Shown: positions 1 to 64,000 of the stretch, one piece after another
How positions within the stretch are numbered: the first letter of the stretch is position 1
How the letters are laid out: every line of letters begins with the position of its first letter
NCBI GenBank assembly: GCA_040768905.1
Contig: JAXGMA010000001.1
Span: 1,299,806 to 1,363,805 of the forward strand
Reading direction: 5' to 3'
DNA from: Christensenellales bacterium
Lineage (GTDB): Bacteria; Bacillota; Clostridia; Christensenellales; SZUA-584
Length of the DNA: 64,000 bases
Program-made: the position numbers and the translations under genes
Notes under the pieces: model-generated
Seen by the model: the letters and a program-made list of their open reading frames with translations, nothing else
What the model was told of the DNA's origin: nothing
Databases searched by the model: none

Positions 1-113
1 GGTTTGTCACGGCAACGGCAGGTGACAACGTGCTGCGGTTCCTTCCGCCTTATGTGATCGGCCATGCGCATATCGACGCGCTGGCGGATGCGCTTAATTC
101 GGTTTTTGTATAA
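1..113 (+). CDS. argD: 3' end of a class-III aminotransferase, probably acetylornithine aminotransferase (partial, runs off the window)
   Basis: Frame 3 reads [36 protein letters not shown]. The VLRFxPP motif near the C-terminus is typical of ArgD-type enzymes. It lies directly upstream of carB and argF. Confidence 0.45.
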
Positions 114-142
114 ACAATGCAGCATCACAACCGGAGGACTTT

Positions 143-3100
143 ATGCCCAAAAGAGATGACATAAAAAAAATCATGGTGATCGGCTCAGGCCCGATCGTGA
201 TCGGCCAGGCTGCAGAATTTGACTATTCAGGCACGCAGGCGTGTAAAGCGCTGCGCGAAGAAAACTATGAGGTCGTACTCATCAATTCCAATCCCGCGAC
301 GATCATGACAGACGAAGAGATGGCCGACCGCGTGTATATAGAACCCATCACGCTTGAAACAATATCCATAATACTGCGCCAGGAGCGCCCGCAGGGCATC
401 ATCGCAACGCTCGGCGGCCAGACAGGGCTCAACATGGCGGTGGAGCTGGCAGAAAGCGGCATCCTCGATGAGCTCTCTATCGAGCTTCTTGGCACTTCGC
501 TTGAATCCATCAAGCTTGCCGAAGACCGCGAGCTGTTCAAAGCCACGATGGAACGCATCGGCGAAAAAATTGCACGCAGCTGTATTGCGGGCTCGATATC
601 AGAAGCCGAGGCTTTTGCCCGGGAAGCCGGTTTTCCCGTCATCGTGCGTCCTGCATACACGCTTGGCGGCACGGGCGGCGGCGTCGCACATGATACAGAG
701 CAGCTTAAGAACATCACCGCTCAGGGGCTTTCCTTTTCTATGATACACCAGGTTCTTCTGGAGCAAAGCGTGGCAGGCTATAAGGAGATCGAATATGAGG
801 TGATGCGCGACGCCAAGGACAACTGTATCGTGGTGTGCAACATGGAAAACTTCGATCCTGTCGGCATACACACGGGAGACAGCATCGTTGTCGCGCCTTC
901 GCAGACGCTGTCCGATAAAGAATACCAGATGCTCAGAAGCGCGTCGCTCAAGATCATACGCGCGCTTAAGATCAAAGGCGGCTGCAACATACAGTTTGCG
1001 CTTGACCCCGATACGTATGAGTATGTCGTTATTGAAGTCAACCCGCGCGTGTCGCGTTCGTCCGCACTCGCAAGCAAAGCCACGGGTTACCCCATCGCAC
1101 GCGCTGCCGCTAAGATCGCTGTCGGCTACGGGCTTGATGAGATCACCAATCCGATCACGGGCGAAACGTGCGCCTGCTTTGAACCCACGCTCGATTACGT
1201 GGTCACCAAGGTGCCGCGCTGGCCTTTTGACAAATTCGTGACCGCAACACGCACACTGGGCACGCAAATGAAAGCCACAGGCGAAGTGATGGCGATCGGC
1301 CGGAACTTTGAGGAATCGCTGTTAAAAGCCATCGACAGCCTTGATGTCAAGCTTGATTACCAGCTTGGCATGAAGAGCATCGCGTCGTGGAGCGATGAGG
1401 AGTTGGAAAACTCACTTAAGAACCCGGATGATGAGCGCATTTTCGTCGTCTCCGAGGCGCTTGACCGCGGTTACAGCGTCGACGATATTTTTGAAATCAC
1501 AAGAATTGACAAGTTCTTTATCAGCAAACTTAAAAACATCGTGAAGATCGCGGAAGAATTGAAACGCCATACCATCGATACGCTGCCTGTGGATTTGCTC
1601 AAAAAATGCAAAAGGTACGGCTTCGGCGACAGCTATACCGCGAACCTTTTGGGTTCTCAGGAAGCCGCCGTCAAAGCGCTGCGCATGGCGCTTGGGATCC
1701 GCCCCACCTATAAAATGGTCGACACCTGCGCTTGTGAATTCGAGGCCAAAACGCCGTATTACTACTCATGCTACGATACCGCAGACGAAACGCGGGACAG
1801 CGGGAGAAAAAAGGTCGTCGTGCTGGGCTCCGGCCCCATACGCATCGGCCAGGGCATTGAATTTGACTACTGTTCCGTACATGCTGTGATCGCGCTGCGG
1901 CAGCTTGGCCTTGAATCCATCATTATCAACTCGAATCCGGAAACGGTCTCGACCGATTTTGACACCTCCGACAAACTTTATTTTGAACCTTTAACGCGCG
2001 AATGCGTGCTCGACATCATCGAGCGCGAAAAACCCGAGGGCGTCATCGTGCAGTTCGGCGGGCAGACAGCCATCAATCTGGCCGCGCCGCTTGCCAAGGT
2101 GGGCGTGCATATTCTGGGCACGTCCGTTGACGGCATAGACCGCGCCGAAAACCGCGACCGTTTTTTGAAAACACTCGAAAAACTCAGCATTCCCGTGCCG
2201 CCCGGCGCAACCGCATTTTCGCTTGAAGACGCAAAGATCATCGCGCAGCGTATCGGTTTCCCGGTGCTGGTACGTCCTTCATATGTGCTCGGCGGACGCG
2301 CGATGGAAATCGTCTACAATGTGCAGGAACTCACCGAATACATGACTGCTGCAGCAAAAGTATCGCCTGAGCATCCGGTGCTTATCGACAAATACCTGAT
2401 TGGCAAAGAAGTGGAAACAGACGGTATCTGCGACGGCAACGAGGCGCTCATCGTCGGCGTGATGGAACACATCGAACGCGCAGGCGTACATTCGGGTGAC
2501 AGCTTTGCGGTTTATCCCGCGCAGACGCTGGAGGCACAGACGAAAAAGACGATCGTCGATTACGCCGTACGCATCGGCATTGAGCTTGGCATCAAAGGGC
2601 TCTACAACATTCAGTTTGTCGTGGAAGCGGACGGCAAGGTGTATGCTCTTGAGGTCAACCCGCGCGCAAGCCGCACCGTGCCTATACTCTCAAAAGTCAC
2701 GGGAGTCCCCATGGTCGCCGCTGCCACGCACATCATGATGGGCGGTACGCTGCACAGCCTTGCTATCGGCACCGGGCTGCACAAGGAAAGCCGCATGATC
2801 ACAGTCAAGGCGCCTGTGTTTTCGTTTTCAAAAATGACTACGGTGGATATCTTTTTAGGCCCCGAGATGAAATCAACGGGCGAAGTGATGGGCACGGACT
2901 ATACGTACTTAGCGGCGCTGAAAAAAGCCTTTGTCGCTTCGGGTGTGCATCCTCCGCGCGCCGATCTGCCGATCCTTTTCTCCATCACCGACAGAGACAA
3001 GGGTGAAGCAGCCGGCTTTGCGCGTAAACTGCTCAAAATGGGCTATGCGCTTGCCTGTACTGACCATACATATTCGTATTTTTCCTCGCAGGGCATCGCT

Positions 3101-3349
3101 TGCAGCCTTGTTTCCAAAGAAGATGTGATCTTGGCGCTCAAAGACAGGAAAATAGGCATGGTCATCAACACACCGACACGCGGCAAGCTGCAGGATCGCC
3201 TCGGATTCATGCTGCGCCGCACCGCCATGGAATTCAATGTGCCTTGTATCACATCCATGGATACGCTCAGCGCGCTGTTGTCTGTGATGAGCGCTGATGC
3301 CATCGAAGAGCATCACATACCTTTGAATATGTATTTAAAAGGAGAATGA
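143..3349 (+). CDS. carB: carbamoyl-phosphate synthase large subunit
   Basis: 1068-aa ORF with duplicated ATP-grasp halves ([16 protein letters not shown] at the N-terminus, [15 protein letters not shown] near aa 560) and an MGS-like C-terminal domain. GGAGG lies upstream of the ATG. Confidence 0.95.
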
Positions 3350-3351
3350 AG

Positions 3352-4326
3352 ATGGAAGACCTGATCTGCTATAAACCGCAAAAGCCCTTTTCGCAAAAAC
3401 ATCTGCTTACGCTTTTAGATTACACGCCTGACGAAATATTGACCGTTGTAAGCCTTGGTTTGAAGCTGAAAAAGCAGTATAAGGAAGGTCTGCGCCCTCC
3501 CCTTCTTGCGGGCAAAATACTTGCAATGATATTCGCAAAAAGCTCAACACGCACGCGCGTGTCTTTTGAGGCCGGCATATACCAGCTTGGCGGCACGGCG
3601 CAGTTTTTGAGCAGCGCCGATATACAGCTTGGCCGCGGAGAGCCCATCAGCGATACCGCAAAGGTGCTCTCTCGCATGGTCGACGGCATCATGATCCGCA
3701 CCTTTTCGCAAAGCGACTTAGAGCAGCTTGCGGCGCACGGCACCATCCCAGTGATCAACGGCTTGACAGATCTTGTGCATCCTTGCCAGATACTTGCCGA
3801 CTTAATGACGTATTACGAACACAAACGCAGTTTCAAGGGGAAGCTGGCTTTTATCGGCGACGGAAACAATGTGGCCAACTCACTGCTCATCGGCTGCAGC
3901 AAACTCGGGCTGGATATAGCCATCGCCTGCCCGAAAGGTTTTGAGCCAGACCTTGGGATGCTCGCCGCGGCACAGCAGGCGGCGGCTTTATGCGGCAGCA
4001 CCGTCACCGTCACGCATGACCCCGTTGAAGCAGCCAAAGACGCCGATGCCGTGTATACCGATGTGTGGGCCAGTATGGGGCAGGAAAGCGGCGCATCGGA
4101 AAAGTATGCGCACTTTGCCGGTTATCAGGTGAATGACGACCTCACGGCACACTGCAAAAACGATTATATTTTCCTGCACTGCCTGCCGGCACACCGCGGA
4201 GAAGAAGTCAGCGCTGACATCATTGACGGCCCTCACAGCGTGGTTTTTGACGAAGCTGAAAACCGCCTGCACGCTCAAAAGGCGGTTATGGCGCTGCTGT
4301 TGGGAGGCAAACAGTGTGGCCTATGA
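3352..4326 (+). CDS. argF: ornithine carbamoyltransferase
   Basis: Motifs STRTRVSFE, HPCQILAD and HCLPAHRGEEV. The ORF opens at 3346 (ATGA overlap with the carB stop), but the ATG at 3352 has better GGAG spacing. Confidence 0.9.
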   Translation: MEDLICYKPQKPFSQKHLLTLLDYTPDEILTVVSLGLKLKKQYKEGLRPPLLAGKILAMIFAKSSTRTRVSFEAGIYQLGGTAQFLSSADIQLGRGEPISDTAKVLSRMVDGIMIRTFSQSDLEQLAAHGTIPVINGLTDLVHPCQILADLMTYYEHKRSFKGKLAFIGDGNNVANSLLIGCSKLGLDIAIACPKGFEPDLGMLAAAQQAAALCGSTVTVTHDPVEAAKDADAVYTDVWASMGQESGASEKYAHFAGYQVNDDLTAHCKNDYIFLHCLPAHRGEEVSADIIDGPHSVVFDEAENRLHAQKAVMALLLGGKQCGL

Positions 4327-4844
4327 TGGAGAGCATCATTTTCAAAAAAGCCGAGGAAAAAGATACGGCTGTCATCAAAAGCGTGACGCGCAAGGCTTTT
4401 CTGGGCTACGCACAGGAAATACGCAAACAGGATCAGGTGGCCGCGCTGCACGAAACCGACGCGCATATATTGAGCGACATACGCAATAAGCATGTATATA
4501 TCTGCGAGGTGGACGGGCAGGTTGCGGGCGCAGTGCGTTTCGAAGTGCTCGATGAAGACATCGCTTACCTCTCGCGTCTGGCCGTTGATCCTGATTTCCA
4601 GTCTTTGGGTATCGGCGGCCTGCTGCTGGAAAAAGTGCGCCGGGAATGCGCCGCGCTTGGTGTGCGTGCGATCGCTTTGCATACCGCGAGCCGCATACGC
4701 GCTTCCGTGGCTTTTTACTTAAAAAACGGTTATTACATCCATTCTATCACCCGTGACAAGGCCTATATCCGTGCTTTTATGGTCAACGAACTGTGCGAGA
4801 TGGATGAGCTTTTTGACTATGAGTCGATAGTGGGTGACAGATAA
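4314..4844 (+). CDS. GNAT-family N-acetyltransferase
   Basis: 176 aa with an acetyl-CoA-binding-type segment LAVDPDFQSLGIGGLLLEKV. GTG start with GGGAGG 6 nt upstream. Overlaps the argF stop. Confidence 0.7.
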   Translation: MWPMMESIIFKKAEEKDTAVIKSVTRKAFLGYAQEIRKQDQVAALHETDAHILSDIRNKHVYICEVDGQVAGAVRFEVLDEDIAYLSRLAVDPDFQSLGIGGLLLEKVRRECAALGVRAIALHTASRIRASVAFYLKNGYYIHSITRDKAYIRAFMVNELCEMDELFDYESIVGDR

Positions 4845-4877
4845 TACATATTTATATGCCAAAATCAATTAATTTCC

Positions 4878-4907
4878 TTGACTTTGGCAACATTGCATGC
4901 ATATAAT
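4878..4907 (+). promoter_or_regulatory. sigma-A-type promoter of the aro operon (TTGACT-18 nt-TATAAT)
   Basis: TTGACT at 4878-4883 and TATAAT at 4902-4907, read directly. This is the only near-consensus pair in the 285-bp gap before aroF. Confidence 0.5.
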
Positions 4908-4938
4908 AACGCAAAGAAAGAATGACCAGGGAGCACGC

Positions 4939-5052
4939 ATGAACGATCTCTCGTCCGCAAAAAGATATTTTTGGTTTAGCAGCCGGAGCTATTATTATGG
5001 CTTCGGTTACTTTGCGTTGAATAGCGGACACCGGCGAGAGTGGGTTGCTTAA
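4939..5052 (+). CDS. aromatic-rich leader peptide of the aro operon (37 aa, MNDLSSAKRYFWFSSRSYYYGFGYFALNSGHRREWVA)
   Basis: GGGAG lies 5 nt before the ATG at 4939. Ten of 16 consecutive codons (4966-5013) encode Tyr, Phe or Trp. The stop at 5050-5052 lies 25 nt before a terminator hairpin. Too short for the supplied ORF track. Confidence 0.55.
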   Translation: MNDLSSAKRYFWFSSRSYYYGFGYFALNSGHRREWVA

Positions 5053-5076
5053 AAACTGGTAAATGTTGTATACCAA

Positions 5077-5109
5077 GGGGAGCTCATGCCGGGCTCCCCT
5101 TTTGATTTT
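5077..5109 (+). terminator. intrinsic terminator / attenuator in the aro leader
   Basis: GGGGAGCTC (5077-5085) pairs with GGGCTCCCC (5091-5099) around a 5-nt loop, followed by TTTTGATTTT. It lies about 20 nt before the aroF RBS. Confidence 0.75.
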
Positions 5110-5129
5110 CACAACCGGAGGAAAAAACA

Positions 5130-6146
5130 ATGATTGTTATCTTAAAACCCGGCGCGGAGCCGCAAAAGATCAATGAACTGATACAGACCCTTGAGCAGGA
5201 CTACGCCCTCGAGGTTCAGCGCATGGACGGCGTCAATTACTCCATTTTGGGGCTGATCGGCGACACCTCTTCCATCGATATAGAGCCTATCGCGGAGCTG
5301 TCCGCCGTGCGCAAGGTGATGCGCGTACAGGAACCCTATAAAAAGGTCAACCGCGCTTTCCATCCTGACGACACCGTGGTGCACGGCAAAGGCTTTGAGG
5401 TCGGCGGAAAGCAGCTGGCTCTGATGGCCGGCCCGTGCTCGGTCGAAAGCGAAGAGCAGATCGTCTCCATCGCAAAGCAGGTCAAGGCCGCAGGCGCCAA
5501 TTTCCTGCGCGGCGGCGCTTTCAAACCGCGTACCAGCCCGTACCGTTTTCAGGGGCTCGGCAAAGAGGGGCTTGATTTTTTGGAGACGGCGCGCGCGGAA
5601 ACAGGGCTGCCGATCGTCAGTGAAATAACGAGTGTCCAGTATGTTGATTTGTTCGTTGACAGGGTGGATGTGATACAGGTGGGCGCGCGCAACATGCAGA
5701 ACTTCGTACTGTTAAGCGAGCTTGGGCGGTGCAAAACGCCTGTTTTATTAAAACGCGGCCTCTCAGCAACGATCGAAGAATGGCTGATGTCTGCCGAATA
5801 CATCGCGGCAGGCGGCAACCCCAATGTTGTGCTCTGCGAACGCGGTATCCGCACATTTGAAACATCCACGCGCAACACGCTTGACTTAAGCGCAGTGCCT
5901 GTCATCAAGCGCCAGAGCCATCTGCCGATCATCGCTGACCCAAGCCACGCGACAGGGCATTGGTGGGCAGTCGGCCCTCTGTCTTTAGCGGCGATTTGTG
6001 CAGGAGCGGACGGCGTCATGATCGAAGTGCACGCGCAGCCCTCCGAGGCGCTTTCAGACGGCAAACAGTCTTTGCTGCCTGAAAAATTTTCAGATCTGGC
6101 GCAGCAGCTCAAAGGCGCGGCGGCGTTGATGGACAGGACGATATGA
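5130..6146 (+). CDS. aroF: 3-deoxy-7-phosphoheptulonate (DAHP) synthase, type I-beta with N-terminal regulatory domain
   Basis: 338 aa. The core (GPCSVESEEQ, KPRTSPYRFQGLG, ADPSHATG) resembles KDO8P-synthase-like DAHP synthases. About 65 aa of N-terminal ferredoxin-like extension. RBS GGAGG. Confidence 0.9.
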   Translation: MIVILKPGAEPQKINELIQTLEQDYALEVQRMDGVNYSILGLIGDTSSIDIEPIAELSAVRKVMRVQEPYKKVNRAFHPDDTVVHGKGFEVGGKQLALMAGPCSVESEEQIVSIAKQVKAAGANFLRGGAFKPRTSPYRFQGLGKEGLDFLETARAETGLPIVSEITSVQYVDLFVDRVDVIQVGARNMQNFVLLSELGRCKTPVLLKRGLSATIEEWLMSAEYIAAGGNPNVVLCERGIRTFETSTRNTLDLSAVPVIKRQSHLPIIADPSHATGHWWAVGPLSLAAICAGADGVMIEVHAQPSEALSDGKQSLLPEKFSDLAQQLKGAAALMDRTI

Positions 6147-6982
6147 TGGATGTGGATTTTACAGAAAAACGCATACTCTTAGCCGGCCTCGGCCTGATCG
6201 GCGGATCTGCAGCCAAAGCGATGCGCATGGCAGGCTACCGATATATAGACGGCCTTGATACCGATGAACAAACGCTTGAAACGGCGCTCAAAGAGGGCGT
6301 GATCAATGCGGCCTTCTCTGAAGACGCGATGCCGTACGACCTTGTGCTTTGCAGCCTCCCCCACCGGGCCGTTCCTCAGCTATATAAGCAGGTGCAGGGC
6401 GGCCTTGTGCAGGGCGGCGTGTTCGCGGAGCTTTCGGGTCTCAAGTCTGCCCTTATCCGCAAGCTAAGTGCCGTAATGTGCGACAACCACGTGCTGCTTT
6501 GTCTGCATCCCATGGCTGGCAGCGAGAAACAAGGCTATGCCCATTCACACGCAAAGATGTTTGATGGTGCGCCGCTGATACTCACACCGACCGAGAAGAC
6601 AAATGAAACGGCGCTTGAATGGTCGCACTTTATCGCTAAGGCTTTCGGCTGCTGCGGCATGCCCACGCTTTGCGCAAGGCGGCATGATGAAGCCATCGCC
6701 GCTGTGAGCCACCTTCCCCATATCGCGGCGCTCGCGCTGTGCGAGGCGGCATCAGGCAACGAACGTTTTGCGGGCGGCAGTTTTTCTGCGGTGACGCGTG
6801 TCGCGCAGCTCAATGCGCCGCTCTGGGCAGGACTCTTGGCAGACAATGCAGAATATGTTTTAAAAAGCCTTTCCTCGTTCCGTCAAAGCCTTATGGCGAT
6901 CGAGGCTGCGATAAGCACCGGTGACGCGACGGCGCTTGAAGCGTTGCTGCTGCGACTTTCAAAGGAGGATCACAAAAAATGA
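6143..6982 (+). CDS. tyrA: prephenate dehydrogenase
   Basis: 279 aa with Rossmann motif GLGLIGGSAAKA and SHLPH. ATGA overlap with the aroF stop. Confidence 0.85.
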   Translation: MMDVDFTEKRILLAGLGLIGGSAAKAMRMAGYRYIDGLDTDEQTLETALKEGVINAAFSEDAMPYDLVLCSLPHRAVPQLYKQVQGGLVQGGVFAELSGLKSALIRKLSAVMCDNHVLLCLHPMAGSEKQGYAHSHAKMFDGAPLILTPTEKTNETALEWSHFIAKAFGCCGMPTLCARRHDEAIAAVSHLPHIAALALCEAASGNERFAGGSFSAVTRVAQLNAPLWAGLLADNAEYVLKSLSSFRQSLMAIEAAISTGDATALEALLLRLSKEDHKK

Positions 6983-8046
6983 ACATGCTCACCATCCGTG
7001 CCGGCGCAAGCGAGTACCGGGTTTATATCGGCAGGGGCCTTATCGCCTCGCTTGTCGAGCGTGTGGCTGATCTGTTTCCACAAAGCCGTTTCGCCATGAT
7101 CACTGACACAAATGTAGAAGCCTTATACGGCGAAAAAATCATGCAGGATTTTGAAGACTGCGACGCCGAATGCGCTTTATTTTCTATCGAGCCGGGAGAA
7201 GCATCAAAGAGCGCTGAAACTTATGTGCAGCTGCTTTCCGCGCTTACTCAAAACGAGTTCAACCGCGCGGATGTGATCATCGCTCTTGGAGGCGGCGTTG
7301 TCGGAGACCTTGCGGGTTTTGTCGCCGCGACATACTTACGCGGTGTTCGTTATGTCCAGGTGCCGACAACACTGCTCGCGCAGATAGACAGTGCAGTGGG
7401 AGGCAAAACGGCTATCAATCTGCCGGAGGGTAAAAACCTCGCAGGCGCGTTTTACCATCCAAGCGCCGTTTATGCGGATACGGATGTGCTCGACACGCTG
7501 GATGCATCCGATTTTGCGGATGGTATGGCGGAGCTTATCAAATACGCACTGATCAAAGATGAGGCGATGTTTGCCGCACTTGAAGAAAGCGAGGCGGTCA
7601 GAACAAAGTCGGAAAACCTTGATAGCCTTATCATGGCATGCCTTGGCATCAAGCGCGATGTGGTGGCGGCGGACGAGCGCGACCGGGGCGATAGAATGCT
7701 TCTCAATTTCGGGCACACCATCGGACACGGCATAGAGCGGCTCTGCGCCGCTGACGGGCTGCCGATGACGCACGGGCGCGCTGTCGCCATCGGCATGGCG
7801 GCCATCACTGTGGCTTCTGAACGCGCCGGCCTGACACAGCCCGGCACCGCTTCGCGTATCGTTGCGGTGCTAAAAAAGGCAGGCCTGCCCTATGACATCA
7901 GCGGTTATGACAAAGACAGGATTCTTGAAGGCATTTTTATCGATAAAAAAAACGTTGCGGATACGCTGCACCTTGTGCTGGTCAGCGAACCGGGCAAATC
8001 CTTTTTATACCGGATAGACCGCAGCGATATGCGCAATTTTATCTGA
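6979..8046 (+). CDS. aroB: 3-dehydroquinate synthase
   Basis: 355 aa with GGGVVGDLAGFVAATYLRG, the VPTTLLAQIDSAVGGKT motif and metal-binding HxxGH (FGHTIGHGIE). Confidence 0.9.
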   Translation: MNMLTIRAGASEYRVYIGRGLIASLVERVADLFPQSRFAMITDTNVEALYGEKIMQDFEDCDAECALFSIEPGEASKSAETYVQLLSALTQNEFNRADVIIALGGGVVGDLAGFVAATYLRGVRYVQVPTTLLAQIDSAVGGKTAINLPEGKNLAGAFYHPSAVYADTDVLDTLDASDFADGMAELIKYALIKDEAMFAALEESEAVRTKSENLDSLIMACLGIKRDVVAADERDRGDRMLLNFGHTIGHGIERLCAADGLPMTHGRAVAIGMAAITVASERAGLTQPGTASRIVAVLKKAGLPYDISGYDKDRILEGIFIDKKNVADTLHLVLVSEPGKSFLYRIDRSDMRNFI

Positions 8047-8053
8047 GGTGTTT

Positions 8054-9319
8054 ATGGACGTTATTGTTTCACCGTCAGCGCTTGGCGGCATCGTGAACAT
8101 ACCGCCTTCCAAGAGCGCCGCACACCGCGCGATCATTGCGGCGGCAATAGCTGACGGCAAAAGCGTGATCAAAAACGTGGATCTTTCAAACGACATTCGC
8201 GCAAGCATGAATGCATGCATCAGTCTTGGCTGCAATTTTGAGACGGAGCAAAGCGGCAGCCGCTGTATCCTTCATATACAGGGCGGCTTTGAGCGCGGCA
8301 AAAAGGCGGATATCGACTGCTGCGAATCCGGCTCGACGCTGCGTTTTTTTATACCCATTGCATGTGCGCTCGGCGGCGAAAAAAAATTCACTGGCGAAGG
8401 ACGGCTCCCCCGGCGGCCTATTGACGCGTATCTTGATATCTTTGACGCGCAGGGCATCGCATACACCCGTCCGGCGGACTCATATCTGCCGCTCAAAGTC
8501 AGCGGAACGCTTGAAGGCGGCTTTTTTGATATTGACGGGCGCATAAGCTCGCAGTACATCACCGGTCTGCTTTTTGCGCTGCCTCTGATGAACAAGGATT
8601 CTATGATCAACGTGACCGGCGGTTTTGAATCACGCGGTTATGTTGACCTGACTGTGGACATGCTGCGTAAATTCGGCGTGCAGATAAGCGCAGATGAGAA
8701 CAGCTTTTTTGTAGGAGCCCCTCAGGCCTATGCGCCGCAAGACATCACCGTCGAAGGCGATTACTCACAGGCCGCGTTTTTTCTCGTCGGCGGAGCAGTT
8801 ACGGGGGAAGCGCGCTTAAGCGGCCTTTTAGAGCCTTCGCTGCAGCCTGACAGCGTGATCACCGCACTGCTTTTAAAAATGGGTGCCGATATACGGCGCG
8901 AAGGCAGTGTGCTTATAGCGAAAAAATCCAAACTGTACGGAACGGATATCGACGTATCACAATGCCCCGACCTTGTGCCGCCGCTCGCCGTTGCCGCTGC
9001 ATACGCACAAGGCAAAACGCGCATCACCGGCGCCGCAAGGCTGCGCATCAAAGAGAGCGACAGGCTCTCTGCTCTCGCGCAGAACCTTGGCCGGCTCGGT
9101 ATTAAGACGCAGGAAACACACGACGCGCTTGAGATCACAGGCGGGCCTGTTGCGGGCGGCGAAGTCTCATCCTTCGGCGACCACCGCATTGCCATGGCTT
9201 TTTCGATCGCGGCTTTAGGCGCACGCGGCAGCATTCGTATCAGCGGCGCGGAAAGCACAGAAAAATCATACCCTGCGTTTTATGATGACCTAAAAATATT
9301 GGGAGGAAAAATAGAATGA
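8054..9319 (+). CDS. aroA: 3-phosphoshikimate 1-carboxyvinyltransferase (EPSP synthase)
   Basis: About 421 aa with PPSKSAAHRA and the RIKESDR and GDHRIAMAF motifs. The ATG at 8054 follows GAGG; the ORF track start at 8048 is a GTG. Confidence 0.9.
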   Translation: MDVIVSPSALGGIVNIPPSKSAAHRAIIAAAIADGKSVIKNVDLSNDIRASMNACISLGCNFETEQSGSRCILHIQGGFERGKKADIDCCESGSTLRFFIPIACALGGEKKFTGEGRLPRRPIDAYLDIFDAQGIAYTRPADSYLPLKVSGTLEGGFFDIDGRISSQYITGLLFALPLMNKDSMINVTGGFESRGYVDLTVDMLRKFGVQISADENSFFVGAPQAYAPQDITVEGDYSQAAFFLVGGAVTGEARLSGLLEPSLQPDSVITALLLKMGADIRREGSVLIAKKSKLYGTDIDVSQCPDLVPPLAVAAAYAQGKTRITGAARLRIKESDRLSALAQNLGRLGIKTQETHDALEITGGPVAGGEVSSFGDHRIAMAFSIAALGARGSIRISGAESTEKSYPAFYDDLKILGGKIE

Positions 9320-10395
9320 GCAGCATTTGGGGCCGCCGTTTTACCGTGGACATTTTCGGGGAATCCCATGGCGTCAAAATTGGCGCTGTGATACACGGCA
9401 TACCGGCCGGTACGGTTTTTGACTTTCCCGGCATACGTGCCTTTCTTGACAGGCGCAGGCCGGGAGGCGAAGCATGGTCTACAAAGCGCAGCGAAGCCGA
9501 CGATTTTGAGATCGTGAGCGGATACTTCGGCGGCCACGCAACCGGCACTCCGCTCTGCGTGCTGTTTCACAACACCGCGCAGCGTTCTTCCGACTATGAC
9601 GGCGGCCAAAACAGGCCCGGACATGCCGACTTCACCGGACATGTGCGCTACAAAGGTTTTAACGACGCGCGCGGCGGCGGCCATTTTTCCGGGCGCCTCA
9701 CTGCGCCTCTTGTTTTCGCCGGTGCGGCTGCGCAGCAGATCTTGTCGCAAAATGATATTTATTTTGCCACGCACCTCCGCCGCATCGCGGATATCGAGGA
9801 CAAAGGTTTTGATAAAACGCATGTTTCAAAGCAGCTTGCGGACAAGCTATCCGCTTCACGTTTTCCGATTATTGACGAATCCGTGCGTGAGGCGATGGAA
9901 AACGAGGTAAAAACTGCCGCATCCGAGGGCGATTCTGTCGGCGGCATCGTCGAATGCGCTGTTTGCGGCATCCCGGCGGGAGTCGGCAGCCCGCTTTTTG
10001 ATACTGTTGAGAGCGCGCTGTCTTCATTGCTGTTCGCCATTCCGGCCGTCAAGGGCGTAAGCTTCGGTGCAGGTTTTTCTTTCGCACAGATGCGCGGCAG
10101 CCAGGCCAACGACGCTTATACGGTCAAAGGCGGGCGCATCGTCACCACATCCAACAACAACGGCGGGATAATTGGCGGCATCACAAACGGCATGCCTTTG
10201 GTGTTTGAAACGGTGATCAAGCCGACGCCGTCCATATCACGCCCGCAGCAAACGGTCAATCTGCAAACGCAAAAACAGGAAACGATAGAAATCAAGGGCA
10301 GGCATGACGCGTGCATCGTACCGCGCGCAGCTGCGGCCATAGAGGCGGCGGCATCCATCGGTGTGCTTGACCTGCTCATGGAAAGGGGCCTGTAA
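9316..10395 (+). CDS. aroC: chorismate synthase
   Basis: 359 aa with GESHG, RRRPGG, GGGHFSGR and KGRHDACIVPRA signatures. ATGA overlap with aroA. Confidence 0.95.
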   Translation: MSSIWGRRFTVDIFGESHGVKIGAVIHGIPAGTVFDFPGIRAFLDRRRPGGEAWSTKRSEADDFEIVSGYFGGHATGTPLCVLFHNTAQRSSDYDGGQNRPGHADFTGHVRYKGFNDARGGGHFSGRLTAPLVFAGAAAQQILSQNDIYFATHLRRIADIEDKGFDKTHVSKQLADKLSASRFPIIDESVREAMENEVKTAASEGDSVGGIVECAVCGIPAGVGSPLFDTVESALSSLLFAIPAVKGVSFGAGFSFAQMRGSQANDAYTVKGGRIVTTSNNNGGIIGGITNGMPLVFETVIKPTPSISRPQQTVNLQTQKQETIEIKGRHDACIVPRAAAAIEAAASIGVLDLLMERGL

Positions 10396-11514
10396 ATGGG
10401 ATATGAGAAAGAACTGCGTGTCCTGCGCGACAAGATCGACAGTATAGATGCCCGGCTTGTGCCGCTGTTTGAGGCACGCATGCAAGTCTCGGATGAAATC
10501 GCGGATGTCAAGCAGCGCTACGGCCGGCCTGTGTTTGATGCAGACCGGGAGAACAATGTGATGGAACGCGCTCTTTCGCATTTGACGGACTCAAGCAGCG
10601 ATGCAGAAGCGCGCCGCTTTTTTCGCGCGCTGATGGATCTGAGCAAGCAGCGCCAGGGCACACACTTTGAAAAACTTGACGACATCGCGGCCGATGAAAC
10701 GCCGGCTATCGGGCATCTTGGCCTCAAAGGCTCGTTTTCTCATATAGCCGCCTTGGAGGCTTTTGGCACCGACGCGCCGCTCAAAAGCTTTGACACATTC
10801 GAGGCAATGTTTGAAGCCCTGCGCATTGGTGAGATCGGGCGTGCCATACTGCCTGCCGAAAATACGGAAACGGGGAGCATCACAGCGGTCGTTGATCTGC
10901 TCGCACGATATGGCTACTTTATCATAGCAGAACGATTGCTCAAAGTGTCGCACAGCCTTCTTGGCCTCCCGGGTGCAGGCCTTGAGCAGATCAGGGAAGT
11001 ATATTCGCATCCCGAGCCCATTGTCCAATGCAGCCGCTTTTTGTTGAGCCATCCGGGTATCGTCTCGCATCCGGCGCTCAGCACTGCGCAGGCTGCCAGT
11101 CAGGTCGCGCAGATGGGCAATAAGACAGTCGGCTGCATCGCCTCATCGCTGGCAGCGCAAATATACGGGCTTGAGGTGCTTTCAGAGAATATCCAAAACA
11201 GCAGCGGCAACTCCACGCGTTTTGTCGTTGTTGCCAGAAAGCCGAAAATGACGGGCGCCTGCGACAAGACGAGCATCGTATTCAAGCTTGACCATCGGCC
11301 GGGTTCTCTTTTTGAATTGCTGCACCTGTTTTCGAATATCAACATCTTAAAGCTTGAGTCCCGGCCGCTTGCGGGACGCCCTTTTGAATACCTTTTCCAT
11401 CTTGATTTTGAAGGCAGCACAGATGATGAAAAAATCTCACAGGTGCTTGCGGAGGCCAAAAAACATGCCGCCGAGCTTGTGTGGCTTGGCTCGTATCCGC
11501 GCATGACGCTTTAA
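10396..11514 (+). CDS. pheA: bifunctional chorismate mutase / prephenate dehydratase
   Basis: 372 aa. N-terminal AroQ-type chorismate mutase helix (LRDKIDSIDARLVPLFEARM), then a prephenate dehydratase domain (TRF, ESRP motifs) and a C-terminal ACT domain. Confidence 0.9.
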   Translation: MGYEKELRVLRDKIDSIDARLVPLFEARMQVSDEIADVKQRYGRPVFDADRENNVMERALSHLTDSSSDAEARRFFRALMDLSKQRQGTHFEKLDDIAADETPAIGHLGLKGSFSHIAALEAFGTDAPLKSFDTFEAMFEALRIGEIGRAILPAENTETGSITAVVDLLARYGYFIIAERLLKVSHSLLGLPGAGLEQIREVYSHPEPIVQCSRFLLSHPGIVSHPALSTAQAASQVAQMGNKTVGCIASSLAAQIYGLEVLSENIQNSSGNSTRFVVVARKPKMTGACDKTSIVFKLDHRPGSLFELLHLFSNINILKLESRPLAGRPFEYLFHLDFEGSTDDEKISQVLAEAKKHAAELVWLGSYPRMTL

Positions 11515-11525
11515 GGAGAAGACAG

Positions 11526-12827
11526 ATGATAAAAGCAGGCCTTATCGGCGGTAAACTATCGCACAGCCTTTCACCTCAGGTGCATCAAAAATACTGGCAT
11601 CTTATCGGAAAACAGGGGCAATATGCACTCCTGGAAACGCCTGCGGATAAACTTTCTGAACTGCTTGACGCGCTTACTGAGAAAGGATATATAGGAGCCA
11701 ATGTCACGATTCCGCACAAAAAAGCTGTCATGCGGCATCTTGATGTGCTCTCCCCTGAAGCAGACGCCATCGGTGCGGTCAATACCATTCATTTTTCAGA
11801 CGGACGGCGCATTGGCTACAACACAGACTATTTTGGGCTTTTGTCTACGCTGCTGCGCTTTGGGATGCCTCTTTGCAACAAGCGCGTCGTCATTCTCGGG
11901 ACGGGCGGCGCCGCTGTCTGCGCATTTTGCCTTTCCAAAGATCAAGGCGCATCTGAGGTGCTGGTCATAAGCCGCCAGCCGCAAAAGGCCGACAAACGGC
12001 TCGGTGCTTTAGGTTATGACGCGCTCGAAGCACTTGACAGCATCGATGTGCTCATCAACACGACTCCGTCCGGGATGTTTCCTGACATAAAAAGCTGCCC
12101 CGTTTCCGTCGCGGTGATACAAAAATGCAAAGCCGTTGCGGATGTCATTTATAACCCTGAGCAAACACAGCTATTAAAAAAGGCCGCAGAGATGGGCAAG
12201 CCATGCGCAGGCGGCCTTTGGATGTTGTGTGCGCAGGCGCTCAAGGCACAGGAAATCTGGCTTGGGCGCGCTTATGACGCGTCTCTTTGCGCCAGCATAT
12301 TCAATGCGCTGCGGACAAAACCTGACCGCACCAACATCGTGCTGATCGGTATGCCGGGCAGCGGCAAAACCACGGTTGGACACATCCTTTCAAAAAGGCT
12401 CGGCCGCGAATATGCAGATACAGATATGCTTGTTGAAGCGTCCCACGGGCGCATACAGGACATCTTTGCCAAAAGCGGTGAAGCGGCTTTCCGCGCGCTT
12501 GAGCTTACTGCGGCGCGCGGCGCTGCAGCGAAGACACGCGCCGTTATTTCCACAGGCGGCGGCATCGTTCTGACACAAGCGTCAATGGAGGCGCTGCGGG
12601 AAACAGGCATCATCGTATACATCGACCGCCCGATGGAGCTTCTTCTTTGCGAAGTGGATACTGCCGACCGGCCGCTGCTGGCCGGAGGACGCCAGCGTCT
12701 CATTTCACTTTTTTCTCAAAGGCGCATGCTTTATCAAAAATATGCCGATATCACAGTACAAAACGCTGCTGACGCTGCGCAATGTGTAGATGATATCGTC
12801 AAAAAACTTAAGGAGTATAAATCATGA
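11526..12827 (+). CDS. aroE: fused shikimate dehydrogenase / shikimate kinase
   Basis: N-terminal half has SLSPQVH, NVTIPHK and GTGGAA (AroE). C-terminal ~170 aa has the Walker A GMPGSGKTT and STGGG (AroK). The ATG at 11526 has a GGAGAA RBS; the ORF-track start at 11481 overlaps pheA. Confidence 0.85.
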   Translation: MIKAGLIGGKLSHSLSPQVHQKYWHLIGKQGQYALLETPADKLSELLDALTEKGYIGANVTIPHKKAVMRHLDVLSPEADAIGAVNTIHFSDGRRIGYNTDYFGLLSTLLRFGMPLCNKRVVILGTGGAAVCAFCLSKDQGASEVLVISRQPQKADKRLGALGYDALEALDSIDVLINTTPSGMFPDIKSCPVSVAVIQKCKAVADVIYNPEQTQLLKKAAEMGKPCAGGLWMLCAQALKAQEIWLGRAYDASLCASIFNALRTKPDRTNIVLIGMPGSGKTTVGHILSKRLGREYADTDMLVEASHGRIQDIFAKSGEAAFRALELTAARGAAAKTRAVISTGGGIVLTQASMEALRETGIIVYIDRPMELLLCEVDTADRPLLAGGRQRLISLFSQRRMLYQKYADITVQNAADAAQCVDDIVKKLKEYKS

Positions 12828-13267
12828 AAATACTCGTCATCAACGGCCCGAATATCAATCTGCTTGGCGCGCGCGAACCGGATATATACGGCAAACTTGA
12901 TTATGCAGCGCTGCAGAGTGCGCTTTTGGAATTCGCACAAGCCAACGGCATCACGCTTGATATGTTCCAGTCAAATATTGAAGGCGTTTTGATCGATAAA
13001 ATCCAGCAGGCCTTTGGCAGTTATGACGGCATTGTCATCAACCCGGGCGCGTACACACATTACAGCATCGCGATACTCGATGCCTTAAAAGCATGCCCTG
13101 TACCCGCCATCGAAGTGCATTTGAGCCACATTGCGTCAAGGGAGGATTTTCGGCATAAATCCGTGACCGCGGGCGGCTGCATCGGCCAGATCAGCGGCCT
13201 TGGGTTTGATTCTTATCTGCTTGCCATCAAAGCGCATGTAAACCGCATCAGCGAACGCAATCAATAA
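12824..13267 (+). CDS. aroQ: type II 3-dehydroquinate dehydratase
   Basis: 147 aa with LVINGPNINLLGAREPDIYG, INPGAYTHYS and EVHLS(H/N)I motifs. Confidence 0.9.
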   Translation: MKILVINGPNINLLGAREPDIYGKLDYAALQSALLEFAQANGITLDMFQSNIEGVLIDKIQQAFGSYDGIVINPGAYTHYSIAILDALKACPVPAIEVHLSHIASREDFRHKSVTAGGCIGQISGLGFDSYLLAIKAHVNRISERNQ

Positions 13268-13294
13268 TATAAAGAATCCTTTTCCAGCTTGAGC

Positions 13295-13462
13295 GTGGAA
13301 AAGAATGTTGATAAGGCGGGCGCTTCATTCGCCGCCATTGAAACGGTGTTCACCGGTGAAGCCGCCGACAGCGATTCCGGCACCGTGATGACTATCGTGG
13401 GCATAGCTGAAAGCATTTTAAAAGTGATCCTCAACTATTTTTCCAGCAAGGAAAAAGAATAG
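13295..13462 (+). CDS. hypothetical small protein (55 aa, GTG start), uncertain
   Basis: Open frame VEKNVDKAGASFAAIETVFTGEAADSDSGTVMTIVGIAESILKVILNYFSSKEKE* lies between the aroQ stop and a strong + strand terminator. No convincing RBS and no recognisable family. Confidence 0.25.
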   Translation: MEKNVDKAGASFAAIETVFTGEAADSDSGTVMTIVGIAESILKVILNYFSSKEKE

Positions 13463-13477
13463 GTCACAGACGATAAA

Positions 13478-13507
13478 GGGTGCCGAATACGGCATCCTTT
13501 TTTTGTT
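13478..13507 (+). terminator. intrinsic terminator ending the aro transcription unit
   Basis: GGGTGCCG-AATA-CGGCATCC (8 bp with one G.U pair) followed by TTTTTTT. Confidence 0.75.
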
Positions 13508-13572
13508 ATAGATTGACCTTGGGCAGGCTGAATCAAACAGATCCATTGTGCCAACCAAGAATGCAATGTATT

Positions 13573-14556
13573 TTATAAATCCAGCTGAGAGAGCGTGGCC
13601 GGCATTTCATGTTTGGTGTTGACCTTGTCAGGGCCGGTCACCAGATCAAAACAGGAAATAACCAGCATCCCCCGCCATACGCACGGCTCGCCGGGTTGGT
13701 CGAGTTCTCCGTTGAATCCGTCTGAATCGGGGCTCTGCGCAATACGTGTTACTTCCCCGTTTGGATTGACTTTTGCTATCGCATTGGCTGAAAAATCAGC
13801 GATATACAAATTGCCGTCTTCGTCAAACATCATGCCGTCGGTGGTTTGAAGTTCTTTTGGATTCTTTGCCCACACTTTGTTTTCCCGCACGCTTCCGTCT
13901 TCATTGAACGTGATCTTATGCACCGCTCCGTCACCGAAGTTGCCGACATAGAGATTGCCGTCCCTGTCAAATGCGATGCCGTCCGCACCGTACTGGCACT
14001 CCGTGTTTTGTGTGATGAATGTTGTTAAGATATTTGTGTCATCGAGCGTATTGTCGATCTGTATATTTTCATCGTCCAGACGGAATTTGTACACACAGCT
14101 GACCAGCAGTCCGGAAGGGTCTTTGACTTTCGACATCAGGCTCTGCGTTACATATAAATGATCCCCGAGTATGCGCACGCCGTTTGGATGCTCCATGCCG
14201 TCAGCGATGACCGTCGTTTTGACCACTTTATTGTCTTTGATTTTTATGCGCAGCATGCGCCCCTTGTAAAGCAGCTCCTCCGCGCCTGACCATCCCTGGT
14301 TGTCACATATATAAATGTCCCCGTCCTCACCAATGGCTATGCCCATCGGCCTTGAGACTCCGGTTTGCGGGTGAACAGGCACGTCGACCCATTTGGTGAT
14401 ATTTTTTTCCTTATCTATCCGCACAAGGCAGCCGGACATCTTCACATCCGCAAAATTCGGGCAGGAAAGTATTAGATCCCCGTCCTTGTCCACGGCCATA
14501 CCGTCCGGAGTGCAAATGTAATCCGGCAATAATGCGAAAAGTTTTGGTTCCTGCAT
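13573..14556 (-). CDS. SMP-30/gluconolactonase/LRE-like beta-propeller protein (putative lactonase)
   Basis: 327 aa with repeated blade motifs (PDGMAVDKDGDL, GIAIGEDGDIYI, NGVRI, ADGIAFDRDGNLYV, TDGMMFDEDGNLYI) typical of six-bladed lactonases. RBS AGGAGA. Confidence 0.65.
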   Translation of the reverse strand: MQEPKLFALLPDYICTPDGMAVDKDGDLILSCPNFADVKMSGCLVRIDKEKNITKWVDVPVHPQTGVSRPMGIAIGEDGDIYICDNQGWSGAEELLYKGRMLRIKIKDNKVVKTTVIADGMEHPNGVRILGDHLYVTQSLMSKVKDPSGLLVSCVYKFRLDDENIQIDNTLDDTNILTTFITQNTECQYGADGIAFDRDGNLYVGNFGDGAVHKITFNEDGSVRENKVWAKNPKELQTTDGMMFDEDGNLYIADFSANAIAKVNPNGEVTRIAQSPDSDGFNGELDQPGEPCVWRGMLVISCFDLVTGPDKVNTKHEMPATLSQLDL

Positions 14557-14575
14557 TTTTCATTCTCCTTTTATT

Positions 14576-16093
14576 CTAAATTTTTGCCAATTCGCTGTAG
14601 ACCTCTTCCAGCGCGGTGTATGCCTTTTCAAAGACGGCTTTGAGCTTAGCATATTTCTCAGTGTTTTCGCTTTTCGGCGCAACGGTCTTGACTGCATAGT
14701 TGAATCTTTCAGCTTCATGGAACCCTGAAAGCTCTCCGATGGCAACACCGGCAGTGATGGCGGCCCCCATCGAAGTGGCTTCCTCAAGGCTTTTCATCTT
14801 CAGAATGTTCATGCCGAATACGTCCGCAAGTATCTGCCTTTGTATGCTCCCCTTAGCCATTCCTCCGATCACGAGCATTTCCGAAATTGCGATATCTTTT
14901 TTGAGAATACTGAGTATGATATCAAGGTTCATGGCGATGCCCTCGATCACGCTTCTGAGCAAGTCGCTGCGTTTGTGCTCCATCTTGAGGCCGATAAAAG
15001 CACCGCGCGCATCCGGGTTCCATCTTGGGCTTCTCTCCCCCAGCAGATACGGCAAAAACAGAAGCGCGTTCGAGCCCGCTTCCGCCTTCTCAATTTCCAT
15101 GTTGATGAACTCATACGGGCTTTTACCCTCTTCTTTTGCTCTTTGCTGCTCATATTTACAGATCTCATTCTTCACCCAGTTGAACGCAGCGCCTGCTGTC
15201 TGCATCGTTCCGCACGGCGCCACATAGCCAGGCACTATATGCGCCCAGTTGAATGTACGCATCTTTGCATCAAATACCGGTTCTTTGCTTGTTGTGCATA
15301 TCCATGATGAAGACCCAAGACAGCTGTAGGTTTTTCCTTCCGACACAGACCCGGCACCCACCGATGCGCACATACCGTCGCCGCCGCCGACAACGACTTT
15401 GGTACCCGGCGCAAGCCCGCATTCCTGTGCGATGACGGGCTGTACTTCGCCGGCAATGTATGTCGACTCTACCGCTTTTGGCATTTTGTCCCCGTCAACA
15501 CCTGCGGCATCCAATATTTTTTCAGACCATGCAAATCTATTTAAATCAAAGGCATTTGTGCTTGAAGCGTCTGAATAATCCGTTAAAAACTTTCCGGTCA
15601 GTTTATACACGATATAGTCTTTCGCATTGAGCATCTTATATGTGTTTTTATAAACTTGCGGCTCATTGTCTTTTATCCACATCAGTTTTTCGATACCGTA
15701 TGAACAGCTGATCCTGTGCCCGACTGTCTTGTAGAAATCCCAAGGATCGATTTTTTCTTTAATATGATTCTCTTGCTTTGTTGATCTCATGTCTGCCCAT
15801 ATGATCGATGGGTACAAAGGCTTTCCGTTTTTATCAACGCACAAACAACCCATCATCTGGCCGGAAAAAGATACAGCCAGCACATCTTTTTTTTCAATGC
15901 CGCTTAAAAGCTGCTTTGTGCTTAAACAGATGGCCTTCCACCAGTCGTCAGGGTTCTGCTCAGCCCAGTTCGCGTTGTAGTACCGGGTATCATAAGAGCT
16001 GGTGACGCTGCCGATAAGCTCTCCTTCCACCGAAAAAAGCGTGGCTTTGTTTCCTGAAGTTCCAACATCATGGGCCAGCAGATACTTTTTCAT
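14576..16093 (-). CDS. FGGY-family carbohydrate kinase (xylulokinase-like)
   Basis: 505 aa with N-terminal HDVGTSGNKA and GGGDGMCA, and the C-terminal GGMAKG motif of FGGY kinases. Confidence 0.85.
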   Translation of the reverse strand: MKKYLLAHDVGTSGNKATLFSVEGELIGSVTSSYDTRYYNANWAEQNPDDWWKAICLSTKQLLSGIEKKDVLAVSFSGQMMGCLCVDKNGKPLYPSIIWADMRSTKQENHIKEKIDPWDFYKTVGHRISCSYGIEKLMWIKDNEPQVYKNTYKMLNAKDYIVYKLTGKFLTDYSDASSTNAFDLNRFAWSEKILDAAGVDGDKMPKAVESTYIAGEVQPVIAQECGLAPGTKVVVGGGDGMCASVGAGSVSEGKTYSCLGSSSWICTTSKEPVFDAKMRTFNWAHIVPGYVAPCGTMQTAGAAFNWVKNEICKYEQQRAKEEGKSPYEFINMEIEKAEAGSNALLFLPYLLGERSPRWNPDARGAFIGLKMEHKRSDLLRSVIEGIAMNLDIILSILKKDIAISEMLVIGGMAKGSIQRQILADVFGMNILKMKSLEEATSMGAAITAGVAIGELSGFHEAERFNYAVKTVAPKSENTEKYAKLKAVFEKAYTALEEVYSELAKI

Positions 16094-16142
16094 TTTTTAC
16101 TCTCCTTAAAAGCAAAGTGACTTTTTATTGATAAAGTTTGGG

Positions 16143-17189
16143 CTAATATTTGATCACGATCTTTTTACACGGTTCTTTTCTTGCGATGATATCAAAAGCG
16201 TCCTTGATGTCCTTGAATTCTATCACATGCGAAATAAAATCTCTTGGTTTTAACAGCCCAAGCTCGATCCAGTTCATGATTTGGCTGTGTGCAGCAGCCT
16301 CTTGCGCTTTATCCGGAAATTGCTGGAATTTTAAATTCCAGTTGTACGGCGCTTTGCTCCAATCGAGTTTCATGGACAGATCGGGAGAAATCCCGTAAGT
16401 GCAGATCGCCCCTCCGTCTTTGATAAGACGCATGCCTTCTTTGATGAGCGCATTCATACCGACGGCATCCAGCGAAAAATCTACCCCGTCTTTGCAGATG
16501 CCGCGCACGATTTCATAAGGATCGGCCATTCTGCTGTTGTATGCATAATCTGCCCCGGCTTTTTTTGCTTCTTCGATCTTTTCATCCATGATGTCGAAGA
16601 CGATGATGGGCGCCAGCCCCAATATTTTTGCAAATCTCACAAAAGAAAGCCCGACCGGCCCTGCGCCGAAAACAACAAGGCTCTTGTTCGCGGCAAACCC
16701 AAACTTCTTCGTCGCCGCAAGCACCTCCCTGAATGTGATGATCACGACTGCTTCTAAAGGGTCAATGTCTTTTGGAAGCTTTGTCTGTGTGTAATAAAAC
16801 TCGCCGAAACCGTCAGCCCCCGGCCCCTGGCCGTTGTTCGCCATGGCCTTCCAGTCGCCGCAAATCGCATACTCTGAAAATGCGCCCCAATATGATGCGT
16901 ATCCGTCCAAATTGCCTTCAACAAACGGAAGCATGACGATATCGCCGATTTGGAAGCTGGTCACGTTTTTCCCGACCTCCACGACCTGTCCTATCCCCTC
17001 GTGCCCCAAAAGGCAGGGGTAGTCTGAGGCTGGTATGTTTTTGAATTCACCGTGCAATATTTTGGTGTCGGTCCCATTGCATACGCCGCAAGCCAGCGTT
17101 TTCACCAATACTTTGTTTTCTGAGCATCGGGGGGTAGCCAACTCCACGATCTCAAGCTTTAAATCCTTTGTTACTGCCAAGCTTTTCAT
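16143..17189 (-). CDS. zinc-dependent alcohol/polyol dehydrogenase (MDR family)
   Basis: 348 aa with CGVCNGTD and GHEGIG zinc motifs and the GAGPVG Rossmann motif. Confidence 0.85.
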   Translation of the reverse strand: MKSLAVTKDLKLEIVELATPRCSENKVLVKTLACGVCNGTDTKILHGEFKNIPASDYPCLLGHEGIGQVVEVGKNVTSFQIGDIVMLPFVEGNLDGYASYWGAFSEYAICGDWKAMANNGQGPGADGFGEFYYTQTKLPKDIDPLEAVVIITFREVLAATKKFGFAANKSLVVFGAGPVGLSFVRFAKILGLAPIIVFDIMDEKIEEAKKAGADYAYNSRMADPYEIVRGICKDGVDFSLDAVGMNALIKEGMRLIKDGGAICTYGISPDLSMKLDWSKAPYNWNLKFQQFPDKAQEAAAHSQIMNWIELGLLKPRDFISHVIEFKDIKDAFDIIARKEPCKKIVIKY

Positions 17190-17370
17190 TTGTTACTCTC
17201 TCCCTGCGATTGAATAATAATAGCCTGTCCGGCTTTTTTAACTGTGTTCTCTTTAATGACCAGTGTACCATGAATGTGCGCCTGAAAACTAACTTTTTTT
17301 AAAAATAAAACTCTTATTGATCAAACAATATTGGCATGATCGAAAGAGTTGTTGATAAGTCAGAAATGCT

Positions 17371-17402
17371 CAGCAGGCCCGGATAAAAATCCGGACCTGC
17401 TG
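17371..17402 (-). terminator. hairpin between the thiolase and Zn-ADH genes (possible weak terminator or RNA-processing site)
   Basis: CAGCAGGCCCGG / CCGGACCTGCTG is an inverted repeat (11 of 12 bp) with an 8-nt loop. The minus-strand tail is only weakly U-rich. Confidence 0.4.
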
Positions 17403-17426
17403 ATTGATCTCTATTTTTCTTTTGTT

Positions 17427-18689
17427 CTACTTGCCGACCACATACACATAGTTGGTGGTGGCTGAGCCGCCGATGTTGAGCATCAGGCCGTTTTTGGCGT
17501 CCTTCACCTGATAATCTCCGGCTTTTCCGGCAACCTGCTTATAGAGGTCAAGCATCATCCGAACACCGCTGCCGCCGACAGGATGCCCGCAGCCGATAAG
17601 CCCGCCGCTCGGGTTGATGGGCTTGTCTCCCGTCAGTTCGGTGCGTCCGGCCTCGATCGCCTCGTACTCTTTGCCAGGCTCCGTGATACCGAAAGCGGAA
17701 ACAGCCGCATATTCGCTTGAAGTAAAGCAGTCATGCGTTTCAAAGAAATCCATGTCTTCGACGCCCATCCCTGCTCTCGCATATGCTTCCTCGACCGCTT
17801 TGCGCGTCCACGGCAGCACATACTTTTCATCCTTGGCTTCCTCGACCTTTTTGGCATAGGTGATCGGCGCAACCCTGTGCCCCCATCCTTTGATGTACGG
17901 CAAATCGCTTAAGCTAAGGCCGTTCTTCTTTGCATATTCTTTGGCATACGCTTCCGTGGCAAGGAACAGCACAGCTGCACCGTCCGTCACCTGCGAGCAG
18001 TCGGAAATGGCCAGCAGCCCGCCGACCTGTGCATTGTTGGCCGTTCCTCTGTCGTTGGCCTGCGCTTCGTCCATAAACCAGTTTCTTGCCTGCGCTTTCG
18101 GGTTTTTCTTGGCGTTTGAATAGTTCTTCGTGGAAATTTTTGCAAGCGCGCGCATGAACCTTTCCTTGTCCGGCTTGTATTTTTCAAGGATGGTGTCAGC
18201 CAGCTTGCCGAAAAGCTTCGGGAACGGGAAATCCACGCCCTTTGCTTCCTGCTCGTAGTTGGCGGCTCTTCCTAAGTAATCGCCGCAGACCTTTGCATTG
18301 ACCGTCTTCATCATTTCAAAACCGAGCACCATCGCCACGTCGTAATCACCGGCGCGCAGTTTGGCAAACGCCGCGTCGATAGCGACAGAACCTGAAGCAC
18401 AAGCCGACTCATACCGTGCGCTCGGCACGCCGTAAAACGCCGGGCTGACCTCTGTCAAAAACGCGCCCCAGTGGCTCTGGTCACAATAATATTCACCCAC
18501 AAAGTTGCCGATGCACGCAACGATGCGGTTTTGCTTGTTAAGTTCAATCACATCCTGCTCCGTCATGCCTACAGAAGAAAGGCCGTCTTCAACGGCTTCT
18601 TTGAGCATAGCCAAAAAGTTTTTGCCTTCTTTTGTCCAGTTCCTGCTATAATCAGTCTGGTCGCCTCCCAGTATATATACCTTCTCCAT
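17427..18689 (-). CDS. thiolase-family acetyl-CoA C-acyltransferase (SCP-x/archaeal-like type)
   Basis: 420 aa. Active-site-like CASGS in the N-terminal half and [10 protein letters not shown] near the C-terminus. RBS AGGAGA. Confidence 0.75.
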
Positions 18690-18703
18690 GAATATTCTCC
18701 TTT

Positions 18704-20020
18704 CTACAGATTCGCCCGGAATGATTTGCGGTAATCAAACGGCGGTGTGATCGCTTTTTTGTTCTCTTCGCGGATACCGCTCAGCTGTTTTGCAAGTATG
18801 CCCGACTCATCCACCTGCTTTGCGAGTTTGAGCACTTCTTCAAAACCGCCGAGTGCCTGCATCAGCGCGACCGGCCCCACCCAGTTGAACCCTGTCGTCA
18901 TGGCGATGTCTGCGTCCGTCACTTTTTTGGATACCTGCTCTGCCGTCACGATGCCGTATGTCACATAGCTGACAAGGAAGTACTTGCACAGCATGGCTTC
19001 TTTAGAAGTATCGGCTTTGAGCGCACCTATGGCCTCTGCATAGCGCCCGGCTTTTAAGTTATCCACCATGGCTTTGGCGAACGCATGCGTATATTTTTTG
19101 GCCGGCCGCAGCTGGCCCGATGCGATATCATACACCAGATACTGCTTTGAGCCGTCTTGTGCTTTTTCCATCTTGAACAGGCCGTCTTTGGCTTTGCGTC
19201 CGAGCTTGCCCTGCGCTATGAGTGTTTCCACAAATTCAGGCAGAACAAAGGCTTCGTTGTCGTAGTCGTTTGATTTGGCGTGAATATTATCTACGATGGC
19301 TTTATGCACATCCAGGCCGACAAAATCCACAGTGACCAGCGGCGTCATGCCCCGGCCGGTAAAAGGCCCGATGATCGAATCAATATAATCAATGCCGCCT
19401 TCTGCCTTGTATTTGACTGCATACTGCAGCGCCTTGTTCAAGAAATGGAAACCAATGCGGTTGCCGAGGAATGCAGGCGTATCCGTGGTCTCGATGACAT
19501 CCCTGATCAGCACATCTTGAAGGTAGGCTCTCATCGCGTCAAACAGCGCCGCATCCGTATACTTTGAGCGTATCACTTCGCACAGCGTGAGGCTATACGG
19601 CGGGTTGAAAAAGTGGGTGCCGAAATAACGGCTCTTTAAGCTGTCGCCGAAATTTTCAACAAGCTCATTGATCGAAAACCCGGATGTGCCCGTCGTCACA
19701 ATAAGCTCCGGCTTGGCACAATCAGCTATCCTTTTGTATATCTGCGATTTGATGCCGGTGTCTTCCGCAACGCTCTCAAACACCCAGTCAGACTGCGCCA
19801 CACAGTCTTCAAAATCATCATATGTCTTTGGGATCAGCCTTGCGCGCACCGAATCCGCCTTGACCGAGTTCGCAGCCACATCAACGGCCTGCTGCGCCGC
19901 TTCCATCTTGCGGCAGATCAAAAACACTTTGGCGTTTCCGAAAGCCGCAACCAGCCCGGCCACCGTCGCGCCCATCGTTCCGTTTGCTCCCACAACCGAA
20001 ACTGTCTTAATGTTCAGCAT
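18704..20020 (-). CDS. 3-hydroxyacyl-CoA dehydrogenase (long form)
   Basis: N-terminal [11 protein letters not shown] Rossmann motif, a HFFNPP motif and a C-terminal HADH dimerisation domain. The ATG at 20020 is preceded by AGGAGG; the ORF-track start at 20110 overlaps the crotonase gene. Confidence 0.85.
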
Positions 20021-20049
20021 TTTTTGTCCTCCTGTATTAAACTTTTTAA

Positions 20050-20778
20050 TTACTTTCTTTTTTCGAGAAATGCGCGCATGGCGTCTTTTTGCTCCTGAGT
20101 CGAAAAGCACTCAGCAAACAGCACGCTTTCCAGGTCTTCATCTTCCCGGCCGCGCACAGCCTCTTTGGCAAGCATGACTGCCTGCGGCGAGAGTTTCGCG
20201 ATCTTGCCCGCAAGCGCCTTGGCTTCTTCCAAAGCATCGCCGTCACAGAGCCTGTCAGCAAGCCCTGCTTCCAGCGCGCGCGCGGCATTGACGTACTCGC
20301 CCGTCAATATCATCAGCATCGCACGCGACTGCCCGATCTTGCGTGCAAGGCGGCGTGTTCCGCCGAACCCCGGTATCACGCCGAGTTTGACTTCCGGCTG
20401 TGCGAAAACGGCGCTTTGCGCAGCGATGATGACGTCACAGCAAAGCGCGAGCTCGCAGCCGCCGCCCAGCGCATATCCGTTCACAGCAGCGATCACAGGG
20501 ATGCGCAGATCCTCGATTTTGGAAAACACGGCGCTGCCGGCCTTAGAAAACGCTTTGGCCTGCTCTGCATCCATATCCGCCATCTCAGAAATATCAGCGC
20601 CGCCTACAAATGCCTTTTGGCCTTCTCCTGTCACAACCAAACAGCGTATATTGCCTAAACCCTCAAGCGCCTCTTTAAGCTCATCAAGCGTCTGTTTGTT
20701 GAGCGCATTAAGCTGTTTGGCGCGCGTGATGGTGAGTATACCTACGCCGCCGTCTGCTTCATAACGAATATTATCCAT
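20050..20778 (-). CDS. enoyl-CoA hydratase (crotonase)
   Basis: 242 aa with FVGGADI and GYALGGGCELAL oxyanion-hole motifs. Confidence 0.9.
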   Translation of the reverse strand: MDNIRYEADGGVGILTITRAKQLNALNKQTLDELKEALEGLGNIRCLVVTGEGQKAFVGGADISEMADMDAEQAKAFSKAGSAVFSKIEDLRIPVIAAVNGYALGGGCELALCCDVIIAAQSAVFAQPEVKLGVIPGFGGTRRLARKIGQSRAMLMILTGEYVNAARALEAGLADRLCDGDALEEAKALAGKIAKLSPQAVMLAKEAVRGREDEDLESVLFAECFSTQEQKDAMRAFLEKRK

Positions 20779-20779
20779 C

Positions 20780-21739
20780 TTATTTCCCCAGCAGCTTCAA
20801 TGCCGCCGCCGTGATATCCTCTCCGCGCAATCCGAACCTTTCCTTTAAGTAGTCCACAGGCCCGACTTCACCGAACTCCTCCTTGATGCCGACACGCCCA
20901 AGTTTTGCAGGCGCACGTTCAGCGATCACTTCGGCGACCGCACTGCCAAGACCGCTTAGGTAATTATGGTTCTCACATGTCAGTATGATACCTGTCCGTT
21001 TGGCCTCTTGTTCCACAGTTTCTGCGTCAAAAGGCTTGAGGGTGAACATATCGATGACGCTTGCGGATATCCCTTTTTGTTTGAGCATATCGTGTGCGCG
21101 CAGCGCTTCGTAGACGCATATGCCGTTCGCGATGAGCGAAATGTCATTCCCGTCCCGGAGTTTGACGGCCTTGCCGATCTTAAACTTTGAGCCATCCTCA
21201 TACACCTTGATGGCATTTTTGCGCAGCAGCCGAAAATAGAATATCCCGGGCAGATCCTTTGACTGCCTGACCACATCCGCCAGCATCACCGAATCCGTAG
21301 GTTCGATCACAGTTGCACCCGGCAACATACGCATAATGCCCAGGTCTTCAAAGCTCATGTGCGTGCCGCCGTTGAGTGCTGCCGTCACGCCCGGGTCGCT
21401 TCCGATGATTTTGACGTTTGTCTTGGCATAGGCGCACGAAAGCCATATCTGGTCAAGTGCCCTGCGCGTCGAGAACGGCGCGAACGTATGCATAAAGGGT
21501 ATGAATCCCTCAACGGCAAGGCCTGCCGCAACGCCCGCCATATTGGCTTCCTGCACGCCGCAGTTGACCGTCCTCTCAGGAAATTTTACCGCAAAAGGTT
21601 TTGTACCCATGGCCGCCATCAGATCAGCGTCCATAAGGACGACCTTATCGTCCTTTTCGGCCAGCTCTATCATCGTGCTGCAGAACACTTTTCTCATTTC
21701 AAGTTCTTCTAATTTGTTTTCCTTTACAGGTATAATCAT
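20780..21739 (-). CDS. transketolase, C-terminal (pyrimidine-binding) subunit
   Basis: 319 aa with FPERTVNCGVQEANMAGVAAGLA and a GGTHMSFEDLGIMR-like motif. The start is ambiguous (21739 or 21697). Confidence 0.85.
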   Translation of the reverse strand: MIIPVKENKLEELEMRKVFCSTMIELAEKDDKVVLMDADLMAAMGTKPFAVKFPERTVNCGVQEANMAGVAAGLAVEGFIPFMHTFAPFSTRRALDQIWLSCAYAKTNVKIIGSDPGVTAALNGGTHMSFEDLGIMRMLPGATVIEPTDSVMLADVVRQSKDLPGIFYFRLLRKNAIKVYEDGSKFKIGKAVKLRDGNDISLIANGICVYEALRAHDMLKQKGISASVIDMFTLKPFDAETVEQEAKRTGIILTCENHNYLSGLGSAVAEVIAERAPAKLGRVGIKEEFGEVGPVDYLKERFGLRGEDITAAALKLLGK

Positions 21740-21753
21740 ATTCTATTTACACC

Positions 21754-22602
21754 TCATTCCTTCCAGGCTTTTTTGCTTGCTTCAAGTTCTTGCACCGCTT
21801 TTTCCATGTCTTCCTTGGACACGGGCGCATTGTGGTTGCTCGGGCTTCCTGCCCAGAAACTTACGCCATAGCCTTTGATGGTATTCATCACGATCATGGA
21901 CGGTTTGTCATTCTGCGCCTGCGCATTCTTGATTGCGGTGTAAATCTGGCCGATATCGTTGCCGTCTATCAGCTGTGTGTACCACCCGAACTCGGAAAAC
22001 TTTTTGTCAAGTTCGCCAAGATCACAGATCTCCTCTGTGGTTCCGTCGAGGCATTGCCTGTTGTAATCCGCGAAAACGATCAGATTGGACAGGTTCCTAT
22101 GGCCCGCAAACAGCGCCGCTTCCCAGACCTGGCCTTCCTGGCTCTCTCCGTCTCCTATGACCGCGTACACATAGTTTTTCAGGCCTTTCATCCGGCATGC
22201 CAGCGCAATGCCGCACGCAGCCGATATTCCCTGCCCGAGTGAGCCCGTCGTCATGTCGATGCCCGGTGTTCTGTTCCTGTCGCAGTGGCTTGGCAGGCTT
22301 GTACCCGGCCGGTTGAGCGTATCGAGGACTGCCATCGGGAAGTAGCCTTTCATGGCAAGCGCCGCATAAAGCGCCGGCCCAGCATGGCCTTTTGACAGCA
22401 CAAATCTGTCACGTTCTTCCCAACTGGGGTCATCTGGCCTTATGTTCATGACCTCCCAGTACAGCACCGCCAGCAGATCTGGTATCGACAGTGCCCCGCC
22501 GATATGCCCAACGCCGAGGCTGCCAATTTCTTTGACCGTCTCAATGCGTATGTCTGCGGCTTTTGTTTTTAATTCCATCTGCCTTGTTTTTGCTAATATC
22601 AT
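21754..22602 (-). CDS. transketolase, N-terminal (TPP-binding) subunit
   Basis: 282 aa with GHIGGALS, SKGHAGPALY and the GDGESQEG TPP-binding motif. ATGA overlap with the upstream gene, AGGAGG RBS. Confidence 0.9.
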   Translation of the reverse strand: MILAKTRQMELKTKAADIRIETVKEIGSLGVGHIGGALSIPDLLAVLYWEVMNIRPDDPSWEERDRFVLSKGHAGPALYAALAMKGYFPMAVLDTLNRPGTSLPSHCDRNRTPGIDMTTGSLGQGISAACGIALACRMKGLKNYVYAVIGDGESQEGQVWEAALFAGHRNLSNLIVFADYNRQCLDGTTEEICDLGELDKKFSEFGWYTQLIDGNDIGQIYTAIKNAQAQNDKPSMIVMNTIKGYGVSFWAGSPSNHNAPVSKEDMEKAVQELEASKKAWKE

Positions 22603-23903
22603 TCAAAAAGCCTCCTAAATCTTTTTTCGTAACATTCCTTAAGCGCCGGCCGAAAATCAGGGTGTGCGATTTCTATCAGCGCCTTTGCACGCTCCCTAAG
22701 CGTTCTTCCCTTCAGCTTTGCCACACCGTATTCCGTGACGATATAATTGACATCATTGCGGTTTGTTGTCACGGCTGCCCCTTCATCCAGCTGGGCGACG
22801 ATCTTTGAGATCCTGCCACCTGCTGCCGTCGACGGCATCGCGATGATGCTCTTGCCGCCTTTAGACATATTGGCGCCGCGCACAAAATCTACCTGGCCTC
22901 CCACAGCGCTGATCTGCTTTAATCCCACGCTCTCCGAGCACACCTGGCCGTATAAGTCGACCTGCACGCATGAGTTGATGGAGATCATGTTGTCGTTTTT
23001 CCGGATCACATACGGATCGTTGGTGTACTCAACGGGCGCCATGTAGACCATGGGGTTGTCATGAACAAAATCGTAGAGCCTAGGAGTCCCCATCAGGAAC
23101 GACACAACGATCTTGCCCTGATGCAGCGTTTTCCTGCTGCAGTTGATCACGCCTGAATCCACAAGCTCCACCACACCGTCGGAGATCATCTCCGAGTGTA
23201 TGCCAAGGTCTTTTTTGTCTTTGAGCGCATGCAGCACCGCATCGGGAAGTGACCCGATCCCAAGCTGCAGCGTATCGCCGTCAGCGATCAGCGCCGCGCA
23301 GTTATCGCCGATTTTTTGTTCAACCTCCGTGATGGACGGCGGCTTGAGCTCGATAAGCGGCGCGTTATGCTCCACAAACGCATGTATCTCGCTGACATGC
23401 AGGAAGCTGTCGCCCAAAGTGCGCGGCATGCTGCTGTTGACCTGCGCGATCACCGTTTTTGCGTGTTTTGCGGCTGTCATCGTATAGTCCACAGAAACGC
23501 CGAGGCTGCAATAGCCAGAATGATCGGGCGGGCTTACCTGTATCAAAGCCACATCGACCGGCAGCGAACCATTGGTGAACAGCGAGGGTATCTCCGAAAA
23601 ATAACACGGTGTATAGTCTGCCCTGCCTTCGAAACAGGCTTCGCGCGCCGGCCCGCCTACAAACAGTGAATTGTGGCGGAAGTACGGCTCCATGCCGCTC
23701 GCGCAGTAATCTCCTTTACCCATGAATACCATGTGCACGATCTCGACATCCCGGTAAGCCTCGCGGTTTTTTACCATTGCGTCGATCAAAAAGCTCGGTT
23801 CGCCCACCGCATGGCCGATAACCACACGGTTTCCGCTTTTGATCAGCGACACAGCATCCTGTGCATTCATTTTTCTTTTATCGTACCAGTTCTTCCATTC
23901 CAT
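22599..23903 (-). CDS. acetyl-CoA hydrolase/transferase family, 4-hydroxybutyrate CoA-transferase-like
   Basis: 434 aa with SGNRVVIGHAVGEP at the N-terminus and GGQVDF in the C-terminal half. Adjacent to abfD, as in known 4-hydroxybutyrate clusters. Confidence 0.8.
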   Translation of the reverse strand: MEWKNWYDKRKMNAQDAVSLIKSGNRVVIGHAVGEPSFLIDAMVKNREAYRDVEIVHMVFMGKGDYCASGMEPYFRHNSLFVGGPAREACFEGRADYTPCYFSEIPSLFTNGSLPVDVALIQVSPPDHSGYCSLGVSVDYTMTAAKHAKTVIAQVNSSMPRTLGDSFLHVSEIHAFVEHNAPLIELKPPSITEVEQKIGDNCAALIADGDTLQLGIGSLPDAVLHALKDKKDLGIHSEMISDGVVELVDSGVINCSRKTLHQGKIVVSFLMGTPRLYDFVHDNPMVYMAPVEYTNDPYVIRKNDNMISINSCVQVDLYGQVCSESVGLKQISAVGGQVDFVRGANMSKGGKSIIAMPSTAAGGRISKIVAQLDEGAAVTTNRNDVNYIVTEYGVAKLKGRTLRERAKALIEIAHPDFRPALKECYEKRFRRLFE

Positions 23904-23908
23904 ATCGT

Positions 23909-25354
23909 TTATTCCTTTATATGCGCGATGTCTTTGGCGAGTTTCTTTTTGGCTTCGATATTGCCCTGACGCGCAATCATGATCCTCTGGGCCTGCGGCG
24001 AGCCCGCGCCGTGCAGCGATTCCGTACGGTAACCGACCGCGGCTGTGCCAAGCGTAATGTTCTCAATCAGCCGAAGTATGCGCATGCGGTTTTCGGTCGG
24101 CACGCTGTCAACACCACGCAGATATTTATCTATGTATGGCTTTAATTCCGGGTTGCGGAAATCCTTCTCGGACGGCATCGTCACCATCAGCCCGCCTGCG
24201 ATATCTTCGGCCAGCCGCGACATCTCATACGGGAATCTTGTGACGTTCTGTTTGCACACGTTGGCCAGCAGCAGATCAATCTCATAGTTGCCGGCGCATG
24301 TTTTGCACCCTTCACAGCTGCTTGCTATCGAGCAGGCATACATCGTTTCATTCAAATGGGTCATCTCTATGAGTTTGTCTTTGATATGGCTTGCCTTGGG
24401 GACGCCGTTGTAATCGGCGGCCAGCGCGGCTGCACCGATCAGCACATCGCCGACGCCTGTTTTGCATGCGTAGCTCGTGCGGTGGTATCCCGCAAACCTT
24501 TCCACGAGCGTGCCCACAAACTCTGTTTCGCCGTCCATGAATATACGCTCATTGGGTACAAACACATCTTCGAATATGACGAGCGTTTCATGGCCGCCAA
24601 AGCTTCTGTTGCCAAGATCGATGTCCGGATTTTCCTCGAGTTTTCTCAAGTCACAGCTTTGCCTGCCATAGATCATGAAAATCCCTTTTGTATCGCTGGG
24701 AACCGCAAAAGTGACAGCATAGTCTTTGTCTTCAGGGCGCATGGATATGGTCGGCATCACGAGCACTTCATGAGAGTTGATCATGCCGGTCTGATGGGCT
24801 TTGGCACCGCGCACCACGATACCGTCTTCTCTGCGTTCCACAACTCTTAAATACATGTCGGGATCAGCTTGTCCAGAAGGTGAAAGCCCTCTGTTGCCCT
24901 TTGGATCCGTCATGGCGCCATCTACAACGAGGTCGTTTTTCTGGATGTATTTCCAGTATTCGATAAAACGTTCGTGATAGTTTGTGCCTTTGGCGTCATC
25001 GATTTCTTTTGTTGATGTGTACACCGCATTACCTGCGTCCATACCCACACAACGTTGAAAGCATGCCGATGTTTTCTGTCCCAGCAGCCTGCACATCTTC
25101 ACCTTTTTCACCAGGTCTTCTGTGCTTTGGTGAAGGTGCGTAAACCTGTTGATCTTCTCGCCCGTCAGATTGGATACGGTCGTCATGATGTCGGCATATT
25201 CTTCCTGCTGTGCAAGCGCATATGTCATCGTCACCGAATTGAGCGAAGGCTTGATCATCGGGTGTTCCGTAGGCTCTTTCACCTGTTCGCCCAGAAGATA
25301 CACTTTTAAGTCAAGTTTCTTTAAGCTCTCTACGTACTCTTTTGCAGTTTTCAT
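23909..25354 (-). CDS. abfD: 4-hydroxybutyryl-CoA dehydratase / vinylacetyl-CoA delta-isomerase
   Basis: 481 aa. The CFQRCVGMD cluster-ligand motif and overall HpaB-like length match AbfD. Confidence 0.85.
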   Translation of the reverse strand: MKTAKEYVESLKKLDLKVYLLGEQVKEPTEHPMIKPSLNSVTMTYALAQQEEYADIMTTVSNLTGEKINRFTHLHQSTEDLVKKVKMCRLLGQKTSACFQRCVGMDAGNAVYTSTKEIDDAKGTNYHERFIEYWKYIQKNDLVVDGAMTDPKGNRGLSPSGQADPDMYLRVVERREDGIVVRGAKAHQTGMINSHEVLVMPTISMRPEDKDYAVTFAVPSDTKGIFMIYGRQSCDLRKLEENPDIDLGNRSFGGHETLVIFEDVFVPNERIFMDGETEFVGTLVERFAGYHRTSYACKTGVGDVLIGAAALAADYNGVPKASHIKDKLIEMTHLNETMYACSIASSCEGCKTCAGNYEIDLLLANVCKQNVTRFPYEMSRLAEDIAGGLMVTMPSEKDFRNPELKPYIDKYLRGVDSVPTENRMRILRLIENITLGTAAVGYRTESLHGAGSPQAQRIMIARQGNIEAKKKLAKDIAHIKE

Positions 25355-25373
25355 TAAAATTTCACTCCCTTAA

Positions 25374-26495
25374 TTAATATCTGTTCCCATATATCTTGCG
25401 CGCGTGCTGAATCGTGAAAGGAATGTGGCTGTTCACAAGCAGCCTCTGCTGATTGTCTATCACGCTTTGCGAGAAGAGTTCGATTTCTTCCTGTTTCATG
25501 CCGTATTCGCGCAGCCTTTTGATGGGCTGCAGCTTTAATAGCATATCGAACAAGCCGTCAAACGGTGTGTCATACTCAATACCAAGCCTCTTTAAGCTTT
25601 TTTCCACCGTACTGGCCAGAGCTGTCAGTTTCTCAGTCGGCCTCTCGGTGAAATAAAGGTTGAAGACTTCAGAAAAGAACTGACAGTTCGCTTCGCCGTG
25701 AGGCACATGGTAGTTGCCTCCGAGCGGATACGCAAGCGCGTGCACCGAGCCGACGCCCGCGTTGCCAAAAGCGATGCCTGCCATACAGCTGGCTGTAAGA
25801 AAAGCGCCGGCAAGATCTTTTTTGGCCGACTCCCCCTGCTCAATCATTTGCGCAAATCCATTGAGTATCATCTCGCAGGCCGCAAGGCTGAAAGTCTCTG
25901 TAAATGCATTGGCTTTGGGAGAAATGTAGGATTCTGAAGCGTGTACCAGCGCGTCTATCGCACTGAACACGAAGAACTTCTGAGGAAGCCCTTCCACAAG
26001 CGCTGGGATCATTACCGCGTGGTCTGCAAACAACGCATCGTCCCCGAGCCCCATCTTTGTGCCCTTGGACACGATGTGCACGATGCTCAGGTTGGTCATC
26101 TCGCTGCCCGTGCCGCACGTTGTCGGCACGATGATCAGTTCCTTCTCTTTGACCGACGCTGTTTCTTTCGCAAACAGGCTGCGGGTCGGCGCACTTTTCA
26201 GCACAAGTATCTTGGCAATATCGATGACGCTGCCGCCGCCGACCGCCACAATGCGCCTGCACCCGAAATCTTTTGCCTTTTCGGCGATACCGTCTATCAT
26301 TTCATCGTCCGGCTCGCCCATGCCGAATTCGTCTCGCAGCAGCACCTTACACTCAAGGCCAAGTTTGCTTATGAATGTGTCATGCAAAAACGCCTCGGTA
26401 AAAATAAGGTCGTCACCACCAAGGCCGAATTCCTCTGCAAACGCACCGAACTTGTCAAACGCATGTATCTGCGGTTTGACGATCAATTGTCTCAT
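25374..26495 (-). CDS. iron-containing alcohol dehydrogenase (4-hydroxybutyrate dehydrogenase-like)
   Basis: About 373 aa with GGGSVIDIAK and metal-binding histidines (HASESY, GSVHALAYPLGGNYHVPHG). The ATG at 26495 has a GGAGGG RBS. Confidence 0.8.
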   Translation of the reverse strand: MRQLIVKPQIHAFDKFGAFAEEFGLGGDDLIFTEAFLHDTFISKLGLECKVLLRDEFGMGEPDDEMIDGIAEKAKDFGCRRIVAVGGGSVIDIAKILVLKSAPTRSLFAKETASVKEKELIIVPTTCGTGSEMTNLSIVHIVSKGTKMGLGDDALFADHAVMIPALVEGLPQKFFVFSAIDALVHASESYISPKANAFTETFSLAACEMILNGFAQMIEQGESAKKDLAGAFLTASCMAGIAFGNAGVGSVHALAYPLGGNYHVPHGEANCQFFSEVFNLYFTERPTEKLTALASTVEKSLKRLGIEYDTPFDGLFDMLLKLQPIKRLREYGMKQEEIELFSQSVIDNQQRLLVNSHIPFTIQHARKIYGNRY

Positions 26496-26566
26496 TTTTC
26501 TACCCTCCATATGGTTTAGCCGCTTGGCACTGATACTGTCAAACGTGCTTTTATTTTAGATAGCGA

Positions 26567-26929
26567 TCACTCATCATGCAATACGATGGCTATGAGTTTA
26601 AGCGGTTCTTCGCTGATGCACTTGATGTAATGGGAGCCGCCGCCTCCGGTAAGCATGACGTCCCCCTCGCGCAGGGTTTGTTTTTCCCCGCCGTCGTCGG
26701 AAGTCTCGCCTTCTCCGCTGACCACACAGTAGAACTCTGTATTCCCGTCATGCACATGCGGGCCGATCGAGCAGCCTGTCTCAAGCGTCAACAGCGTTGC
26801 CAGCTTGCACTTTGAAGGCAGATCGCCCTCTTCGCAGAAGTCAGTAAAATGTGCTTTGCCATATCCATCGCATAAGTTTTCTTTTACTCTTTCCGGCCTG
26901 TCCTTATTTTTTATGATCACGTTTATCAC
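26567..26929 (-). CDS. cupin-domain protein
   Basis: 120 aa with cupin motifs GCSIGPHVHDGNTEFYCVVSGEG and GDVMLTGGGGSH. GTG start. Confidence 0.6.
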   Translation of the reverse strand: MINVIIKNKDRPERVKENLCDGYGKAHFTDFCEEGDLPSKCKLATLLTLETGCSIGPHVHDGNTEFYCVVSGEGETSDDGGEKQTLREGDVMLTGGGGSHYIKCISEEPLKLIAIVLHDE

Positions 26930-26953
26930 CTTAACCTTTTTATCAAATAAGAT

Positions 26954-28798
26954 CTACGCGATCCCGAGCATATCAATCAGCTCTTTTTTGGGGATGCCGT
27001 ATTCATCCCAGCCGCGCACTTCATAGTACTCATCGATCATGCCGTCTATATCCGCAATGTTCTCTGCCGCTCCGCCGGTGCCTCTTCTTTTGCGCATCTT
27101 GGGCGGCAGTATATCGTCTTTTCTCGACTGGCCGTCACGCACCTGGTACATCCTCTTTAAGTTGAAGATCCTCTCGCCGCATGCAAGCAGCTCCTCATGT
27201 GTCATATCCCAGCCCGTCACCATATTGATCCACTTGACAAAGGTGCTGAAGGTTTCCCCTTCCATACCGAAGATGATGAACTTACAGCATGTCAGCGAAT
27301 CGCACAGCGCCTGGAAATCCTGCGACACTTTGATGTATTCAGGCTTTCCCTCGGTCGAGAACCTGTCCATGTCCATGCTCTTGTAAAAACCGAACCCGGG
27401 GTAATTCCCTCCCACTTCAAAATCGTGTGTAAACGAGTTTAAGTGGCATGCACCGCGTGTGCTTGTGGCGTACTGAAGCCCGGTGCTGTCGGCTGCGCGC
27501 GGGTCATGCGCGGGAAACTCAAGGCCTCTGACGTGCACCGCGAACTCGGGTGCCAATCCGCCGATTTGCTCTGCTGCTCTTTTTGTCCCCTCGGCAAGGA
27601 TATCGCCGATGCCTTCACGGAAGGCCACCATTTTGATGATGCCGATGAGCGCATCAGCATCGCCCCATTTGGCTTCTATACCGCCCAGCATCTCTTTGGT
27701 GATCACGTTGTTCTCATACGCTTCCATGACAAACGAGACCACGCTGCCTGCGGAGATCGTATCAAGGCCGTAGCGGTTGCACAGCTCGTTGCCGTAGGAT
27801 ATCGCCGCAAGATCGTTGATCATGCAGTTGGCGCCCAACATGCCAAGCGTTTCATATTCGGGCCCGCCGCCTTTGACGCATTTGTACTTGCCTTCTTTGA
27901 TCTCTATCGTCCTGCCGCAGCCGATGGCGCATTGAGCGCAGTTATATGGCTTCACAAGTATTGTTTTGGCAAGCGTTTGTCCGGTGATGGGCTCTACGTC
28001 AAAATTGCCGGCCGTCCAGTTTTTGACGGGCAGGTCTCCCGACGATTCGACCGTTTCCATGCCGCAGGCCGTTCCGTAATTCCTCAGGTAGCTTTTTGTG
28101 TTGTCGTTTATTTTGGGCGCCCATTCTTTGACGCTTTGCTTTAACGCATCCGGCTCGGCAACCTCCGGCGCCATGTTTCCGTTAAGGCTGATGGCTTTAA
28201 GGTTCTTAGAGCCCATCACTGCACCAAGGCCGCAGCGCGCCGTCGTTCTTCCCTCATAACCGTCGTTCATGATGGCTGCGATGCGCACCAGTTTCTCGCC
28301 GGCCGGGCCGATGCTGGCCGTCACCGTCTTTTTGCCGTGCGCTTCTTTCAATATGTCATCGACTTCATAGGTGTCTTTTCCCCAAAGATGCGATGCGTCG
28401 AGAATTTCCGCTTTTCCTTCTTCAATGTTGATATACACCGGTTTTTCTGCTTTGCCTTTGACCACGATGCCGTCATAGCCTGCACGCTTCAATTTGTATC
28501 CCCATGAGCCGCCGGAATTGCCTTCTCCGAAAGAACCCGTGAGCGGGGAACGCGTGATCGCCTGATGCCTTCCGAAATTCGGGACATTTGTGCCGACTAG
28601 AGGACCTGTCATAAAGATAAGCAGGTTATCAGGGCCAAGAGGGTCTGTGTTGCTGTCCGTTTCGTCATATAATATCTTCGCGCCAAGGCCGCTTCCGCCA
28701 AGGTATTTCCTGAGTATCTCCTCAGGGATCACCTCGTCTTTCATGCTGCCGCTCGAAAGGTCCACCCTTAAGATTTTTCCCGTATAGCCATATGGCAT
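26954..28798 (-). CDS. aor: aldehyde:ferredoxin oxidoreductase (tungstopterin AOR family), copy 1
   Basis: About 614 aa. N-terminal YGYTGKILRVDLS, the AOR_N domain, and CAQCAIGC [4Fe-4S]/pterin-region cysteines. AGGAGG lies 8 nt before the ATG at 28798. Confidence 0.9.
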   Translation of the reverse strand: MPYGYTGKILRVDLSSGSMKDEVIPEEILRKYLGGSGLGAKILYDETDSNTDPLGPDNLLIFMTGPLVGTNVPNFGRHQAITRSPLTGSFGEGNSGGSWGYKLKRAGYDGIVVKGKAEKPVYINIEEGKAEILDASHLWGKDTYEVDDILKEAHGKKTVTASIGPAGEKLVRIAAIMNDGYEGRTTARCGLGAVMGSKNLKAISLNGNMAPEVAEPDALKQSVKEWAPKINDNTKSYLRNYGTACGMETVESSGDLPVKNWTAGNFDVEPITGQTLAKTILVKPYNCAQCAIGCGRTIEIKEGKYKCVKGGGPEYETLGMLGANCMINDLAAISYGNELCNRYGLDTISAGSVVSFVMEAYENNVITKEMLGGIEAKWGDADALIGIIKMVAFREGIGDILAEGTKRAAEQIGGLAPEFAVHVRGLEFPAHDPRAADSTGLQYATSTRGACHLNSFTHDFEVGGNYPGFGFYKSMDMDRFSTEGKPEYIKVSQDFQALCDSLTCCKFIIFGMEGETFSTFVKWINMVTGWDMTHEELLACGERIFNLKRMYQVRDGQSRKDDILPPKMRKRRGTGGAAENIADIDGMIDEYYEVRGWDEYGIPKKELIDMLGIA

Positions 28799-28821
28799 TT
28801 TTTTGTCCTCCTTCTTCTTTT

Positions 28822-29100
28822 TCATCCTCCGGCAATGGGAGGCAGTATTTTTAAAACCGTATCGTTTTTTATCATGGAGTCGGGCTTTACGATCGCGTTA
28901 TCCACAACGAAGATCGCGTTTAAGATAGATCCGCGTATCAGTTGAGCGCCCCTGAGCTTTTCTTCAAGCCCCTCTTCGCTCTCAAGCAGCAAGCCGGCCG
29001 CTTCTGCAACTGTAACCGCGTCCTTATCGCAATGTAATTCGACCTCTCTTTTTCCGACGATATCGCTGAGCATCGCGCCTAATATAACCTTGATCTGCAT
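28822..29100 (-). CDS. MoaD/ThiS-family beta-grasp protein with C-terminal Gly-Gly
   Basis: 92 aa ending ...ILPPIAGG. Size and the diglycine terminus are typical of sulfur-carrier proteins. Lies immediately upstream of AOR copy 1. Confidence 0.7.
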   Translation of the reverse strand: MQIKVILGAMLSDIVGKREVELHCDKDAVTVAEAAGLLLESEEGLEEKLRGAQLIRGSILNAIFVVDNAIVKPDSMIKNDTVLKILPPIAGG

Positions 29101-29111
29101 GTACCTTTTTC

Positions 29112-30134
29112 CTATATCTCAATAACGACTTTGTAATGGCTGCCGTCTTTATAGCTGAAAGCCATGGCTTCTTTCACCTCATCCAACGGGAAAACATTTG
29201 TCACAAGGCTAAGCAGCTCACTGTTGATGGTGCCTTTTTCCATTGCTTCGATCGCAGCGTAAAAATTCACCTGCGAATGAATCCTGACACCGCGGATATT
29301 GATTTCTTTTAATACAATTTCTATCACGTTCATCAGCACCGGTTTCGACGGAAGCCCCACAAAAACGATGCTGCCGCCGATTTTGCATGCTTTGGATGAT
29401 GCCAGTATGGACGGTTCTAAGCCTGTCACTTCAAAAACAACATCGAACCCTTTATTTTTAGTGATCTTTAGCGCTTTATCCATATAATCCGGTTCAAAGG
29501 GATTCACCGCTTTGAACCCAAGTTTATTGATAGTACTGAGCCTGTATTCATTGACCTCGCTGATGACCACATCGGCCGCGCCGGCCATTCTTGCAACCAA
29601 TGCAATAAGGACGCCAATGGGGCCGCCGCCGATCACCAGCGCCCTGTCCCCAACTTTTAAGCCGCTGTTGCGTACGTCATGCATAGCGACTGCCAAAGGT
29701 TCGGTCATCGCGGCAAGTTTCAAATCTATACTTTTGGGTATTTTATAGACTTTATTCAGCGGCACTTTTACATACTCGGCAAAACTTCCAAATTCATGAA
29801 CGCCGAGCAGCTTTAACTGTGCACAGATATTGTCTCTTCCGGATAAACACGCTTCGCAGCTGCCGCAGCTGTGATAAGGCTGGATCACGACGTTGTCTCC
29901 GGGTTTCAGATCCGTGTCTTTATCTGTTTTGACATCTTCAATGATCCCGGAAATCTCGTGTCCCAGAATCAAAGGCAACACAGCAGTCGGATGATGGCCG
30001 TTGAAAACATGAAGATCCGTTCCGCATATTCCGGCGTATTTAACTTTTACCAGTGCTTCGCCGTGAGTTATTTTTGGTATTTCGATGTCTTTCAGGCTCA
30101 TTTCGCCCCATTTTTCAATATATGCTGCTTTCAT
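29112..30134 (-). CDS. zinc-dependent alcohol/polyol dehydrogenase (MDR family)
   Basis: 340 aa with GICGTDLH, GHEISG, structural-zinc cysteines (CGSCEACLSGRDNIC) and GGGPIG. Confidence 0.85.
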   Translation of the reverse strand: MKAAYIEKWGEMSLKDIEIPKITHGEALVKVKYAGICGTDLHVFNGHHPTAVLPLILGHEISGIIEDVKTDKDTDLKPGDNVVIQPYHSCGSCEACLSGRDNICAQLKLLGVHEFGSFAEYVKVPLNKVYKIPKSIDLKLAAMTEPLAVAMHDVRNSGLKVGDRALVIGGGPIGVLIALVARMAGAADVVISEVNEYRLSTINKLGFKAVNPFEPDYMDKALKITKNKGFDVVFEVTGLEPSILASSKACKIGGSIVFVGLPSKPVLMNVIEIVLKEINIRGVRIHSQVNFYAAIEAMEKGTINSELLSLVTNVFPLDEVKEAMAFSYKDGSHYKVVIEI

Positions 30135-30190
30135 CGTATCGTGACCTCCAAGTGTTTATTTGACTGCAATCGAACAGCTGTTCACATCTT

Positions 30191-30889
30191 TTAGCGCCAA
30201 TCCTCCATGCTGTACAGCTTCAAACCATCCAAATTGATACCGTAAAAAGACGAAAGGTGCGAAACGATGTGTTTCAATACTTTTCCTGTGTTTCTCTCAA
30301 AAAGTGCTTCAACGATCAGATCATGATGTTCTATCTTTTTGAGGCTGTCTTGAACATCCAGATATTTTGTTGCCTGCAAAAGCTGAATTTTCAGGTACAG
30401 CTCTTTTTGCATTTTGAGCAGAAAATCATTATTACCGATCTTCGTCAGCTCTATATGAAAATCACAATCTTTTTTGATCCTGTTGAACATATCGCCCTGC
30501 ATGGCTGCCTCTTTGCACTCTTCTGCAATATTTCTTAGATTTAGAAAATCCGCATTGCTGCCATACTGGACGGCGTACTGGGCGGCCAGACAATCCATGT
30601 TGATTCTGAGCAGGCCAAGATCTTTGATTTCTTTATCCGAAAATGAGATGACTTCTGCATGCCTGTTGGGATAAATATTGACAAGCCCCTGCATGGACAG
30701 CTTTCTCAGAGCTTCACGGATCGGTGTTCTGCTGACACCCAGCTGCAGCGCTATTTTCTCCTCCTGCAGTTTCTCTCCGCATTGAATTTGCTTATCTAAA
30801 ATCATGCTTTTGATATACTCATGCACCAAGACCGACAAATTCTTTCCGACAAACTTTGGATCGCTCTGAATCTCTTTTAGTCCTTCCAT
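30191..30889 (-). CDS. GntR-family transcriptional regulator, FadR/FCD subfamily
   Basis: 232 aa with an N-terminal winged HTH (EEKIALQLGVSRTPIREALRKL) and a helical FCD-type C-terminal domain. Confidence 0.85.
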   Translation of the reverse strand: MEGLKEIQSDPKFVGKNLSVLVHEYIKSMILDKQIQCGEKLQEEKIALQLGVSRTPIREALRKLSMQGLVNIYPNRHAEVISFSDKEIKDLGLLRINMDCLAAQYAVQYGSNADFLNLRNIAEECKEAAMQGDMFNRIKKDCDFHIELTKIGNNDFLLKMQKELYLKIQLLQATKYLDVQDSLKKIEHHDLIVEALFERNTGKVLKHIVSHLSSFYGINLDGLKLYSMEDWR

Positions 30890-30953
30890 GCCTATAACCT
30901 CATCTCTGCAGTTAAGCTTGATCCTTCGCTTAGCCGCATATTATTTTCTCTGC

Positions 30954-31882
30954 TCAATCCTGAACAAACCCTGACCCGCCAATGCTGACTCTGAGCCCCG
31001 CGTTTTCTGCAAGCTTTTTGCATTGCTGCGCTTTTTCGGTGCTTTGTTCCGGCCAGTCATGCATCTCGTACATGCTGCCTGTCATCTCATACTTTGATGA
31101 TCCGATCTGATGGAAAGGCAGTATATGCATCTCGCTCACGCCGTCAAGCCCCGCAGCAAACCGCACAATTTTCCCGAACTCATTCTCATCATCGTTCACA
31201 TCGGTGATCAGCGGCACGCGTATGATCATCTTCGCACCCATACCGGCCAGCCTTTGCGCGTTTTCAAGTATTAAACTGTTGTCAACGCCCGTCCACTTCA
31301 TGTGGAGCTTTGCATCTACCGCCTTGATGTCATAAAGAAAAAGATCAGTATACGCGGCAATTTCCTTTAAATTTTCCCATTTGGCATAGCCGCACGTCTC
31401 TACCGCTGTGTGTATCCTTTCATGCCGCAAGCGCTTGAGCAGTTCAACACAGAATTCTTTATGCTGCGTCGGTTCGCCTCCGCTCAGCGTGACCCCTCCG
31501 CCAGATGTCCTGAACACGACCTCATCCTTCATGACTTCCTTGAAGAGCGTGCTCACTGTATACAGCTTGCCTGAAGGGTTCCGCGCATTGAAATAGCATT
31601 CTTCAACGCATTTGAAGCAGTGTGTGCACTTGTCAAAGTCCGTCAGTACATTTGCGTCTGCGTCTGCATGAATGGCGCCTTCCGGACAAACGGGTATACA
31701 CGCCATACATTTGCTGCAGTTGTATTCATTGAACATCAGCCGGGGCTTGTTGGGTATGGCCTCCGGATTCTGACACCACTTGCACCTAAGCGGGCATCCT
31801 AAAAAAAAACTATGGTGCGCAAACCCGGCCCGTCATGCAATGAACACCTCTGGATATTTGAAACATATACATTATACTCCAT
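30954..31882 (-). CDS. glycyl-radical-enzyme activating enzyme (radical SAM), interrupted by a 1-nt frameshift in a homopolymer
   Basis: The ATG at 31882 (2 nt after the GRE stop) gives MEYNVYVSNIQRCSLHDGPGLRTIVFF*, stopping at 31799. One frame over, the reading continues (L)GCPLRCKWCQNPE... (CX3CX2C motif) into the 260-aa tracked ORF, which has ferredoxin-like CxxCxxCxxxCP clusters and GGEP. The break is the A9 run at 31801-31809. Confidence 0.85.
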
Positions 31883-31884
31883 TT

Positions 31885-34230
31885 TTACAAACCTTTCTCA
31901 AATCTTTTTATGATGTTATCCTGCTGCACGGGAGCCATCGCTATAAAGTAAGCGGAAAGCCCCCCCATTCTCACTCTTAAATCCTGATGCTTCTCCGGAT
32001 TGACTTTGGCATCCTTTAGATCTTCCGCATTGGTGCTGGTGATCGTCAGGATCTGCCCGCCGAGATTACAGAAAGATTTTATAAGATTTTTGAGCCTGTC
32101 AAGCCCGGCTTCATCTGCATAATCATTGGAGTTCTCGGCAATATCGACAGGCGTTCCGCAGTAATACTTGATCAAAGAAGGCTTGCTGATGGTCTTGAAT
32201 ATCGCGGTTGCCCCGTTCACATCTGCGCCTGCTACCGGCGAATAGTTGGGTGCGAGCGGTCCGCCGAACTCACGTCCGTCTGCCGATGCGCCGATATCAC
32301 GGCCAAGCACAGCATAATTTTCAAATGTGCCGATCCCGACAGGGAACATCATGACATTTTGCTTCCTGCGCCAGATCTCGACACGGTCTTCAAAATCTTT
32401 AAGCAGCCGAACCGCTAAATCATCCACGTAGTCATCATCATTCCCGAATTTGGGAACCATGTTTTTGGCCATTGCGCGCAGGCGCTCATGCCCTTTCCAG
32501 CCGTCTTTGAGGGCCTGTACAATCTCTGACATCTTGACCTTTTTTTCTTCAAAGACCAGCTTTTTGATCACAGCCAGAGAATCGACCGTATTGGCAAGGC
32601 CGGTCACAAGGATCAGATGGAAGATGTATTTGGCGCCGTCTTGCGAAATATCCCTGCCTTTTTCGATGCAGTTGTCGATCATTGTTGAGAACAACGGGTC
32701 CGGCGCGATCATAAACGACAAACCGAAATTTTCGAGCCTGCGTTTGCACTGAAAATCGATCGCTTCGAACATTTGCTTCTTATAGGCGGCATAGAACATC
32801 TCAAAATTGTCAAACTCACAAGGATCGCCCGTGTCAAGCCCTTCACGCACGTTGTTGTTGAGCGATACGCCCCTGTGGAGCACCCATTCCAGACAGCGCA
32901 GGTTCATCACATGCGCATAGCTGAAATGGCTCTTTCCGGCAACAAGCGTCTCCCAGCAGCCATCATTGCTGTAATCACGCGCGTCCTCGACCGGTATGCC
33001 GATATCCACGAAACCCGGAATGATGGTGTCGTCATTATATATCATCGGTTCGCCCTGGCCGTACCTTAACGCATTGGCGATGGTTTTATAGAATGCATCA
33101 GGGGTATCCTTATGGACCCTTGCTGCCAGCGTCGGCATAAGCAGCGACATTTCGTGCATCAGATCGATAAAGAGGTAAGAAACCTCGTTCGTCGCATCTT
33201 TTCCGTCTCTACCGAGACCGCCGACGATACAGTTCATCAGCCAGTCATTGCCCGACTGCCCGTAGTTAAAGTTGGCTTCGCTGTCATCGGGTTCGTTTTC
33301 CTGCCATGTGAGCCCTCTTTGCTCAAAGCCGCCTGTGATCGTCTTTGCAAGGGCTTCGTCGGGCACGAGCCCCTGGGAAAATAAACCGAAGCTGTAGTGG
33401 TTCTCAGCCTGTTTGGTATCGATGATGATGCGCTCGTTGCATTTGATGAGAAAACTGCCGATAAGATCAAGCGCACGCTCTTTCGTGATGCGTTTTTCAT
33501 CAAGGTCTTTTTTGTAATAAGGATAAATATACTGGTCTGCCCTGCCGAGAGGTACATATTCGCCGCCGCTGTTGACCATACAGTAAATAAACCAGAAGGA
33601 TTGCAGCGCTTCATGCAGGGTACGGGCAGGCTTTTGCGGCACATGAGAACATGCCTCATAAATCTCCAGCAATTCCCTCTTGCGAATGACATCTTCACAG
33701 GCAAGAGACTGTTTGAGTGCTTCCTGTGCATGCCTTTTTGCAAAATCCACAACGCCGTCAAGCGCAATGATCATCGCCCGGTATTCAATAAGCGCCGCTT
33801 CATCCGGATGGGATGCGCGCATCTGGCGTTCTATCGCCGCGCCTATCTCCTGTTTTAATCCATCGATGCCGATCTCGATGACCTTATCGTACTGCGGCGG
33901 ATGGTGCCCCCATATCGAGGCTTCGTTCAGCTGGTACTTCGCCGCTTCTTCGCCCTCTTCTTTGGTATAATAAATGGGCATCACCGTTCCCCAGCCGACG
34001 CTGTTCTGGTTGGGGTTGCCGACAATAAGCTCATCCGGTTTGATGATCGCCGGCAGGTGATTTCCGATATAGGCCTGCGCCATCGCCTTGCGCACAACAA
34101 GCGGTTCGCTTACAAGATGCTCGTTTCCGTCGAGAATATTGGTATCGACAAAATGCCACACGCCTTTGTCTTTATATTCGACGTTGAACAACCTATCTTT
34201 TAATTTTTCAAGCCTGCTTGTCAGTTCCAT
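31885..34230 (-). CDS. glycyl radical enzyme, PFL2/dehydratase-like but divergent
   Basis: 781 aa. DELIVGN N-terminal motif, Cys-loop NDGCWE (GCxE type), FGNDDDYVD, GASADGR, and C-terminal radical-domain motif RVRMGGLSAYF in place of the usual RVAGYSAxF. RBS AAGGAGG. Confidence 0.9.
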   Translation of the reverse strand: MELTSRLEKLKDRLFNVEYKDKGVWHFVDTNILDGNEHLVSEPLVVRKAMAQAYIGNHLPAIIKPDELIVGNPNQNSVGWGTVMPIYYTKEEGEEAAKYQLNEASIWGHHPPQYDKVIEIGIDGLKQEIGAAIERQMRASHPDEAALIEYRAMIIALDGVVDFAKRHAQEALKQSLACEDVIRKRELLEIYEACSHVPQKPARTLHEALQSFWFIYCMVNSGGEYVPLGRADQYIYPYYKKDLDEKRITKERALDLIGSFLIKCNERIIIDTKQAENHYSFGLFSQGLVPDEALAKTITGGFEQRGLTWQENEPDDSEANFNYGQSGNDWLMNCIVGGLGRDGKDATNEVSYLFIDLMHEMSLLMPTLAARVHKDTPDAFYKTIANALRYGQGEPMIYNDDTIIPGFVDIGIPVEDARDYSNDGCWETLVAGKSHFSYAHVMNLRCLEWVLHRGVSLNNNVREGLDTGDPCEFDNFEMFYAAYKKQMFEAIDFQCKRRLENFGLSFMIAPDPLFSTMIDNCIEKGRDISQDGAKYIFHLILVTGLANTVDSLAVIKKLVFEEKKVKMSEIVQALKDGWKGHERLRAMAKNMVPKFGNDDDYVDDLAVRLLKDFEDRVEIWRRKQNVMMFPVGIGTFENYAVLGRDIGASADGREFGGPLAPNYSPVAGADVNGATAIFKTISKPSLIKYYCGTPVDIAENSNDYADEAGLDRLKNLIKSFCNLGGQILTITSTNAEDLKDAKVNPEKHQDLRVRMGGLSAYFIAMAPVQQDNIIKRFEKGL

Positions 34231-34251
34231 TTATATTACCTCCTTAGCCGG

Positions 34252-35232
34252 TCATTTTATAATGATGTTTCTTGAGCTCCTGTCTGCCGTGATAAAGATC
34301 GCGATCAGCAGCAGCAATCCGAAAACGATCTGCTGATAAAATGAATCGAGCCCGACAGCTGAGATGCCATTCTGGATGATCGCCACAACCGCGCAGCCGA
34401 CCGTCATCCAGAGCGCGTTGCCTCTGCCGCCTGACAGCGATACACCGCCCAATACAGCTGCGGCAATGCACATCAGGGTGAGCGGGTCTCCGACGTACGG
34501 CGAAGCGCTTTTAAGTTTTGCGACCAATAGAATGCCCATCATACTGCTCAAAAACGCGCTCACCACATAGGCGAACATTTTTGTCTTGCGGATCGGGACA
34601 CCCGCCATGCGCGCCGCTTTTTCATTTGCGCCGATAGCATATATGTATTTCCCGAGGCTCGTTTTTTTCAGCAGGATATAGGCGATTATAACGACCGCTA
34701 CACCGATGAGGAAGTAAACAGTGAATATATCGATGACCGTGATCTTGGTAAAATCAAAGATTTCCCCTTGTGCACGCGGCACCGATACGGATCCGGAACC
34801 GGAAACGACAAGCGCAAGGCTGTTCCATATGCTCATGGTCCCGAGTGTCGCGATAAACGAGGGTATCTTCACAAACGTAAACAAAAATCCGTTTAACAGC
34901 CCCGCCAGTATGCCGAACAGCAATGGCAGCAGGATGCCGCCTGCGCCGCCTAAAGCTCCGAGCAGCGTGGCGCACAGCACTGCAGAGAACGAGCAGACGC
35001 CGCCCAAAGATAAGTCAATGGAGCCGATAATCAAAACAAACGTGATGCCTGCGCCCATAACCAGAAAAGTCGTCATGTCGGTGAGCAGGTTCTTGATGTT
35101 GAGCGGCCGCAAAAAATTCGGATTGATCGAAGTGATCACAACGACAAGCACCACGATGACAAGCAAGCTGATGTATCTTGTGATGTTGGCTCCGCTCGTG
35201 TTGATTTTTAATCTGTTCATTAAAGGTTTCAT
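34252..35232 (-). CDS. ABC sugar transporter permease (RbsC/CUT2 type)
   Basis: 326 aa, multi-pass hydrophobic protein with the branched-chain/ribose-type permease pattern (GSIDLSLGG). Confidence 0.85.
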   Translation of the reverse strand: MKPLMNRLKINTSGANITRYISLLVIVVLVVVITSINPNFLRPLNIKNLLTDMTTFLVMGAGITFVLIIGSIDLSLGGVCSFSAVLCATLLGALGGAGGILLPLLFGILAGLLNGFLFTFVKIPSFIATLGTMSIWNSLALVVSGSGSVSVPRAQGEIFDFTKITVIDIFTVYFLIGVAVVIIAYILLKKTSLGKYIYAIGANEKAARMAGVPIRKTKMFAYVVSAFLSSMMGILLVAKLKSASPYVGDPLTLMCIAAAVLGGVSLSGGRGNALWMTVGCAVVAIIQNGISAVGLDSFYQQIVFGLLLLIAIFITADRSSRNIIIK

Positions 35233-35244
35233 GTTTGTCTCCCC

Positions 35245-36771
35245 CTACATCATCAATTTAACGATATCGACTTGTTCGGGCTTGTTTTCGCGCCCCGCTT
35301 CAAACTCTCCGGTAATAAGGCCGTCTTTCATGGTCAGTACCCGGTTTCCAATCCCGATGCATTCGGCCAATGTGTCTCCCAAAAGTATGACCGCAAGGCC
35401 TGTTTTTGTGGCTTCTCTGATGATCGAATATATTTCTTCCTTCGCGCCGACATCAACGCCTCTTGTGGGGTGGTTGAGTATCAACACCTTGGCTTCAGAA
35501 GCCAGAACTCTCGAAAAAACGACCTTCTGCGCATTGCCGCCGCTCAGTGACTCGACAAGCTCTTGCTCACTGCTGCATTTGATATTTAATTTGCCGATCC
35601 ACTCCTTGGACTTTTTGAGCTGCTTGCCTTTTGAGATGAAAAGGCCGGAGCTGACGTTCTTGTAATTGGAAAGGCAGATGTTTTCGTAAACAGGCAGGAT
35701 GCCGAGTATACCTTCTTCCCGCCGTTCCTTGGGTATAGAAAGTATGCCTTTTCTCAATGCCGCGGACGGCTCTGCGTTGGATATTTTTTTGCCGAAAAGC
35801 TCGATGACGCCCGAGGTTGCTTTATCGTCACCTGCGATGACTTCGCAGACCTCCTCTTTGCCGGAACCCACAACGCCCGCGATACTGATGACTTCGCCCT
35901 CATGCAGGTCAAAGCTCACATCACGGAAAGCGCCCTTTTTACTCAAGTTTTTCAAACTGAGCACCACATTGTCTTTGGGGTCAGTCTGTTTGTCGATCTT
36001 GTAGTATTCGCCTGTTCCGCTCCTGCCGACCATCAGCTCGTAGATCTTATCTTCGTTGGCCTCTGATGTCTTGATTTCACCGACGTTTTGTCCGTCCTTG
36101 AAGACATAAATACGATCCGTAATCTCAAGAACCTCGTCAAGACGGTGCGAGACAAAGATGACGGCATTGCCCTCTTCTTTAAGTTTTTTCATCTCGGTAT
36201 ACAACTGCTTTATTTCTGCGTCGCCGAGCACAGATGTCGGCTCGTCAAGCAATATGATCGCCCTGTCTGATTTTGAGCTTCTTGCCGTGTTGAGCACCTT
36301 GGCGATCTCCACCATCTGCCTTTTTGCAAAAGTCAGCTCTCCCGCTTTCTTTTCCGGCGGGATGTCCTCGTTATCGATTTCTTTTAATATGTCGGCGGCC
36401 GCTGTGTACATTTTGCGCCAGTTGATAAAGCCGAATGTCTTAAACTCCTTTTCCTTGCCGAAGAAGATATTCTGGCCGACTGTCAGATTGGAAACGATAG
36501 ATTGTTCCTGAAAAACCATGCCTACGCCCAGCGCATTGGCTTCCCGCGGGTTCCGCGGCGCATACTTTTTGCCGCGTATCAGCATTTCGCCTTTATCAGC
36601 GCGTTCCACACCGTTGATGATCCTGAACAGCGTCGTCTTGCCGGCGCCGTTCTCGCCGACCAACCCAAGGATCTCGCCTTCATATATGTTGAGGTTAACG
36701 CTCTTTAACGCCTGCACCCCCGGATATGTTTTGTTTATGTCTTTAGCTTCAAATAACAGCTTCTTTTCCAT
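35245..36771 (-). CDS. ABC sugar transporter ATP-binding protein (duplicated ATPase, RbsA type)
   Basis: 508 aa with Walker A GENGAGKTT, LSGGNAQK signature-like motifs and two nucleotide-binding halves. Confidence 0.9.
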   Translation of the reverse strand: MEKKLLFEAKDINKTYPGVQALKSVNLNIYEGEILGLVGENGAGKTTLFRIINGVERADKGEMLIRGKKYAPRNPREANALGVGMVFQEQSIVSNLTVGQNIFFGKEKEFKTFGFINWRKMYTAAADILKEIDNEDIPPEKKAGELTFAKRQMVEIAKVLNTARSSKSDRAIILLDEPTSVLGDAEIKQLYTEMKKLKEEGNAVIFVSHRLDEVLEITDRIYVFKDGQNVGEIKTSEANEDKIYELMVGRSGTGEYYKIDKQTDPKDNVVLSLKNLSKKGAFRDVSFDLHEGEVISIAGVVGSGKEEVCEVIAGDDKATSGVIELFGKKISNAEPSAALRKGILSIPKERREEGILGILPVYENICLSNYKNVSSGLFISKGKQLKKSKEWIGKLNIKCSSEQELVESLSGGNAQKVVFSRVLASEAKVLILNHPTRGVDVGAKEEIYSIIREATKTGLAVILLGDTLAECIGIGNRVLTMKDGLITGEFEAGRENKPEQVDIVKLMM

Positions 36772-36801
36772 AAATACACCGCTCCTTTGTTTCTGGGTTG
36801 A

Positions 36802-37818
36802 TTATTTGTTGACAAGTTTACGGCCTCTGGTCACCGAAACCGCGACAGCGGCCAGTATGATGGCTCCCTGTATTCCCGTTTGTATCGTGGCATCGACGCC
36901 TGACATGATAAGGCCGTTTTGCAGCACGGTGACGATGGCAGCGCCCAACAGCGTATTGACCACGCCGCCTTTGCCGCCGCTCAGCGCAGTGCCGCCGACA
37001 ACGACCGCAGTCAAAGCCGGAAACAGCTGGTTTTGCCCGGAGAGTATCGTTCCCCTCCCTAATTTGCCCGCACTGAGAACGCCCGCAACACCGACGCACA
37101 GCCCGGCCAGCACAAATGATATGATCTTGACCTTGTCGATGCTGATGCCGGAGACTTTGGGTATCGTCTCGTTATCGCCGATAGAATAGATATACCTGCC
37201 GTAAGCCGTGTAGCGCTGTATGACGAACATGATGAGGAAAACAACTATGCCGACCAAAAACGTATACGGTACCATGCCGGCGATGTCTCCGTTCACGAGC
37301 GTCTTTAAGAAATCATATTGAAGGAATGCGGGTATGCCCTGATAGGAGAGCATCCCGGCGCCGGCCGCCACGCTTGACATCGCCAGGGTGACCATGAAAG
37401 AAGGCAGCTTGGCTTTGACGTGTATATAACCGTTTATAAAGCCGATCGCGCCGCAGCACAGTACAGAAAGAATCAGGCCGAAAATCCCTAGGTCAAGGGG
37501 GAACTTATCGCTGATTACAAAGATGCTGATGATAGAAGCGGAAAACCCCATCACGCCCTCAAGTGAAAGGTCAATACTGCCCATGATGACGACAAATGTC
37601 AAACCGAGAGAGAGAATTAGCGGTATCGCCAGTTGGTTGAGTAATGCCCTTATGTTCATGGGCGCCAAAAAGGATGGCTGTGCGATCATAAAGACCACGA
37701 TGAGCAAAAAGAGAATGATGACCGGTGCGATCCTGATAATCTTCGCCTTGGTGTTCTGCGCTTTGACCTGTTGCGCGAACTCTTCACCCACGGTAAGCTT
37801 TTTATTGTTTTCTGCCAT
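36802..37818 (-). CDS. ABC sugar transporter permease (RbsC/CUT2 type)
   Basis: 338 aa hydrophobic protein with GSIDLSLEG. Second permease of the same system. Confidence 0.85.
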   Translation of the reverse strand: MAENNKKLTVGEEFAQQVKAQNTKAKIIRIAPVIILFLLIVVFMIAQPSFLAPMNIRALLNQLAIPLILSLGLTFVVIMGSIDLSLEGVMGFSASIISIFVISDKFPLDLGIFGLILSVLCCGAIGFINGYIHVKAKLPSFMVTLAMSSVAAGAGMLSYQGIPAFLQYDFLKTLVNGDIAGMVPYTFLVGIVVFLIMFVIQRYTAYGRYIYSIGDNETIPKVSGISIDKVKIISFVLAGLCVGVAGVLSAGKLGRGTILSGQNQLFPALTAVVVGGTALSGGKGGVVNTLLGAAIVTVLQNGLIMSGVDATIQTGIQGAIILAAVAVSVTRGRKLVNK

Positions 37819-37994
37819 AGTGTTTCCTCCCGGTTAATGATATAAGTTAAATAACACCGACAACTATATAGACCATTCCAATTATATCATACGCCCCGAG
37901 ATGTTACGCCTCGAGGCGTTAGTTTTCAAGCTTTTTATAAGTACAGTCCTCTATTTTTTTAGGGGCATTTTTTATGATAATGCCTGATTTTTAT

Positions 37995-38020
37995 GAAGGG
38001 AAGCGCAAGCGCTTCCCTTC
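37995..38020 (-). other. perfect 12-bp hairpin just downstream of the binding-protein gene (RNA stabiliser or partial terminator)
   Basis: GAAGGGAAGCGC-AA-GCGCTTCCCTTC is a perfect inverted repeat with no strong U-tract. An extended -10-like TGATATAAT follows on the minus strand before the permease gene. Confidence 0.5.
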
Positions 38021-38035
38021 ACATTTTCTAAAGTA

Positions 38036-39196
38036 TTAGTCTTGGATCAACGGGATATCCCACGGTGCATAGATCATGCTGGAAATGTCCGTGAAGTCGA
38101 ACGACGGCGTGCTAGCTAAGAATTCGTCAACTGTGTCAGCCGTAACAAGAACACCGGATGTCAGGAAGCTTCTCTGATCAAGCGGAAGCTCTGAAGGCAC
38201 GATGTTTCCTGCCCATGCCTGATACAGGTATGCGAGGCCCATGCCGCCCTGTTTGTAAGGATCGCTGAACACTGACGCTGTCATCTTTCCGGCTTTGATA
38301 GCCTGAACAGCGCCGTCGATGCCGTCAACGCCAACGACCTTGATCTTGCCGATGAGGTCTTTTGCCTCAAGCAGCTCTACGACCGAGAGAGCCATACTGT
38401 CATTCGCGCACCAGATGCCGTCGATATCGCTGTACTTCGCCAGCCATGTCTCAGCAATTGTGTAAGCCTGCTGCGGATCCCAGTCAGCCGGCAGATCTTC
38501 GAGCAGCTCTACGCCCGGATATTCCGCCAAAGCTTTCTTCAAGCCTTCGAAACGGTTGATCGCCGCGCTGTTGGCAAGCATGCCCTGGATCGCAAGGACC
38601 TTGCCTTCGCCCGGTGTGTCGAAACTCTCAAACATGGCTTTTGAGATGTTGTAACCGGAGCCGTTGTCATCGAGAGTCTGGTGGAACACATAGTATTCGT
38701 AGTCTTTGATCTTGAGCTCATCAGCTGTGCTCCATGTTGTGCTCCAATATACCTTATTTTCTTCGCAGTATTCCGCGATCGGGACAGCATTCGGAGCATT
38801 GTTAGGATCAACAGTGACTATGCAGTTCGGTGCATAAGACGCGATAAAGTCTCTAACAACCGTCAGCTGCTTTTCATCGCTTCCATCGCTGACCAACATG
38901 ACAACTTCACAGTCTTGTCCCTGACTCTTGAGCCAATCTGCAAACATCTGGCCGCCTTCCTGCAGCTGGATGTAATACGGATTTGTCAAAGATCTGATCG
39001 CCATGCCGAGGTAGAGTTTTTCTCCCGCAGCGGGTGCTGGTGCATCAGGCTCTTGAGCATCAGGCTCTTGAGCAGCCGGCTTTTCAACAGCAGGGGCCTC
39101 CGTGTCAGGTGTTTGGGTTTGCGGCTGGCAACCTGCCATCACGATGCTCAGCGCGAAAACCAGAGCGAGAATCATTACTACTGCTTTTTTCAACAT
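38036..39196 (-). CDS. ABC sugar/polyol-binding lipoprotein (periplasmic-binding-protein type I)
   Basis: Signal peptide plus lipobox (LSIVMAGC), a Pro/Glu/Ala-rich linker, then a PBP-type fold. The ATG at 39196 has AGGAGG 5 nt upstream. Confidence 0.85.
   Translation of the reverse strand: MLKKAVVMILALVFALSIVMAGCQPQTQTPDTEAPAVEKPAAQEPDAQEPDAPAPAAGEKLYLGMAIRSLTNPYYIQLQEGGQMFADWLKSQGQDCEVVMLVSDGSDEKQLTVVRDFIASYAPNCIVTVDPNNAPNAVPIAEYCEENKVYWSTTWSTADELKIKDYEYYVFHQTLDDNGSGYNISKAMFESFDTPGEGKVLAIQGMLANSAAINRFEGLKKALAEYPGVELLEDLPADWDPQQAYTIAETWLAKYSDIDGIWCANDSMALSVVELLEAKDLIGKIKVVGVDGIDGAVQAIKAGKMTASVFSDPYKQGGMGLAYLYQAWAGNIVPSELPLDQRSFLTSGVLVTADTVDEFLASTPSFDFTDISSMIYAPWDIPLIQD
39042..39071. repeat. 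perfect 15-bp tandem duplication inside the lipoprotein linker
   Basis: GCATCAGGCTCTTGA occurs twice in tandem. It encodes the repeated AQEPD motif of the linker. Confidence 0.9.
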
Positions 39197-39388
39197 ACTT
39201 TCCTCCTTGTTTATTATCACCGAAGGGCTGGGTATATAATAATACTGCGCACCTTCAGAATGAAAAACGGTTATTGATAGCGATTATTTTCTGTTTGCTT
39301 TGTTTCCCCTTAAGACAGTTTTGAAATAACTGGTGCGTTCTGTCACATAATGGTATTCTATCATATTTCTTTGTACTTTATATGCGTT

Positions 39389-39417
39389 ATTGTATACAAT
39401 CATTGGCTGCAAGTCAA
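39389..39417 (-). promoter_or_regulatory. promoter of the ABC/GRE cluster (TTGACT-17 nt-TACAAT) overlapped by the palindrome ATTGTATACAAT
   Basis: On the minus strand, TTGACT is at 39417-39412 and TACAAT at 39394-39389. The perfect 12-bp palindrome at 39389-39400 covers the -10 element. Confidence 0.5.
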
Positions 39418-39495
39418 GCCTGTTTTTTGATTGTTTGCAATTTCATACGGTTTATCTAATGGCTCTTTCTTATTGAGGGCTGGCTTGGCCCATTA

Positions 39496-40266
39496 TTATT
39501 GTCTTGGCTGTCCGGTATGTGCGGTCATGCCGCCGTCAGCGGTTATGCAAGTGCCGGTGATAAACCCGGACTCATCAGAGGCAAGGAAATACATGATGTT
39601 GGCGATATCCTCTGGCTTTGCGATCCTTTTCATCGGAAAAGCGTTTTCAAACATGCTGACAACCTCTGGCGGATTGCTCAGGAACATAGGCGTACCTGTA
39701 GCACCGGGGCAGATCGCATTAACACGGATACCTTTATCCGCATAATCGAGCGCCATGGCTTTTGTCAGCGTCACGACCGCGCCTTTTGATGCGTTGTAAG
39801 CTGCCGCGCCATAGTCTCCGTACAGGCCGGAAACTGAAGCGACATTGATGATTACGCCGCTTTTTCTTTCCAGCATCTGAGGCACAAAATGCTTTGACAG
39901 CAGATAAATGGCTTTGACATTGACGTTGAACACAGCATCCCAATCCGCTTCTTTGACCTCATGGATCATCCCGCCTCGGAAAATGCCGGCATTATTGACT
40001 AAAACGTCACATCCCCCTATTTTTTCATTTGTATATTTGACAAGATTGATCACATCTTGTTCATCGCTGATGTTGCCATGAAAATAATGCAGCCGGCCCT
40101 GTGCTGCCTGCGCCTTGTGTTCGGCGAGCAGCTCATTGGCCATCGGCTCATTGACATCAACAAAAACAACGGAACACCCGTTCAGTAAAAATTTTTCTAC
40201 CGCAGCTTTTCCCATCCCTGAACTTCCGCCCGTGATGAGAACTCTTTGACTGTCCATATTGATCAT
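39496..40266 (-). CDS. short-chain dehydrogenase/reductase (SDR)
   Basis: 256 aa with TGGSSGMG, NNAG and the YxxxK motif (YNASK). Confidence 0.85.
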   Translation of the reverse strand: MINMDSQRVLITGGSSGMGKAAVEKFLLNGCSVVFVDVNEPMANELLAEHKAQAAQGRLHYFHGNISDEQDVINLVKYTNEKIGGCDVLVNNAGIFRGGMIHEVKEADWDAVFNVNVKAIYLLSKHFVPQMLERKSGVIINVASVSGLYGDYGAAAYNASKGAVVTLTKAMALDYADKGIRVNAICPGATGTPMFLSNPPEVVSMFENAFPMKRIAKPEDIANIMYFLASDESGFITGTCITADGGMTAHTGQPRQ

Positions 40267-40356
40267 CCTCCTTAAGTTTTGAAAAAACAGCCGTCAAAAT
40301 CTATTTTGCCGGGTCGACGAACAAAATAGCCAAAATACTGTTTCTGTAAATACATG

Positions 40357-40388
40357 TTGACAAAAAACGAATGCGGATTGTATACTAT
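40357..40388 (+). promoter_or_regulatory. promoter (TTGACA-18 nt-TATACT) overlapped by the near-palindrome ATTGTATACTAT
   Basis: TTGACA at 40357-40362 and TATACT at 40381-40386. The site at 40377-40388 matches the 39389-39400 palindrome at 11 of 12 positions. Confidence 0.45.
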
Positions 40389-40480
40389 ATTATAAATTGA
40401 TATACCAACGTATGCACTATACACAATTTATCTCGTCCTGTCAATATGGCAACATAAAAAAATAAAAGGATAATATACCT

Positions 40481-40951
40481 ATGGAAAACTTTGATGGCCT
40501 TTTGCTGCAGCTGCTCGAAGAAGAGAAAAGCCTGCAATTCACTGAATTCAGCAATCAGACTGCGCTCCAGATCGGTTTGATTTTGGTTGATCTTGCTAAA
40601 GCGCGCGGCCTAAGCGTGGCTATAGACATCACAAGAAACGGGCATCAGCTTTTTCATTATGCTTTTGCCGGCACTTCACCCGATAATGACCGCTGGATCA
40701 AAGGCAAAACCAAGATCGCTAATATGGTGGGGCACAGCTCCTACTACTGCGAAATGTTTTTCAAGAACAGAGGCACCACAGTCGAGCCGGATTTTCACCT
40801 GTCCCATCTTGAGTATCTGCCTTACGGCGGCAGCTTTCCGATTATCATTGCAAACACAGGCATGATCGGTACGATCACCGTTTCGGGCTTGCCTTCGGAA
40901 GACGACCATAAACTTGTTGTCGAGGCCATAAAAAAATATTTGGGGAAATAA
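40481..40951 (+). CDS. UPF0303 / heme-degrading-domain (GlcG-like) protein
   Basis: 156 aa. The pattern (LQFTEFSNQTALQIG ... NDRWIKGKTKIA) is recalled from the UPF0303 family. Confidence 0.6.
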   Translation: MENFDGLLLQLLEEEKSLQFTEFSNQTALQIGLILVDLAKARGLSVAIDITRNGHQLFHYAFAGTSPDNDRWIKGKTKIANMVGHSSYYCEMFFKNRGTTVEPDFHLSHLEYLPYGGSFPIIIANTGMIGTITVSGLPSEDDHKLVVEAIKKYLGK

Positions 40952-40974
40952 TAATCATTAAGGAAGGTGTGAAG

Positions 40975-41994
40975 ATGAAACACAAGATTTTATTGTTGGG
41001 CCTTGGTTTCTGGGGCCGCAGATGGATAGGCATCATCATGGATTCGCAAAGAGTCGAATTGTCCGGTTTTTGCGGCACAAAAGAAGAGACCGAAAGCATT
41101 TGCGCGCAGTACGGCATTTCAAGGGACCTGGCTTATACCGATTATAAAGAGGCCATTGAAAAAACAGATTCTCAGATTGCCGTCAACGTACTGCCGGGGG
41201 TCCTCCATTTTGATGCGGACAAACTTGCTCTTGAAAAAGGCCTGCATATCATCACAGAGAAACCTCTCGCGATGAGCATGGATGAAGCAAACGCTCTTTT
41301 AAAGATCAAAGCGGCCAATCCCCGCCTCAAGTTTATGACCTGCCAGAACTACCGTTGGCGCCCGCATAATCAAGCGATCAAAAATGCCATCCAGACGGGC
41401 CTGATCGGAGACATAGAATCATTGCTGGTCGAGTTCCGCAAACAGGAGGATCTGCAGGGGTACCGCGCCGGGCTGGAACAGCCGCTGCTCCAGGATGTCT
41501 CTATCCATCATTTTGACCTTGTCAGATTTTTTACCGGGGCCAGATTCAAAAGCATTTACTGCCATTCGTACAGGCCATCATGGTCACTTTTTAACGGACG
41601 CCCCAACACCGATGCTTTGATCAAGATGGACAATAACATCCGCGTTGTGTATAACGGCAGCTGGGCAGCCCGCGGCAAAGAAAGCTCCTGGGACGGCAAC
41701 TTCACGATCACGGGCAGCAAAGGCTGTTTGACACTTGACGCCGATAATAATGTGTATTTCTTCAAGTACGAAAAAGATGAAGCCGTTGTGATGGAGGCCG
41801 GAGCCGAACAGGGCATGCTCTTGACGCTGCCTGACATGGCCGTATCAGAAACGGAATACGGCTTGACCCATATACTTGACTGTATCGAAAAAGATTTGGT
41901 GCCGGAAACCACGCTCGAGGACAACGTGTACAGCCTTGAAATGGTTTGCGCCGCACTTGATTCTGTAAAACAGCAAAAACTTATCGAGAGATAG
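40975..41994 (+). CDS. Gfo/Idh/MocA-family oxidoreductase
   Basis: About 339 aa with an N-terminal ILLLGLGFWG Rossmann motif and an EKP motif (ITEKPLA). AGGAAGG RBS before the ATG at 40975. Confidence 0.8.
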   Translation: MKHKILLLGLGFWGRRWIGIIMDSQRVELSGFCGTKEETESICAQYGISRDLAYTDYKEAIEKTDSQIAVNVLPGVLHFDADKLALEKGLHIITEKPLAMSMDEANALLKIKAANPRLKFMTCQNYRWRPHNQAIKNAIQTGLIGDIESLLVEFRKQEDLQGYRAGLEQPLLQDVSIHHFDLVRFFTGARFKSIYCHSYRPSWSLFNGRPNTDALIKMDNNIRVVYNGSWAARGKESSWDGNFTITGSKGCLTLDADNNVYFFKYEKDEAVVMEAGAEQGMLLTLPDMAVSETEYGLTHILDCIEKDLVPETTLEDNVYSLEMVCAALDSVKQQKLIER

Positions 41995-42011
41995 CAATAC
42001 ATCATCATTTT

Positions 42012-42039
42012 GGCTGTGCGGTCATGCGCAGCCTTTTTT
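42012..42039 (+). terminator. intrinsic terminator
   Basis: GGCTGTGC-GGTCAT-GCGCAGCC followed by TTTTTT. Confidence 0.8.
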
Positions 42040-42054
42040 CTTGCGTCAGCCATC

Positions 42055-42103
42055 AAAAAAGCGCCTAGACTCTTCATCAAAAAGAGCTCTGGCGCTTTTT
42101 TTG
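42055..42103. terminator. bidirectional terminator-like hairpin between convergent genes
   Basis: An A6 run, AGCGCC...CTCTT / AAGAG...GGCGCT arms with an internal loop, then a T7 run. Confidence 0.6.
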
Positions 42104-42150
42104 TCTTAACGGCGGCTGGCTCTAAGTAAAATCCAGCCGTCAAAAACAAT

Positions 42151-42942
42151 TTAAATAGACCTGATCACACCGCCTTCAACACGTATTGACGCACCATTAG
42201 TCGCCGCTGAAAGGCTTGAACAATAATAGGTCACCGTATTGGCCACTTCTTCGACTGTCGCGAAACGCTGCAGCAGCGATGTGGGGTCATACTCTTTGAA
42301 ATAATCCTTGACATGCTGCTCCATCGTTTTGTTCTGCGAGGCGGCGATACCGCATTGATATTCGGCCGTGCTTTCGGTATATGTGAGCCCCGGCAGTATG
42401 GAATTGACAGTCACACACGTTCCTTTGGTCAGCTCTGCGAGCGAACGTGTCAGCCCGAGCATGGCTGTTTTTGTCACCGAGTAATGGATAAGCAAAGGCA
42501 GGGGCTTGAATCCGCACTCGCTTGATACATTGATGATCCTTCCGTAATTTGCTTTGAGCATTTTCGGCAGATAATGCCGGGCAGTGCGTACGGCGCTCAT
42601 CACATTCACGTTGAAAAAGTACATCCAATCCTCATCGGGGGTTTCGTCAAAAGGTTTTGACTCATATTGCCCCAGATTGTTGACCAGTATCTGCACTTCT
42701 CCCGCGGAATCCGCCGTCTTGATCAGTTCATTGGCACCTTCAAGAGTGCTCAGATCGCCAGGGCCGGGTATCGTCTCCCCGAATGGCCTTAACTCATCTG
42801 ACACCGCTTTTACTTTGTCCTTATCCCTTCCATTGATCACGACACGAGCGCCCTCCGCCAATAGGGATTTTGCAATGGCTTTACCGATACCTGCCGTCGA
42901 TCCTGTGACGATCGCAAGCTGACCTTTCAGTTTTAAATCCAT
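42151..42942 (-). CDS. short-chain dehydrogenase/reductase (SDR)
   Basis: 263 aa with TGSTAGIG, NNLG and YSVTK motifs. Confidence 0.85.
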   Translation of the reverse strand: MDLKLKGQLAIVTGSTAGIGKAIAKSLLAEGARVVINGRDKDKVKAVSDELRPFGETIPGPGDLSTLEGANELIKTADSAGEVQILVNNLGQYESKPFDETPDEDWMYFFNVNVMSAVRTARHYLPKMLKANYGRIINVSSECGFKPLPLLIHYSVTKTAMLGLTRSLAELTKGTCVTVNSILPGLTYTESTAEYQCGIAASQNKTMEQHVKDYFKEYDPTSLLQRFATVEEVANTVTYYCSSLSAATNGASIRVEGGVIRSI

Positions 42943-43057
42943 TTGATTACCTCCATGTGTTTACTTTGGCCTTATTTTAAACAATATTTTAATTATTCCA
43001 TGCAAGGGCAGCGGAACCGTATCTTAATGCGCCGCCGCTCAACGTTTGACTTTGCCG

Positions 43058-43462
43058 TTATAACACTTCGTTGATCTCGAGATGCTCATTGTCCGGCCTT
43101 CTGAAAAGGATCCATTTTGACCCGTTTTCCCAGACACTTGGTGCATGTGTGATCGTTTCTTCTTCGAACACTATGCCTCTTTGCTCAAGCTTTTGCTTGA
43201 TAGCCTCGATGTTTTTCACTTTGATCGCGATATGATCAAACCACCCATCGCTGCGCTTTTGCGCGTTCGGCAGCTGGACAGCCTCAATACAAAGATCGCC
43301 CAGGCTTAAAAAACAAATCTTGACTTCACCGTTTTCACTTTGCAAGGCCGTTTCATGTGCGACCTTAAACCCCAGTATCTTTGAGTAGAAGCTCTTTGTC
43401 TTTTCGATATCGGTGATAAACAAGCCTATATGCGCAAGACCTTCCATTTTTGCTTCAGACAT
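43058..43462 (-). CDS. VOC-family (glyoxalase/bleomycin-resistance/dioxygenase fold) protein
   Basis: 134 aa with a paired beta-alpha-beta-beta-beta pattern (HIGLFITDIEKTKSFY ... DHIAIKVKNIE). Confidence 0.7.
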   Translation of the reverse strand: MSEAKMEGLAHIGLFITDIEKTKSFYSKILGFKVAHETALQSENGEVKICFLSLGDLCIEAVQLPNAQKRSDGWFDHIAIKVKNIEAIKQKLEQRGIVFEEETITHAPSVWENGSKWILFRRPDNEHLEINEVL

Positions 43463-43492
43463 TTTTCTATCCTCCTCATTAGTGTTGATTTA

Positions 43493-43909
43493 TCAAGAAG
43501 ATGTTTCCGCAGTATACGCATCAAGCAGCACCTTAGGCGTTGTGGTCGGCCTGTTTTTTTCGATATCAAAAAAGCAGCCCGTTTGCCTGCCGGTGCAGCA
43601 GAGGGTATCCCCCGAAAAGATCTCGATCATCATTTCCCATTTGACTTTGCCCAGCCGCGAGATCCAGCTGCGCGCGAAAGGGCTGTCCGTGATCGTGAGC
43701 GGATGTTTGTACTGCGCTTCAGTTCTCACAAGAATGGGCGAAATCTTTTGCTTCATCATTTCTTTGTATGGATAATATTTGTTCAGGAAAGCGTGCCTTA
43801 GATCCTCGAACCATTTGATGTACACAATATTGCTGACGATCCCCATAGAATCAATCTCATATGCTTTTACCATGATCTGCTCTTCTATCATCATTGGTCT
43901 GCCAGTCAT
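43493..43909 (-). CDS. hotdog-fold acyl-CoA thioesterase (YbgC/4HBT-like)
   Basis: 138 aa. The YEIDSMGIVSNIVYIKWFEDLR pattern is typical of 4HBT-type thioesterases. Confidence 0.65.
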   Translation of the reverse strand: MTGRPMMIEEQIMVKAYEIDSMGIVSNIVYIKWFEDLRHAFLNKYYPYKEMMKQKISPILVRTEAQYKHPLTITDSPFARSWISRLGKVKWEMMIEIFSGDTLCCTGRQTGCFFDIEKNRPTTTPKVLLDAYTAETSS

Positions 43910-43957
43910 AGGGTCCTCCGTCTTTTGTTTGGCTTGCTTGTTTGATCTTAGCTGCCT

Positions 43958-44953
43958 TTATTCACTTAACTGCGCCTGCACCGCGGTCATGGCCACCGTA
44001 TTGAATATGTCCTCTGCATTGCATCCGCGGGACAGATCATTGACGGGTCTGTTAAGGCCCTGTATGACCGACCCAATAAGCTTTCCGCCGCCCACGCGCT
44101 CAACAATTTTATACCCGATATTGCCGCTCTGCAGATCAGGAAAAACAAGAACATTAGCCCGCCCCGCGACGAGGCTGTCAGGGCATTTGAACCTGCCGAC
44201 ACTTTCAATGACCGCTGCATCAAACTGAAGCTCACCGTCGATGAGCAGCTCCGGTGCAGACTGTTTAGCCAGCGCTGCCGCCGCCGCGACCTTATCCACA
44301 AGCGCGTGATGGGCGCTGCCTTTGGTCGAAAATGAAAGCATGGCCACTTTGGGTTCGTCTTCTATCAGCTGCCTGTATGTATGCGCTGCCGCAACGGCGA
44401 TACCGGCAAGCTGTTCCGCAGTGGGACTGACGTTGACAACACAATCGGCCAAAGCCCATACTTTTGCTTCAATAAAGGGGCTGTGTGTCAAGTCCATGAG
44501 CTGGCAGTTTGATGCCATGGAAACGTCCGGGCGGCATTTGATGATCTGGAAAGCGGCTCTTAACACCTCGGCAGACGCTGTGGCGGCGCCTGTAACCATA
44601 CCGTCTGCATCGCCGTTCGCTACCATCACCATTGAAAAGTAAAGCGGATTTCTGATAAGCCTGTCCGCTTCTTCTCTGGACACGCCCTTATGCTTTCGCA
44701 GCTCGTATAGTTTTTGTGCATAAACAGCGGTCTTGCTGTATAAATCAGGATCGATAACGGTCAGACCGGCTGATGCAAAGCCATGCAGCCGTTCCTTTAC
44801 TGCCTGTTCATTCCCAGCCATAATGATATGCGCGATGCCGCTTTCTGCTGCCTGTTTTGCAGCCTGCAGTACTCTTGGGTCAGAGCTTTCGTTCAAAACG
44901 ATGGTTTTTTTAGAGGTCCCGGCTTTTTTTATGATCCTGCCAATCGCGCTCAA
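43958..44953 (-). CDS. pta: phosphate acetyltransferase
   Basis: 331 aa with N-terminal KTIVLNESSDPRVL, and the DGELQFDAA and VLVFPDLQSGNIGYK motifs. TTG start with GGAGGAG 6 nt upstream. Confidence 0.85.
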   Translation of the reverse strand: MSAIGRIIKKAGTSKKTIVLNESSDPRVLQAAKQAAESGIAHIIMAGNEQAVKERLHGFASAGLTVIDPDLYSKTAVYAQKLYELRKHKGVSREEADRLIRNPLYFSMVMVANGDADGMVTGAATASAEVLRAAFQIIKCRPDVSMASNCQLMDLTHSPFIEAKVWALADCVVNVSPTAEQLAGIAVAAAHTYRQLIEDEPKVAMLSFSTKGSAHHALVDKVAAAAALAKQSAPELLIDGELQFDAAVIESVGRFKCPDSLVAGRANVLVFPDLQSGNIGYKIVERVGGGKLIGSVIQGLNRPVNDLSRGCNAEDIFNTVAMTAVQAQLSE

Positions 44954-45244
44954 TGAAAGCTCCTCCGCAGCCTGTTCTAAAAACGGTATCTATGTGGGTA
45001 TCTGGTTAAGGCTGCACTCTGTGCTGTCCGCCTGATCTCACAGACTGCAGCGCCCTGATACCCTCATGATCCATGTTTCTTTAGTCTATTGTATCTGATT
45101 TTCTGATTTTCGCAATGGCTTATCAAAAAAACCGACCTAAAAGATAGACCGGGATCCAGCCTCGTACTGTCCAAACATTCTGCGGTGTTTACTGAAAGCT
45201 CATGTTTTTTAGCTTTGTCAGCCTTTTTACGGTTTTACAGTCAG

Positions 45245-46729
45245 TCAGAATAGCGGACGCTGCTTTTCTGCCAGCTGCTCAACAGCGATGACAAACCGGT
45301 CTATCTCCTCTGCCGTGTTATATACGCCAAGCGAGGCGCGCAAAGTGCTGTTCAAACCGAAGCGATGGATCAGCGGCTGTGCACAATGGTGCCCGGCCCG
45401 CACAGCAAACCCAAGCCGGTCCAAGTGTTTGGCGATAGTCTCCGACGGTATGCTGTCTATCACAAAAGAGACCACACCTGTCTTGCCCGGAACCGTCCCA
45501 ATAAGACGCATGCCGGCAATATTTTTAAGCTGCCCAAAAAGCCTTTGGGTGAGCCGCGCTTCGTGCCGCATGATATTTAGCATACCAATATTTTGCATAT
45601 AATCGACGGCTGCGCCAAGCCCGACAGCATCTGCGATGTTTGCTGTGCCTGCTTCAAATTTCTGCGGCGGCTGCGAGAACAGCGTCTGGTCAAAACGCAC
45701 TGATTTGATCATCCCTCCGCCGGTTTGATACGGCGGCATACGGCAGAGCAGTTCCTTGCGCGCGTAAAGCACCCCGATACCTGTCGGCCCGTACATTTTA
45801 TGGCCGGAGAACGCGAAAAAATCTGCACCCAGCGCCAAAACGTCTGAATGTAAATGCGCCACCGCCTGCGCCGCGTCCACAAAAATAAGCGCGCCATGCC
45901 GGTGCGCGATATCGGCCATCTGCCGGACTGGGTTGACGGTACCCAAAACATTGGATACGTACGCCGTTGATACGATCCGCGTTTTTGGTGAAAAAAGCCT
46001 TTCGTACTGGTCAATATCCAGTGCACCGGCCTCATCAACGGGCACTTTTTTAATATAAGCGCCAGTATTTTGGGCGGTAATCTGCCACGGCACGATGTTG
46101 GAATGATGCTCCATTTCCGTAAGGATGATCTCATCGCCCGCTTTTAAGTTCTGCTGCCCCCAGCTGCCAGCGACGAGATTGACAGCTTCTGTCGTGCCTC
46201 GCACAAACACGATCTCATCCTTTGATGCCGCGCCGATAAACCTTTGCAGCTTCGCGCGCGCCGCCTCATAGCTTTCAGTCGCCCGCCTTGCGAGGCTGTG
46301 CGCGCCTCTGTGGATGTTTGAGTTGTATCCGCTGTAATAACAGTCAAGCGCATCTATCACACACTGCGGTTTCTGTGTTGTGGCTGCGTTGTCAAGCCAG
46401 ACAAGCGGATGGCCGTTGATTGATTGACGGAGGATCGGGAAGTCACTTTGCAGGGCTTGCGCATCTAAAAACGTTTGACCGTTATGACGCGTTGTGGGAA
46501 AAGACGGCATAAAATAATACAGGCTGGCTGCTTTAGGCCTTACCGCTGCTGGTTCTGTTTGCATGACAGGCTTGATATGCTGTGCCCCGGAAGAAATATT
46601 TTGATCAGCGTATTCTCCCCAACCGCCTGTCTCCCTCAACATCCGGTTCGCAGTCTCTTTGATCATTTCGGTCAAACCATCTTTAGAACAGCTATTAAGT
46701 GCTAGCCCATACGGGTCATTGATAATCAT
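45245..46729 (-). CDS. SufS-type cysteine desulfurase with ~115-aa N-terminal extension (putative encapsulin cargo)
   Basis: The core starts at DFPILRQSINGHPLVWLDNAATTQKP and has the PLP-lysine region (FSGHKMYGPTG) and the RAGHHCAQP active-site loop. The extension is low-complexity. The start at 46729 overlaps the shell-gene stop by 14 nt. Confidence 0.8.
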   Translation of the reverse strand: MIINDPYGLALNSCSKDGLTEMIKETANRMLRETGGWGEYADQNISSGAQHIKPVMQTEPAAVRPKAASLYYFMPSFPTTRHNGQTFLDAQALQSDFPILRQSINGHPLVWLDNAATTQKPQCVIDALDCYYSGYNSNIHRGAHSLARRATESYEAARAKLQRFIGAASKDEIVFVRGTTEAVNLVAGSWGQQNLKAGDEIILTEMEHHSNIVPWQITAQNTGAYIKKVPVDEAGALDIDQYERLFSPKTRIVSTAYVSNVLGTVNPVRQMADIAHRHGALIFVDAAQAVAHLHSDVLALGADFFAFSGHKMYGPTGIGVLYARKELLCRMPPYQTGGGMIKSVRFDQTLFSQPPQKFEAGTANIADAVGLGAAVDYMQNIGMLNIMRHEARLTQRLFGQLKNIAGMRLIGTVPGKTGVVSFVIDSIPSETIAKHLDRLGFAVRAGHHCAQPLIHRFGLNSTLRASLGVYNTAEEIDRFVIAVEQLAEKQRPLF

Positions 46730-47699
46730 AGTAGCTTCCCACCTCGACATCCTCGAGCACCCCGAGCGCGTCGTCTGCAAGAACGGCAATTGAGAAATAC
46801 AAACTCAGTATGTACGACGCGATACCCCTGTTGTCTATGCTCCCAAGCCGCACAGAAAGGCTGGGTGTATTGACTTCATCCGGCACCCCGGGCTGATGCA
46901 GCCCGATCACACCCTGCTCGCTTTCACCAACACGCAGCAGGATCATGTTCGTTTTCCCCCCCATACCGTTCGCATAGGAGCCTTTGATTTGGAGTTTGTC
47001 ACACGGTAAAAGCGGCACGCCGCGCCAGGTGATAAACGGCGATCCAAAGAAATTGACTGCCACCGGCGGTACCCCTCTTTTGGTGCACTCCCTGCCGAAC
47101 GCTGCAATCGCTCTTGGATGTGCCAGAAAAAAAGCAGGCTTCTTCCATACTTTTGCAAGCAATTCATCCAGATCATCGGGCGTGGGCGTGCCTCTTCTTG
47201 AAAGCACTCTCATATGCGGCGAAGCGGCATTCAGCAGTCCGAATTCTAAATTGTTGATCAGTTCATGTTCCTGTTTTTCCTTCATCGCTTCGATGGTCAG
47301 CCGCATCTGTTCATCCTTCTGACCGATCGGTTTATTAAAGATATCCGTCACGTTGGTGTTCAGGCGAAGTATCGTCTGTATGAGGCTGAGTGTGTACTCT
47401 TTCGGTTTGTCGTCAAGGTCGGCATATGTCTCCGAGATCGCATCTTCATTGATGTGCCTGTAGTTTGACTCGATACGTTTTTCACCGTATTCGTTATAAA
47501 GATCGTCTGCCTGCCTGGCTTTTTTTATATGGTTGACACGGTAAGTGCCGGCTTCAACGGGAACCCACGGCAAAAACTTGAGCAGCCACCGCGGTGTAAT
47601 GCTCTCCATCATCGGCACTGACTTTGTGGTATCAGAAAGACGCCTTGCAGCATCCGGAAGCAAGCTCATATGCCGCATTGTGTAATCGGTCTTATCCAT
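46716..47699 (-). CDS. family 2A encapsulin nanocompartment shell protein
   Basis: 327 aa. Segments ITPRWLLKFLPWVPVEAGTYRVN, TPTPDDLDELLAKVWKKPAFFLAHPRAIAAFGRECTKRGVPP and ITWRGVPLLP closely match my recollection of SrpI-type family 2A shells. It is paired with a cysteine desulfurase. The ATG at 47699 has an AAGAGGTG RBS. Confidence 0.75.
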   Translation of the reverse strand: MDKTDYTMRHMSLLPDAARRLSDTTKSVPMMESITPRWLLKFLPWVPVEAGTYRVNHIKKARQADDLYNEYGEKRIESNYRHINEDAISETYADLDDKPKEYTLSLIQTILRLNTNVTDIFNKPIGQKDEQMRLTIEAMKEKQEHELINNLEFGLLNAASPHMRVLSRRGTPTPDDLDELLAKVWKKPAFFLAHPRAIAAFGRECTKRGVPPVAVNFFGSPFITWRGVPLLPCDKLQIKGSYANGMGGKTNMILLRVGESEQGVIGLHQPGVPDEVNTPSLSVRLGSIDNRGIASYILSLYFSIAVLADDALGVLEDVEVGSYYDYQ

Positions 47700-47853
47700 T
47701 TTTGCACCTCTTATCAACATTCTGAGGACTGTTTACATCCTCATTCACTATATGTACAGCTGTTAAGAAGCGTGTCGGGCGGAAGAAAAACGCAGAAAAA
47801 GAATAAAGCCACGTTAAAAAACGGGCTTGCCATAAAAACACCGGCATATTTTT

Positions 47854-48762
47854 TTAAAAATGAAAATTACTGAAATTCACGCAATTGCGTCCCTTTTTTT
47901 TGGCTTTGTAAAGTGCGCTGTCCGCAGCAAAAAGCAATTCATCAACTGTAGCATTGCCCTGGCAGCTGGCGACGCCGATACTCAGCGTCACAGACAAAGC
48001 CCCCGACCGCGTTTGGATCTTTGCTTTTGCTGCCTGGCTGCGGCACATTTCAAAAAGCGGCTTTGCACATTCATATTTTGCCGATGTAATAATTAGAAAC
48101 TCCTCGCCGCCAATGCGCCCCAGATGGGCAGATTCCCCCAATTTTTCTTTGAGTATTTGTGCCAGCCCGGTCAACACTTCATCTCCTGTCTGATGTCCGA
48201 AAGTATCGTTGATCAGTTTGAAATTGTCTATATCACACATGCCCAAAGAAAGCTCGCTGTTCTGTGCATTCGCAATCACAAACTCCCTTTTAAGGATATC
48301 AAGTATCGAGCTTCGGTTATAAATGCCTGTCAGAGAATCATATGCCGCCTGATGGGCCAGCATTTCTCTGCTTTTGATCAAGGCTTCCTGCATATCGATC
48401 ATACGGCAGCCCACCTGTACGCGCGCCTGCAGCTCCGCCTGTTTGAAAGGTTTGACAAGATAATCATTGGCACCCGCATCAAGCGCAGTGACTATATCGT
48501 TTGTTTCGCCTCTTGAAGTCAGCATGATAATATACGGCGGGTGCTGTGTATTTATGTTTCGAATCCGGGCAACAAGTTCCAGCCCGTCAAGCTTCGGCAT
48601 CACCCAATCAAAAATCGCCAGTTTAGGCGCATCAGGGCTTTTCATTATATCCCAAGCCTGCTTACCGTCAACAGCTTCAGCAACCTCATGCCCTTTTTGC
48701 GTCAGCGCCGCTGTTGTAATCATGCGGCACATTTCGCTGTCATCAGCAATCAAAATCCGCAT
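47854..48762 (-). CDS. response regulator receiver domain fused to a GGDEF diguanylate cyclase
   Basis: ILIADD...D...MPKLDG receiver motifs, then a GGDEF domain with an intact GGEEF. The ATG at 48762 is 8 nt after GGAG. Confidence 0.85.
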   Translation of the reverse strand: MRILIADDSEMCRMITTAALTQKGHEVAEAVDGKQAWDIMKSPDAPKLAIFDWVMPKLDGLELVARIRNINTQHPPYIIMLTSRGETNDIVTALDAGANDYLVKPFKQAELQARVQVGCRMIDMQEALIKSREMLAHQAAYDSLTGIYNRSSILDILKREFVIANAQNSELSLGMCDIDNFKLINDTFGHQTGDEVLTGLAQILKEKLGESAHLGRIGGEEFLIITSAKYECAKPLFEMCRSQAAKAKIQTRSGALSVTLSIGVASCQGNATVDELLFAADSALYKAKKKGRNCVNFSNFHF

Positions 48763-48825
48763 CAGGTTCACTCCTTTGCATCTTTGAGCTGTCCCGTTAA
48801 AAATATTATGAATATCATAGTATTT

Positions 48826-48849
48826 ATACCTGCCCTGATACCTGCCCTC
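48826..48849. repeat. 12-bp tandem direct repeat upstream of the GGDEF regulator gene
   Basis: ATACCTGCCCTG followed by ATACCTGCCCTC (11 of 12 identical), about 64-87 nt upstream of the start codon. Confidence 0.8.
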
Positions 48850-49021
48850 GGAACAGCTATCCCGAAGACACTCTTTTCGTTAATAATGCCTGCAAATAAT
48901 CCAAAATCTCGTTTTTTGCGATACCACCGGGTTCCATTTACCGTTTATTGAGTATTTCTTTGTCAATAAAGTAACATGAAAGCATGTATACGTCAATGAA
49001 AGTCTTTTTATGTTTGGAAGG

Positions 49022-49067
49022 CAAAAACAAAAACAAAAAGCCGGTTCAGCTGTTATTGCTGAAGGCT
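49022..49067 (-). terminator. intrinsic terminator after the aldolase gene
   Basis: The minus strand has AGCCTTCAGC-AATAACA-GCTGAACCGGCT (10 bp with a 2-nt bulge), followed by TTTTTGTTTTTGTTTTT. Confidence 0.75.
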
Positions 49068-49103
49068 CTTTGTACCCGGTCATACTTTAAATTTTGTCAC
49101 GTT

Positions 49104-49742
49104 TCAGGAATTTCGCCGCGCCACTAACTCTACCGCTTCTTTGACCAGATCGCGGATAGTATCGAACTTTCCTTCTGATATGAGTTCCGGCTTGACCATC
49201 CAGCTGCCTCCGCAAGCGGCAACCTTCTTAAACGCAAGGTAGTCAAGCACGTTCTTTGCATTGATGCCGCCTGTGGGCATAAACTGCATCTGAGGGAAAG
49301 GTGCAGAAAGCGCTTTGATCATCGGCAAGCCGCCCGCCTGCTCTGCGGGAAAAAACTTGACCACATCAAGGCCGTACTCAATCAAATACTGTATTTCGGT
49401 GGGCGTGACTGCGCCCGGTGTAAGCGCAATATCTTTTTTAACGCAGTATTCGACGACTTTGCGGCTGAATCCCGGAGATATGATATACGCGGCACCGGCA
49501 TTGACAGCACGTTTCGCCTGCTCCACATCAAGTATCGTTCCCGCACCCAAAAGAATGTCCGGAAACGCTTTGGCCACACGCTTTATGGATTCTTCCGCTG
49601 CATCGGTGCGAAAAGTGATCTCCGCAACGGGCAAGCCGCCTTCCATTAAGGCTCTGCACAACGGAACCGCATCATCAGCGCGGTCGATCTTAATGACGGG
49701 GACAAGACCGTAACCGGAGATTTTTTTCAAAGTTTCGTTCAT
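49104..49742 (-). CDS. eda: 2-dehydro-3-deoxy-(phospho)gluconate / 4-hydroxy-2-oxoglutarate aldolase
   Basis: About 212 aa with VPVIKIDRADDAVPL, EITFRT, GAGTILD and FFPAEQAGG motifs of class I KDPG aldolases. Confidence 0.85.
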   Translation of the reverse strand: MNETLKKISGYGLVPVIKIDRADDAVPLCRALMEGGLPVAEITFRTDAAEESIKRVAKAFPDILLGAGTILDVEQAKRAVNAGAAYIISPGFSRKVVEYCVKKDIALTPGAVTPTEIQYLIEYGLDVVKFFPAEQAGGLPMIKALSAPFPQMQFMPTGGINAKNVLDYLAFKKVAACGGSWMVKPELISEGKFDTIRDLVKEAVELVARRNS

Positions 49743-49846
49743 TTTGTTTCTCCTTTTATCATAATTTTTAAACAACAGCTGCGCAGCATACTATGGAGGA
49801 TCATGAAGGCATGCTGCGCAGCCAGAAAGCTATTAACGTGTATCGT

Positions 49847-50800
49847 TCAAACAATTGTGCAGCTGCATGTCCTGCCCTCGAGCACATCGATCAAGTTTCC
49901 AACAGCCATCAGGCCCATCGCCGCGATCGCTTCATTGGTATGCGCACCCGTATGAGGCGTCATGACCACATTGTCAAGCCCCAGCAGCGGCGAATCAGTG
50001 ACCGGTTCTTCTTCGTAAGCATCAAGCCCGATACCTCCGAGGTGGCCGCTTTCTATCGCTTGGGCAGCTGCCGCCTCATCGATGAGTCCTCCCCTTGCCG
50101 TGTTGATCAGAAATGCACCCTTTTTCATGCTGGCAATCGCTTTTTTGTCGATAATGTGCTTTGTTGCACTGCTCAGCGGCAAATGGAGCGAGACAAAATC
50201 CGCCTGAGCCAAAACATCATCAAGGTTTTTTTGTTCAACGCCGTGCTGCCCTGCATAAGCTTTGTCAAAATACGGATCATATGCGATAACGCACATTTCA
50301 AAAGCTTTGGCTCTAACTGCGAGATTTTTGCCGATCGCACCGAAACCGATGATCCCCAGCGTTTTGCCTTTCAGTTCAGTTCCGTTGTTGCGCGGCCATT
50401 CGCCTCTTTTTACGGCTTCGTTCAAACGCGGGAGCGCCCGTGCAAGCGCAAGCATATGCGCGAACGCCAGCTCGCAGACCGCCGTCGCATTTGTTCCCGG
50501 CGTGTTGGTCACACAGATGCCTTTCTTCTTCGCAGCTTCTAAGTCCACCCTGTCGACGCCAGCACCATAGCGTGAAATCACTTTTAAGCTCTCAGGCGCT
50601 TTTGCTATCACTTCCGCTGTGATATAGTCAAGCCCGGCAATAAAGCCGTCAACGCCTTTGAGCAGCGGAACGATCTCGTCGGGTTCAAGCGGCCGCACAT
50701 GCGGGTTGTACACGACCTGATCGGCAAAGGCTTCGATCATCGCTTTGGCCTGCGCATTCTGCGGCTTTGTAAATGAAGTGGGCGTAATCAATATCTTCAT
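49847..50800 (-). CDS. D-isomer-specific 2-hydroxyacid dehydrogenase
   Basis: 317 aa with a GIIGFGAIG NAD motif and the catalytic R/E/H pattern (NTARGGLIDE ... TPHTGA). Confidence 0.85.
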   Translation of the reverse strand: MKILITPTSFTKPQNAQAKAMIEAFADQVVYNPHVRPLEPDEIVPLLKGVDGFIAGLDYITAEVIAKAPESLKVISRYGAGVDRVDLEAAKKKGICVTNTPGTNATAVCELAFAHMLALARALPRLNEAVKRGEWPRNNGTELKGKTLGIIGFGAIGKNLAVRAKAFEMCVIAYDPYFDKAYAGQHGVEQKNLDDVLAQADFVSLHLPLSSATKHIIDKKAIASMKKGAFLINTARGGLIDEAAAAQAIESGHLGGIGLDAYEEEPVTDSPLLGLDNVVMTPHTGAHTNEAIAAMGLMAVGNLIDVLEGRTCSCTIV

Positions 50801-50804
50801 TGTC

Positions 50805-51404
50805 TTACTTCCATTTCGGATTGTCTATGATCTCTGTTTTGCCGTCTTTTTCGACCAGCAGCTTGCGGTATCCTTTTGACTCAATAGTGCCGTAATCATG
50901 GCCGGCATCACCACGGAAGCAGAAGAAAGTGACCATCGGCACTGATCCGGTATTGATGCTTCTGTGCGCGTATCTCGGCGGCACATATACCATCACGCCG
51001 GGCGAAAGCTTCTGCGCGCTCCAGTCACCTTCCGGGCTTTCCATCAGCATATACCCATCACCGCTGAGGCAATAATACACTTCCGCCGTTTCAAGTATTG
51101 AATGAAAATGGCCTTTGGTCATAAAGTACTCGTTCCCCACTTTGCCCGGATAGGTGATGCTTGCGCCGAAAGCCAGATGCGCATCCGTTTCAGGAGAGCC
51201 CATTTCGTAAAATTCATAAACGAGCGGGTCGCCTTCCGCGATGAGTTTTTCTGTTGCGGCTTCGTCCGCATACATGCCGCGCATGTTCGACACACGGCGT
51301 TTGCTCGACTCTGCCCCGCTTTTTGACAATCCCGTCTTTAAATCAAAATCAACGGTGAAACCTTGTATCCAGTTGAACTTTTCAGCGTTGCTGTTGCTGC
51401 TCAT
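50805..51404 (-). CDS. cupin-type (archaeal-type) glucose-6-phosphate isomerase family protein
   Basis: 199 aa. YPGKVGNEYFMTKGHFH, YVPPRYAHRSINTG and AGHDYGTIESKGY align closely with my recollection of Pyrococcus-type cPGI. Confidence 0.8.
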   Translation of the reverse strand: MSSNSNAEKFNWIQGFTVDFDLKTGLSKSGAESSKRRVSNMRGMYADEAATEKLIAEGDPLVYEFYEMGSPETDAHLAFGASITYPGKVGNEYFMTKGHFHSILETAEVYYCLSGDGYMLMESPEGDWSAQKLSPGVMVYVPPRYAHRSINTGSVPMVTFFCFRGDAGHDYGTIESKGYRKLLVEKDGKTEIIDNPKWK

Positions 51405-51429
51405 TATCCTTCATCTCCTTCGTTTTTTT

Positions 51430-51684
51430 TCAACCACCGCTCAATACCGGCATGATCCATAGCGCATCCCCTTCATGAAGAGGAGTCTGCGCGGCTTTGC
51501 CGATATCAAGCGCTTTGCCGTTGAGAATGAGCATGATGCCTTTTTCAGGCAAGCTCTTGCCGGCGATCTGCTCGGCGCTTCTTAACAGCTCTTCAGCGGT
51601 CGCGCCTTCCCTTAAATCGACATCGAGCAGGCGCGACTTGTCATTCATCCCTGACACAGGGAAAAGCTTAAGCTTGACGGTCAT
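51430..51684 (-). CDS. MoaD/ThiS-family beta-grasp protein with C-terminal Gly-Gly
   Basis: 84 aa ending ...MPVLSGG. ATGA overlap with the stop of AOR copy 2. Confidence 0.7.
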   Translation of the reverse strand: MTVKLKLFPVSGMNDKSRLLDVDLREGATAEELLRSAEQIAGKSLPEKGIMLILNGKALDIGKAAQTPLHEGDALWIMPVLSGG

Positions 51685-53510
51685 GATACCAGCGTGCTGA
51701 GTTTCTGCTTTTCAAACGCAGTTTGCGTCGGGTTCCCGTTTTCGTCCCAAAGCCTGAGCTTGTAATACTCATCAAGCATGATGTCATACATCTCTTTCGT
51801 CAGCACCTTGCCTTTGGCCATACCGGAAGGAAGTTTTTCCGTCATTGTGCGCTCTGCAAGATAGTCATCTTTCCGCGACACGCCTTCACGCTGCAGGATG
51901 GCCCTTTCAAGCGTATATATCCTCTCCCCGATGTCCATGAACTCAGGTGAAAAATCATAGCCCGTGACGTACTCAAGCACCTTGTCTTTGGGCTGATCAG
52001 AAAAGCCCATCGCGCTGCGGACCACTGTACAAATCCCCAGCGAGTCCACATAAGCTCTCGTGTCCTGAATGTCTTTGACCATCTTGCCTTTGCCTTCCAA
52101 TGCAAAACGATCAAACTTGCCGCTGGTCAGCTCATCGCGGATCGTCCATCCGCCAACGTTGTGGCACGCGCCCCTTGAGGATGTTCCATAAGAAAGCCCC
52201 ATGCCGTAAAAACCTCTCGGCTCATATGCGGCATACGCCATGCCTTTCACATGCATCATGTATTTGGCAAGTTCCGGACGCTCTCTTTGTATTTCGTAGA
52301 AGGATTTTGCAAGCATGTCACCGAGGCCCTGCCGGTTTGCGATCATCTTCACCAGCGCGACCATCGCTTCGCCGTTTCCAAAATTCAGCTCAAGCCCGCC
52401 TGTGTCCTCTTTTGTCAGTATGCCTCTCTCATAGAGTTCCATCGCGAATGCTATCATCGTGCCTGTCTGCATGGTATCTATGCCAAGTTCATCGCATGCT
52501 TCATTGGCTGCAATGATGGCCGCCATATCAAGCACGGCGCACTGGCCTCCAAACGCACCGATTGTCTCGTACTCGGGGTCGCTCTTGGCACCCTTGAACG
52601 GGCCATCCTTCACCTCGCAGAACTGCGCACAGGCCACCGGGCACCGGAAGCAGGCCACGTTTTTCACCTTGTATTTGTTCACGAGCTCTTCGGCATAGAT
52701 GCTTTCCGCATTCTCCAAAACAGCTGTCTGGAAATTCTTGACTGAGTAGCACCCTAAGTCATTCAACACTTCGGTGTATTGTGCTGTGCCGTATTTCGTA
52801 TGGTTCGCTTTTCCGTCCCGGCATGCTTTCATGTTTGCCGAAATATATTGCTTCAATGCCTGCTCATCATGCATCTTGAGCTGTCCAGTTCCGCGTGCCG
52901 CTATGCATTTGACGTTTTTCGATCCCATCACGGCGCCGGCGCCGCCTCTTCCGAAGCTGCGTGTATCGACCTGGATACATGCGTATGAAACCAGTTTTTC
53001 GCCGCCGATGCCGATTGACATCACGCCGTACTGTTTGTCGTCTAGTGTTGTCTTGATGTATTCATCCACCTCTAATGTCGTTTTTCCCATGATGCCGGAT
53101 GCGTCATGAAACTCGACACTGTCATCCTTGATGGTGATATAGGTCGGATTCTTTGCCTTGCCCTCAAGTATGATGCCGTCATAGCCGGCTCTCCTCAGCT
53201 GCGGCCCAAAATACCCGCTCGAATTGCTGCAGATATATTTCTCTGTGAGCGGCGATTTTGTGGCAAGCTGAAATTTTGTGCCTGAGTATACAGGCATTCC
53301 TGTGAGCGGCCCGTTCATGAAAATGATCTTGTTCTCTTCTGAAAGCGGCGCAACATCCGGGCCGATCTCGTCGTAGTAATACTTGGCGGCAACGCCCCTG
53401 CCCCCAAGAAGCAGTTTGTAGTATTCCTCCGGTATGCTCTCCACCTTATACGACAGATCATTTAAGTTGATTCTTATGAGCTGCTGCGTATAGCCTCCTG
53501 TAAACATCAT
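51681..53510 (-). CDS. aor: aldehyde:ferredoxin oxidoreductase (tungstopterin AOR family), copy 2
   Basis: 609 aa with the AOR_N domain and the CFRCPVAC cysteine motif. A diverged paralogue of copy 1. AGGAGG RBS. Confidence 0.9.
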   Translation of the reverse strand: MMFTGGYTQQLIRINLNDLSYKVESIPEEYYKLLLGGRGVAAKYYYDEIGPDVAPLSEENKIIFMNGPLTGMPVYSGTKFQLATKSPLTEKYICSNSSGYFGPQLRRAGYDGIILEGKAKNPTYITIKDDSVEFHDASGIMGKTTLEVDEYIKTTLDDKQYGVMSIGIGGEKLVSYACIQVDTRSFGRGGAGAVMGSKNVKCIAARGTGQLKMHDEQALKQYISANMKACRDGKANHTKYGTAQYTEVLNDLGCYSVKNFQTAVLENAESIYAEELVNKYKVKNVACFRCPVACAQFCEVKDGPFKGAKSDPEYETIGAFGGQCAVLDMAAIIAANEACDELGIDTMQTGTMIAFAMELYERGILTKEDTGGLELNFGNGEAMVALVKMIANRQGLGDMLAKSFYEIQRERPELAKYMMHVKGMAYAAYEPRGFYGMGLSYGTSSRGACHNVGGWTIRDELTSGKFDRFALEGKGKMVKDIQDTRAYVDSLGICTVVRSAMGFSDQPKDKVLEYVTGYDFSPEFMDIGERIYTLERAILQREGVSRKDDYLAERTMTEKLPSGMAKGKVLTKEMYDIMLDEYYKLRLWDENGNPTQTAFEKQKLSTLVS

Positions 53511-53555
53511 GTATCCTCCTAAAAATATGTTTTCGGGTCCAAGACCCGCGATTTT

Positions 53556-54596
53556 TTACTGAAACACCACCACGTGCTTGATGCCTTTGGCCTGCTTTGC
53601 GCTCTCGAATCCGGAAAGGATATCTTCAAGCGCATAATGGTGCGTGATAATACTTTTGACATCCACAAGCCCTTCGGATACAAATTCCAGCGTTTTGCGG
53701 AATTGAGCGATGCTCGAACGCGTTGATCCCGTCAGATATAGCTCTTTGTAATGCACGATGTTGGTATCTATCGGCACAGGCTGTTTATCAGCGGGTATGC
53801 CGCCGAAGAAGTTGACCCGTCCGCCATAATTCATAAGCGGCAGCATGGCTGTCTGGACCTGCGGCACCGGGCATGCCGTAATAGCCACGTCAAGCCCGCG
53901 CTGCCTTGTGTTCTGCTTGACAAAGCCTGCAAGATCATCTCCATGGTATGTGGTGACAAATGGAAATCTTTTTTTGCACTCTGCAAGGCGTTCCTGCGAA
54001 ATGTCATTCAAAAACACGACTGCACCTGCCATGTGCAGCAGCTGTATGTGCATCAGGCCGATCGGCCCCGCGCCTACAACCAAAGCATAGTCACCCGGCT
54101 CGACGCAGCATTTGGTAAAGCCGTTGTAAGCGCATGAAAGCGGTTCGGTCACAGCGGCTTCCTCGGCGGAAACGCCTGGGGGCAGCTGCATCAGATTGCC
54201 TCTTGCAATGGCATCGGCGGGGATACGGATATATTCTGCAAAAGCACCGTCCATGTTGATTCCAAAAGCACGGTAATCGTCGCACAGATGAAACCTCCCG
54301 CTTACACAGCGGTCGCACAGGCCGCAGCCGACGTTGGGCTGAACCGCCACCTTCATACCTTTTTTGTACAGCGGTACGCCGACGCCGACCTCGGCGATGG
54401 TTCCCGAAAATTCGTGGCCGAGAGTCAGCGGGTTTTTTTCATCCACACCTTTGTATCCGTTCTGCCACATGCGTATATCCGTGCCGCAAATGGATGCAGC
54501 GTCTGTTTTGAGAAGGATCTCGTTGTCATTGATGACGGGCACTTGAGTATCCACAAGACGGATGTCTCCCGGGCCAAACAGTTTTAAACTTTTCAT
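53556..54596 (-). CDS. zinc-dependent alcohol/polyol dehydrogenase (MDR family)
   Basis: 346 aa with ICGTDI, GHEFSG, CGLCDRCVSGRFHLC and GAGPIG. Confidence 0.85.
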   Translation of the reverse strand: MKSLKLFGPGDIRLVDTQVPVINDNEILLKTDAASICGTDIRMWQNGYKGVDEKNPLTLGHEFSGTIAEVGVGVPLYKKGMKVAVQPNVGCGLCDRCVSGRFHLCDDYRAFGINMDGAFAEYIRIPADAIARGNLMQLPPGVSAEEAAVTEPLSCAYNGFTKCCVEPGDYALVVGAGPIGLMHIQLLHMAGAVVFLNDISQERLAECKKRFPFVTTYHGDDLAGFVKQNTRQRGLDVAITACPVPQVQTAMLPLMNYGGRVNFFGGIPADKQPVPIDTNIVHYKELYLTGSTRSSIAQFRKTLEFVSEGLVDVKSIITHHYALEDILSGFESAKQAKGIKHVVVFQ

Positions 54597-54611
54597 GGCA
54601 TGATTCTCCTT

Positions 54612-55631
54612 TTATAGATGGACAATGCTCTTCTTCTCGATCGATCTGTTGCCTGCCTCCACAATGCGTACCGCCATCATGCCGTCCGTCCCCGTCACGG
54701 GCGGCATTTTGTCGTTTTGGATGCAGTCGATAAATGCGATATCTTCGGCACGGTAGGCATCAAGAAACAATGTCATCCAGCTGTTGATAAAAGGCGTGCA
54801 CGTTCCGTTTTCCACCGTTGTGCATGTGACAAAACTGCCTTCTTTGCGTCCGACATGCAAAATGCCCTTTGTGCCGATAAGCTCGACCTGTGCATCATAG
54901 CCGTATTGTACATAAGCGGCTCCGTCGAATATAAACTGCACCCCGTTTTCAAATACCCCGTTGACGATCACGCTGTCATAATAATCGGGGTATTGCTGTG
55001 CCACTTCCTTGTTGCGGTAATTGCCGCCAATGGCATAAAGTTCTTTAACTTCGCTTCCTGCAAACCAGCGAATGCTGTCTATATCATGGCTGTTGACCTC
55101 TGCGAGTATCCCGTTTGATTTTTTAAGGTCGTACATCCATGGCTGCGGCTTGCTTGGTGCACGCGTGCATGAGCGTACCATCACCAGATCTCCGATGGCG
55201 CCGCTGTCCAGCATCTTTTTTGCCTGCTGGAAACTTGTATCGTGCCTGCGCATAAAGCCAATCTGAAGCTTGACTTTGTTTTTTTCACATGCTTCGATCA
55301 TTTCCTGGCATTCCTGCGAATCCATCGCCATAGGTTTTTCACAAAACACATGCTTTTTTGCGTTTGCGGCGTTGATCACGATCTCTTTGTGCAGGTTGGT
55401 GGGCGCGACCACCACCACCGCATCGACTTGTGGGTTTATAAGCGCTTCGCGGTAATCCGTATACCATGCATCGATCCCCAGTTCCTCTGCCGCCGCTTTG
55501 GCAGCCCCTTCCATCACATCCACAGCAGCGGCCATCCTAGCACCAGGAACCTGCGTGTTGAAATTCCTCGCATGGATCATTCCGGCCCTTCCGCAGCCTA
55601 TCAGGCAAACGCCTGTTTTGTCGTTTTTCAT
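54612..55631 (-). CDS. Gfo/Idh/MocA-family oxidoreductase
   Basis: 339 aa with CLIGCGRAG and EKP motifs. Confidence 0.85.
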   Translation of the reverse strand: MKNDKTGVCLIGCGRAGMIHARNFNTQVPGARMAAAVDVMEGAAKAAAEELGIDAWYTDYREALINPQVDAVVVVAPTNLHKEIVINAANAKKHVFCEKPMAMDSQECQEMIEACEKNKVKLQIGFMRRHDTSFQQAKKMLDSGAIGDLVMVRSCTRAPSKPQPWMYDLKKSNGILAEVNSHDIDSIRWFAGSEVKELYAIGGNYRNKEVAQQYPDYYDSVIVNGVFENGVQFIFDGAAYVQYGYDAQVELIGTKGILHVGRKEGSFVTCTTVENGTCTPFINSWMTLFLDAYRAEDIAFIDCIQNDKMPPVTGTDGMMAVRIVEAGNRSIEKKSIVHL

Positions 55632-55678
55632 CTCTTTAACCTTTCATTCAAAACTCAATATCATAATATTTCATGACG

Positions 55679-57004
55679 TTAATCAATGTCTTCGATCCCA
55701 AGCCCCAGCAGCCTGCAAACGGTATTGAGCTCATCTTTTTTATTGCCTTTGATGATGCTCAGATGGTGTGAATACAGTTTGTCAACCAGCTTATGCCCGT
55801 CCTTGACGCGTATCAGGCCGCCGTTTCTGCAATCGCTGCCCGGATACTGCACATACTTTTCAAGCTCTGCACCGCATACGAAGAACCTGTCAAGGCTGCT
55901 GTGGATCTTTGCGAGCGTGAAGCTGCCCGTACCCATCTCAGCATCAAACATATGGGCATTCTCATCAACGATGCCGAGTACCTTATCTTTCATTTCCCAT
56001 TTCGTGGCCATCGGCTCGGGCACCAGCCCGAAATAGCCGCAGTGCACCAGCAGCGCATGGTCGTCAGGATCCGGCACGTTGGGGAATTCTTTGATCTTCT
56101 CATGCGCCAGGGCCGCCATGCCCACAAGGAACGGGTAGATATTCGTCATGATCACCGGCGCTTTGATTGTTTTTTCAAGGATGTATTGCGTCAGCATGGA
56201 CACCGTATCGCCTTCGCATGCCCAAACGATGCCCTGTTTCTTGTAGAAAAGGTTGATGGCCAGGCAAGGCGTCGTATCGGTCAAAAATGATTCGTTCAGG
56301 CAGTTCGTCCCCACGCCCGTCACGTTGCCCGTCTTTTCAACCTCTTCCTTCATCGCAAGATACAGCTTATAGGCCGAGAGTACTTTCTTTTCAGTACTCA
56401 GTGAGCATTTTTGCACCGGGCTTCTTTTGACCTCTTCCCGCGCGATCTCGTCCGGTATCGCTTTGGCTTTGTCTCCGAGCTCTTTATAGCTTTTTATGAC
56501 GATGTCGATCCCGAATTTTTCTTTGATCAACTGCGTGCATTCTTTCTCCCACCAGTAAAAACGCTTGAAAATGTCGGCCTGCATGCCGTCTCCCGGCGTA
56601 TCCTGGAACACGAGGAATTTTGCCGTCTTCATCTCCTGTTTGAGCGCTATACTGCGGAAAACGACTCGCGCAAGATCCGGATTGTAGGGCGCAAATACGT
56701 TAAGCCCAAGCTCTTTGAAGACGGTGAGTATCTCCCAGTCCCACATGGCCATTGTGCCGTACGACGACGTGATGATGACCATGGGCAGTTTAATCGTTTG
56801 AAGGAACTCAAGCTTTTTGTAAGCTTCGCCCACCAGCACCGGAAACACGACTGCCTGTGCCTCTGAAGGTATGGCATCCCCCACTGCCACCGAAGGCAAA
56901 AACTCCACCTCATCCGCGAACATCTTTGTGATGATCTCAAGCTGCTGCTCATACTCGTTTTCTATCACGCTGCTAAATTTCAATGGCACCGCTTTAATCT
57001 TCAT
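55679..57004 (-). CDS. putative sugar isomerase, L-fucose/L-arabinose-isomerase-like (uncertain)
   Basis: 441 aa. The WACEGD motif and domain lengths recall COG2407-type isomerases. No firm family assignment is possible by eye. Confidence 0.4.
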   Translation of the reverse strand: MKIKAVPLKFSSVIENEYEQQLEIITKMFADEVEFLPSVAVGDAIPSEAQAVVFPVLVGEAYKKLEFLQTIKLPMVIITSSYGTMAMWDWEILTVFKELGLNVFAPYNPDLARVVFRSIALKQEMKTAKFLVFQDTPGDGMQADIFKRFYWWEKECTQLIKEKFGIDIVIKSYKELGDKAKAIPDEIAREEVKRSPVQKCSLSTEKKVLSAYKLYLAMKEEVEKTGNVTGVGTNCLNESFLTDTTPCLAINLFYKKQGIVWACEGDTVSMLTQYILEKTIKAPVIMTNIYPFLVGMAALAHEKIKEFPNVPDPDDHALLVHCGYFGLVPEPMATKWEMKDKVLGIVDENAHMFDAEMGTGSFTLAKIHSSLDRFFVCGAELEKYVQYPGSDCRNGGLIRVKDGHKLVDKLYSHHLSIIKGNKKDELNTVCRLLGLGIEDID

Positions 57005-57062
57005 GGCTTCTTCCTCCGCTTTTTTTATTTTGACCTACAGCCTGGTTAAACATAAGTGTTGC

Positions 57063-57803
57063 TTACCTAATGAGTTTAAAACAAAATTTATTTGTGTCTC
57101 CTCTGTACTTTGCCAGCGAAAACTCTATCGGCGTATTGTCTTCTAAGTAAGCGATACTTTCAAAGTACTGCAGAGGCGCTCCTTTATTAATGTCCAAAAG
57201 CGAAGCCTCATAATCTCCTGCGAGTATGGCCTCCATACTTCTTGATACCCAGGCGACATTGTAACCATATTTGGATTCGAGCATTGCGTAAAGCGAATTA
57301 TTGATGAAATCCTCGGGAACAAAATCCGAGCATTTATGATACGGCAAATAGGTAATGTTGATAACGACGGGGACCGCGTCGGCATAACGAAGTCTCCAAA
57401 GTTCCCAGACGGGTTCTCCCTTTTTCAGACCAAGCGCAGCAGCAATTTTTTCATCTGCGATCGTTTTGCTGAATTCTATCACTCTCGTTTCGGGAATCAT
57501 CCCTTTGTTGCGTATTTCACTCTCAAAGCTTTCTATACGCATGGTAAAATCCTGATTGATCTTTGGCTTTGATACAAAAGTGCCTTTCCCTTTGAGTCTG
57601 TATAGCTTGCCTTCTACAACCAGTTCGTTGATCGCCTGGCGCACGGTAGGCCTGCTGATGCTAAAATGCGCGCTTAAATACTCTTCAGTGGGAATCGGCT
57701 CAGTCAAATCCTTCACTTTTTTGATATATTCTTCAAGTATCAGTTTTAATTGATAATAATAGGGGACCGAGTTGTTTTTATCGATTTTTTCATTAACCAG
57801 CAT
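57063..57803 (-). CDS. GntR-family transcriptional regulator, HutC subfamily (UTRA effector domain)
   Basis: 246 aa with an N-terminal wHTH (PTEEYLSAHFSISRPTVRQAINELV) and a UTRA-type C-terminal domain. Confidence 0.85.
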   Translation of the reverse strand: MLVNEKIDKNNSVPYYYQLKLILEEYIKKVKDLTEPIPTEEYLSAHFSISRPTVRQAINELVVEGKLYRLKGKGTFVSKPKINQDFTMRIESFESEIRNKGMIPETRVIEFSKTIADEKIAAALGLKKGEPVWELWRLRYADAVPVVINITYLPYHKCSDFVPEDFINNSLYAMLESKYGYNVAWVSRSMEAILAGDYEASLLDINKGAPLQYFESIAYLEDNTPIEFSLAKYRGDTNKFCFKLIR

Positions 57804-58309
57804 AGCAAACCACCTTTTTAAGATTGTACGCCTGCGTGCCCAACGGACTCTATCAAAAATAAATAAAGAATAAACTTATGTATGTTTTCAATATAGTGTA
57901 TGGCTTTGTTTTTGTCAATATGTTTTATGTTATTGTTGTCTTATTGTCTTTACATATTACTCGCTTTATAATGGGTGTATGAGAACAAGCCGCGTGCATC
58001 TCCCTCAAGGATAAATCTATATATATTTTATGTTGCCTAATCACAGACCGTCTAACAAGTGGTCATTTTTTAACAGCGCAATGATAGGTTTTTAAGCATG
58101 CAGATGAATGTCAAATAGTTCTTGTTTATTAATGGCATAAAGAGTAAACTGTAAGCGTGGCAAAAAGATCTTGTTGAGACGAAGCTGAAGATTTTTAAAA
58201 GACTTCTTGGCATCAATCGTTCTAAGATACTATCATGACAAGCCAATATCACAATGAACAAAACACGATGTTCCCATTGATGATGAAAAGGCTATGGAGG
58301 AATGCTTCA

Positions 58310-59407
58310 ATGAAAAAAACGCCGTTATTTGAGACTCACTGCAAACTTGGAGGCAAGATAATCGATTTTGGCGGCTGGGCACTGCCTGTGCAGTATACGG
58401 GTGTGATCAAGGAACATGAACAAGTGAGAAGTGCAGCAGGCCTTTTTGATGTGTCTCATATGGGAGAGATCACGGTCAGAGGAAGTGATGCCCAAATGTT
58501 CCTGCAAAATGTTCTGTCTAATGACATATTAAAAACAAGAAAGCATCAGGCTGTCTATTCCCCCATGTGTTATCCAGATGGCGGTGTGGTCGACGACCTG
58601 CTCGTTTATAAGTTCGATACGGACGATTACCTTTTGGTCGTTAATGCTTCGAATACGCAAAAAGATGATGAATGGCTTAAAAAACAAGCTTATGGCCAGG
58701 TTGAAATTGAGAACGTGACGAACAGCTACGCACAACTTGCGATCCAGGGCCCAAAGGCGCAGCAAATCCTTCAAACGCTGTGTGATTTTGATCTTCATGA
58801 AATCAAGTTCTTTTGTTTCAAGCCTGATGTGCGCATCGGCGGTATACCGGCCATGGTATCACGCACCGGGTATACGGGAGAAGACGGGTTTGAGATTTAC
58901 ATTGCCTCCGGCGATGCACCGCTTTTATGGGACGCACTGCTGGCGGCCGGCGGAGGCTATGGCCTTGTTCCCGTCGGACTTGGCGCAAGAGACACGTTGC
59001 GGCTCGAAGCCGCACTGCCGCTGTACGGGCAGGATATATCAGAGCATATCACGCCGTTCGAAGCTGGCCTTGGTTTGTTCGTGCGCACCGAAAAACAAAG
59101 TTTTATCGGCAGGGAAGCCTTGATCGCACAAGAGCAAAAAGGGCTTTTAAGGATGCGTATAGGGTTTGAGATGATCGACCCCGGCATTCCAAGAAGCCAT
59201 TATGAAGTGTTTTCGGACGGAAAAGTGATCGGTTTTGTGACATCAGGCACTTTTTCCCCCACATTAAAAAAAAGCATCGGGCTTGCCATCGTGCAGAGCG
59301 AATATACGCCCTTAGGCACTAAGATCGATATTGGTATCAGAAACAAACCGGTCAAAGCCAAGGTTGTCAAACTGCCGTTCTATTCAAAAAAATATAGAAA
59401 AGATTAG
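58310..59407 (+). CDS. gcvT: aminomethyltransferase (glycine cleavage T protein)
   Basis: 365 aa from MKKTPLFETH, with GLFDVSHMGE and RTGYTGEDGFEI. GGAGGAA RBS. The ORF-track start at 58235 is an upstream extension. Confidence 0.9.
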   Translation: MKKTPLFETHCKLGGKIIDFGGWALPVQYTGVIKEHEQVRSAAGLFDVSHMGEITVRGSDAQMFLQNVLSNDILKTRKHQAVYSPMCYPDGGVVDDLLVYKFDTDDYLLVVNASNTQKDDEWLKKQAYGQVEIENVTNSYAQLAIQGPKAQQILQTLCDFDLHEIKFFCFKPDVRIGGIPAMVSRTGYTGEDGFEIYIASGDAPLLWDALLAAGGGYGLVPVGLGARDTLRLEAALPLYGQDISEHITPFEAGLGLFVRTEKQSFIGREALIAQEQKGLLRMRIGFEMIDPGIPRSHYEVFSDGKVIGFVTSGTFSPTLKKSIGLAIVQSEYTPLGTKIDIGIRNKPVKAKVVKLPFYSKKYRKD

Positions 59408-59490
59408 TACTTTCATATTAAAATATAAGAGGTAAACGCAAGAAGGGAGCGCATGGGAAGGCACAGCCGTGTTGACATGCAAAAAAGCAA

Positions 59491-59874
59491 ATGAATGTTT
59501 TAGACGGAATGAAGTACTCAAAAGATCACGAATGGGTAAAAGCCGAGGGAAAACAAGCCTTTATCGGCATCACCGATTACGCACAGCATCAACTTGGGGA
59601 TATCGTGTTTGTCGAGCTTCCGAAGGTGGGCGCGGATTTGGCCGCAGGTGATGCTATCGGTGTCGTCGAATCGGTGAAATCGGCATCGGACATTTTTACG
59701 CCTGTTTCAGGCAAAGTGGTGCAGGTCAACGAAACTCTGCCTGACTCGCCCGAAAAGCTCAACAAAGAGCCGTACGCGCAATGGATAGCCGTATTGGAGT
59801 TACATGATGCCGCCGAGCTTGAATCGCTGATGAGCGCCGACGAATACAGCCAGTTCTGCGGAGCAGAGGCATGA
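59491..59874 (+). CDS. gcvH: glycine cleavage system H protein
   Basis: 127 aa with YSKDHEWV and the lipoyl-lysine motif VESVKSASD. Confidence 0.9.
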   Translation: MNVLDGMKYSKDHEWVKAEGKQAFIGITDYAQHQLGDIVFVELPKVGADLAAGDAIGVVESVKSASDIFTPVSGKVVQVNETLPDSPEKLNKEPYAQWIAVLELHDAAELESLMSADEYSQFCGAEA

Positions 59875-61211
59875 GCAGATACATACCCGGTACGCACACA
59901 CAGCGGCAGGCGATGCTGCATGACATCGAGCTTGACAGCATGGAGGCTCTGTTTGCTTCCGTGCCGCAGTCCGTGCGGCTGAGCCGCGCGCTCGATCTGC
60001 CGGAAGCGATGTCAGAAATGGAAGCGGCGGCACATCTGCGTTCTATCGCAGCCACAAATGCCAATACGGAAGAAAACACCTGTTTTCTCGGGGCGGGCGT
60101 TTATGACCACTACATACCTTCCGTTATCGGGTATCTGCTGCAGCGGCAGGAATTTTATACGGCATACACGCCGTATCAGGCCGAGTTGAGCCAGGGCTCT
60201 CTCCAGGCAATTTATGAGTACCAGTCGATGATATGCATGCTGACCGGCATGGACGTCGCGAATGCGTCGATGTATGACGGCGCAAGCGCACTGGCAGAGG
60301 CCGCGATGATGGCCTGCCGCTCTGTATCCAAAAATGAGATACTTGTCGCGCACAGCGTCCATCCCGAATACCGCGAGGTCATCAAAACTTACGGACGCTT
60401 CAATGGATTTGATGTCGTGGAATATCGTTATGCTGACGGAGTGATCGATCTTGCCGATCTTGAAGGTAACATATCAGATGATACCGCCGCTGTGATCGTA
60501 CAGACTCCCAACTTTTTTGGCATCATTGAGGATTTAAGAGAGGCGGCTGTCCTCGCGCACCGCAAAGGCGCGCTGCTGATCGCCAGTTGTGACCCTCTCT
60601 CGCTTGGTCTCCTTGCATGCCCGGGTGATATGGGCGCAGATATCGTTGTCGGGGAAGGCCAGCCGCTGGGGCTGCCATTAAGCTATGGCGGGCCGCATTT
60701 CGGGTTTTTTGCCTCCAAGGATGCGCTGCTGCGGAAAATGCCCGGCCGAATCGTCGGACAGACGCTTGATACAAAGGGGCGGCGCGGCTTTGTGCTGACC
60801 ATACAGGCAAGGGAGCAGCACATAAGAAGAGAAAAAGCAACATCGAACATCTGCACAAACCAGGCTTTGTGCGCACTCGCGGCAACGGTCTATTTAACGG
60901 TGATGGGCAAGCAGGGCCTTGGCGATGTCGCCAGTCAATGTGTATGCAAGGCGCATTATGCCTGTGAAAAGCTGGTGGAGACAGGCCTTTTTAGTCCTGC
61001 TTTTCAAAAGCCTTTTTTCAAAGAGTTCGCGCTTAAATACAAGGGGAATATCAAAACATTGAATGAGAAGCTGCTTGAACACCGCATCATCGGCGGTGCC
61101 GACCTTGGCCAATATTACCCCGAACTTGAGAATACATGGCTCGTCGCGGTGACGGAAAAACGTACAAAGGCGCAGATCGACCGGCTGGCGGAAAAGGCGG
61201 TGGCGGTATGA
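59871..61211 (+). CDS. gcvPA: glycine dehydrogenase (decarboxylating) subunit 1
   Basis: 446 aa with [11 protein letters not shown] and [20 protein letters not shown] motifs. Confidence 0.9.
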
Positions 61212-62659
61212 ATCAAAAAGCGCTTATTTTTGAAATGAGCCGTCCCGGCAGCACAGCCTATGCGCTTCCGAAGCTGGATGTGCCTGAAAAGGATATGAAA
61301 AAGCTGATACCTGAGAATCTGCTCCGAGCAACGCCCGCGCCTCTGCCCGAGGTCAGCGAGCCTGAAGCGGTACGGCATTTTACGCAGCTCTCAATGCGCA
61401 ACCACGGCGTGGACGCAGGGTTTTATCCGCTTGGTTCGTGCACTATGAAATACAACCCCAAGATCAACGAAGACATGGCGCGGCTTGATGGATTTGCGGG
61501 CATGCATCCGCTTGCACCGCCCAAAACCGCACAAGGCTGTTTAAAACTGCTCCATGAAACGGACAAAATGCTGAGTGAGTTAACCGGCATGGCGCGGGTA
61601 TCTCTGCAGCCGGCGGCCGGCGCGCACGGCGAGCTGTGCGGGCTGATGATCATCCGCGCCTATCATGAGCACAACGGTGATATGCAAAGAAGGACGATCG
61701 TTGTGCCCGATTCGGCACACGGCACCAATCCGGCTTCGGCGGCAGCGGCGGGCTTTAAGGTCGTCGAAGTCAAATCCGATTCTCGCGGGATGGTCGATCT
61801 GGAAGCGCTGTCTGATTTGATGGGCAACGAGACCGCAGGGCTGATGCTGACCAATCCAAACACACTGGGGCTTTTTGAAGAAAATATCTCAGCTGTCGCG
61901 GATATCGTGCACAAGGCCGGCGGCCTGCTCTACTACGACGGCGCGAATGCCAATGCCATACTGGGGATATCCCGGCCGGGCGACATGGGTTTTGATGTCG
62001 TGCATTTGAACCTGCACAAAACGTTTGGTACACCGCACGGCGGCGGCGGCCCGGGAGCTGGGCCTGTCGGAGTCAGTGCCAAGCTGGTGCCTTTTTTGCC
62101 AAAACCCGTGATAGAAAAAACCAAAGACGGCTATATACTCGATGAGGAAAGGCCGCTTTCTATCGGGCGCGTCAGATCCTTTTACGGCAACTTTACCGTT
62201 GTCGTCAAGGCATATACATATATTCTTTCGATGGGCGCAGACGGACTGAAAAAGGTGTCTGAAACAGCCGTTCTCAACGCAAACTACATCAAGGAAAAAC
62301 TTAAAACGGATTTTGCGCTGCCTTACGATACACCTTGTATGCATGAGGTGATACTCTCGGCAATCAAACAAAATGCGCATGGTGTCTCGGCCTTGGATAT
62401 CGCCAAGCGGCTCATGGATTTTGGCTTTCATCCGCCGACAGTCTATTTTCCGCTGATCGTCAAAGAAGCGATGATGATCGAGCCGACCGAAACGGAAAAC
62501 AGGGAAACGCTTGATGCGTTTATCGGCGCGATGAAAAAGATAGCCAGAGAAGCCAAAGAGGAGCCGGATACCGTCAAAAATGCGCCGCATTCCACGATCG
62601 TATCAAGGCTTGACGAAAAAACCGCCGTGACAAAAAGAATACTTAAATACACACCATAA
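61208..62659 (+). CDS. gcvPB: glycine dehydrogenase (decarboxylating) subunit 2
   Basis: About 483 aa from MNQKALIFE, with the PLP-lysine region [20 protein letters not shown] overlap with gcvPA. Confidence 0.9.
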
Positions 62660-62710
62660 AGCCACAATTTTATCTGCTTTTTAAGGATTGCGTTCTTCTT
62701 AGGCGAAGAT

Positions 62711-62908
62711 TTGATGCGCTTTTGGACACACGCCCTTAAGGTGGCGCGGCTGCTTAAAAACCTGCGTCAGCTGTTTGACAACAGGGGCGAAGACAAGACC
62801 GCGTTCAACTGTCAAGACAAGGCGTGGCGCGAGCGGCTCAAACCGGGCATCATTACACAAGAAAACTATATTGCCCGGCTGAAATCGCATTATAAAAAGA
62901 AAATGTAA
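62711..62908 (+). CDS. hypothetical small basic protein (65 aa), uncertain
   Basis: The ORF is followed 4 nt later by an intrinsic terminator. The sequence looks helical and charged. The RBS is weak (AGGCGAAG). Confidence 0.3.
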   Translation: MMRFWTHALKVARLLKNLRQLFDNRGEDKTAFNCQDKAWRERLKPGIITQENYIARLKSHYKKKM

Positions 62909-62911
62909 ATA

Positions 62912-62935
62912 GGTGATGGCTTCATCATCTTTTTT
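62912..62935 (+). terminator. intrinsic terminator
   Basis: GGTGATG-GCTT-CATCATC followed by TTTTTT. Confidence 0.75.
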
Positions 62936-62969
62936 GTATGTACCCGCTCCTTGACTTATGCATTGCGCG

Positions 62970-63263
62970 TTAATCAATGACCTTGATGGATGTGATGATA
63001 GGTTGGTCTTCTTTCTTTACCGTGCCGTTATTATCCACTACTGGCGTATCCGCGCATATCCTGTCGACGATATCTATTCCATCAGTAACATAACCGAAAG
63101 CCGCATATTGCCCGTCAAGATACGTGCTGTCTTCGTGAACAATAAAAAACTGAGAGCTTGCGCTGTCATATTCATTAGAACGCGCCATCGAGATTGCGCC
63201 CCTGGTGTGAGACAGGGGATTCTTCACGCCATTTAAAGAAAACTCACCCTTTATCGTTTTGCT
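62970..63263 (-). pseudogene. cyclophilin-type peptidyl-prolyl isomerase, 5'-truncated (C-terminal ~97 codons only)
   Basis: The frame reads (SKT)[26 protein letters not shown]...SQFFIVH...YAAFG..., which is the C-terminal two-thirds of a cyclophilin. An in-frame TGA at 63264-63266 precedes it, the upstream sequence is unrelated, and the N-terminal ~65 aa are absent. Confidence 0.7.
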
Positions 63264-63970
63264 TCACCTTCGCCACATTTGTTTCGATGCGTGCTTGTGA
63301 GCAGGTAAGAACAGACGTTTGTTATAATAGCCTTCCGGTTCGTTTCCTCGGTAACAATGCAGGCTACAGCGCCGGAACGATGGGGGCAACACACTGCGCT
63401 CTTGAGGATGTTGGGATCATGACCTCAATCGGCAACATGGCAGTTGTTGAGCCTGGCGACCCGCTTCAGATTGCAAAAATTATTGAGGCCTCTCTTACAT
63501 GGGAAGCGCCTATCTATATCCGTATGGGCAGAGAATCGCAGACGGCCATCTATGAAAAAGACTATAAATATGAGATCGGCAAAGCCATCACCGTCAAGGA
63601 AGGCGCAGACGGCGCATTTATTTGCAGCGGATCTATTGTACATTTTGCGCTGGATGCTGCGAAGAAGCTCAAGGACGATATCGGCGCTGATGTTCGCGTG
63701 ATTGATATGCATACGATTAAGCCTCTCGACAAGGATGCTGTTATTACTGCAGCGAAGACAGGCCGGATCGTTTGTGCTCAGGATGGGAATATCATTGGCG
63801 GTCTTGGCCACCACGTAGCCGCAGCGCTTATGGAAGCCGGTGCATCCTGCAAATACAAAATGTTCGGTTGCCCGGATCATTTCGTGCCGGTCGCTACGAC
63901 GGAGTACTTATACAGAAAAAATGAATATGATACACAGGGCTTATATGACCACATGAAGAAATTATTGTAA
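63260..63970 (+). pseudogene. transketolase C-terminal-subunit paralogue, 5'-truncated
   Basis: Homology starts at about [16 protein letters not shown] and runs through GATHCALEDVGIM to the C-terminus. The first ~90 aa (including the FPER...EQNM region) and any N-terminal-subunit gene are missing. It is diverged from the intact copy at 20780-21739. Confidence 0.7.
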
Positions 63971-64000
63971 AAGGCAGGTGTTCCTCCATCCAAGCTGACC

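Follow-up and report, generated by a model that had tools for sequence, protein, structure and literature searches.

The genes for tyrosine and phenylalanine biosynthesis lie in one operon, aroF-tyrA-aroB-aroA-aroC-pheA-aroE/K-aroQ (5117-13267; ORF list and Pfam), within the 64,000-nucleotide stretch of Christensenellales DNA analysed here (the window; all features below are on its + strand). The question raised by this locus is how transcription of the entire pathway could be governed from the short leader in front of aroF (5130-6146; ATG at 5130, Shine-Dalgarno sequence (SD) GGAGG at 5117-5121). The Pfam content agreed with a preceding sequence-only reading of this DNA, which had listed DAHP synthase, the chorismate steps, tyrA and pheA; pheA comprises chorismate mutase and prephenate dehydratase, and aroE-aroK is a fusion. 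Judged by this content the operon makes Tyr and Phe, which fits Tyr/Phe sensing. The nearest AroF loci were found in Christensenellaceae and in Bacillota metagenome-assembled genomes. From sequence and comparative evidence, the leader is most probably (roughly 85%) a ribosome-mediated leader-peptide transcription attenuator, through which the supply of charged tRNA-Tyr and tRNA-Phe would set expression of the aroF-...-aroQ operon. Such an element would explain the single-promoter control of the whole Tyr/Phe pathway in this uncultured Christensenellales-like Clostridium.

A putative sigma-70-type promoter, matching the consensus at 11 of 12 positions in a scan, consists of TTGACT (4878-4883) and TATAAT (4902-4907) with an 18-nt spacer. 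The promoter TTGAC...CATATAAT was aligned at the matching position in the relatives L001 and L002, and the motif was also present upstream in L082 and L081; transcription in the window probably starts near 4914. The leader SD GGGAG (4929-4933) is located 5 nt upstream of the ATG at 4939, from which an ORF of 37 codons plus TAA is translated, MNDLSSAKRYFWFSSRSYYYGFGYFALNSGHRREWVA (4939-5052, stop codon 5050-5052). In this ORF 16 consecutive codons (4966-5013) encode the residues Y F W F S S R S Y Y Y G F G Y F, including 5 Tyr, 4 Phe and 1 Trp. Downstream of the stop codon, an intrinsic terminator was detected by a terminator scan. Its hairpin (5075-5101; -19.7 kcal/mol) has 11 pairs, 7 of them G-C, formed by a 5' arm at 5075-5085 and a 3' arm at 5091-5101 around a 5-nt loop (5086-5090), and is followed by TTTTGATTTT. 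The U-tract TTGATTTT occupies 5102-5109, and the first two T of the T-run are taken by the last stem pairs, A5075-U5101 and A5076-U5100. The promoter, the SD and the start and stop codons were found exactly where the sequence-only reading had placed them, its count of 10 aromatic codons in 16 was confirmed by translation, and the hairpin with T-run that it had noted before the aroF ribosome binding site is present. The promoter is preceded by a GNAT gene, which has its end at 4844. The terminator stem is separated from the aroF ATG by 28 nt, in which a scan gave no promoter-like site; because this gap leaves no room for a promoter, aroF depends on read-through.

Read-through would require that the terminator 5' arm is sequestered, and an antiterminator with this property was delimited as 5031-5048 (5' strand, segment 2) paired with 5078-5092 (3' strand, segment 3, shared with the terminator). 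Segment 2 takes in the six sense codons at the end of the ORF and ends 2 nt short of the stop codon. In the minimum free energy (MFE) fold of a transcript truncated at 5092 the antiterminator is present without a ribosome, and it also forms when a ribosome is stalled at the Trp12 codon (A site 4972) or beyond. Masking of the footprint of a ribosome at the stop codon (5035-5061) abolishes it in the 5092-truncated fold, and with a stall at the earliest aromatic codon tested (Tyr10, A site 4966) it is absent from the truncated-transcript MFE. Of the two ribosome positions that had been proposed from the sequence beforehand, the one at the stop codon, masking segment 2, therefore agrees with the folds, and the early aromatic stall, freeing segment 2, does so from Trp12 onward and fails at Tyr10. 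In co-transcriptional MFE snapshots the antiterminator was observed at 3' ends 5092-5096 and the terminator first at 5100. The complementarity between 5031-5040 and 5083-5092, from which the idea of the antiterminator had originated, is real and part of the MFE fold at the 5092 truncation. The idea held and the limits given above are better: relatives conserve the register CCGGY:RCCGG plus RUGGGYU:AGCUCAY, and the GAG:CUC part noted earlier is specific to the window.

For locating antiterminators across leaders, a duplex search of the terminator 5' arm against the upstream RNA replaced whole-leader folding. The latter had been performed as MFE folding of 63 leaders and was rejected as unstable to the truncation point and the choice of start; the partner that it gave in the window was a different one. 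In the duplex search the best window duplex with the terminator 5' arm covers -18 to +1 relative to the stop codon, and the same position with compensatory changes was found in L082, L001, L081 and L002, among them C5035-G5088 replaced by U-A in L081 and U5041-A5086 replaced by C-G in L002. When the terminator 5' arm plus loop was searched against the upstream RNA, in 48 of 63 leaders the midpoint of the best duplex preceded the stop codon by 0-45 nt. The most frequent 5-mer of the terminator 5' arms is CUCAU (19/63), and all 19 leaders with it carry RUGAG or RUGGG at most 48 nt before the stop codon. Against shuffled controls the window duplex gave a z of -0.5 and is individually no better; what supports it is its position and the comparison with relatives. 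The full-length leader folds to the terminator at equilibrium in all ribosome states modelled, with the terminator conformation favoured by about 8 kcal/mol over that of the antiterminator. Switching can thus not be shown by thermodynamics alone, and the regulation rests on an assumed kinetic window.

According to the proposed mechanism, RNA synthesis would start from the promoter at 4878-4907, and a ribosome would load at the SD (4929-4933) and begin at the ATG at 4939. With plentiful Tyr and Phe it would pass through 4966-5013 and reach the stop codon (5050-5052), where its footprint would cover 5031-5048; the terminator hairpin with the U-tract could then form and transcription would end before aroF. 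If Tyr or Phe is scarce, the ribosome would stall 18 nt or more upstream of 5031, within the aromatic run, and leave 5031-5048 free to pair with 5078-5092 once this is transcribed. This pairing would sequester the terminator 5' arm, and in the presumed kinetic competition RNA polymerase would read into aroF.

The most conserved RNA element of the leader is located inside the aromatic codon run and had been missed by the sequence-only reading. This hairpin, P1 (4981-5008; 12 bp, loop UAUU, -16.2 kcal/mol in MFE folds), has the three Tyr codons UAU UAU UAU at its apex, followed by UUACUUUGCGUU, and extends as an imperfect stem over 4966-5023. Its stability relative to codon-order shuffles corresponds to a z of -4.0, and the leader fold as such gave a z of -3.6 against dinucleotide shuffles. 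In 42 other leaders the homologous helix is 84% paired, with 24 alignment cells changed on both sides compared to 6.0 in shuffles, a value as high being reached by 0 of 500 shuffles. A metagenome scan for further close relatives yielded just L081 and L082, and covariation statistics within the window's clade are thin. P1 is enclosed by an outer helix, P0 (GUCCGC 4953-4958 with GCGGAC 5024-5029; MFE folds), which RNAalifold keeps in 4-5 of the 6 clade members; the whole P0 plus P1 element amounts to -30.2 kcal/mol. Most likely, P1 with its U-rich tail acts as a pause or synchronising hairpin that would be melted by the translating ribosome.

Translation of the leader is indicated by several features of the family. 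In the 450 nt upstream of aroF in 81 genomes, a small ORF with at least 8 aromatic residues in 16 was found on the forward strand in 38 cases, compared to 3/81 for the reverse complement and 0/405 for shuffles; at the stricter level of at least 10 in 16, the leader ORF is the sole small ORF on both strands of the 64-kb window. The family alignment was built without any knowledge of the frame, and 71 of 72 internal gap runs in it are multiples of three. In the aromatic columns, codon position 1 is U, position 2 is U or A and position 3 is U or C, and from this pattern an interchange of Phe and Tyr with synonymous third positions is read. Homologous leader ORFs were found in relatives, and conservation of the ORF next to aroF, left by the sequence-only reading as a point to be checked, was borne out by the 38 aromatic ORFs, the in-frame alignment and a stop codon that occupies identical columns of the alignment throughout the six-member clade. 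L002 has a 7-nt insertion that is offset by a 1-nt deletion, and the ORF length is kept. A GGAG-type SD 5-9 nt upstream of the ATG is present in 6/6 members of the clade, and with a lenient criterion an SD motif was found in 61 of 63 non-redundant leaders. The terminator hairpin is likewise kept in all six clade members, and an intrinsic terminator is located between ORF stop and aroF in 63 of the 63 non-redundant leaders.

A translated leader could also act by TnaC-like nascent-peptide arrest, in which free aromatic amino acids or another ligand, not hungry codons, are sensed. This is the best surviving alternative and nevertheless an improbable one. The recurrent motif ...W-G-[FY]-[FY]-F-S-A-G-Y-F..., in which non-aromatic residues are conserved as well, and R-S-Y-Y-Y-G-F-G-Y-F in the window's clade are what an arrest peptide might look like. 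The conserved Gly, Ser, Ala, Arg and Trp codons, however, constitute the P1 stem and covary as base pairs, and Phe and Tyr are freely swapped at the aromatic positions. Furthermore, a biosynthetic operon is expected to be induced by starvation and not by excess, and aroR, an experimentally studied analogue described below, responds to Phe limitation.

Slightly less probable still is that the terminator is controlled by a non-translated RNA element, i.e. a riboswitch, a T-box-like structure or a TRAP- or PyrR-like protein site, to which the ORF would be incidental. T-box leaders and TRAP are the usual controls of aromatic amino-acid genes in Firmicutes; they share with the leader the equivalent regulatory position and conditional termination before biosynthetic genes, whereas the sensor proposed here is the translating ribosome instead of a tRNA-binding RNA or an RNA-binding protein. 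The conservation and covariation of P1 would suit such an element, as would synonymous-site conservation in places (e.g. AGC GCU GGC in the wider family) and the fact that within the clade the C-terminal nucleotides stay conserved and the peptide sequence that they encode does not. Against it, Rfam covariance models gave no gathering-score match in the 64-kb window, and at E up to 10 the region 4780-5200 contained unrelated chance matches only, with no T-box (RF00230) or amino-acid leader, in agreement with the absence of a T-box noted beforehand. A T-box as substitute where the aromatic ORF is missing was considered and discarded, none being present upstream of aroF in 18 such loci. The gaps in multiples of three, the U/[UA]/[UC] aromatic columns, the conserved SD and ATG, the stop codon fixed relative to the antiterminator and the lack of F/Y/W enrichment in reverse complement and shuffles all speak against it as well.

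The ORF could, thirdly, be an independent small protein gene, for instance for a hydrophobic micropeptide, with its own terminator and with aroF expressed separately. Its good promoter, SD and terminator would befit a stand-alone gene; this is very unlikely given the promoterless 28-nt gap before aroF, the unconserved N- and C-terminal peptide sequences and the peptide's lack of an annotated entry in a public protein collection, and moreover the element was located upstream of aroF, once of an ACT-domain protein gene, in the loci examined. Chance, that is a UUU- and UAU-rich ORF of the kind frequent in AT-rich spacers beside an ordinary terminator of the upstream gene, is effectively refuted by the shuffle counts, by the ORF being the only one of its kind in 64 kb, by the end of the GNAT gene before the promoter and by the match of a covariance model built without the window's clade.

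The leader-peptide attenuator, which remains the preferred reading, would run on a logic equivalent to that of E. coli pheL-pheA, pheM-pheST and trpL, where regulatory codons precede a terminator that competes with an antiterminator, and where a ribosome that has reached the stop codon masks the 5' strand of the latter. The window leader differs from these in that there is no sequence or Rfam relationship, its regulatory codons are a Tyr/Phe mixture and not those of a single amino acid, its most conserved hairpin carries regulatory codons in the loop, and no conserved 1:2 anti-antiterminator was found in its family.

In order to place the leader among known families, the covariance model just mentioned (R1) was trained on 42 aroF leaders, none from the window's clade and all from other Clostridia or from Negativicutes, including C. 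difficile, C. butyricum, Acetobacterium, Pelosinus, Megasphaera, Blautia and Roseburia. In the 64-kb window its sole significant match is at 4963-5022 (51.9 bits, E 1.6e-9). The novelty implied by the sequence-only reading, in which aromatic operons of Gram-positive bacteria had been assigned as a rule to T-boxes and TRAP, did not hold: an "aromatic amino acid attenuator", uORF-13, was predicted in Clostridia and Negativicutes by Stav et al. (2019, BMC Microbiol 19:66; PMC6429828; Fig. 6b, Table S1b and supplementary text). It is described there as a short ORF that has a ribosome-binding site and precedes a terminator stem, with aromatic codons of F-Y-F consensus in the P1 loop; about half of the examples are upstream of aroF, tyrA is the next commonest neighbour, and the range covers Clostridiales, Thermoanaerobacterales, Acidaminococcales, Selenomonadales, Veillonellales and metagenomes; C. 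difficile is named in the paper (PMC6429828). The motif is not in Rfam 15.

By matching descriptions, and not by direct alignment comparison, the window leader is assigned to uORF-13. It has SD, short ORF, and terminator stem with U-tract in the uORF-13 order, an aromatic P1 loop, aroF followed by tyrA and the rest of the pathway downstream, and Firmicute relatives, and the aroF leaders of R1 form a family with matching architecture. The differences are the P1 loop, Y-Y-Y (or Y-Y) in the window's clade and F-Y-F in uORF-13, and the P1 arms, S-R-S and G-F-G in the clade compared to W-G and S-A-G. The uORF-13 family, this member included, is a bioinformatic prediction, so far known from supplementary text, to which the window's clade would add a divergent Y-Y-Y-loop branch. 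No antiterminator figures in the portions of PMC6429828 that describe the motif; it was worked out in the present analysis, which adds to that description an antiterminator in a fixed place at the ORF's 3' end, a coding signature obtained without reference to the frame, and covariation support for P1.

The C. difficile leader (L014) reads G-F-Y-F-S, with F-Y-F in the P1 loop. In the C. difficile aroF 5' UTR a premature termination event has been reported for which no riboregulator was known. The attenuator offers a possible explanation for this orphan event, which in turn lends the proposed regulation indirect support. In Corynebacterium glutamicum, aroR (Neshat et al. 2014) is a Phe-Tyr-Phe leader before aroF in which stalling raises transcription under Phe limitation (PMC11802643). 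It resembles the window leader as a Phe/Tyr leader peptide upstream of a DAHP synthase operon and differs in its actinobacterial origin and in its reported insensitivity to Tyr supply, whereas Tyr codons outnumber Phe codons in the window leader; according to Stav et al., neither the peptide nor the RNA structure of aroR is that of uORF-12 or uORF-13 (PMC6429828). A further motif, uORFC-13-1 (Brewer et al. 2021, PMC8632094), is described as occurring in Acholeplasma and environmental sequences only (24 representatives) and exclusively upstream of aroF; going by its verbal description alone, it resembles the window leader in having Phe codons in a uORF, a terminator next to it and an additional base-paired substructure. 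With uORF-13 and the present leader, amino-acid-sensing leader peptides would not be limited to Proteobacteria and Actinobacteria.

The sequence-only reading had proposed classical, mutually exclusive 1:2/2:3/3:4 pairing. The mutual exclusion between 2:3 and 3:4 is supported comparatively, and the 1:2 pairing is unproven. Its candidate segment 1, CUCUCGUCCG (4948-4957), is indeed complementary to 5032-5040 (9 bp with a bulged U), and the extended duplex of 4930-4958 with 5032-5051 has -20.0 kcal/mol. The pairing is nevertheless neither part of the MFE fold nor kept in L082 and L001 as the closest relatives; forcing it costs 2.3 kcal/mol relative to the MFE at a 3' end of 5050, and at 5092 the forced state is 7.1 kcal/mol less stable than that with the antiterminator. 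A family-wide search for a conserved anti-antiterminator gave none, with partners scattered over SD, pre-aromatic and aromatic regions (mean z -0.75). Additionally, a long-range helix of the SD region with the antiterminator strand, suggested by RNAalifold for the six-member clade, was rejected as G-U rich, mismatched and unsupported family-wide.

In the model without a ribosome the antiterminator, and with it read-through, is predicted, unlike in the E. coli trp paradigm. Tentatively, and with more doubt than confidence, the family might represent a three-segment attenuator that does not require an anti-antiterminator, in which read-through is the ribosome-free default and P1 with the U-rich tail is dedicated to pausing RNA polymerase or to synchronising the ribosome. 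Its wide spread in Clostridia and Negativicutes would then mean that functional kinetic transcription-translation coupling is kept at leaders, in contrast to the "runaway transcription" picture from B. subtilis, and P1-dependent pausing would make amino-acid-sensing leader peptides workable in Firmicutes. The family could also be a convenient test system for transcription-translation coupling in anaerobic Firmicutes. As a separate observation, the RNA polymerase of B. subtilis is reported to outrun the lead ribosome (PMC9226507), which raises the question of how Firmicutes achieve coupling.

Upstream of aroF, on the forward strand, the leader contains a promoter with 11 of 12 consensus matches (TTGACT at 4878-4883, 18 nt spacer, TATAAT at 4902-4907), a Shine-Dalgarno (SD) sequence GGGAG (4929-4933) ahead of the ATG at 4939, and an ORF (4939-5052) with the translation MNDLSSAKRYFWFSSRSYYYGFGYFALNSGHRREWVA*, in which 5 Tyr, 4 Phe and 1 Trp are found among 16 codons (4966-5013). 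An 11 bp terminator hairpin (-19.7 kcal/mol) was located by terminator scan and folding at 5075-5101 and is followed by TTTTGATTTT, and aroF starts at 5130 on the same strand with the SD sequence GGAGG at 5117-5121. The gap between the terminator stem and the aroF ATG is only 28 nt, so expression of aroF relies on read-through. No other small ORF on either strand of the 64 kb window reaches 10 aromatic residues in 16, and the leader peptide is without annotation in the public protein collection. According to Pfam, the operon extends to 13267 and comprises aroF, tyrA, aroB, aroA, aroC, pheA, an aroE-aroK fusion and aroQ; aroF encodes a DAHP synthase with an N-terminal ferredoxin-like domain and pheA a chorismate mutase plus prephenate dehydratase. 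The promoter, SD sequence, ATG, ORF, aromatic codons and terminator described in the sequence-only reading were all found in place, and the aromatic operon it claimed downstream was borne out.

The aroE-aroK fusion is a single 448-aa ORF (11481-12827) with a shikimate dehydrogenase N-terminal domain and a shikimate kinase domain, and most operon genes share a few bases with the next gene where one stops and the other starts. The leader is preceded by carB (carbamoyl-phosphate synthase large chain, 143-3349), an ornithine/aspartate carbamoyltransferase gene (3346-4326) and a GNAT acetyltransferase gene (4314-4844), which overlap one another and stop 34 nt short of the leader promoter. Antisense to the whole leader lies a mechanical 92-aa ORF with a TTG start (4852-5130, minus strand), and nothing indicates that it is a gene.

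The leader is interpreted as a classical leader-peptide attenuator sensing Tyr or Phe supply in the manner of an OR gate, with a probability of roughly 0.85. A ribosome at the stop codon would cover 5031-5048, so that the terminator forms, and a ribosome stalled within 4966-5013 would leave 5031-5048 free to capture 5078-5092, allowing transcription into aroF. The attenuator interpretation of the sequence-only reading is supported, with corrections concerning the antiterminator register, segment 1 (4948-4957, its proposed anti-antiterminator strand) and the hairpin P1 inside the aromatic codon run. A T-box, already regarded as absent in that reading, is excluded together with catalogued leaders and riboswitches by the empty Rfam 15 cmscan, which gave no gathering-score match anywhere in the 64 kb window (no tRNA, rRNA or riboswitch) and only unrelated chance matches at E up to 10 within 4780-5200.

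For the comparison with relatives, AroF-anchored loci of 80 species-representative genomes and 80 metagenome contigs were used. The nearest relatives (78-85% AroF identity), which together with the window form its clade, are a Christensenellaceae MAG (L001), two Bacillota genomes (L002 and L003) and two metagenome contigs (L081 and L082). With an aromatic small ORF defined as at least 8 F/Y/W in 16 residues within 450 nt upstream of aroF, the forward strand yielded one in 38 of 81 sequences, against 3 of 81 for the reverse complement and none of 405 shuffles. The carriers include C. difficile, C. butyricum, Acetobacterium, Alkalibacter, Pelosinus, Megasphaera, Phascolarctobacterium, Blautia, Roseburia and Monoglobus. 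A canonical intrinsic terminator lies between the ORF stop and aroF in all 63 non-redundant leaders. Within the six-member clade the SD sequence and ATG are kept, Y-Y-Y versus Y-Y corresponds to a 3-nt gap, and in L002 a 1-nt deletion offsets a 7-nt insertion; the stop codon occupies identical alignment columns in 6/6 members, while the C-terminal peptide varies. The expected conservation of the ORF in relatives was thus confirmed. L003 carries about 45 extra nt with a GC-rich hairpin (GGGCGCUCGCGCC; L003:2230-2275) between a promoter-like TATAAT and the leader SD sequence, an insertion absent from the other clade members.

The leader ORF also bears the marks of coding constraint. In a MAFFT alignment of 42 aromatic cores, taken from leaders outside the window's clade and aligned without frame information, 71 of 72 internal gap runs were multiples of three and one codon phase was kept per alignment column. 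The aromatic columns showed U at position 1, U/A at position 2 (Phe to Tyr exchange and the reverse) and U/C at position 3 (synonymous). This codon pattern and the fixed stop therefore point to selection on the positions of the aromatic codons and the stop, not on a particular protein.

P1 is formed on the forward strand by AGCCGGAGCUAU, the loop UAUU and AUGGCUUCGGUU (4981-5008, -16.2 kcal/mol), with the three Tyr codons at the apex. Imperfect pairing lengthens it to 4966-5023 and an outer helix, P0 (4953-4958 with 5024-5029), closes it, the whole element reaching -30.2 kcal/mol. Compared with codon-order shuffles, the aromatic segment had a z of -4.0 in the window and a mean z of -2.0 among 63 leaders, with p ≤ 0.05 in 31 of these. 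The homologous 8-bp helix in the 42-leader alignment was 84% paired, whereas shuffles gave 75.5% and sliding the helix gave no more than 51%, and 24 cells had both sides changed versus 6.0 expected (0/500 shuffles equal). The Gly, Ser, Ala, Arg and Trp codons conserved in the peptide motif make up the stem of P1, which accounts for the apparent conservation of these non-aromatic residues. P1 and its U-rich tail probably act as a pause or synchronising hairpin.

When the transcript was ended at 5092, with the 3′ arm of the terminator not yet made, the MFE structure paired 5031-5048 with 5078-5092 both without a ribosome and when a ribosome was stalled at the Trp12 codon or later. Placing a ribosome footprint over the stop codon (5035-5061) abolished the pairing, which was also missing at the earliest modelled stall, with the A site at Tyr10. 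The proposed pairing of segment 2 (the antiterminator 5′ strand) with the terminator 5′ arm and its masking by a ribosome at the stop hence hold in the model, the partner position near the stop being common to relatives, and release of segment 2 by an early stall holds from Trp12 onward, not at Tyr10. MFE snapshots had the antiterminator while the transcript ended at 5092-5096 and the terminator once it reached 5100. In the full-length leader at equilibrium the terminator always formed, its stability exceeding that of the antiterminator state by about 8 kcal/mol, so the switch would have to be kinetic, as in classical attenuators.

The argument for the putative antiterminator is positional and comparative, the window's duplex being individually not better than shuffles (z -0.5). 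A direct duplex search placed the partner of the terminator 5′ arm at -18 to +1 relative to the stop in L001, L081, L082 and the window itself, and at -10 to -1 in L002; of 63 leaders, 48 have the partner midpoint 0-45 nt ahead of the stop. The conserved register consists of CCGGY:RCCGG (5031-5035 with 5088-5092) and RUGGGYU:AGCUCAY (5040-5046 with 5081-5087), with compensatory changes of C5035-G5088 to U-A in L081 and of U5041-A5086 to C-G in L002. CUCAU is the commonest 5-mer of terminator 5′ arms (19/63 leaders), and every such leader has RUGAG or RUGGG at most 48 nt before its own stop. The leader SD region (4928-4938, AGGGAGCACGC) resembles the terminator 5′ arm (5077-5087, GGGGAGCUCAU), which is why RNAalifold of the six-member clade predicted a G-U rich, mismatched helix linking the SD region over a long range to the antiterminator strand (5040-5050).

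Segment 1 can pair with 5032-5040 in the window, as had been proposed (9 bp plus a bulged U; -20 kcal/mol as an extended duplex with the SD region). When forced, this pairing lay 2.3 kcal/mol above the MFE once segment 2 was transcribed and, at 5092, 7.1 kcal/mol above the antiterminator state. Neither L082 nor L001 keeps it, candidate partners are scattered in the family, and the anti-antiterminator is therefore unproven. The model predicts read-through without any ribosome. A three-segment design with a dedicated pause hairpin inside the ORF is considered rather unlikely; if true, it would imply functional transcription-translation coupling in Clostridia. The RNA polymerase of B. subtilis is said to run ahead of the lead ribosome (PMC9226507), and ribosome-mediated attenuation is known in this species for antibiotic-resistance genes; reports of amino-acid leader peptides from Firmicutes are rare (Millman et al.).

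Two "aromatic amino acid attenuators" have been traced from Clostridium novyi (Stav et al. 2019, PMC6429828; Fig. 6b, Table S1b, supplementary text). One predicted family, uORF-13, comprises 336 examples, about half of them upstream of aroF, with tyrA as next commonest neighbour; they come from Clostridiales, Thermoanaerobacterales, Acidaminococcales, Selenomonadales, Veillonellales, Bacillales and metagenomes (PMC6429828). R1, a covariance model built from 42 leaders outside the window's clade, gave one significant, full-length and ungapped match in the window (4963-5022, 51.9 bits, E 1.6e-9). A second, weak match at 21733-21780 (13.4 bits, E 2.7) is most likely due to chance. Matched by description, the R1 family equals uORF-13 in architecture, gene context and taxonomic range. 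C. difficile, named in PMC6429828, has G-F-Y-F-S with F-Y-F in the P1 loop, whereas the window's element differs from uORF-13 by a Y-Y-Y loop and by G-F-G instead of S-A-G in the 3′ arm. This agreement and these differences suggest that the window's element is a divergent new member of the known, so far only predicted uORF-13 family. Related reports concern the Acholeplasma uORFC-13-1 motif (PMC8632094) and Corynebacterium glutamicum aroF, with its F-Y-F leader aroR induced at Phe limitation (PMC11802643). This attenuator would also account for the premature termination that Fuchs et al. (2021) report in the 5′ UTR of C. difficile aroF without a known riboregulator.

Matches to R1 were obtained in 36 of 80 genome loci and in 25 of 80 metagenome loci, each on the same strand as aroF. 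In 18 aroF loci without an aromatic ORF (L007, L012, L022, L028, L039, L044, L086, L091 and others), no T-box or other Rfam family was detected upstream of aroF, the sole T-box (L048:4759-5003) lying downstream of it. That batch included a Phascolarctobacterium MAG (L013) whose leader (1131-1190) was later found further upstream, followed by a terminator and ahead of only the first of two tandem aroF paralogues. Both paralogues (ORFs 1377-2390 and 2501-3514) have DAHP_synth_1 and ferredoxin-like domains. A Megasphaera MAG carries a second leader copy (L064:267-329), 2 kb 5′ of the aroF copy, which encodes MKEMSQVLHEIAYVFTYFSWSSFFAGAGYFAY... and is followed by its own CUCAU-containing terminator and an ORF (473-883) for a 136-aa ACT-domain protein; the family therefore controls more than aroF.

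Follow-up and report, generated by a model that had tools for sequence, protein, structure and literature searches.

A conserved gene cluster joining an uncharacterised glycyl radical enzyme, a variant split transketolase and a C4-acid route in a Christensenellales bacterium

Within the 64,000-nucleotide stretch of DNA from an anaerobic Christensenellales bacterium analysed here (the window), 22 minus-strand open reading frames (ORFs), all co-directional, at 13573-39220 form a real, conserved gene cluster that has apparently not been described before. Its core is a co-conserved set and not a chance mosaic, since both the co-conservation counts and the enrichment of an operator point to a grouping of genes beyond chance. 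We give about even odds (roughly 0.5) to the whole model, in which the genes make up a single regulon, with a head and a trunk module, that serves to break down a neutral sugar alcohol or sugar. In brief, a hexitol would be converted to a 2-deoxyhexose by an oxygen-sensitive glycyl radical enzyme (GRE), to an acid by an aldehyde:ferredoxin oxidoreductase (AOR) and to a ketol by Zn-ADH1, and a transketolase (TK) would yield xylulose 5-phosphate (Xu5P) and a C4 oxo-acid that enters the AbfD route.

All 22 ORFs lie where the sequence-only reading of this DNA, which had counted about 23 genes, placed them, and Pfam and NCBIfam bear out the domains that it gave. The features are, in transcription order:

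39389-39417, minus strand: promoter-like site (TTGACT-17-TACAAT) whose -10 box is covered by the palindromic operator TTGTATACAA (39390-39399)
38036-39220, minus strand: CUT2-type solute-binding lipoprotein (Peripla_BP_4, 4.7e-42)
37994-38021, minus strand: stable hairpin 3' of the binding-protein gene (-30.4 kcal/mol, z = -7.2, without a U tract)
34252-37818, minus strand: ABC importer, with permease 36802-37818, double-domain ATPase 35245-36771 and permease 34252-35232 (BPD_transp_2, two ABC_tran)
31885-34230, minus strand: GRE, 781 aa (PFL-like and Gly_radical domains; uncharacterised eliminase clade)
30954-31882, minus strand: GRE activase, radical SAM, two ferredoxin-like clusters (TIGR02494, 254 bits, profile positions 44-293 only)
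30191-30889, minus strand: GntR/FCD regulator (domain match)
29112-30134, minus strand: Zn-ADH1, polyol/secondary-alcohol dehydrogenase (threonine/sorbitol/idonate-5-DH relatives)
26954-29100, minus strand: MoaD/ThiS-like protein (28822-29100) and AOR (26954-28825; AFOR_N 1e-81, AFOR_C 2e-134)
26567-26929, minus strand: small Cupin_2 protein (profile match)
25374-26510, minus strand: Fe-ADH, 4-hydroxybutyrate dehydrogenase type (C. viride Hbd2, 30SM, 330 bits)
23909-25354, minus strand: AbfD, 4-hydroxybutyryl-CoA dehydratase (HpaB fold; 761 bits to 1U8V; C99, C103, H292 and C299 retained)
22599-23903, minus strand: AbfT-type CoA-transferase (AcetylCoA_hydro-type; 510 bits to 3GK7)
20780-22602, minus strand: split TK of the variant 'GSDPG..NGGTHM' subfamily, N half (TKN) 21754-22602, C half (TKC) 20780-21739 (motif and homologues)
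20050-20778, minus strand: crotonase (domain match)
18704-20020, minus strand: long FadB-like 3-hydroxyacyl-CoA dehydrogenase (HADH, 3HCDH; profile match)
17427-18689, minus strand: PRK06289/Thiolase_C_1-type thiolase (profile match)
17361-17413, minus strand: strong hairpin 3' of the thiolase gene (-34.7 kcal/mol, z = -7.2)
13573-17189, minus strand: tail unit, with Zn-ADH2 16143-17189, FGGY kinase 14576-16093 and NHL/SGL beta-propeller 13573-14556 (profile matches)
13475-13500, no strand assigned: bidirectional terminator-like hairpin at the cluster end (11-bp stem, A and T runs either side)

The cluster is bounded by a single promoter-like site (39417-39389) and a single bidirectional terminator. 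Intergenic spacing is -4 to 64 nt, with two exceptions, 217 nt between the binding-protein and permease genes and 237 nt between the thiolase and Zn-ADH2 genes; none of the gaps has room for a shell-protein gene. Two starts probably lie inside the called ORFs: that of the binding lipoprotein at 39196 (MLKK...MAGC lipobox, Pro/Ala/Glu linker), and that of HADH at 20020 rather than 20110, which gives 438 aa and agrees with the call in a 97% relative.

The neighbourhood of GRE, AOR, abfD and split TK recurs in other genomes. Among 52 loci with GREs of the same uncharacterised clade (53-79% identity), a sample with crude ORF calling and many truncated contigs, the split TK is present in 31, Zn-ADH1 in 27, the GntR regulator in 22, the 4-hydroxybutyrate-dehydrogenase-type Fe-ADH in 13, AOR in 10 and the AbfD/AbfT pair in 6-7. 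The co-conserved unit reaches upstream of the cluster to SDR1 and a divergent gene pair:

39496-40266, minus strand: SDR1 (orthologues in 13/52 GRE loci)
40481-40951, plus strand: HbpS-like gene (orthologues in 3-4/52)
40969-41994, plus strand: GFO_IDH_MocA gene (orthologues in 7/52)

Two facing promoter-like sites in this divergent region carry a one-mismatch copy of the operator (40378-40387). The 831 kb of GRE loci contain 20 copies of the exact 10-mer TTGTATACAA, which lies over the -10 box in the cluster promoter; about one copy is expected, so that the enrichment is 20-fold. Eighteen of the 20 copies are intergenic, 5' of TKN, GntR, ALDH, ZnADH1, GRE or FeADH genes, and in four loci the palindrome lies upstream of GntR genes. 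TK/iol control loci show no enrichment (4 copies in 914 kb, three from one GRE-type locus). The GntR/FCD regulator is the probable binder of this operator and, as a repressor, probably controls the units, which the common operator links in one regulon. Co-conservation and the operator together uphold the earlier view that the genes are one functional system.

The GRE has no known activity: it reaches no NCBIfam equivalog, matches solved GREs at no more than about 320-367 bits and about 33% identity (1070-1494 bits within its own clade), and is absent from the June 2026 GRE review (PMC13450708). The CXE motif is retained by every GRE eliminase and isomerase of that review (PMC13450708). H164/C433/E435/G763 of C. 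butyricum glycerol dehydratase correspond to H109/C425/E427/G757 here, all invariant in an alignment of 25 family members. In contrast, the glycerol-binding residues S282/Y339/D447/Y640 are replaced by Y-F/L/Y/F, and roughly 50 aa are inserted at 280-330. Judged from this alignment, the enzyme retains the dehydratase residues of glycerol dehydratase in a different pocket, and we regard it as a putative alditol/sugar dehydratase. A deoxy-sugar product is suggested by DeoC-family aldolase and ROK kinase genes that flank the GRE both in L046 and in two loci of a sister clade (L051, L054), and by IolB-like genes, one (5-deoxyglucuronate isomerase) immediately preceding the GRE gene in L008 and others in L052, L053 and L055. 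The nearest GRE homologue (78%, L001/L006) lacks every regulon neighbour and is accompanied by genes for a PfkB kinase and an aldo-keto reductase and by a GH3 gene.

As assembled, the activase ORF (gene start 31882) has no N-terminus: the T9 run at 31801-31809 carries a 1-nt frameshift that brings a TAG in frame, and one added T gives a 309-aa product with CPLRCKWC that aligns to orthologues. The sequence-only reading overlooked this frameshift, which may leave this strain without a working system.

The top solved relative of the binding lipoprotein is 2RJO (188 bits), followed by allose, ribose and polyol binders, and orthologues occur in 9/52 GRE loci. The ABC importer lies directly 5' of the GRE in 10-14 of the 52, with SSS or MFS carriers substituting in others. 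The transporters adjoining the GRE across loci are CUT2 ABC, SSS, MFS or a GlpF-like channel, which is compatible with a neutral substrate; we infer that it is most likely a hexitol of D-manno or D-gluco configuration. That the GRE makes an aldehyde is suggested by the enzymes beside the GRE-activase pair, NAD-type ALDH in 22 loci and AOR in 10, with both in only one; this near-exclusive alternation is consistent with the proposed oxidation of a GRE-made aldehyde by AOR. The MoaD/ThiS-like protein ends in GG, and tungstate transport/cofactor genes adjoin AOR in L012, L013 and L015. Zn-ADH1 orthologues are mostly ordered TKN-TKC-ZnADH1, and adjoin the variant TK without a GRE in L111, L154 and L169. 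The Cupin_2 protein is possibly an aldose-ketose isomerase; distant small cupins adjoin TK in L007, L008, L027 and L043, and L088 encodes a cupin-TKN fusion.

The split TK retains the donor-side His residues and the ThDP/Mg motifs, but E. coli H461, E468 and D469 are replaced by D, L and N, while both Arg are retained. Of the 120 best homologues, 119 carry its 'GSDPG..NGGTHM' motif, and the acceptor pocket is altered in a fixed manner in these 119 and in 19/20 GRE-linked copies. Members of this large subfamily adjoin IolB/IolD/IolE/IolG in L087 (IolD and IolE above curated cut-offs), L092, L118, L122, L123, L137, L138, L149, L159 and L168. Among 44 metagenomic variant-TK loci of at least 9 kb, an IolB-like gene occurs in 17, IolD and IolE in 9 each, type-II GAPDH with a PGK-like gene in 15-16, Fe-ADH in 14 and AbfD in 9; IolC and IolJ were not found within 9 kb of TK, the search range. 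The order is GAPDH-PGK-TKN-TKC-IolB-IolD-IolE-IolG in L123, L137, L149 and L168, and GntR-TKN-TKC-IolB-FeADH-AbfD-CoAT-IolD in L159. Since the subfamily thus adjoins IolB/D/E/G and then the same Fe-ADH-AbfD-AbfT block, the TK donor is probably 2-deoxy-5-keto-gluconate (DKG). The altered phosphate/C2-OH pocket and these contexts argue against the earlier assignment of TK to a ketose-phosphate side branch. Likewise, a C4 acid derived from a butane-polyol, as first supposed, is disfavoured by the TK contexts; most likely, TK releases it by cleaving a C6 deoxy-keto-acid. The GRE is absent from all 44 large TK loci, and the connection of head to trunk therefore depends on the 31/52 GRE loci that have the split TK.

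The trunk is a separate unit: L091 carries it (ZnADH-FeADH-AbfD-CoAT-TKN-TKC-Thl-Crt-Hbd, 51-78% identity to the cluster) without a GRE within 9 kb; its AbfD/AbfT pair is 78%/72% identical to that of the cluster. Diagnostic residues confirm AbfD, AbfT and Fe-ADH as bona fide members of the 4-hydroxybutyrate-route families. The only PDB match of Fe-ADH below 1e-35 is 30SM, and D181, H185, H252, Y256, H266, N270 and R348 are retained in this protein and in each of its 13 GRE-linked orthologues. The roles of these residues, including carboxylate binding by R348, are described (PMC13495136), and retention of R348, Y256 and N270 in 13/13 copies suggests binding of a C4 carboxylate. The identity of AbfD to the canonical enzyme, about 70%, favours 4-hydroxybutyryl-CoA as its substrate over 3,4-dihydroxybutyryl-CoA; however, the proposed model does not make 4-hydroxybutyryl-CoA without an extra deoxygenation. 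The thiolase and HADH are not the textbook Thl/Hbd pair, and among the loci compared these two types are seen in L084, the 97% relative, and in no other. Analogous canonical Hbd/Thl/Crt genes follow TK in L010, L023, L025, L052, L091 and L169. Crotonase and HADH are not strictly required if AbfD yields acetoacetyl-CoA.

Membership of the tail unit in the pathway is doubtful. Lying behind the -34.7 kcal/mol hairpin, possibly a partial terminator or processing site, and its own promoter-like site (17241-17214), it may be a separate unit. Orthologues of its genes are absent from the 52 GRE loci, and conservation is confined to L084, contrary to the inclusion of kinase, lactonase and Zn-ADH2 among the pathway genes. 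The kinase attains the xylulokinase cut-off; the 'lactonase' is no more than an NHL/SGL propeller call.

We propose the following route. After uptake by the ABC importer, the activated GRE would remove water from a terminal vicinal diol and so form a 2-deoxy-aldehyde, the chemistry of glycerol dehydratase on a larger polyol. Tungsten-type AOR, replaced by NAD-dependent ALDH in most other genomes, would oxidise this to a 2-deoxy-aldonic acid and reduce ferredoxin, and Zn-ADH1 would oxidise the penultimate carbinol to a terminal ketol, DKG or a close analogue. The variant TK would then transfer the two-carbon ketol unit to glyceraldehyde 3-phosphate, giving Xu5P at no ATP cost and the four-carbon omega-oxo-acid 3-hydroxy-4-oxobutanoate. 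This would be reduced by Fe-ADH, converted to a CoA ester by AbfT, dehydrated by AbfD and taken to acetyl-CoA by crotonase, HADH and thiolase. One further gene lies nearby, with no co-conservation across the 52 GRE loci:

43958-44953, minus strand: phosphotransacetylase, Pta (TIGR00651, 345 bits, above cut-off)

Pta would convert the acetyl-CoA produced to acetyl phosphate, from which the organism could draw ATP.

The cluster comprises 22 consecutive minus-strand open reading frames (ORFs) that run without a break from 39220 to 13573, and Pfam and NCBIfam searches across them bore out the gene families named in the sequence-only reading. The head of the array encodes an importer, a glycyl radical enzyme (GRE) with its activase (AE), an aldehyde:ferredoxin oxidoreductase (AOR) and Zn-ADH1. 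The trunk encodes the N- and C-terminal halves of a split transketolase (TKN and TKC, together TK), an Fe-ADH of the 4-hydroxybutyrate-dehydrogenase type, the CoA-transferase AbfT, 4-hydroxybutyryl-CoA dehydratase (AbfD) and a crotonase/HADH/thiolase set, and the tail encodes Zn-ADH2, an FGGY kinase and an NHL/SGL propeller. Gene junctions measure −4 to 64 nt in all but two cases, the binding-protein gene being followed by a gap of 217 nt and the thiolase gene by one of 237 nt. In each of these long gaps lies a highly stable hairpin that lacks a U tract (−30.4 and −34.7 kcal/mol, z ∼ −7), and promoter-like sites also occur within the cluster. As first described, the cluster lacks microcompartment shell genes; every ORF belongs to another family and the gaps are too small to hold one. 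The features that frame the array are as follows.

13475-13500, bidirectional terminator-like hairpin at the end of the array
31885-34230, minus strand, GRE gene
39417-39389, promoter-like site upstream of the first gene, 10 of 12 matches
39496-40266, SDR1, upstream of the cluster, from the ORF and domain search
40481-41994, HbpS-like/GFO_IDH_MocA gene pair, divergent from SDR1
43958-44953, phosphotransacetylase gene (Pta), candidate for the step from acetyl-CoA to acetyl phosphate

SDR1 and the HbpS-like/GFO pair have facing promoter-like sites (11 of 12 matches), and SDR1 scores 266 bits against a butanediol-dehydrogenase cut-off of 270, just short of assignment. The binding protein is a Gram-positive-type lipoprotein; its best solved relative, 2RJO, has an uninformative name, its similarity to the polyol binders 4RS3 and 4RSM is weak, and these matches are not diagnostic of its ligand. 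The small ThiS-fold protein preceding the AOR ends in Gly-Gly, like MoaD. Other parts of the window hold a plus-strand aromatic amino-acid biosynthesis block convergent with the cluster (9316-13267: chorismate synthase, chorismate mutase/prephenate dehydratase, a fused 448-aa shikimate dehydrogenase-shikimate kinase and a type II dehydroquinase), a family 2A, SrpI-like encapsulin shell gene (46716-47720) and, after it, a cysteine desulfurase gene with a ∼130-aa N-terminal extension (45245-46789), a typical cargo arrangement.

The activase gene is interrupted as assembled. The listed ORF (30954-31736) matches activase profiles only from about position 45 on; the true start is the ATG at 31882, 2 nt past the GRE stop. 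From there the protein reads MEYNV...TIVFF before an in-frame TAG within a T9 run (31801-31809), and the radical-SAM motif CPLRCKWC continues in the −1 frame, so that the CxxxCxxC segment is out of frame. Adding a single T yields a 309-aa activase that aligns end to end with ten orthologues. The T9 run could be a homopolymer assembly error, an inactivating mutation, or a slippage site that switches GRE activation; T TTT TTT is the classical −1 slippage heptamer. The only contigs near-identical to the window (L084 and L085) end before the activase gene.

A scan with one genome per species returned 79 GRE loci from other genomes (numbered with the prefix L), in which each window protein was compared by tblastn and all ORFs were clustered. 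The counts below refer to the 52 loci in which the GRE shares 53% or more identity with that of the window; ORF calling in the GRE and TK loci was crude and many loci are truncated contigs.

Window-type genes in the 52 GRE loci
TKN: 31
TKC: 28
Zn-ADH1: 27
GntR regulator: 22
Fe-ADH: 13
SDR1: 13
ABC importer: 9-14
AOR: 10
CoA-transferase: 7
GFO: 7
AbfD: 6

The neighbourhood of GRE, AOR, abfD and split TK singled out from the sequence has a core that is kept across phyla, with an operator common to its units. Zn-ADH2, the FGGY kinase, the NHL propeller, MoaD and the window-type thiolase and HADH are not conserved among the 52 loci, and the cupin has only distant counterparts (29-33%) near TK. The most compact arrangement is that of L023, ALDH-GRE-AE-FeADH-AbfD-CoAT-TKN-TKC-Hbd-ZnADH1-GntR, and FeADH-TKN-TKC-ZnADH1 forms one sub-operon in related loci. 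The window lacks the NAD-type aldehyde dehydrogenase (ALDH) that 22 of the 45 family loci in the ORF clustering encode; this enzyme and an AOR coexist only in L021. Because the two almost never occur together, we read them as a probable non-orthologous displacement for a single step. The ALDH is generic, its best model being lactaldehyde dehydrogenase at a score below the cut-off. The window AOR contains both AFOR_N and AFOR_C, and tungstate-transporter genes adjoin AORs in related loci. The transporter directly preceding the GRE is of the CUT2 ABC, SSS or MFS type, with an additional GlpF-like channel in Clostridium loci. The closest GRE homologue (78%, L001/L006) lies in another context, with a PfkB kinase, an aldo-keto reductase and a GH3 gene. 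The window itself holds a second minus-strand sugar cluster (49104-57803) with its own AOR (51681-53510). Its order is GntR/UTRA regulator, unassigned 441-aa protein, GFO_IDH_MocA, Zn-ADH, AOR, cupin-type glucose-6-phosphate isomerase, 2-hydroxyacid dehydrogenase and KDPG/KHG aldolase; it looks like a non-phosphorylative Entner-Doudoroff-like route with an AOR for the aldehyde, and the host seems to use AORs where others have ALDHs.

A shared operator ties these genes together. At 39390-39399 a perfect palindrome, TTGTATACAA, overlaps the −10 box of the promoter of the cluster, and a one-mismatch copy lies in the divergent SDR1/HbpS-GFO promoter region (40378-40387). One further one-mismatch copy occurs in the 64 kb; at least three matches arose in 9 of 100 shuffles, so the signal is weak within the window alone. 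Across 831 kb of GRE-family loci, the exact 10-mer occurs 20 times against 0.8–1.2 expected. Eighteen of these copies are intergenic, 30–200 nt upstream of TKN (5), GntR (4), ALDH (3), ZnADH1 (3), GRE (2) and FeADH (2). The control, 914 kb of TK/inositol loci, has four copies, and a single locus with GRE-type content accounts for three of these. This enrichment indicates that GRE, aldehyde dehydrogenase, TK, Zn-ADH1 and Fe-ADH form one predicted regulon in distant genomes, and we infer that the GntR/FCD protein binds TTGTATACAA. We judge it very probable that the cluster is a single conserved regulon comprising a GRE of the dehydratase type and a step of aldehyde oxidation.

The GRE contains Gly_radical and PFL-like Pfam domains, and its RVRMGG(757)LSAYF and GC(425)WE motifs are invariant in 25 family members. 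It reaches no curated NCBIfam equivalog (best 283–404 bits versus cut-offs of 678–1100). Against solved GREs it scores 240–367 bits, highest with CutC, PD, GD and HypD. More than 1,500 relatives exist, the best 79% identical and none informatively named; Clostridium tyrobutyricum, C. algifaecis, C. pasteurianum, Enterococcus sp. MMGLQ5-1, Faecalicatena faecalis and Intestinibacillus massiliensis are among the carriers in culture. We aligned it with Clostridium butyricum DhaB1 from the megaplasmid dha operon, the numbering of which was checked against published residues. DhaB1 H164, C433, E435 and G763 correspond to H109, C425, E427 and G757, all invariant in the 25 members, and the glycerol-contact residues S282, Y339, D447 and Y640 are replaced by Y/F225, L331, Y438 and F629. 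The family also carries an insert of ∼50 residues (280–330) with many invariant Asn, Gln, Ser, Asp and Trp residues. C-O-cleaving GRE 1,2-eliminases are recognised by a CXE motif and a general-acid His matching GD His164 (PMC13450708); the window GRE has both, as C425-W-E427 and H109. It fits none of the named GREs (GD, PD, HypD, CutC, HpfG, HpsG, IslA, YbiW, PflD and HplG) by score or contact residues. The CXE motif is common to the enzymes catalogued in a June 2026 review, namely six C-O eliminases, CutC, three C-S lyases and three isomerases; no GRE in it has this gene context and the system is unmentioned there (PMC13450708). From the retained dehydratase residues, replaced glycerol contacts and insert we conclude that the window GRE belongs to a new eliminase subfamily, one that combines the catalytic residues of a dehydratase with a different pocket, probably larger and polar.

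The nearest characterised counterpart is the B12-independent glycerol/1,2-propanediol dehydratase system (C. butyricum DhaB1-DhaB2-DhaT), which shares with the window GRE the fold family, glycyl radical site, thiyl Cys, CXE Glu and general-acid His, and likewise has a dedicated activase gene directly downstream, in the window the frameshifted one. In the dha operon (L086), as proposed for the window, the aldehyde is handled by a neighbouring dehydrogenase. However, the window GRE is only ∼33% identical to that dehydratase, misses each curated cut-off, and differs in its glycerol contacts and in an added ∼50-aa insert rich in conserved polar and aromatic residues. The window system also has a sugar-type importer, rather than relying on simple diffusion of a small diol, and lacks microcompartment genes; its product is proposed to be oxidised and fed to TK, not only reduced.

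The surroundings of related GREs vary. Sister clades (38–46% identity) also lie beside CUT2 importers and ALDH or AOR, and sometimes TK. DeoC-family aldolase genes flank the GRE in L046, L051 and L054, with ROK kinase genes too in L046 and L051, as expected if the GRE product were a 2-deoxy-aldose. These DeoC/LacD-family genes (L046:5794-15460, L051:8233-9713 and L054:8309-8977) adjoin GREs of this clade and of a 42–46% sister clade. Together with the ROK genes, they hint at a second fate for the 2-deoxy-sugar, phosphorylation and aldol cleavage. Three Clostridium loci (L032–L034; C. tyrobutyricum, C. arbusti and C. algifaecis) have the order ALDH-(MFS)-GRE-AE-RpiB-PfkA-GRE2-AE2-MFS, in which GRE2 is only 32–33% identical to the first GRE and hence belongs to another family. 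The protein collection lacks the window GRE, although it includes the neighbouring TKC at 100% identity. It does contain another GRE of the clade (P0114, 787 aa, 60% identical to that of the window), probably from the same genome.

TKN retains the ThDP/Mg motifs and the donor-binding histidines (Eco H26, H66, H100 and H261), and its GH(I)GG, SKGHA, SH, GDGE...DYN and NH segments align with the C. hydrogenoformans and human transketolases. In TKC, the canonical THAGLTVGEDGASHQ becomes GSDPGVTAALNGGTHM. In Eco numbering, the phosphate-binding H461 is replaced by D and D469, which binds the acceptor C2-OH, by N; E468 is hydrophobic (L/Y/F) across the subfamily, S385 is A in the window, and both phosphate-binding arginines (R358 and R520) are retained. 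The window TK thus has the donor and ThDP features of a canonical sugar-phosphate TK and lacks those of its phosphate/acceptor pocket. The GSDPGVTAALNGGTHM motif is found in 19 of 20 GRE-linked copies and in 119 of the 120 best database homologues. Judged by these residues, the variant TK is a large, distinct subfamily. Dedicated split TKs are reportedly also used in the apiose pathway, where the apulose-4-phosphate TK transfers C2 units to GAP from an unusual ketose and the aldehyde goes to an Fe-ADH or similar enzyme. Reviews of the sulfo-TK pathway of sulfoquinovose describe the same plan: a dedicated split TK, C2 transfer from an unusual ketose onto GAP, and disposal of the leftover aldehyde by an Fe-ADH or similar enzyme. 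A split TK acting onto GAP would be common to both and to the window; the comparison is at the level of pathway descriptions. Unlike these systems, the window TK would use a deoxy-keto-acid donor, and its subfamily carries the H461D/D469N signature with both Arg kept.

The likely donor emerges from loci that carry the TK subfamily apart from the GRE. In L087 (an Acetivibrionales MAG) and L092, TK is flanked by a type-II GAPDH and a PGK-like gene on one side and by a malic enzyme on the other, and is surrounded by IolG, IolE (437 bits), IolD (984 bits) and an IolB-family isomerase, with IolE and IolD above their cut-offs; IolC and IolJ are absent within 9 kb of TK in both. A metagenome scan for the TK subfamily returned 80 loci, of which 44 span 9 kb or more. 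Among these 44, IolB-like genes occur in 17, IolD in 9, IolE in 9, the GAPDH/PGK pair in 15–16, Fe-ADH in 14, AbfD in 9 and CoA-transferase in 7; the GRE occurs in none. The order GAPDH-PGK-TKN-TKC-IolB-IolD-IolE-IolG recurs in L123, L137, L149 and L168. L159 reads GntR-TKN-TKC-IolB-FeADH-AbfD-CoAT-IolD, and L138 reads IolD-IolG-IolE-GntR-TKN-TKC-IolB-FeADH-AbfD. L091, found on more than 20 contigs, has the order ZnADH-FeADH-AbfD-CoAT-TKN-TKC-Thl-Crt-Hbd, at 51–78% identity to the central block of the window. The immediate neighbour of TK is thus the IolB-type isomerase, the maker of 2-deoxy-5-keto-D-gluconate (DKG). By our own stereochemical reasoning, DKG has both features required of a TK donor, a ketol end and the D-threo configuration. 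Its cleavage would release the carboxylate counterpart of glyceraldehyde 3-phosphate, 3-hydroxy-4-oxobutanoate. Such a reaction would explain the kept arginines and altered phosphate pocket of TK, the GAPDH-like/PGK-like/malic-enzyme alternative, which implies a malate product, and the carboxylate-binding Fe-ADH as the other alternative. We consider it probable that DKG or a close analogue is the TK donor and that the C4 product feeds Fe-ADH, AbfT and AbfD.

In the iol clusters that combine TK with a type-II (archaeal-type) GAPDH and a divergent PGK (L087:1-14044, L092:408-11303, L123, L137, L149 and L168), these genes replace IolC/IolJ within 9–10 kb, often with a malic enzyme and a LarA-like protein. 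This suggests a route from malate semialdehyde via malyl phosphate to malate plus ATP and on to pyruvate. In an Acidobacteria locus (L088:7778-10378, Korobacteraceae MAG), TKN carries a fused cupin domain at its N-terminus and TKC is followed by another small cupin, with a CUT2 importer and a GntR/FCD regulator nearby; the fusion ties the cupin functionally to the TK subfamily. By tblastn and Pfam, IolD, IolE, IolC and IolJ are absent from the window and from every GRE-family locus. We rejected myo-inositol as a direct GRE substrate, because ring opening needs IolD, which no GRE locus carries. Large unassigned ORFs of related loci were also considered as IolD; most of them have no Pfam match and are probably spurious antisense ORFs.

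The enzymes downstream of TK retain the signatures of 4-hydroxybutyrate metabolism. AbfD aligns over its full length with 1U8V (761 bits), with all [4Fe-4S] ligands (C99, C103, H292 and C299) aligned, and the CoA-transferase shows full-length likeness to AbfT (510, 508 and 479 bits to 3GK7, 3EH7 and 3D3U). The sole strong PDB relative of Fe-ADH is the C4-specific 4-hydroxybutyrate dehydrogenase Hbd2 of C. viride (330 bits). In Hbd2-type enzymes, D181/H185/H252/H266 are metal ligands, Y256 is the base and R348 binds the carboxylate, with N270 also listed (PMC13495136). The window Fe-ADH and 13 of its 13 GRE-linked orthologues retain these seven residues, even where the locus has no AbfD; the set is not shared by an unrelated Fe-ADH. 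The features of AbfD, AbfT and Fe-ADH together argue that a C4 omega-oxo/hydroxy acid is a core intermediate of the regulon. The textbook 4-hydroxybutyrate route proposed from the sequence holds for the AbfD, AbfT and Fe-ADH family signatures; the thiolase (PRK06289/Thiolase_C_1 type, 570 bits, above cut-off) and the HADH, a long FadB-like protein, fall outside the canonical butyrate-pathway pair. The 4-aminobutyrate/succinate fermentation of C. aminobutyricum and C. kluyveri (AbfH/4HbD-AbfT-AbfD-crotonase-Hbd-Thl) is thus matched in AbfD, AbfT, Fe-ADH and beta-oxidation-type genes. In contrast to that pathway, the window route would be fed by a sugar-derived C4 oxo-acid from TK rather than by an amino acid or succinate, its C4 substrate may bear an extra 3-hydroxyl, and its thiolase and HADH are non-canonical.

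We propose that the head of the cluster would create a CH2-COOH end and a ketol end on an acyclic or pyranose C6 substrate, as IolG, IolE, IolD and IolB do for inositol. The GRE would convert a hexitol to a 2-deoxyhexose, the AOR would oxidise this to 2-deoxygluconate with transfer of electrons to ferredoxin, and Zn-ADH1 would produce DKG. TK would then convert DKG and GAP to Xu5P and 3-hydroxy-4-oxobutanoate, which Fe-ADH would reduce to 3,4-dihydroxybutanoate and AbfT would activate as the CoA ester. Dehydration by AbfD would give acetoacetyl-CoA or crotonyl-CoA; thiolase would release acetyl-CoA, with HADH and crotonase linking to the reduced branch, and Pta would form acetyl phosphate. The whole chain would need no kinase. 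DKG would be the point of contact with the myo-inositol route (IolG-IolE-IolD-IolB-IolC-IolJ-IolA), in which it is the IolB product, and iol clusters elsewhere contain the TK subfamily, GntR and FeADH-AbfD-AbfT genes of the window. Whereas that route forms the CH2-COOH end with IolE and IolD and cuts the keto-acid with a kinase and an aldolase, the window, which lacks IolD, IolE, IolC and IolJ, would use GRE plus AOR and then TK, without ATP. A hexitol as the GRE substrate, giving a 2-deoxyhexose, is a tentative assignment, somewhat short of even odds. The weakest point of the model lies at AbfD, which is ∼70% identical to the canonical enzyme and may require 4-hydroxybutyryl-CoA, a compound not supplied without further deoxygenation.

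The joint reading, to which we assign a probability of about 0.35, is that a hexitol route which starts with radical chemistry, needs no kinase and relies on a new GRE clade exists in anaerobes of several phyla, and that its TK, of a subfamily not recognised before, splits DKG into Xu5P and malate semialdehyde. The same TK would mark a widespread and so far undescribed IolC/IolJ-independent branch of inositol degradation. The C4 product would be either oxidised with a gain of ATP (by type-II GAPDH-like and PGK-like enzymes and malic enzyme) or reduced towards AbfD, which would act on 3,4-dihydroxybutyryl-CoA to give acetoacetyl-CoA directly.

A C4 polyol is the first alternative, and a rather unlikely one. 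Here, a tetritol or butane-polyol (erythritol, threitol or 1,2,4-butanetriol) would be dehydrated once or twice by the GRE, giving 3,4-dihydroxybutanal and then 4-hydroxybutanal or succinic semialdehyde, which the AOR and ADHs would convert to 4-hydroxybutyrate for AbfT and AbfD. A separate branch of polyol dehydrogenase and TK would turn erythrulose into glycolaldehyde and Xu5P, comparable to the two branches of glycerol fermentation. This scheme, close to that of the sequence-only reading, readily explains why AbfD, AbfT and Fe-ADH show all residues of the canonical 4-hydroxybutyrate enzymes and why the cluster has a complete crotonase/HADH/thiolase set. The GlpF-like channel that adjoins the regulon in Clostridium loci, the near-miss of SDR1 at the butanediol-dehydrogenase cut-off and the narrower, more hydrophobic acceptor pocket of TK, which would suit small unphosphorylated substrates too, are likewise consistent with it. 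However, it leaves unexplained the TK subfamily and FeADH-AbfD-CoAT genes inside bona fide iol clusters beside IolB (L122, L138 and L159), where no C4 polyol is involved and the C4 compound must derive from cleavage of a C6 keto-acid. The FeADH-TKN-TKC-ZnADH1 sub-operon also suits consecutive steps better than two branches, one GRE would have to accept two substrates, and no fate for glycolaldehyde is encoded.

It is less likely that the GRE is a YbiW/PflD-like isomerase or ring-opener, which would take a hydrogen from C6 of a hexopyranose or anhydro-sugar and cut the ring C-O bond to give a 5-deoxy-dialdose. The AOR would then make 5-deoxyglucuronate, and a cupin or IolB-like enzyme DKG for the TK trunk. 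GRE isomerases share the CXE motif, the GRE of L008 is immediately preceded by an IolB-like gene, with others in L052, L053 and L055, small cupins recur beside TK (one in the L088 fusion), and the binding protein resembles binders of aldoses (allose and ribose). Yet this scheme gives no role to Zn-ADH1, the commonest neighbour after TK (27 of 52), whereas IolB-like genes and cupins are rare; the dehydratase general acid His109 is invariant, and YbiW/PflD score below the dehydratases (246–272 versus ∼316–320 bits). A decayed or mosaic locus of unrelated co-directional operons (importer plus GRE; AOR; AbfD block; pentulose kinase unit), with a GRE left non-functional by the frameshifted activase, would fit the two strong internal hairpins and internal promoter-like sites, the lack of co-conservation of the tail genes, thiolase, long HADH and MoaD with the GRE, the distant cupin counterparts (29–33%), the trunk found elsewhere without the GRE, and a GRE missing from the protein collection that holds TKC at 100%, but it is very unlikely, since the core genes are co-conserved across phyla with a common operator, the remaining ORFs are all intact with tight or overlapping junctions, assemblies often contain single-base errors in homopolymers, the activase frame would be regained by a −1 slip on T TTT TTT, and the second GRE paralogue, probably in the same genome, means that another activase may be available. 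The possibility, raised at the outset, of several unrelated operons is thus contradicted for the core, and is possible for the tail unit and, as regards decay, for the activity of this strain.

All enzyme families here are already known. We found no description of this GRE/TK/AbfD system or of a TK variant of the inositol route in searches of the open-access literature, and the 2026 GRE review (PMC13450708) is silent on it, in keeping with the first impression from the sequence. To judge from the accessible literature, four elements are apparently new: the GRE subfamily, the TK subfamily with the reaction proposed for it, the channelling of sugar-derived carbon into the AbfD route, and the combination of all these in one regulon. 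If the model is true, it would provide a function for a large GRE clade of more than 1,500 relatives, carried by gut butyrate producers (Intestinibacillus, Agathobaculum, Butyricicoccus and Christensenella), clostridia, enterococci, spirochaetes and planctomycetes, and sugar alcohols would join the short list of GRE substrates. It would also give a role to a split TK subfamily with thousands of members, now annotated just as ‘transketolase’, and an ATP-free entry of sugar carbon into the pentose phosphate pool. Dietary polyols and inositol would be linked, via AbfD, to the formation of butyrate and acetate.

Follow-up and report, generated by a model that had tools for sequence, protein, structure and literature searches.

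Does a glycyl radical enzyme (GRE) activase gene that is one base short in a run of nine T still yield its enzyme, or is the gene dead, switched off or wrongly sequenced? The question arises in the middle of a 64,000-nucleotide stretch of Christensenellales DNA, which we call the window, where the gene lies directly behind that of an intact GRE (Table 1).

The frame break and its surroundings

On the coding (minus) strand the run occupies positions 31809-31801 and corresponds to A9 on the plus strand and to U9 in the mRNA. The first open reading frame (ORF1) begins at an ATG at 31882, encodes MEYNVYVSNIQRCSLHDGPGLRTIVFF and ends at a TAG (31801-31799) made up of the last T of the run plus AG. 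Past the run, the -1 frame continues with LGCPLRCKWCQNPE; read as ...FFLGCPLRCKWCQNPE..., it is open as far as a stop at 30954. The DGPGLR motif is in frame 0 and CPLRCKWC in frame -1, with the T9 run and TAG between them. When one T was inserted in the run, translation gave a 309-aa activase in which both frames are fused. Re-reading of sequence and translation bore out what a sequence-only reading of the locus had proposed, namely that the activase is broken in the T9/A9 run by a deficit of one nucleotide, that an extra T makes the CX3CX2C motif continuous with the downstream 260-aa ORF to give 309 aa, and that a -1 shift from a zero-frame heptamer yields exactly F-F-L-G-C-P. One detail needed correction: the heptamer had been described as T TTT TTT followed by A, whereas U_UUU_UUU precedes the U of UAG and the A comes only after the whole run.

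The 260-aa ORF that is called mechanically (31736-30954) takes a conserved internal Met as its first residue and, as the Cys motif is missing from it, would by itself be no functional activase. In the ORF list and the translation, no ATG, GTG or TTG was found ahead of the Cys motif in the -1 frame; therefore the motif is unreachable by independent initiation, and a functional enzyme needs a change of frame. Re-initiation leading to a two-piece enzyme was ruled out on the same ground.

Table 1. Features of the activase locus (window positions)
Feature	Position	Strand	Evidence or remark
Zn-dependent alcohol dehydrogenase (ADH), 92-aa ORF, aldehyde:ferredoxin oxidoreductase (AFOR)	26954..30134	-	Downstream; similar context in the related locus L162
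GntR/FCD regulator	30191..30889	-	Directly downstream; syntenic in related loci
Mechanical 260-aa ORF	30954..31736	-	TIGR02494 match begins at model position 44
-1-frame continuation, 282 codons, L-G-C-P-L-R-C-K-W-C to stop	30954..31802	-	Translation and profile matches (Radical_SAM, Fer4, TIGR02494)
CX3CX2C radical-SAM [4Fe-4S] motif (C-PLR-C-KW-C)	31773..31796	-	Accessible only via a -1 shift or one added nucleotide
ORF1, 27 codons plus TAG	31799..31882	-	N-terminal activase segment MEYNVYVSNIQRCSLHDGPGLRTIVFF with conserved DGPGxR motif
T9 homopolymer	31801..31809	-	Slippage-prone; frame one base short; identical in strain L001 and Logan contig L165
Intact GRE, 781 aa, PFL2/dehydratase class, uncharacterised subfamily	31885..34230	-	Profile and structure matches
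Sugar-type ABC transporter: binding protein, permease, ATPase, permease	34252..39220	-	Upstream, operon context

The repaired 309-aa protein matched TIGR02494 with 345 bits (cutoff 174), covering positions 1-292 of the 293 in the model, which places it among the GRE activating enzymes. Like others of this family (PFL-AE, CutD, HypD-AE, HpsH), it carries CX3CX2C, DGPGxR, a ferredoxin-like double-cluster insert and the SAM-binding motif GGGVTLSGGEP, and its gene directly follows that of its GRE. Within the -1-frame continuation lie the radical-SAM cluster motif, a pair of ferredoxin-like Cys clusters and the barrel that binds SAM. It differs from the family in being split over two frames, DGPGxR and CX3CX2C coming to lie on one polypeptide only after addition of one nucleotide or -1 recoding, and in passing none of the substrate-specific equivalog models. 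The upstream GRE has PFL-like and Gly_radical domains and scores below even the PFL2 subfamily cutoff; its closest solved structures are the CutC, diol, glycerol and hydroxyproline dehydratases, which matched its C-terminal half only. Its stop codon (TAA) stands 2 nt ahead of the activase ATG, a spacing that implies co-transcription and translational coupling of the two genes. From their annotation, the ADH and AFOR genes downstream suggest that the GRE belongs to an aldehyde-forming pathway.

Independent copies of the run and selection on the gene

One explanation of such a break is a sequencing or assembly error in which a true T10 was under-called. Homopolymers of 9-10 nt are a classic context for indel errors, the source of the window is a single 2.47-Mb contig, which suggests long reads, and a related NCBI assembly (L167) is full of indels and has T8 at the run. 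That assembly could not serve as a third strain, since it showed 176 gap openings in 12 kb, spread over every kind of sequence context, and its T8 call is meaningless. We considered what the window itself and independent assemblies say about the run. Long ORFs cover 94% of the window, and the suspicious adjacent pairs of genes each proved to be two distinct complete domains. Other split genes, as evidence of homopolymer errors, were sought among the ~59 genes of the window and none was found, so that the T9 run coincides exactly with the only frame break, and several 8-nt runs within coding sequences are in frame. The length of the run is by itself unsurprising: by composition, 2.75 T/A runs of 9 nt are expected per 64 kb, and at least one appeared in 82 of 100 shuffles. 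What is non-random is its context. The run is the only one of at least 9 nt in the window; sense-strand T runs in 48 intact coding sequences reach T7 at most, as does the run at the same codon position in intact homologues (n = 133); and with the codon usage of the genome, V-F-F-L would be written as T10 only ~0.5-1.3% of the time.

A search of ~15 billion proteins returned a single cluster with >64% identity to the activase, and this cluster held two truncated calls of 250 aa. The first is the window's own protein, which is encoded on the 2.47-Mb NCBI contig and also on a Logan contig of 1.7 kb, L165 of SRR27558881; this Logan contig has T9 and matches the window at 100% identity. The second comes from a JGI metagenome contig (L001; Ga0351853_1436 of sample 3300032927) with 96.8% nucleotide identity to the window over 6,057 bp. 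This contig has the same T9 and TAG, and since it differs by 184 substitutions, some of them near the run (SNPs 27-35 nt upstream), it represents a different strain. Its GRE is also split, which at first sight might mark an error-prone assembly; the split is merely an N10 scaffold gap, and the gap suggests a short-read (Illumina) scaffolded assembly. Another candidate for a further strain, P0172, proved to be an unrelated AFOR locus. No intact allele (T10, 309 aa) of the window species was present among the ~15 billion proteins, only about three strains of the species being known. With T9 in the independent assembly of a different strain and in the Logan contig, and with no other frameshifted gene in the window, an under-called T10 is very improbable, and the homopolymer miscall that the sequence-only reading had listed first is unlikely to be the answer. 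Rather, comparison of the two informative strains suggests that T9 is what the genome really carries and that it is fixed in the species, or at any rate the predominant state.

A genuine frameshift could still mean a dead gene. To distinguish the two, the repaired gene of the window was compared with that of L001. The alignment contained 21 synonymous and 3 nonsynonymous differences (pS 0.108, pN 0.004, omega 0.038), a ratio that departs strongly from neutrality (binomial p = 5.5e-12), and neither further indels nor extra stops were found in the activase. ORF1 showed 3 synonymous and 0 nonsynonymous differences, and the downstream part showed 18:3 in the -1 frame, as against 1:19 and 3:18 in the wrong frames. 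The omega values of intact neighbours were 0.046 (GRE), 0.064 (GntR), 0.067 (ATPase) and 0.141 (permease), or 0.065 for the neighbours together, and that of the activase was no different (Fisher p = 0.58). Under neutrality since the split of the strains, ~79 nonsynonymous changes and ~4 new stops should have accumulated, against 3 and 0 observed; the probability of zero new stops is 0.012, and the neutral share of the divergence time has a 95% upper bound of ~3% (0.03). This substitution pattern indicates that both halves are under purifying selection, each in its own frame. Where a pseudogene should have an omega near 1 and further disabling mutations, this gene has an omega of 0.038 and no additional stops or indels. 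Because its omega equals that of its neighbours, and because at most ~3% of the divergence time can have been neutral, we reject a simple dead pseudogene on this comparison.

A pseudogene could escape such a test if it were very young. It may be that T10 lost one T separately in both strains, with the pathway dispensable or another activase serving in its place; the visible part of the genome is 64 kb, so a second activase could lie elsewhere, and the run is an indel hotspot in the subfamily (T8 to T7 in contig L002, described below). However, the same mutation would be needed twice, each time within the last 3% or less of the divergence time, and the gene carries no nonsynonymous excess, extra stop or extra indel. 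Spread of one T9 allele by recombination is unsupported as well: the run sits within normally diverged sequence, with the SNPs 27-35 nt upstream and others ~80 nt downstream, and the mismatch-free stretch of 113 nt around it is ordinary, there being 15 stretches of at least 100 nt in 6 kb. The same count disposes of the stretch as a sign of extra synonymous conservation around the run. Recent independent null alleles are in our view quite unlikely.

How far the break extends beyond the species was judged from homologues. Truncated calls (P0058, P0074, P0121-P0124, P0128 and P0131) looked like a recurrent break and hence like deep conservation of the frameshift: P0074 and P0058 (58-61% identity), and later six more, were called at ~260-280 aa from the same internal Met. 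Several of these proved to be miscalled starts. The DNA check of truncated calls covered L162, L163, L164 and L002, P0058 being known from its protein call; the first three are intact, their TTG or GTG starts having been missed by gene callers. Only L002 (P0074) was a true frameshift among the calls inspected as DNA, with T7 at the same codon position (GCT TTT TTT CAG GAT GCC). A contig 95% identical to it, L166, is intact, having T8 (GCT TTT TTT TCA GGA TGC), which gives IAFFSGCP. In this sister lineage, L166 and three other contigs have the in-frame T8, and L002 (2 samples) has the out-of-frame T7. In a neighbour-joining tree the window lineage, L166/L002, P0058 and the intact P0002-P0005 formed one clade (92.5% bootstrap). 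An ancestral frameshift common to the window lineage and L002 was rejected, since L166 is intact with T8 and the two were exclusive sisters in 0/200 bootstraps. The nearest intact relatives (at most 64% identity) have interrupted runs, e.g., GTG TTC TTT CTC. In the comparison with orthologous loci that the sequence-only reading had recommended, the frameshift is preserved within the species, where T9 is common to the window and L001, and is not conserved beyond it, the run reaching T7 at most in the 133 intact homologues.

On this tree, two lineages of one activase subfamily gained long T runs independently at the Phe-Phe codons before the cluster motif, and both carry frame-breaking length alleles; the T8/T7 variation of the sister lineage marks the run as a hotspot of replication slippage. 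In the T7/T8 pair (L002/L166) the activase has an omega of 0.31 and its neighbours have 0.06-0.11 (Fisher p = 4e-4 for activase versus GRE), a value that could hint at decay of the T7 allele and would fit recent null alleles in general. However, the raised omega comes mostly from a low pS, and pN is inside the range of the neighbours.

Routes across the frame break

The same variation bears on phase variation, in which slipped-strand mispairing during replication would switch the run between T10 (ON) and T9 (OFF), selection would act on T10 cells and the consensus would have sampled the OFF state. Such switching would explain purifying selection on both halves despite an out-of-frame consensus as well as slippage in transcription does, and contingency loci typically have their run near the start of the gene, as is the case here (codon 25-28). 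The sister lineage has in-frame T8 and out-of-frame T7 at the same run, and homopolymer switching has been described for metabolic genes such as M. tuberculosis glpK and frd. On the other hand, T9 was found in 2/2 informative strains and in the Logan assembly, with no T10 among the ~15 billion proteins for a species of which only about three strains are known; moreover, a U9 run would be expected to give some slippage of RNA polymerase anyway, so that OFF would be leaky. Contingency loci typically have G/C runs, and A/T runs of 9-10 nt switch less easily than these. We regard phase variation as a credible account that is nonetheless probably not the right one. Of the second suggestion of the sequence-only reading, an inactivating or phase-variable mutation, the simple pseudogene falls, given an omega of 0.038 equal to that of the neighbours, and the phase-variable part gains some plausibility from the T8/T7 alleles.

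If the frameshift is genuine and the gene alive, the frame could be restored in the ribosome or in the transcript. For programmed -1 ribosomal frameshifting (-1 PRF), a heptamer U_UUU_UUU stands in the correct zero-frame register (GU-U UUU UUU UAG), a shift on it yields exactly F-F-L-G-C-P, and the 0-frame UAG follows the shift site directly. A slowly decoded stop right after a shift site can promote P-site slippage. The stimulators searched for were a hairpin or pseudoknot 5-9 nt downstream and an upstream element resembling a Shine-Dalgarno (SD) sequence. Folds of 41-81 nt downstream were no better than shuffles (z -0.14, -0.74 and -0.39), nor was a 61-nt fold upstream (z +0.87); no SD-like element was seen on inspection 10-14 nt upstream of the heptamer; and an Rfam search that included frameshift elements gave no match even at E = 1. 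Folding found no terminator-like hairpin before the U run either, so that stimulatory structure, a terminator role of the U run and an Rfam element were each tried and dropped. In E. coli, unstimulated -1 heptamers reach only 2-10x a background of ~0.05%, well under 1% (PMC4066793). Considering the weakness of unstimulated heptamers and that no stimulator was found, the transcriptional route is favoured over the ribosomal one, and -1 PRF as the main route is highly unlikely.

Slippage of RNA polymerase demands less of the sequence. In many bacteria it becomes significant once a run reaches ~9 A or T, and no accessory signal is needed (PMC1088944); the uninterrupted T9 at the junction has that length. 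Reported yields are substantial: the A9 run of Thermus dnaX gives ~50% shifted transcripts (PMC1088944), slippage rescues Citrobacter tssM1 at ~20% (PMC4256274), and endosymbiont genes with conserved homopolymer frameshifts produce ~30% full-length transcripts (PMC3017870), while in Shigella mxiE a +1 insertion at a U run fuses two ORFs (PMC1088944; PMC5009743). As to conservation, T9 and TAG are preserved in two strains, at an omega of 0.038, and not beyond the species. Since the run is at the 9-nt threshold, the frameshift is common to the strains and purifying selection acts on the gene, our leading account, to which we would give slightly less than an even chance, is a genuine, fixed one-base deficit that is rescued by transcriptional slippage as in mxiE. 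It has against it that the support comes from two informative strains, that the frameshift is confined to the species, that the sister lineage varies in DNA-level length at the same run (T8 intact, T7 broken), and that neither conservation at synonymous sites nor RNA structure singles out the run as a recoding signal under selection. Of the possibilities in the third suggestion of the sequence-only reading, transcriptional slippage emerges as the best supported, and -1 ribosomal frameshifting as weakly supported given that no stimulator was found.

In the transcriptional account, RNA polymerase would slip on the 9-nt run and make a fraction of mRNAs with U10 (or U7 or U13). In these, ORF1 would be fused to the -1-frame body to give the 309-aa activase (...TIVFF-L-GCPLRCKWC...), ribosomal -1 slippage on U_UUU_UUU beside the UAG possibly making a small addition, and unslipped mRNAs would yield the 27-aa peptide only. 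Since the activase acts catalytically, a reduced amount might be enough and the frameshift would be tolerated; such tolerance of low dosage is what we would expect of a catalytic activator. The frameshift could even be used to hold the activase low relative to the co-transcribed GRE. Slippage in this organism, with its efficiency and any regulatory benefit, is something we infer by analogy with the systems cited. The two routes make different predictions: slippage should leave a ladder of junction peptides, TIVFLGCPLR, TIVFFLGCPLR and TIVFFFLGCPLR, from U7, U10 and U13 mRNAs, whereas pure -1 PRF should give FFL alone, from homogeneous U9 mRNA.

A stronger version would make the deficit a selected device, in which obligatory slippage on U9 throttles the activase against its co-transcribed and translationally coupled GRE. 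The device might set a low ratio of activase to GRE or render activation sensitive to the conditions of transcription, and the length of the long T run at this codon position could then serve the GRE subfamily as a 'dial' open to evolution (T7, T8, T9). We consider the selected device unlikely.

Comparison with known systems and significance

The closest parallel to rescue by slippage is mxiE of Shigella flexneri (mxiEa/mxiEb), in which a short upstream and a longer downstream ORF likewise overlap at a U run (PMC1088944; PMC5009743). In both, the functional domain lies downstream in the -1 frame, and one non-templated nucleotide added by RNA polymerase is required, or here would be required, for the long functional product. 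They differ in that mxiE is a plasmid-borne virulence regulator for which slippage was shown experimentally, whereas the gene studied here is a chromosomal radical-SAM activase of an uncultured-type anaerobe, known from the sequence of two strains. In tssM1 of Citrobacter rodentium and tssM3 of Yersinia, a seemingly truncated chromosomal gene is also restored at a homopolymer just before the stop, with ~20% full-length product (PMC4256274); however, the run there is A11 rather than T9, and TssM functions in both its length variants, whose ratio matters, whereas the unshifted 27-aa peptide here has no plausible function.

Endosymbionts (Buchnera, Blochmannia) offer a third comparison. Their frameshifts in poly(A)/poly(T) of at least 9 nt are conserved between populations or species without degradation of the gene, slippage in transcription rescues them with ~30% full-length transcripts, and the argument from evolutionary rates made there is the one applied here (PMC3017870). 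Their genomes, in contrast, are extremely AT-rich, dominated by drift and have many long runs, whereas the present genome has 50.6% GC, long runs are avoided in its coding sequences and this is the single such case in 64 kb. Phase-variable contingency loci (e.g., M. tuberculosis glpK) resemble the locus in that a mononucleotide run at the 5' end sets the frame and in the T8/T7 alleles of the sister lineage; the known examples are mostly G/C runs, whereas T9 is present here in both informative strains. By analogy, the recoding candidate would join the known types of rescue by slippage represented by mxiE, tssM and the endosymbiont genes. Our literature search turned up no case of slippage or frameshifting described for a GRE activase. 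The evidence of selection, drawn from two strains, raises the case above the usual 'homopolymer frameshift' problem of annotation.

Whichever mechanism applies, between-strain dN/dS can tell whether a frameshifted gene is alive or dead. If phase variation were at work instead of slippage, the run would be an ON/OFF switch of an anaerobic radical-enzyme pathway, which would likewise be uncommon. Were the selected device true, no earlier recoding would be on record for a radical-SAM or GRE-activating enzyme, and this one would occur in a free-living anaerobe of normal GC content. If the activase is made by slippage, it would be a metabolic, non-mobile and non-endosymbiont addition to the few chromosomal genes of bacteria that rely on transcriptional slippage, and the run would offer a simple means of holding a catalytic activator at low abundance compared with the enzyme it acts on. 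Pipelines that call the gene a pseudogene would then wrongly score as inactive a whole GRE pathway, in which a dehydratase-class GRE that is uncharacterised is accompanied by a sugar-type transporter, ADH and AFOR of its own.

Activase alleles and gene calls

The position that carries the T9 run in the window's activase was compared in the sister lineage, where T8 and T7 alleles both occur at the same codon position (L002 and L166, two loci of that lineage). The activase is intact with the T8 allele, which was found in four contigs, GCA_023428025.1 among them, and is frameshifted with the T7 allele, which was seen in two samples. For the T7/T8 pair, the activase showed an omega (dN/dS) of 0.31, whereas its neighbours ranged from 0.06 to 0.11.

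A third strain of the window species is represented by a public assembly (L167; GCA_040769305.1, JAXGLH010000015.1). Since its whole locus carries ~176 indels per 12 kb, in every sequence context and with all gene calls shattered, it is unusable for inferring frame or homopolymer length. Truncated database entries of the activase family were also considered as frameshift evidence and rejected. For several intact activases, public gene calling passed over the true start codon, a TTG or GTG near the GRE stop, and so set the N-terminus too late, at an internal Met that is conserved.

Coordinates of features in the window and in related loci
Feature	Sequence	Position	Strand
CarB, aspartate/ornithine carbamoyltransferase, near-complete shikimate pathway operon	window	143-13267	+
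HpaB-family protein (481 aa), acetyl-CoA hydrolase/transferase, thiolase-like proteins, enoyl-CoA hydratase, 3-hydroxyacyl-CoA dehydrogenase	window	17427-26510	-
GRE operon and flanks (sugar-type ABC transporter, Zn-ADH, AFOR, GntR, cupin, SDR)	window	26954-40266	
GRE	window	31885-34230	-
G7 homopolymer, in frame	window	31960-31966	-
Type 2A encapsulin shell protein, SrpI-like (334 aa), and class-V aminotransferase / cysteine desulfurase	window	45245-47720	-
Run-length site	L002	5783-5800	
Run-length site	L166	3070-3090	
Mis-start site of an intact activase	L162	3805-4040	
Mis-start site of an intact activase	L163	3690-4040	
Mis-start site of an intact activase	L164	3835-4040	

Other gene clusters

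The CarB, carbamoyltransferase and shikimate genes, the last including DAHP synthase, EPSP synthase and a shikimate dehydrogenase-kinase fusion, are ordinary housekeeping. The HpaB family takes in 4-hydroxybutyryl-CoA dehydratase in anaerobes, and the cluster that encodes the window's member is probably a 4-hydroxybutyrate/butyrate-type fermentation module. The encapsulin shell gene lies immediately upstream of the desulfurase gene, whose 514-aa product has a long N-terminal extension; the two are a predicted encapsulin-plus-cargo pair of the classic kind.

The GRE and its radical motif

Judged from its sequence, the GRE is a member of an uncharacterised subfamily. It scored 404 bits against TIGR01774, for which the cutoff is 678 bits, and its alignment to known GREs is confined to residues ~326-779. 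Its variant radical motif, RVR(M/L)GGLSAYF, is kept in L002, L166 and the related loci L162, L164 and L163. Within this motif (LRVRMGGLSAYF) the Gly-Gly is encoded by the G7 run (minus strand AGA ATG GGG GGG CTT), in the window and the different-strain contig L001 alike, whereas relatives use GGC GGN codons. The G7 is a second slippage-prone run of the activase/GRE operon, located at the catalytic glycine. Relatives repeat the GRE operon with the same accompaniment, from the sugar-type ABC transporter through to the SDR. Taken with the features of the subfamily, this operon content suggests that the GRE is a dehydratase or eliminase of a new type, one that forms an aldehyde and has a sugar-like substrate.
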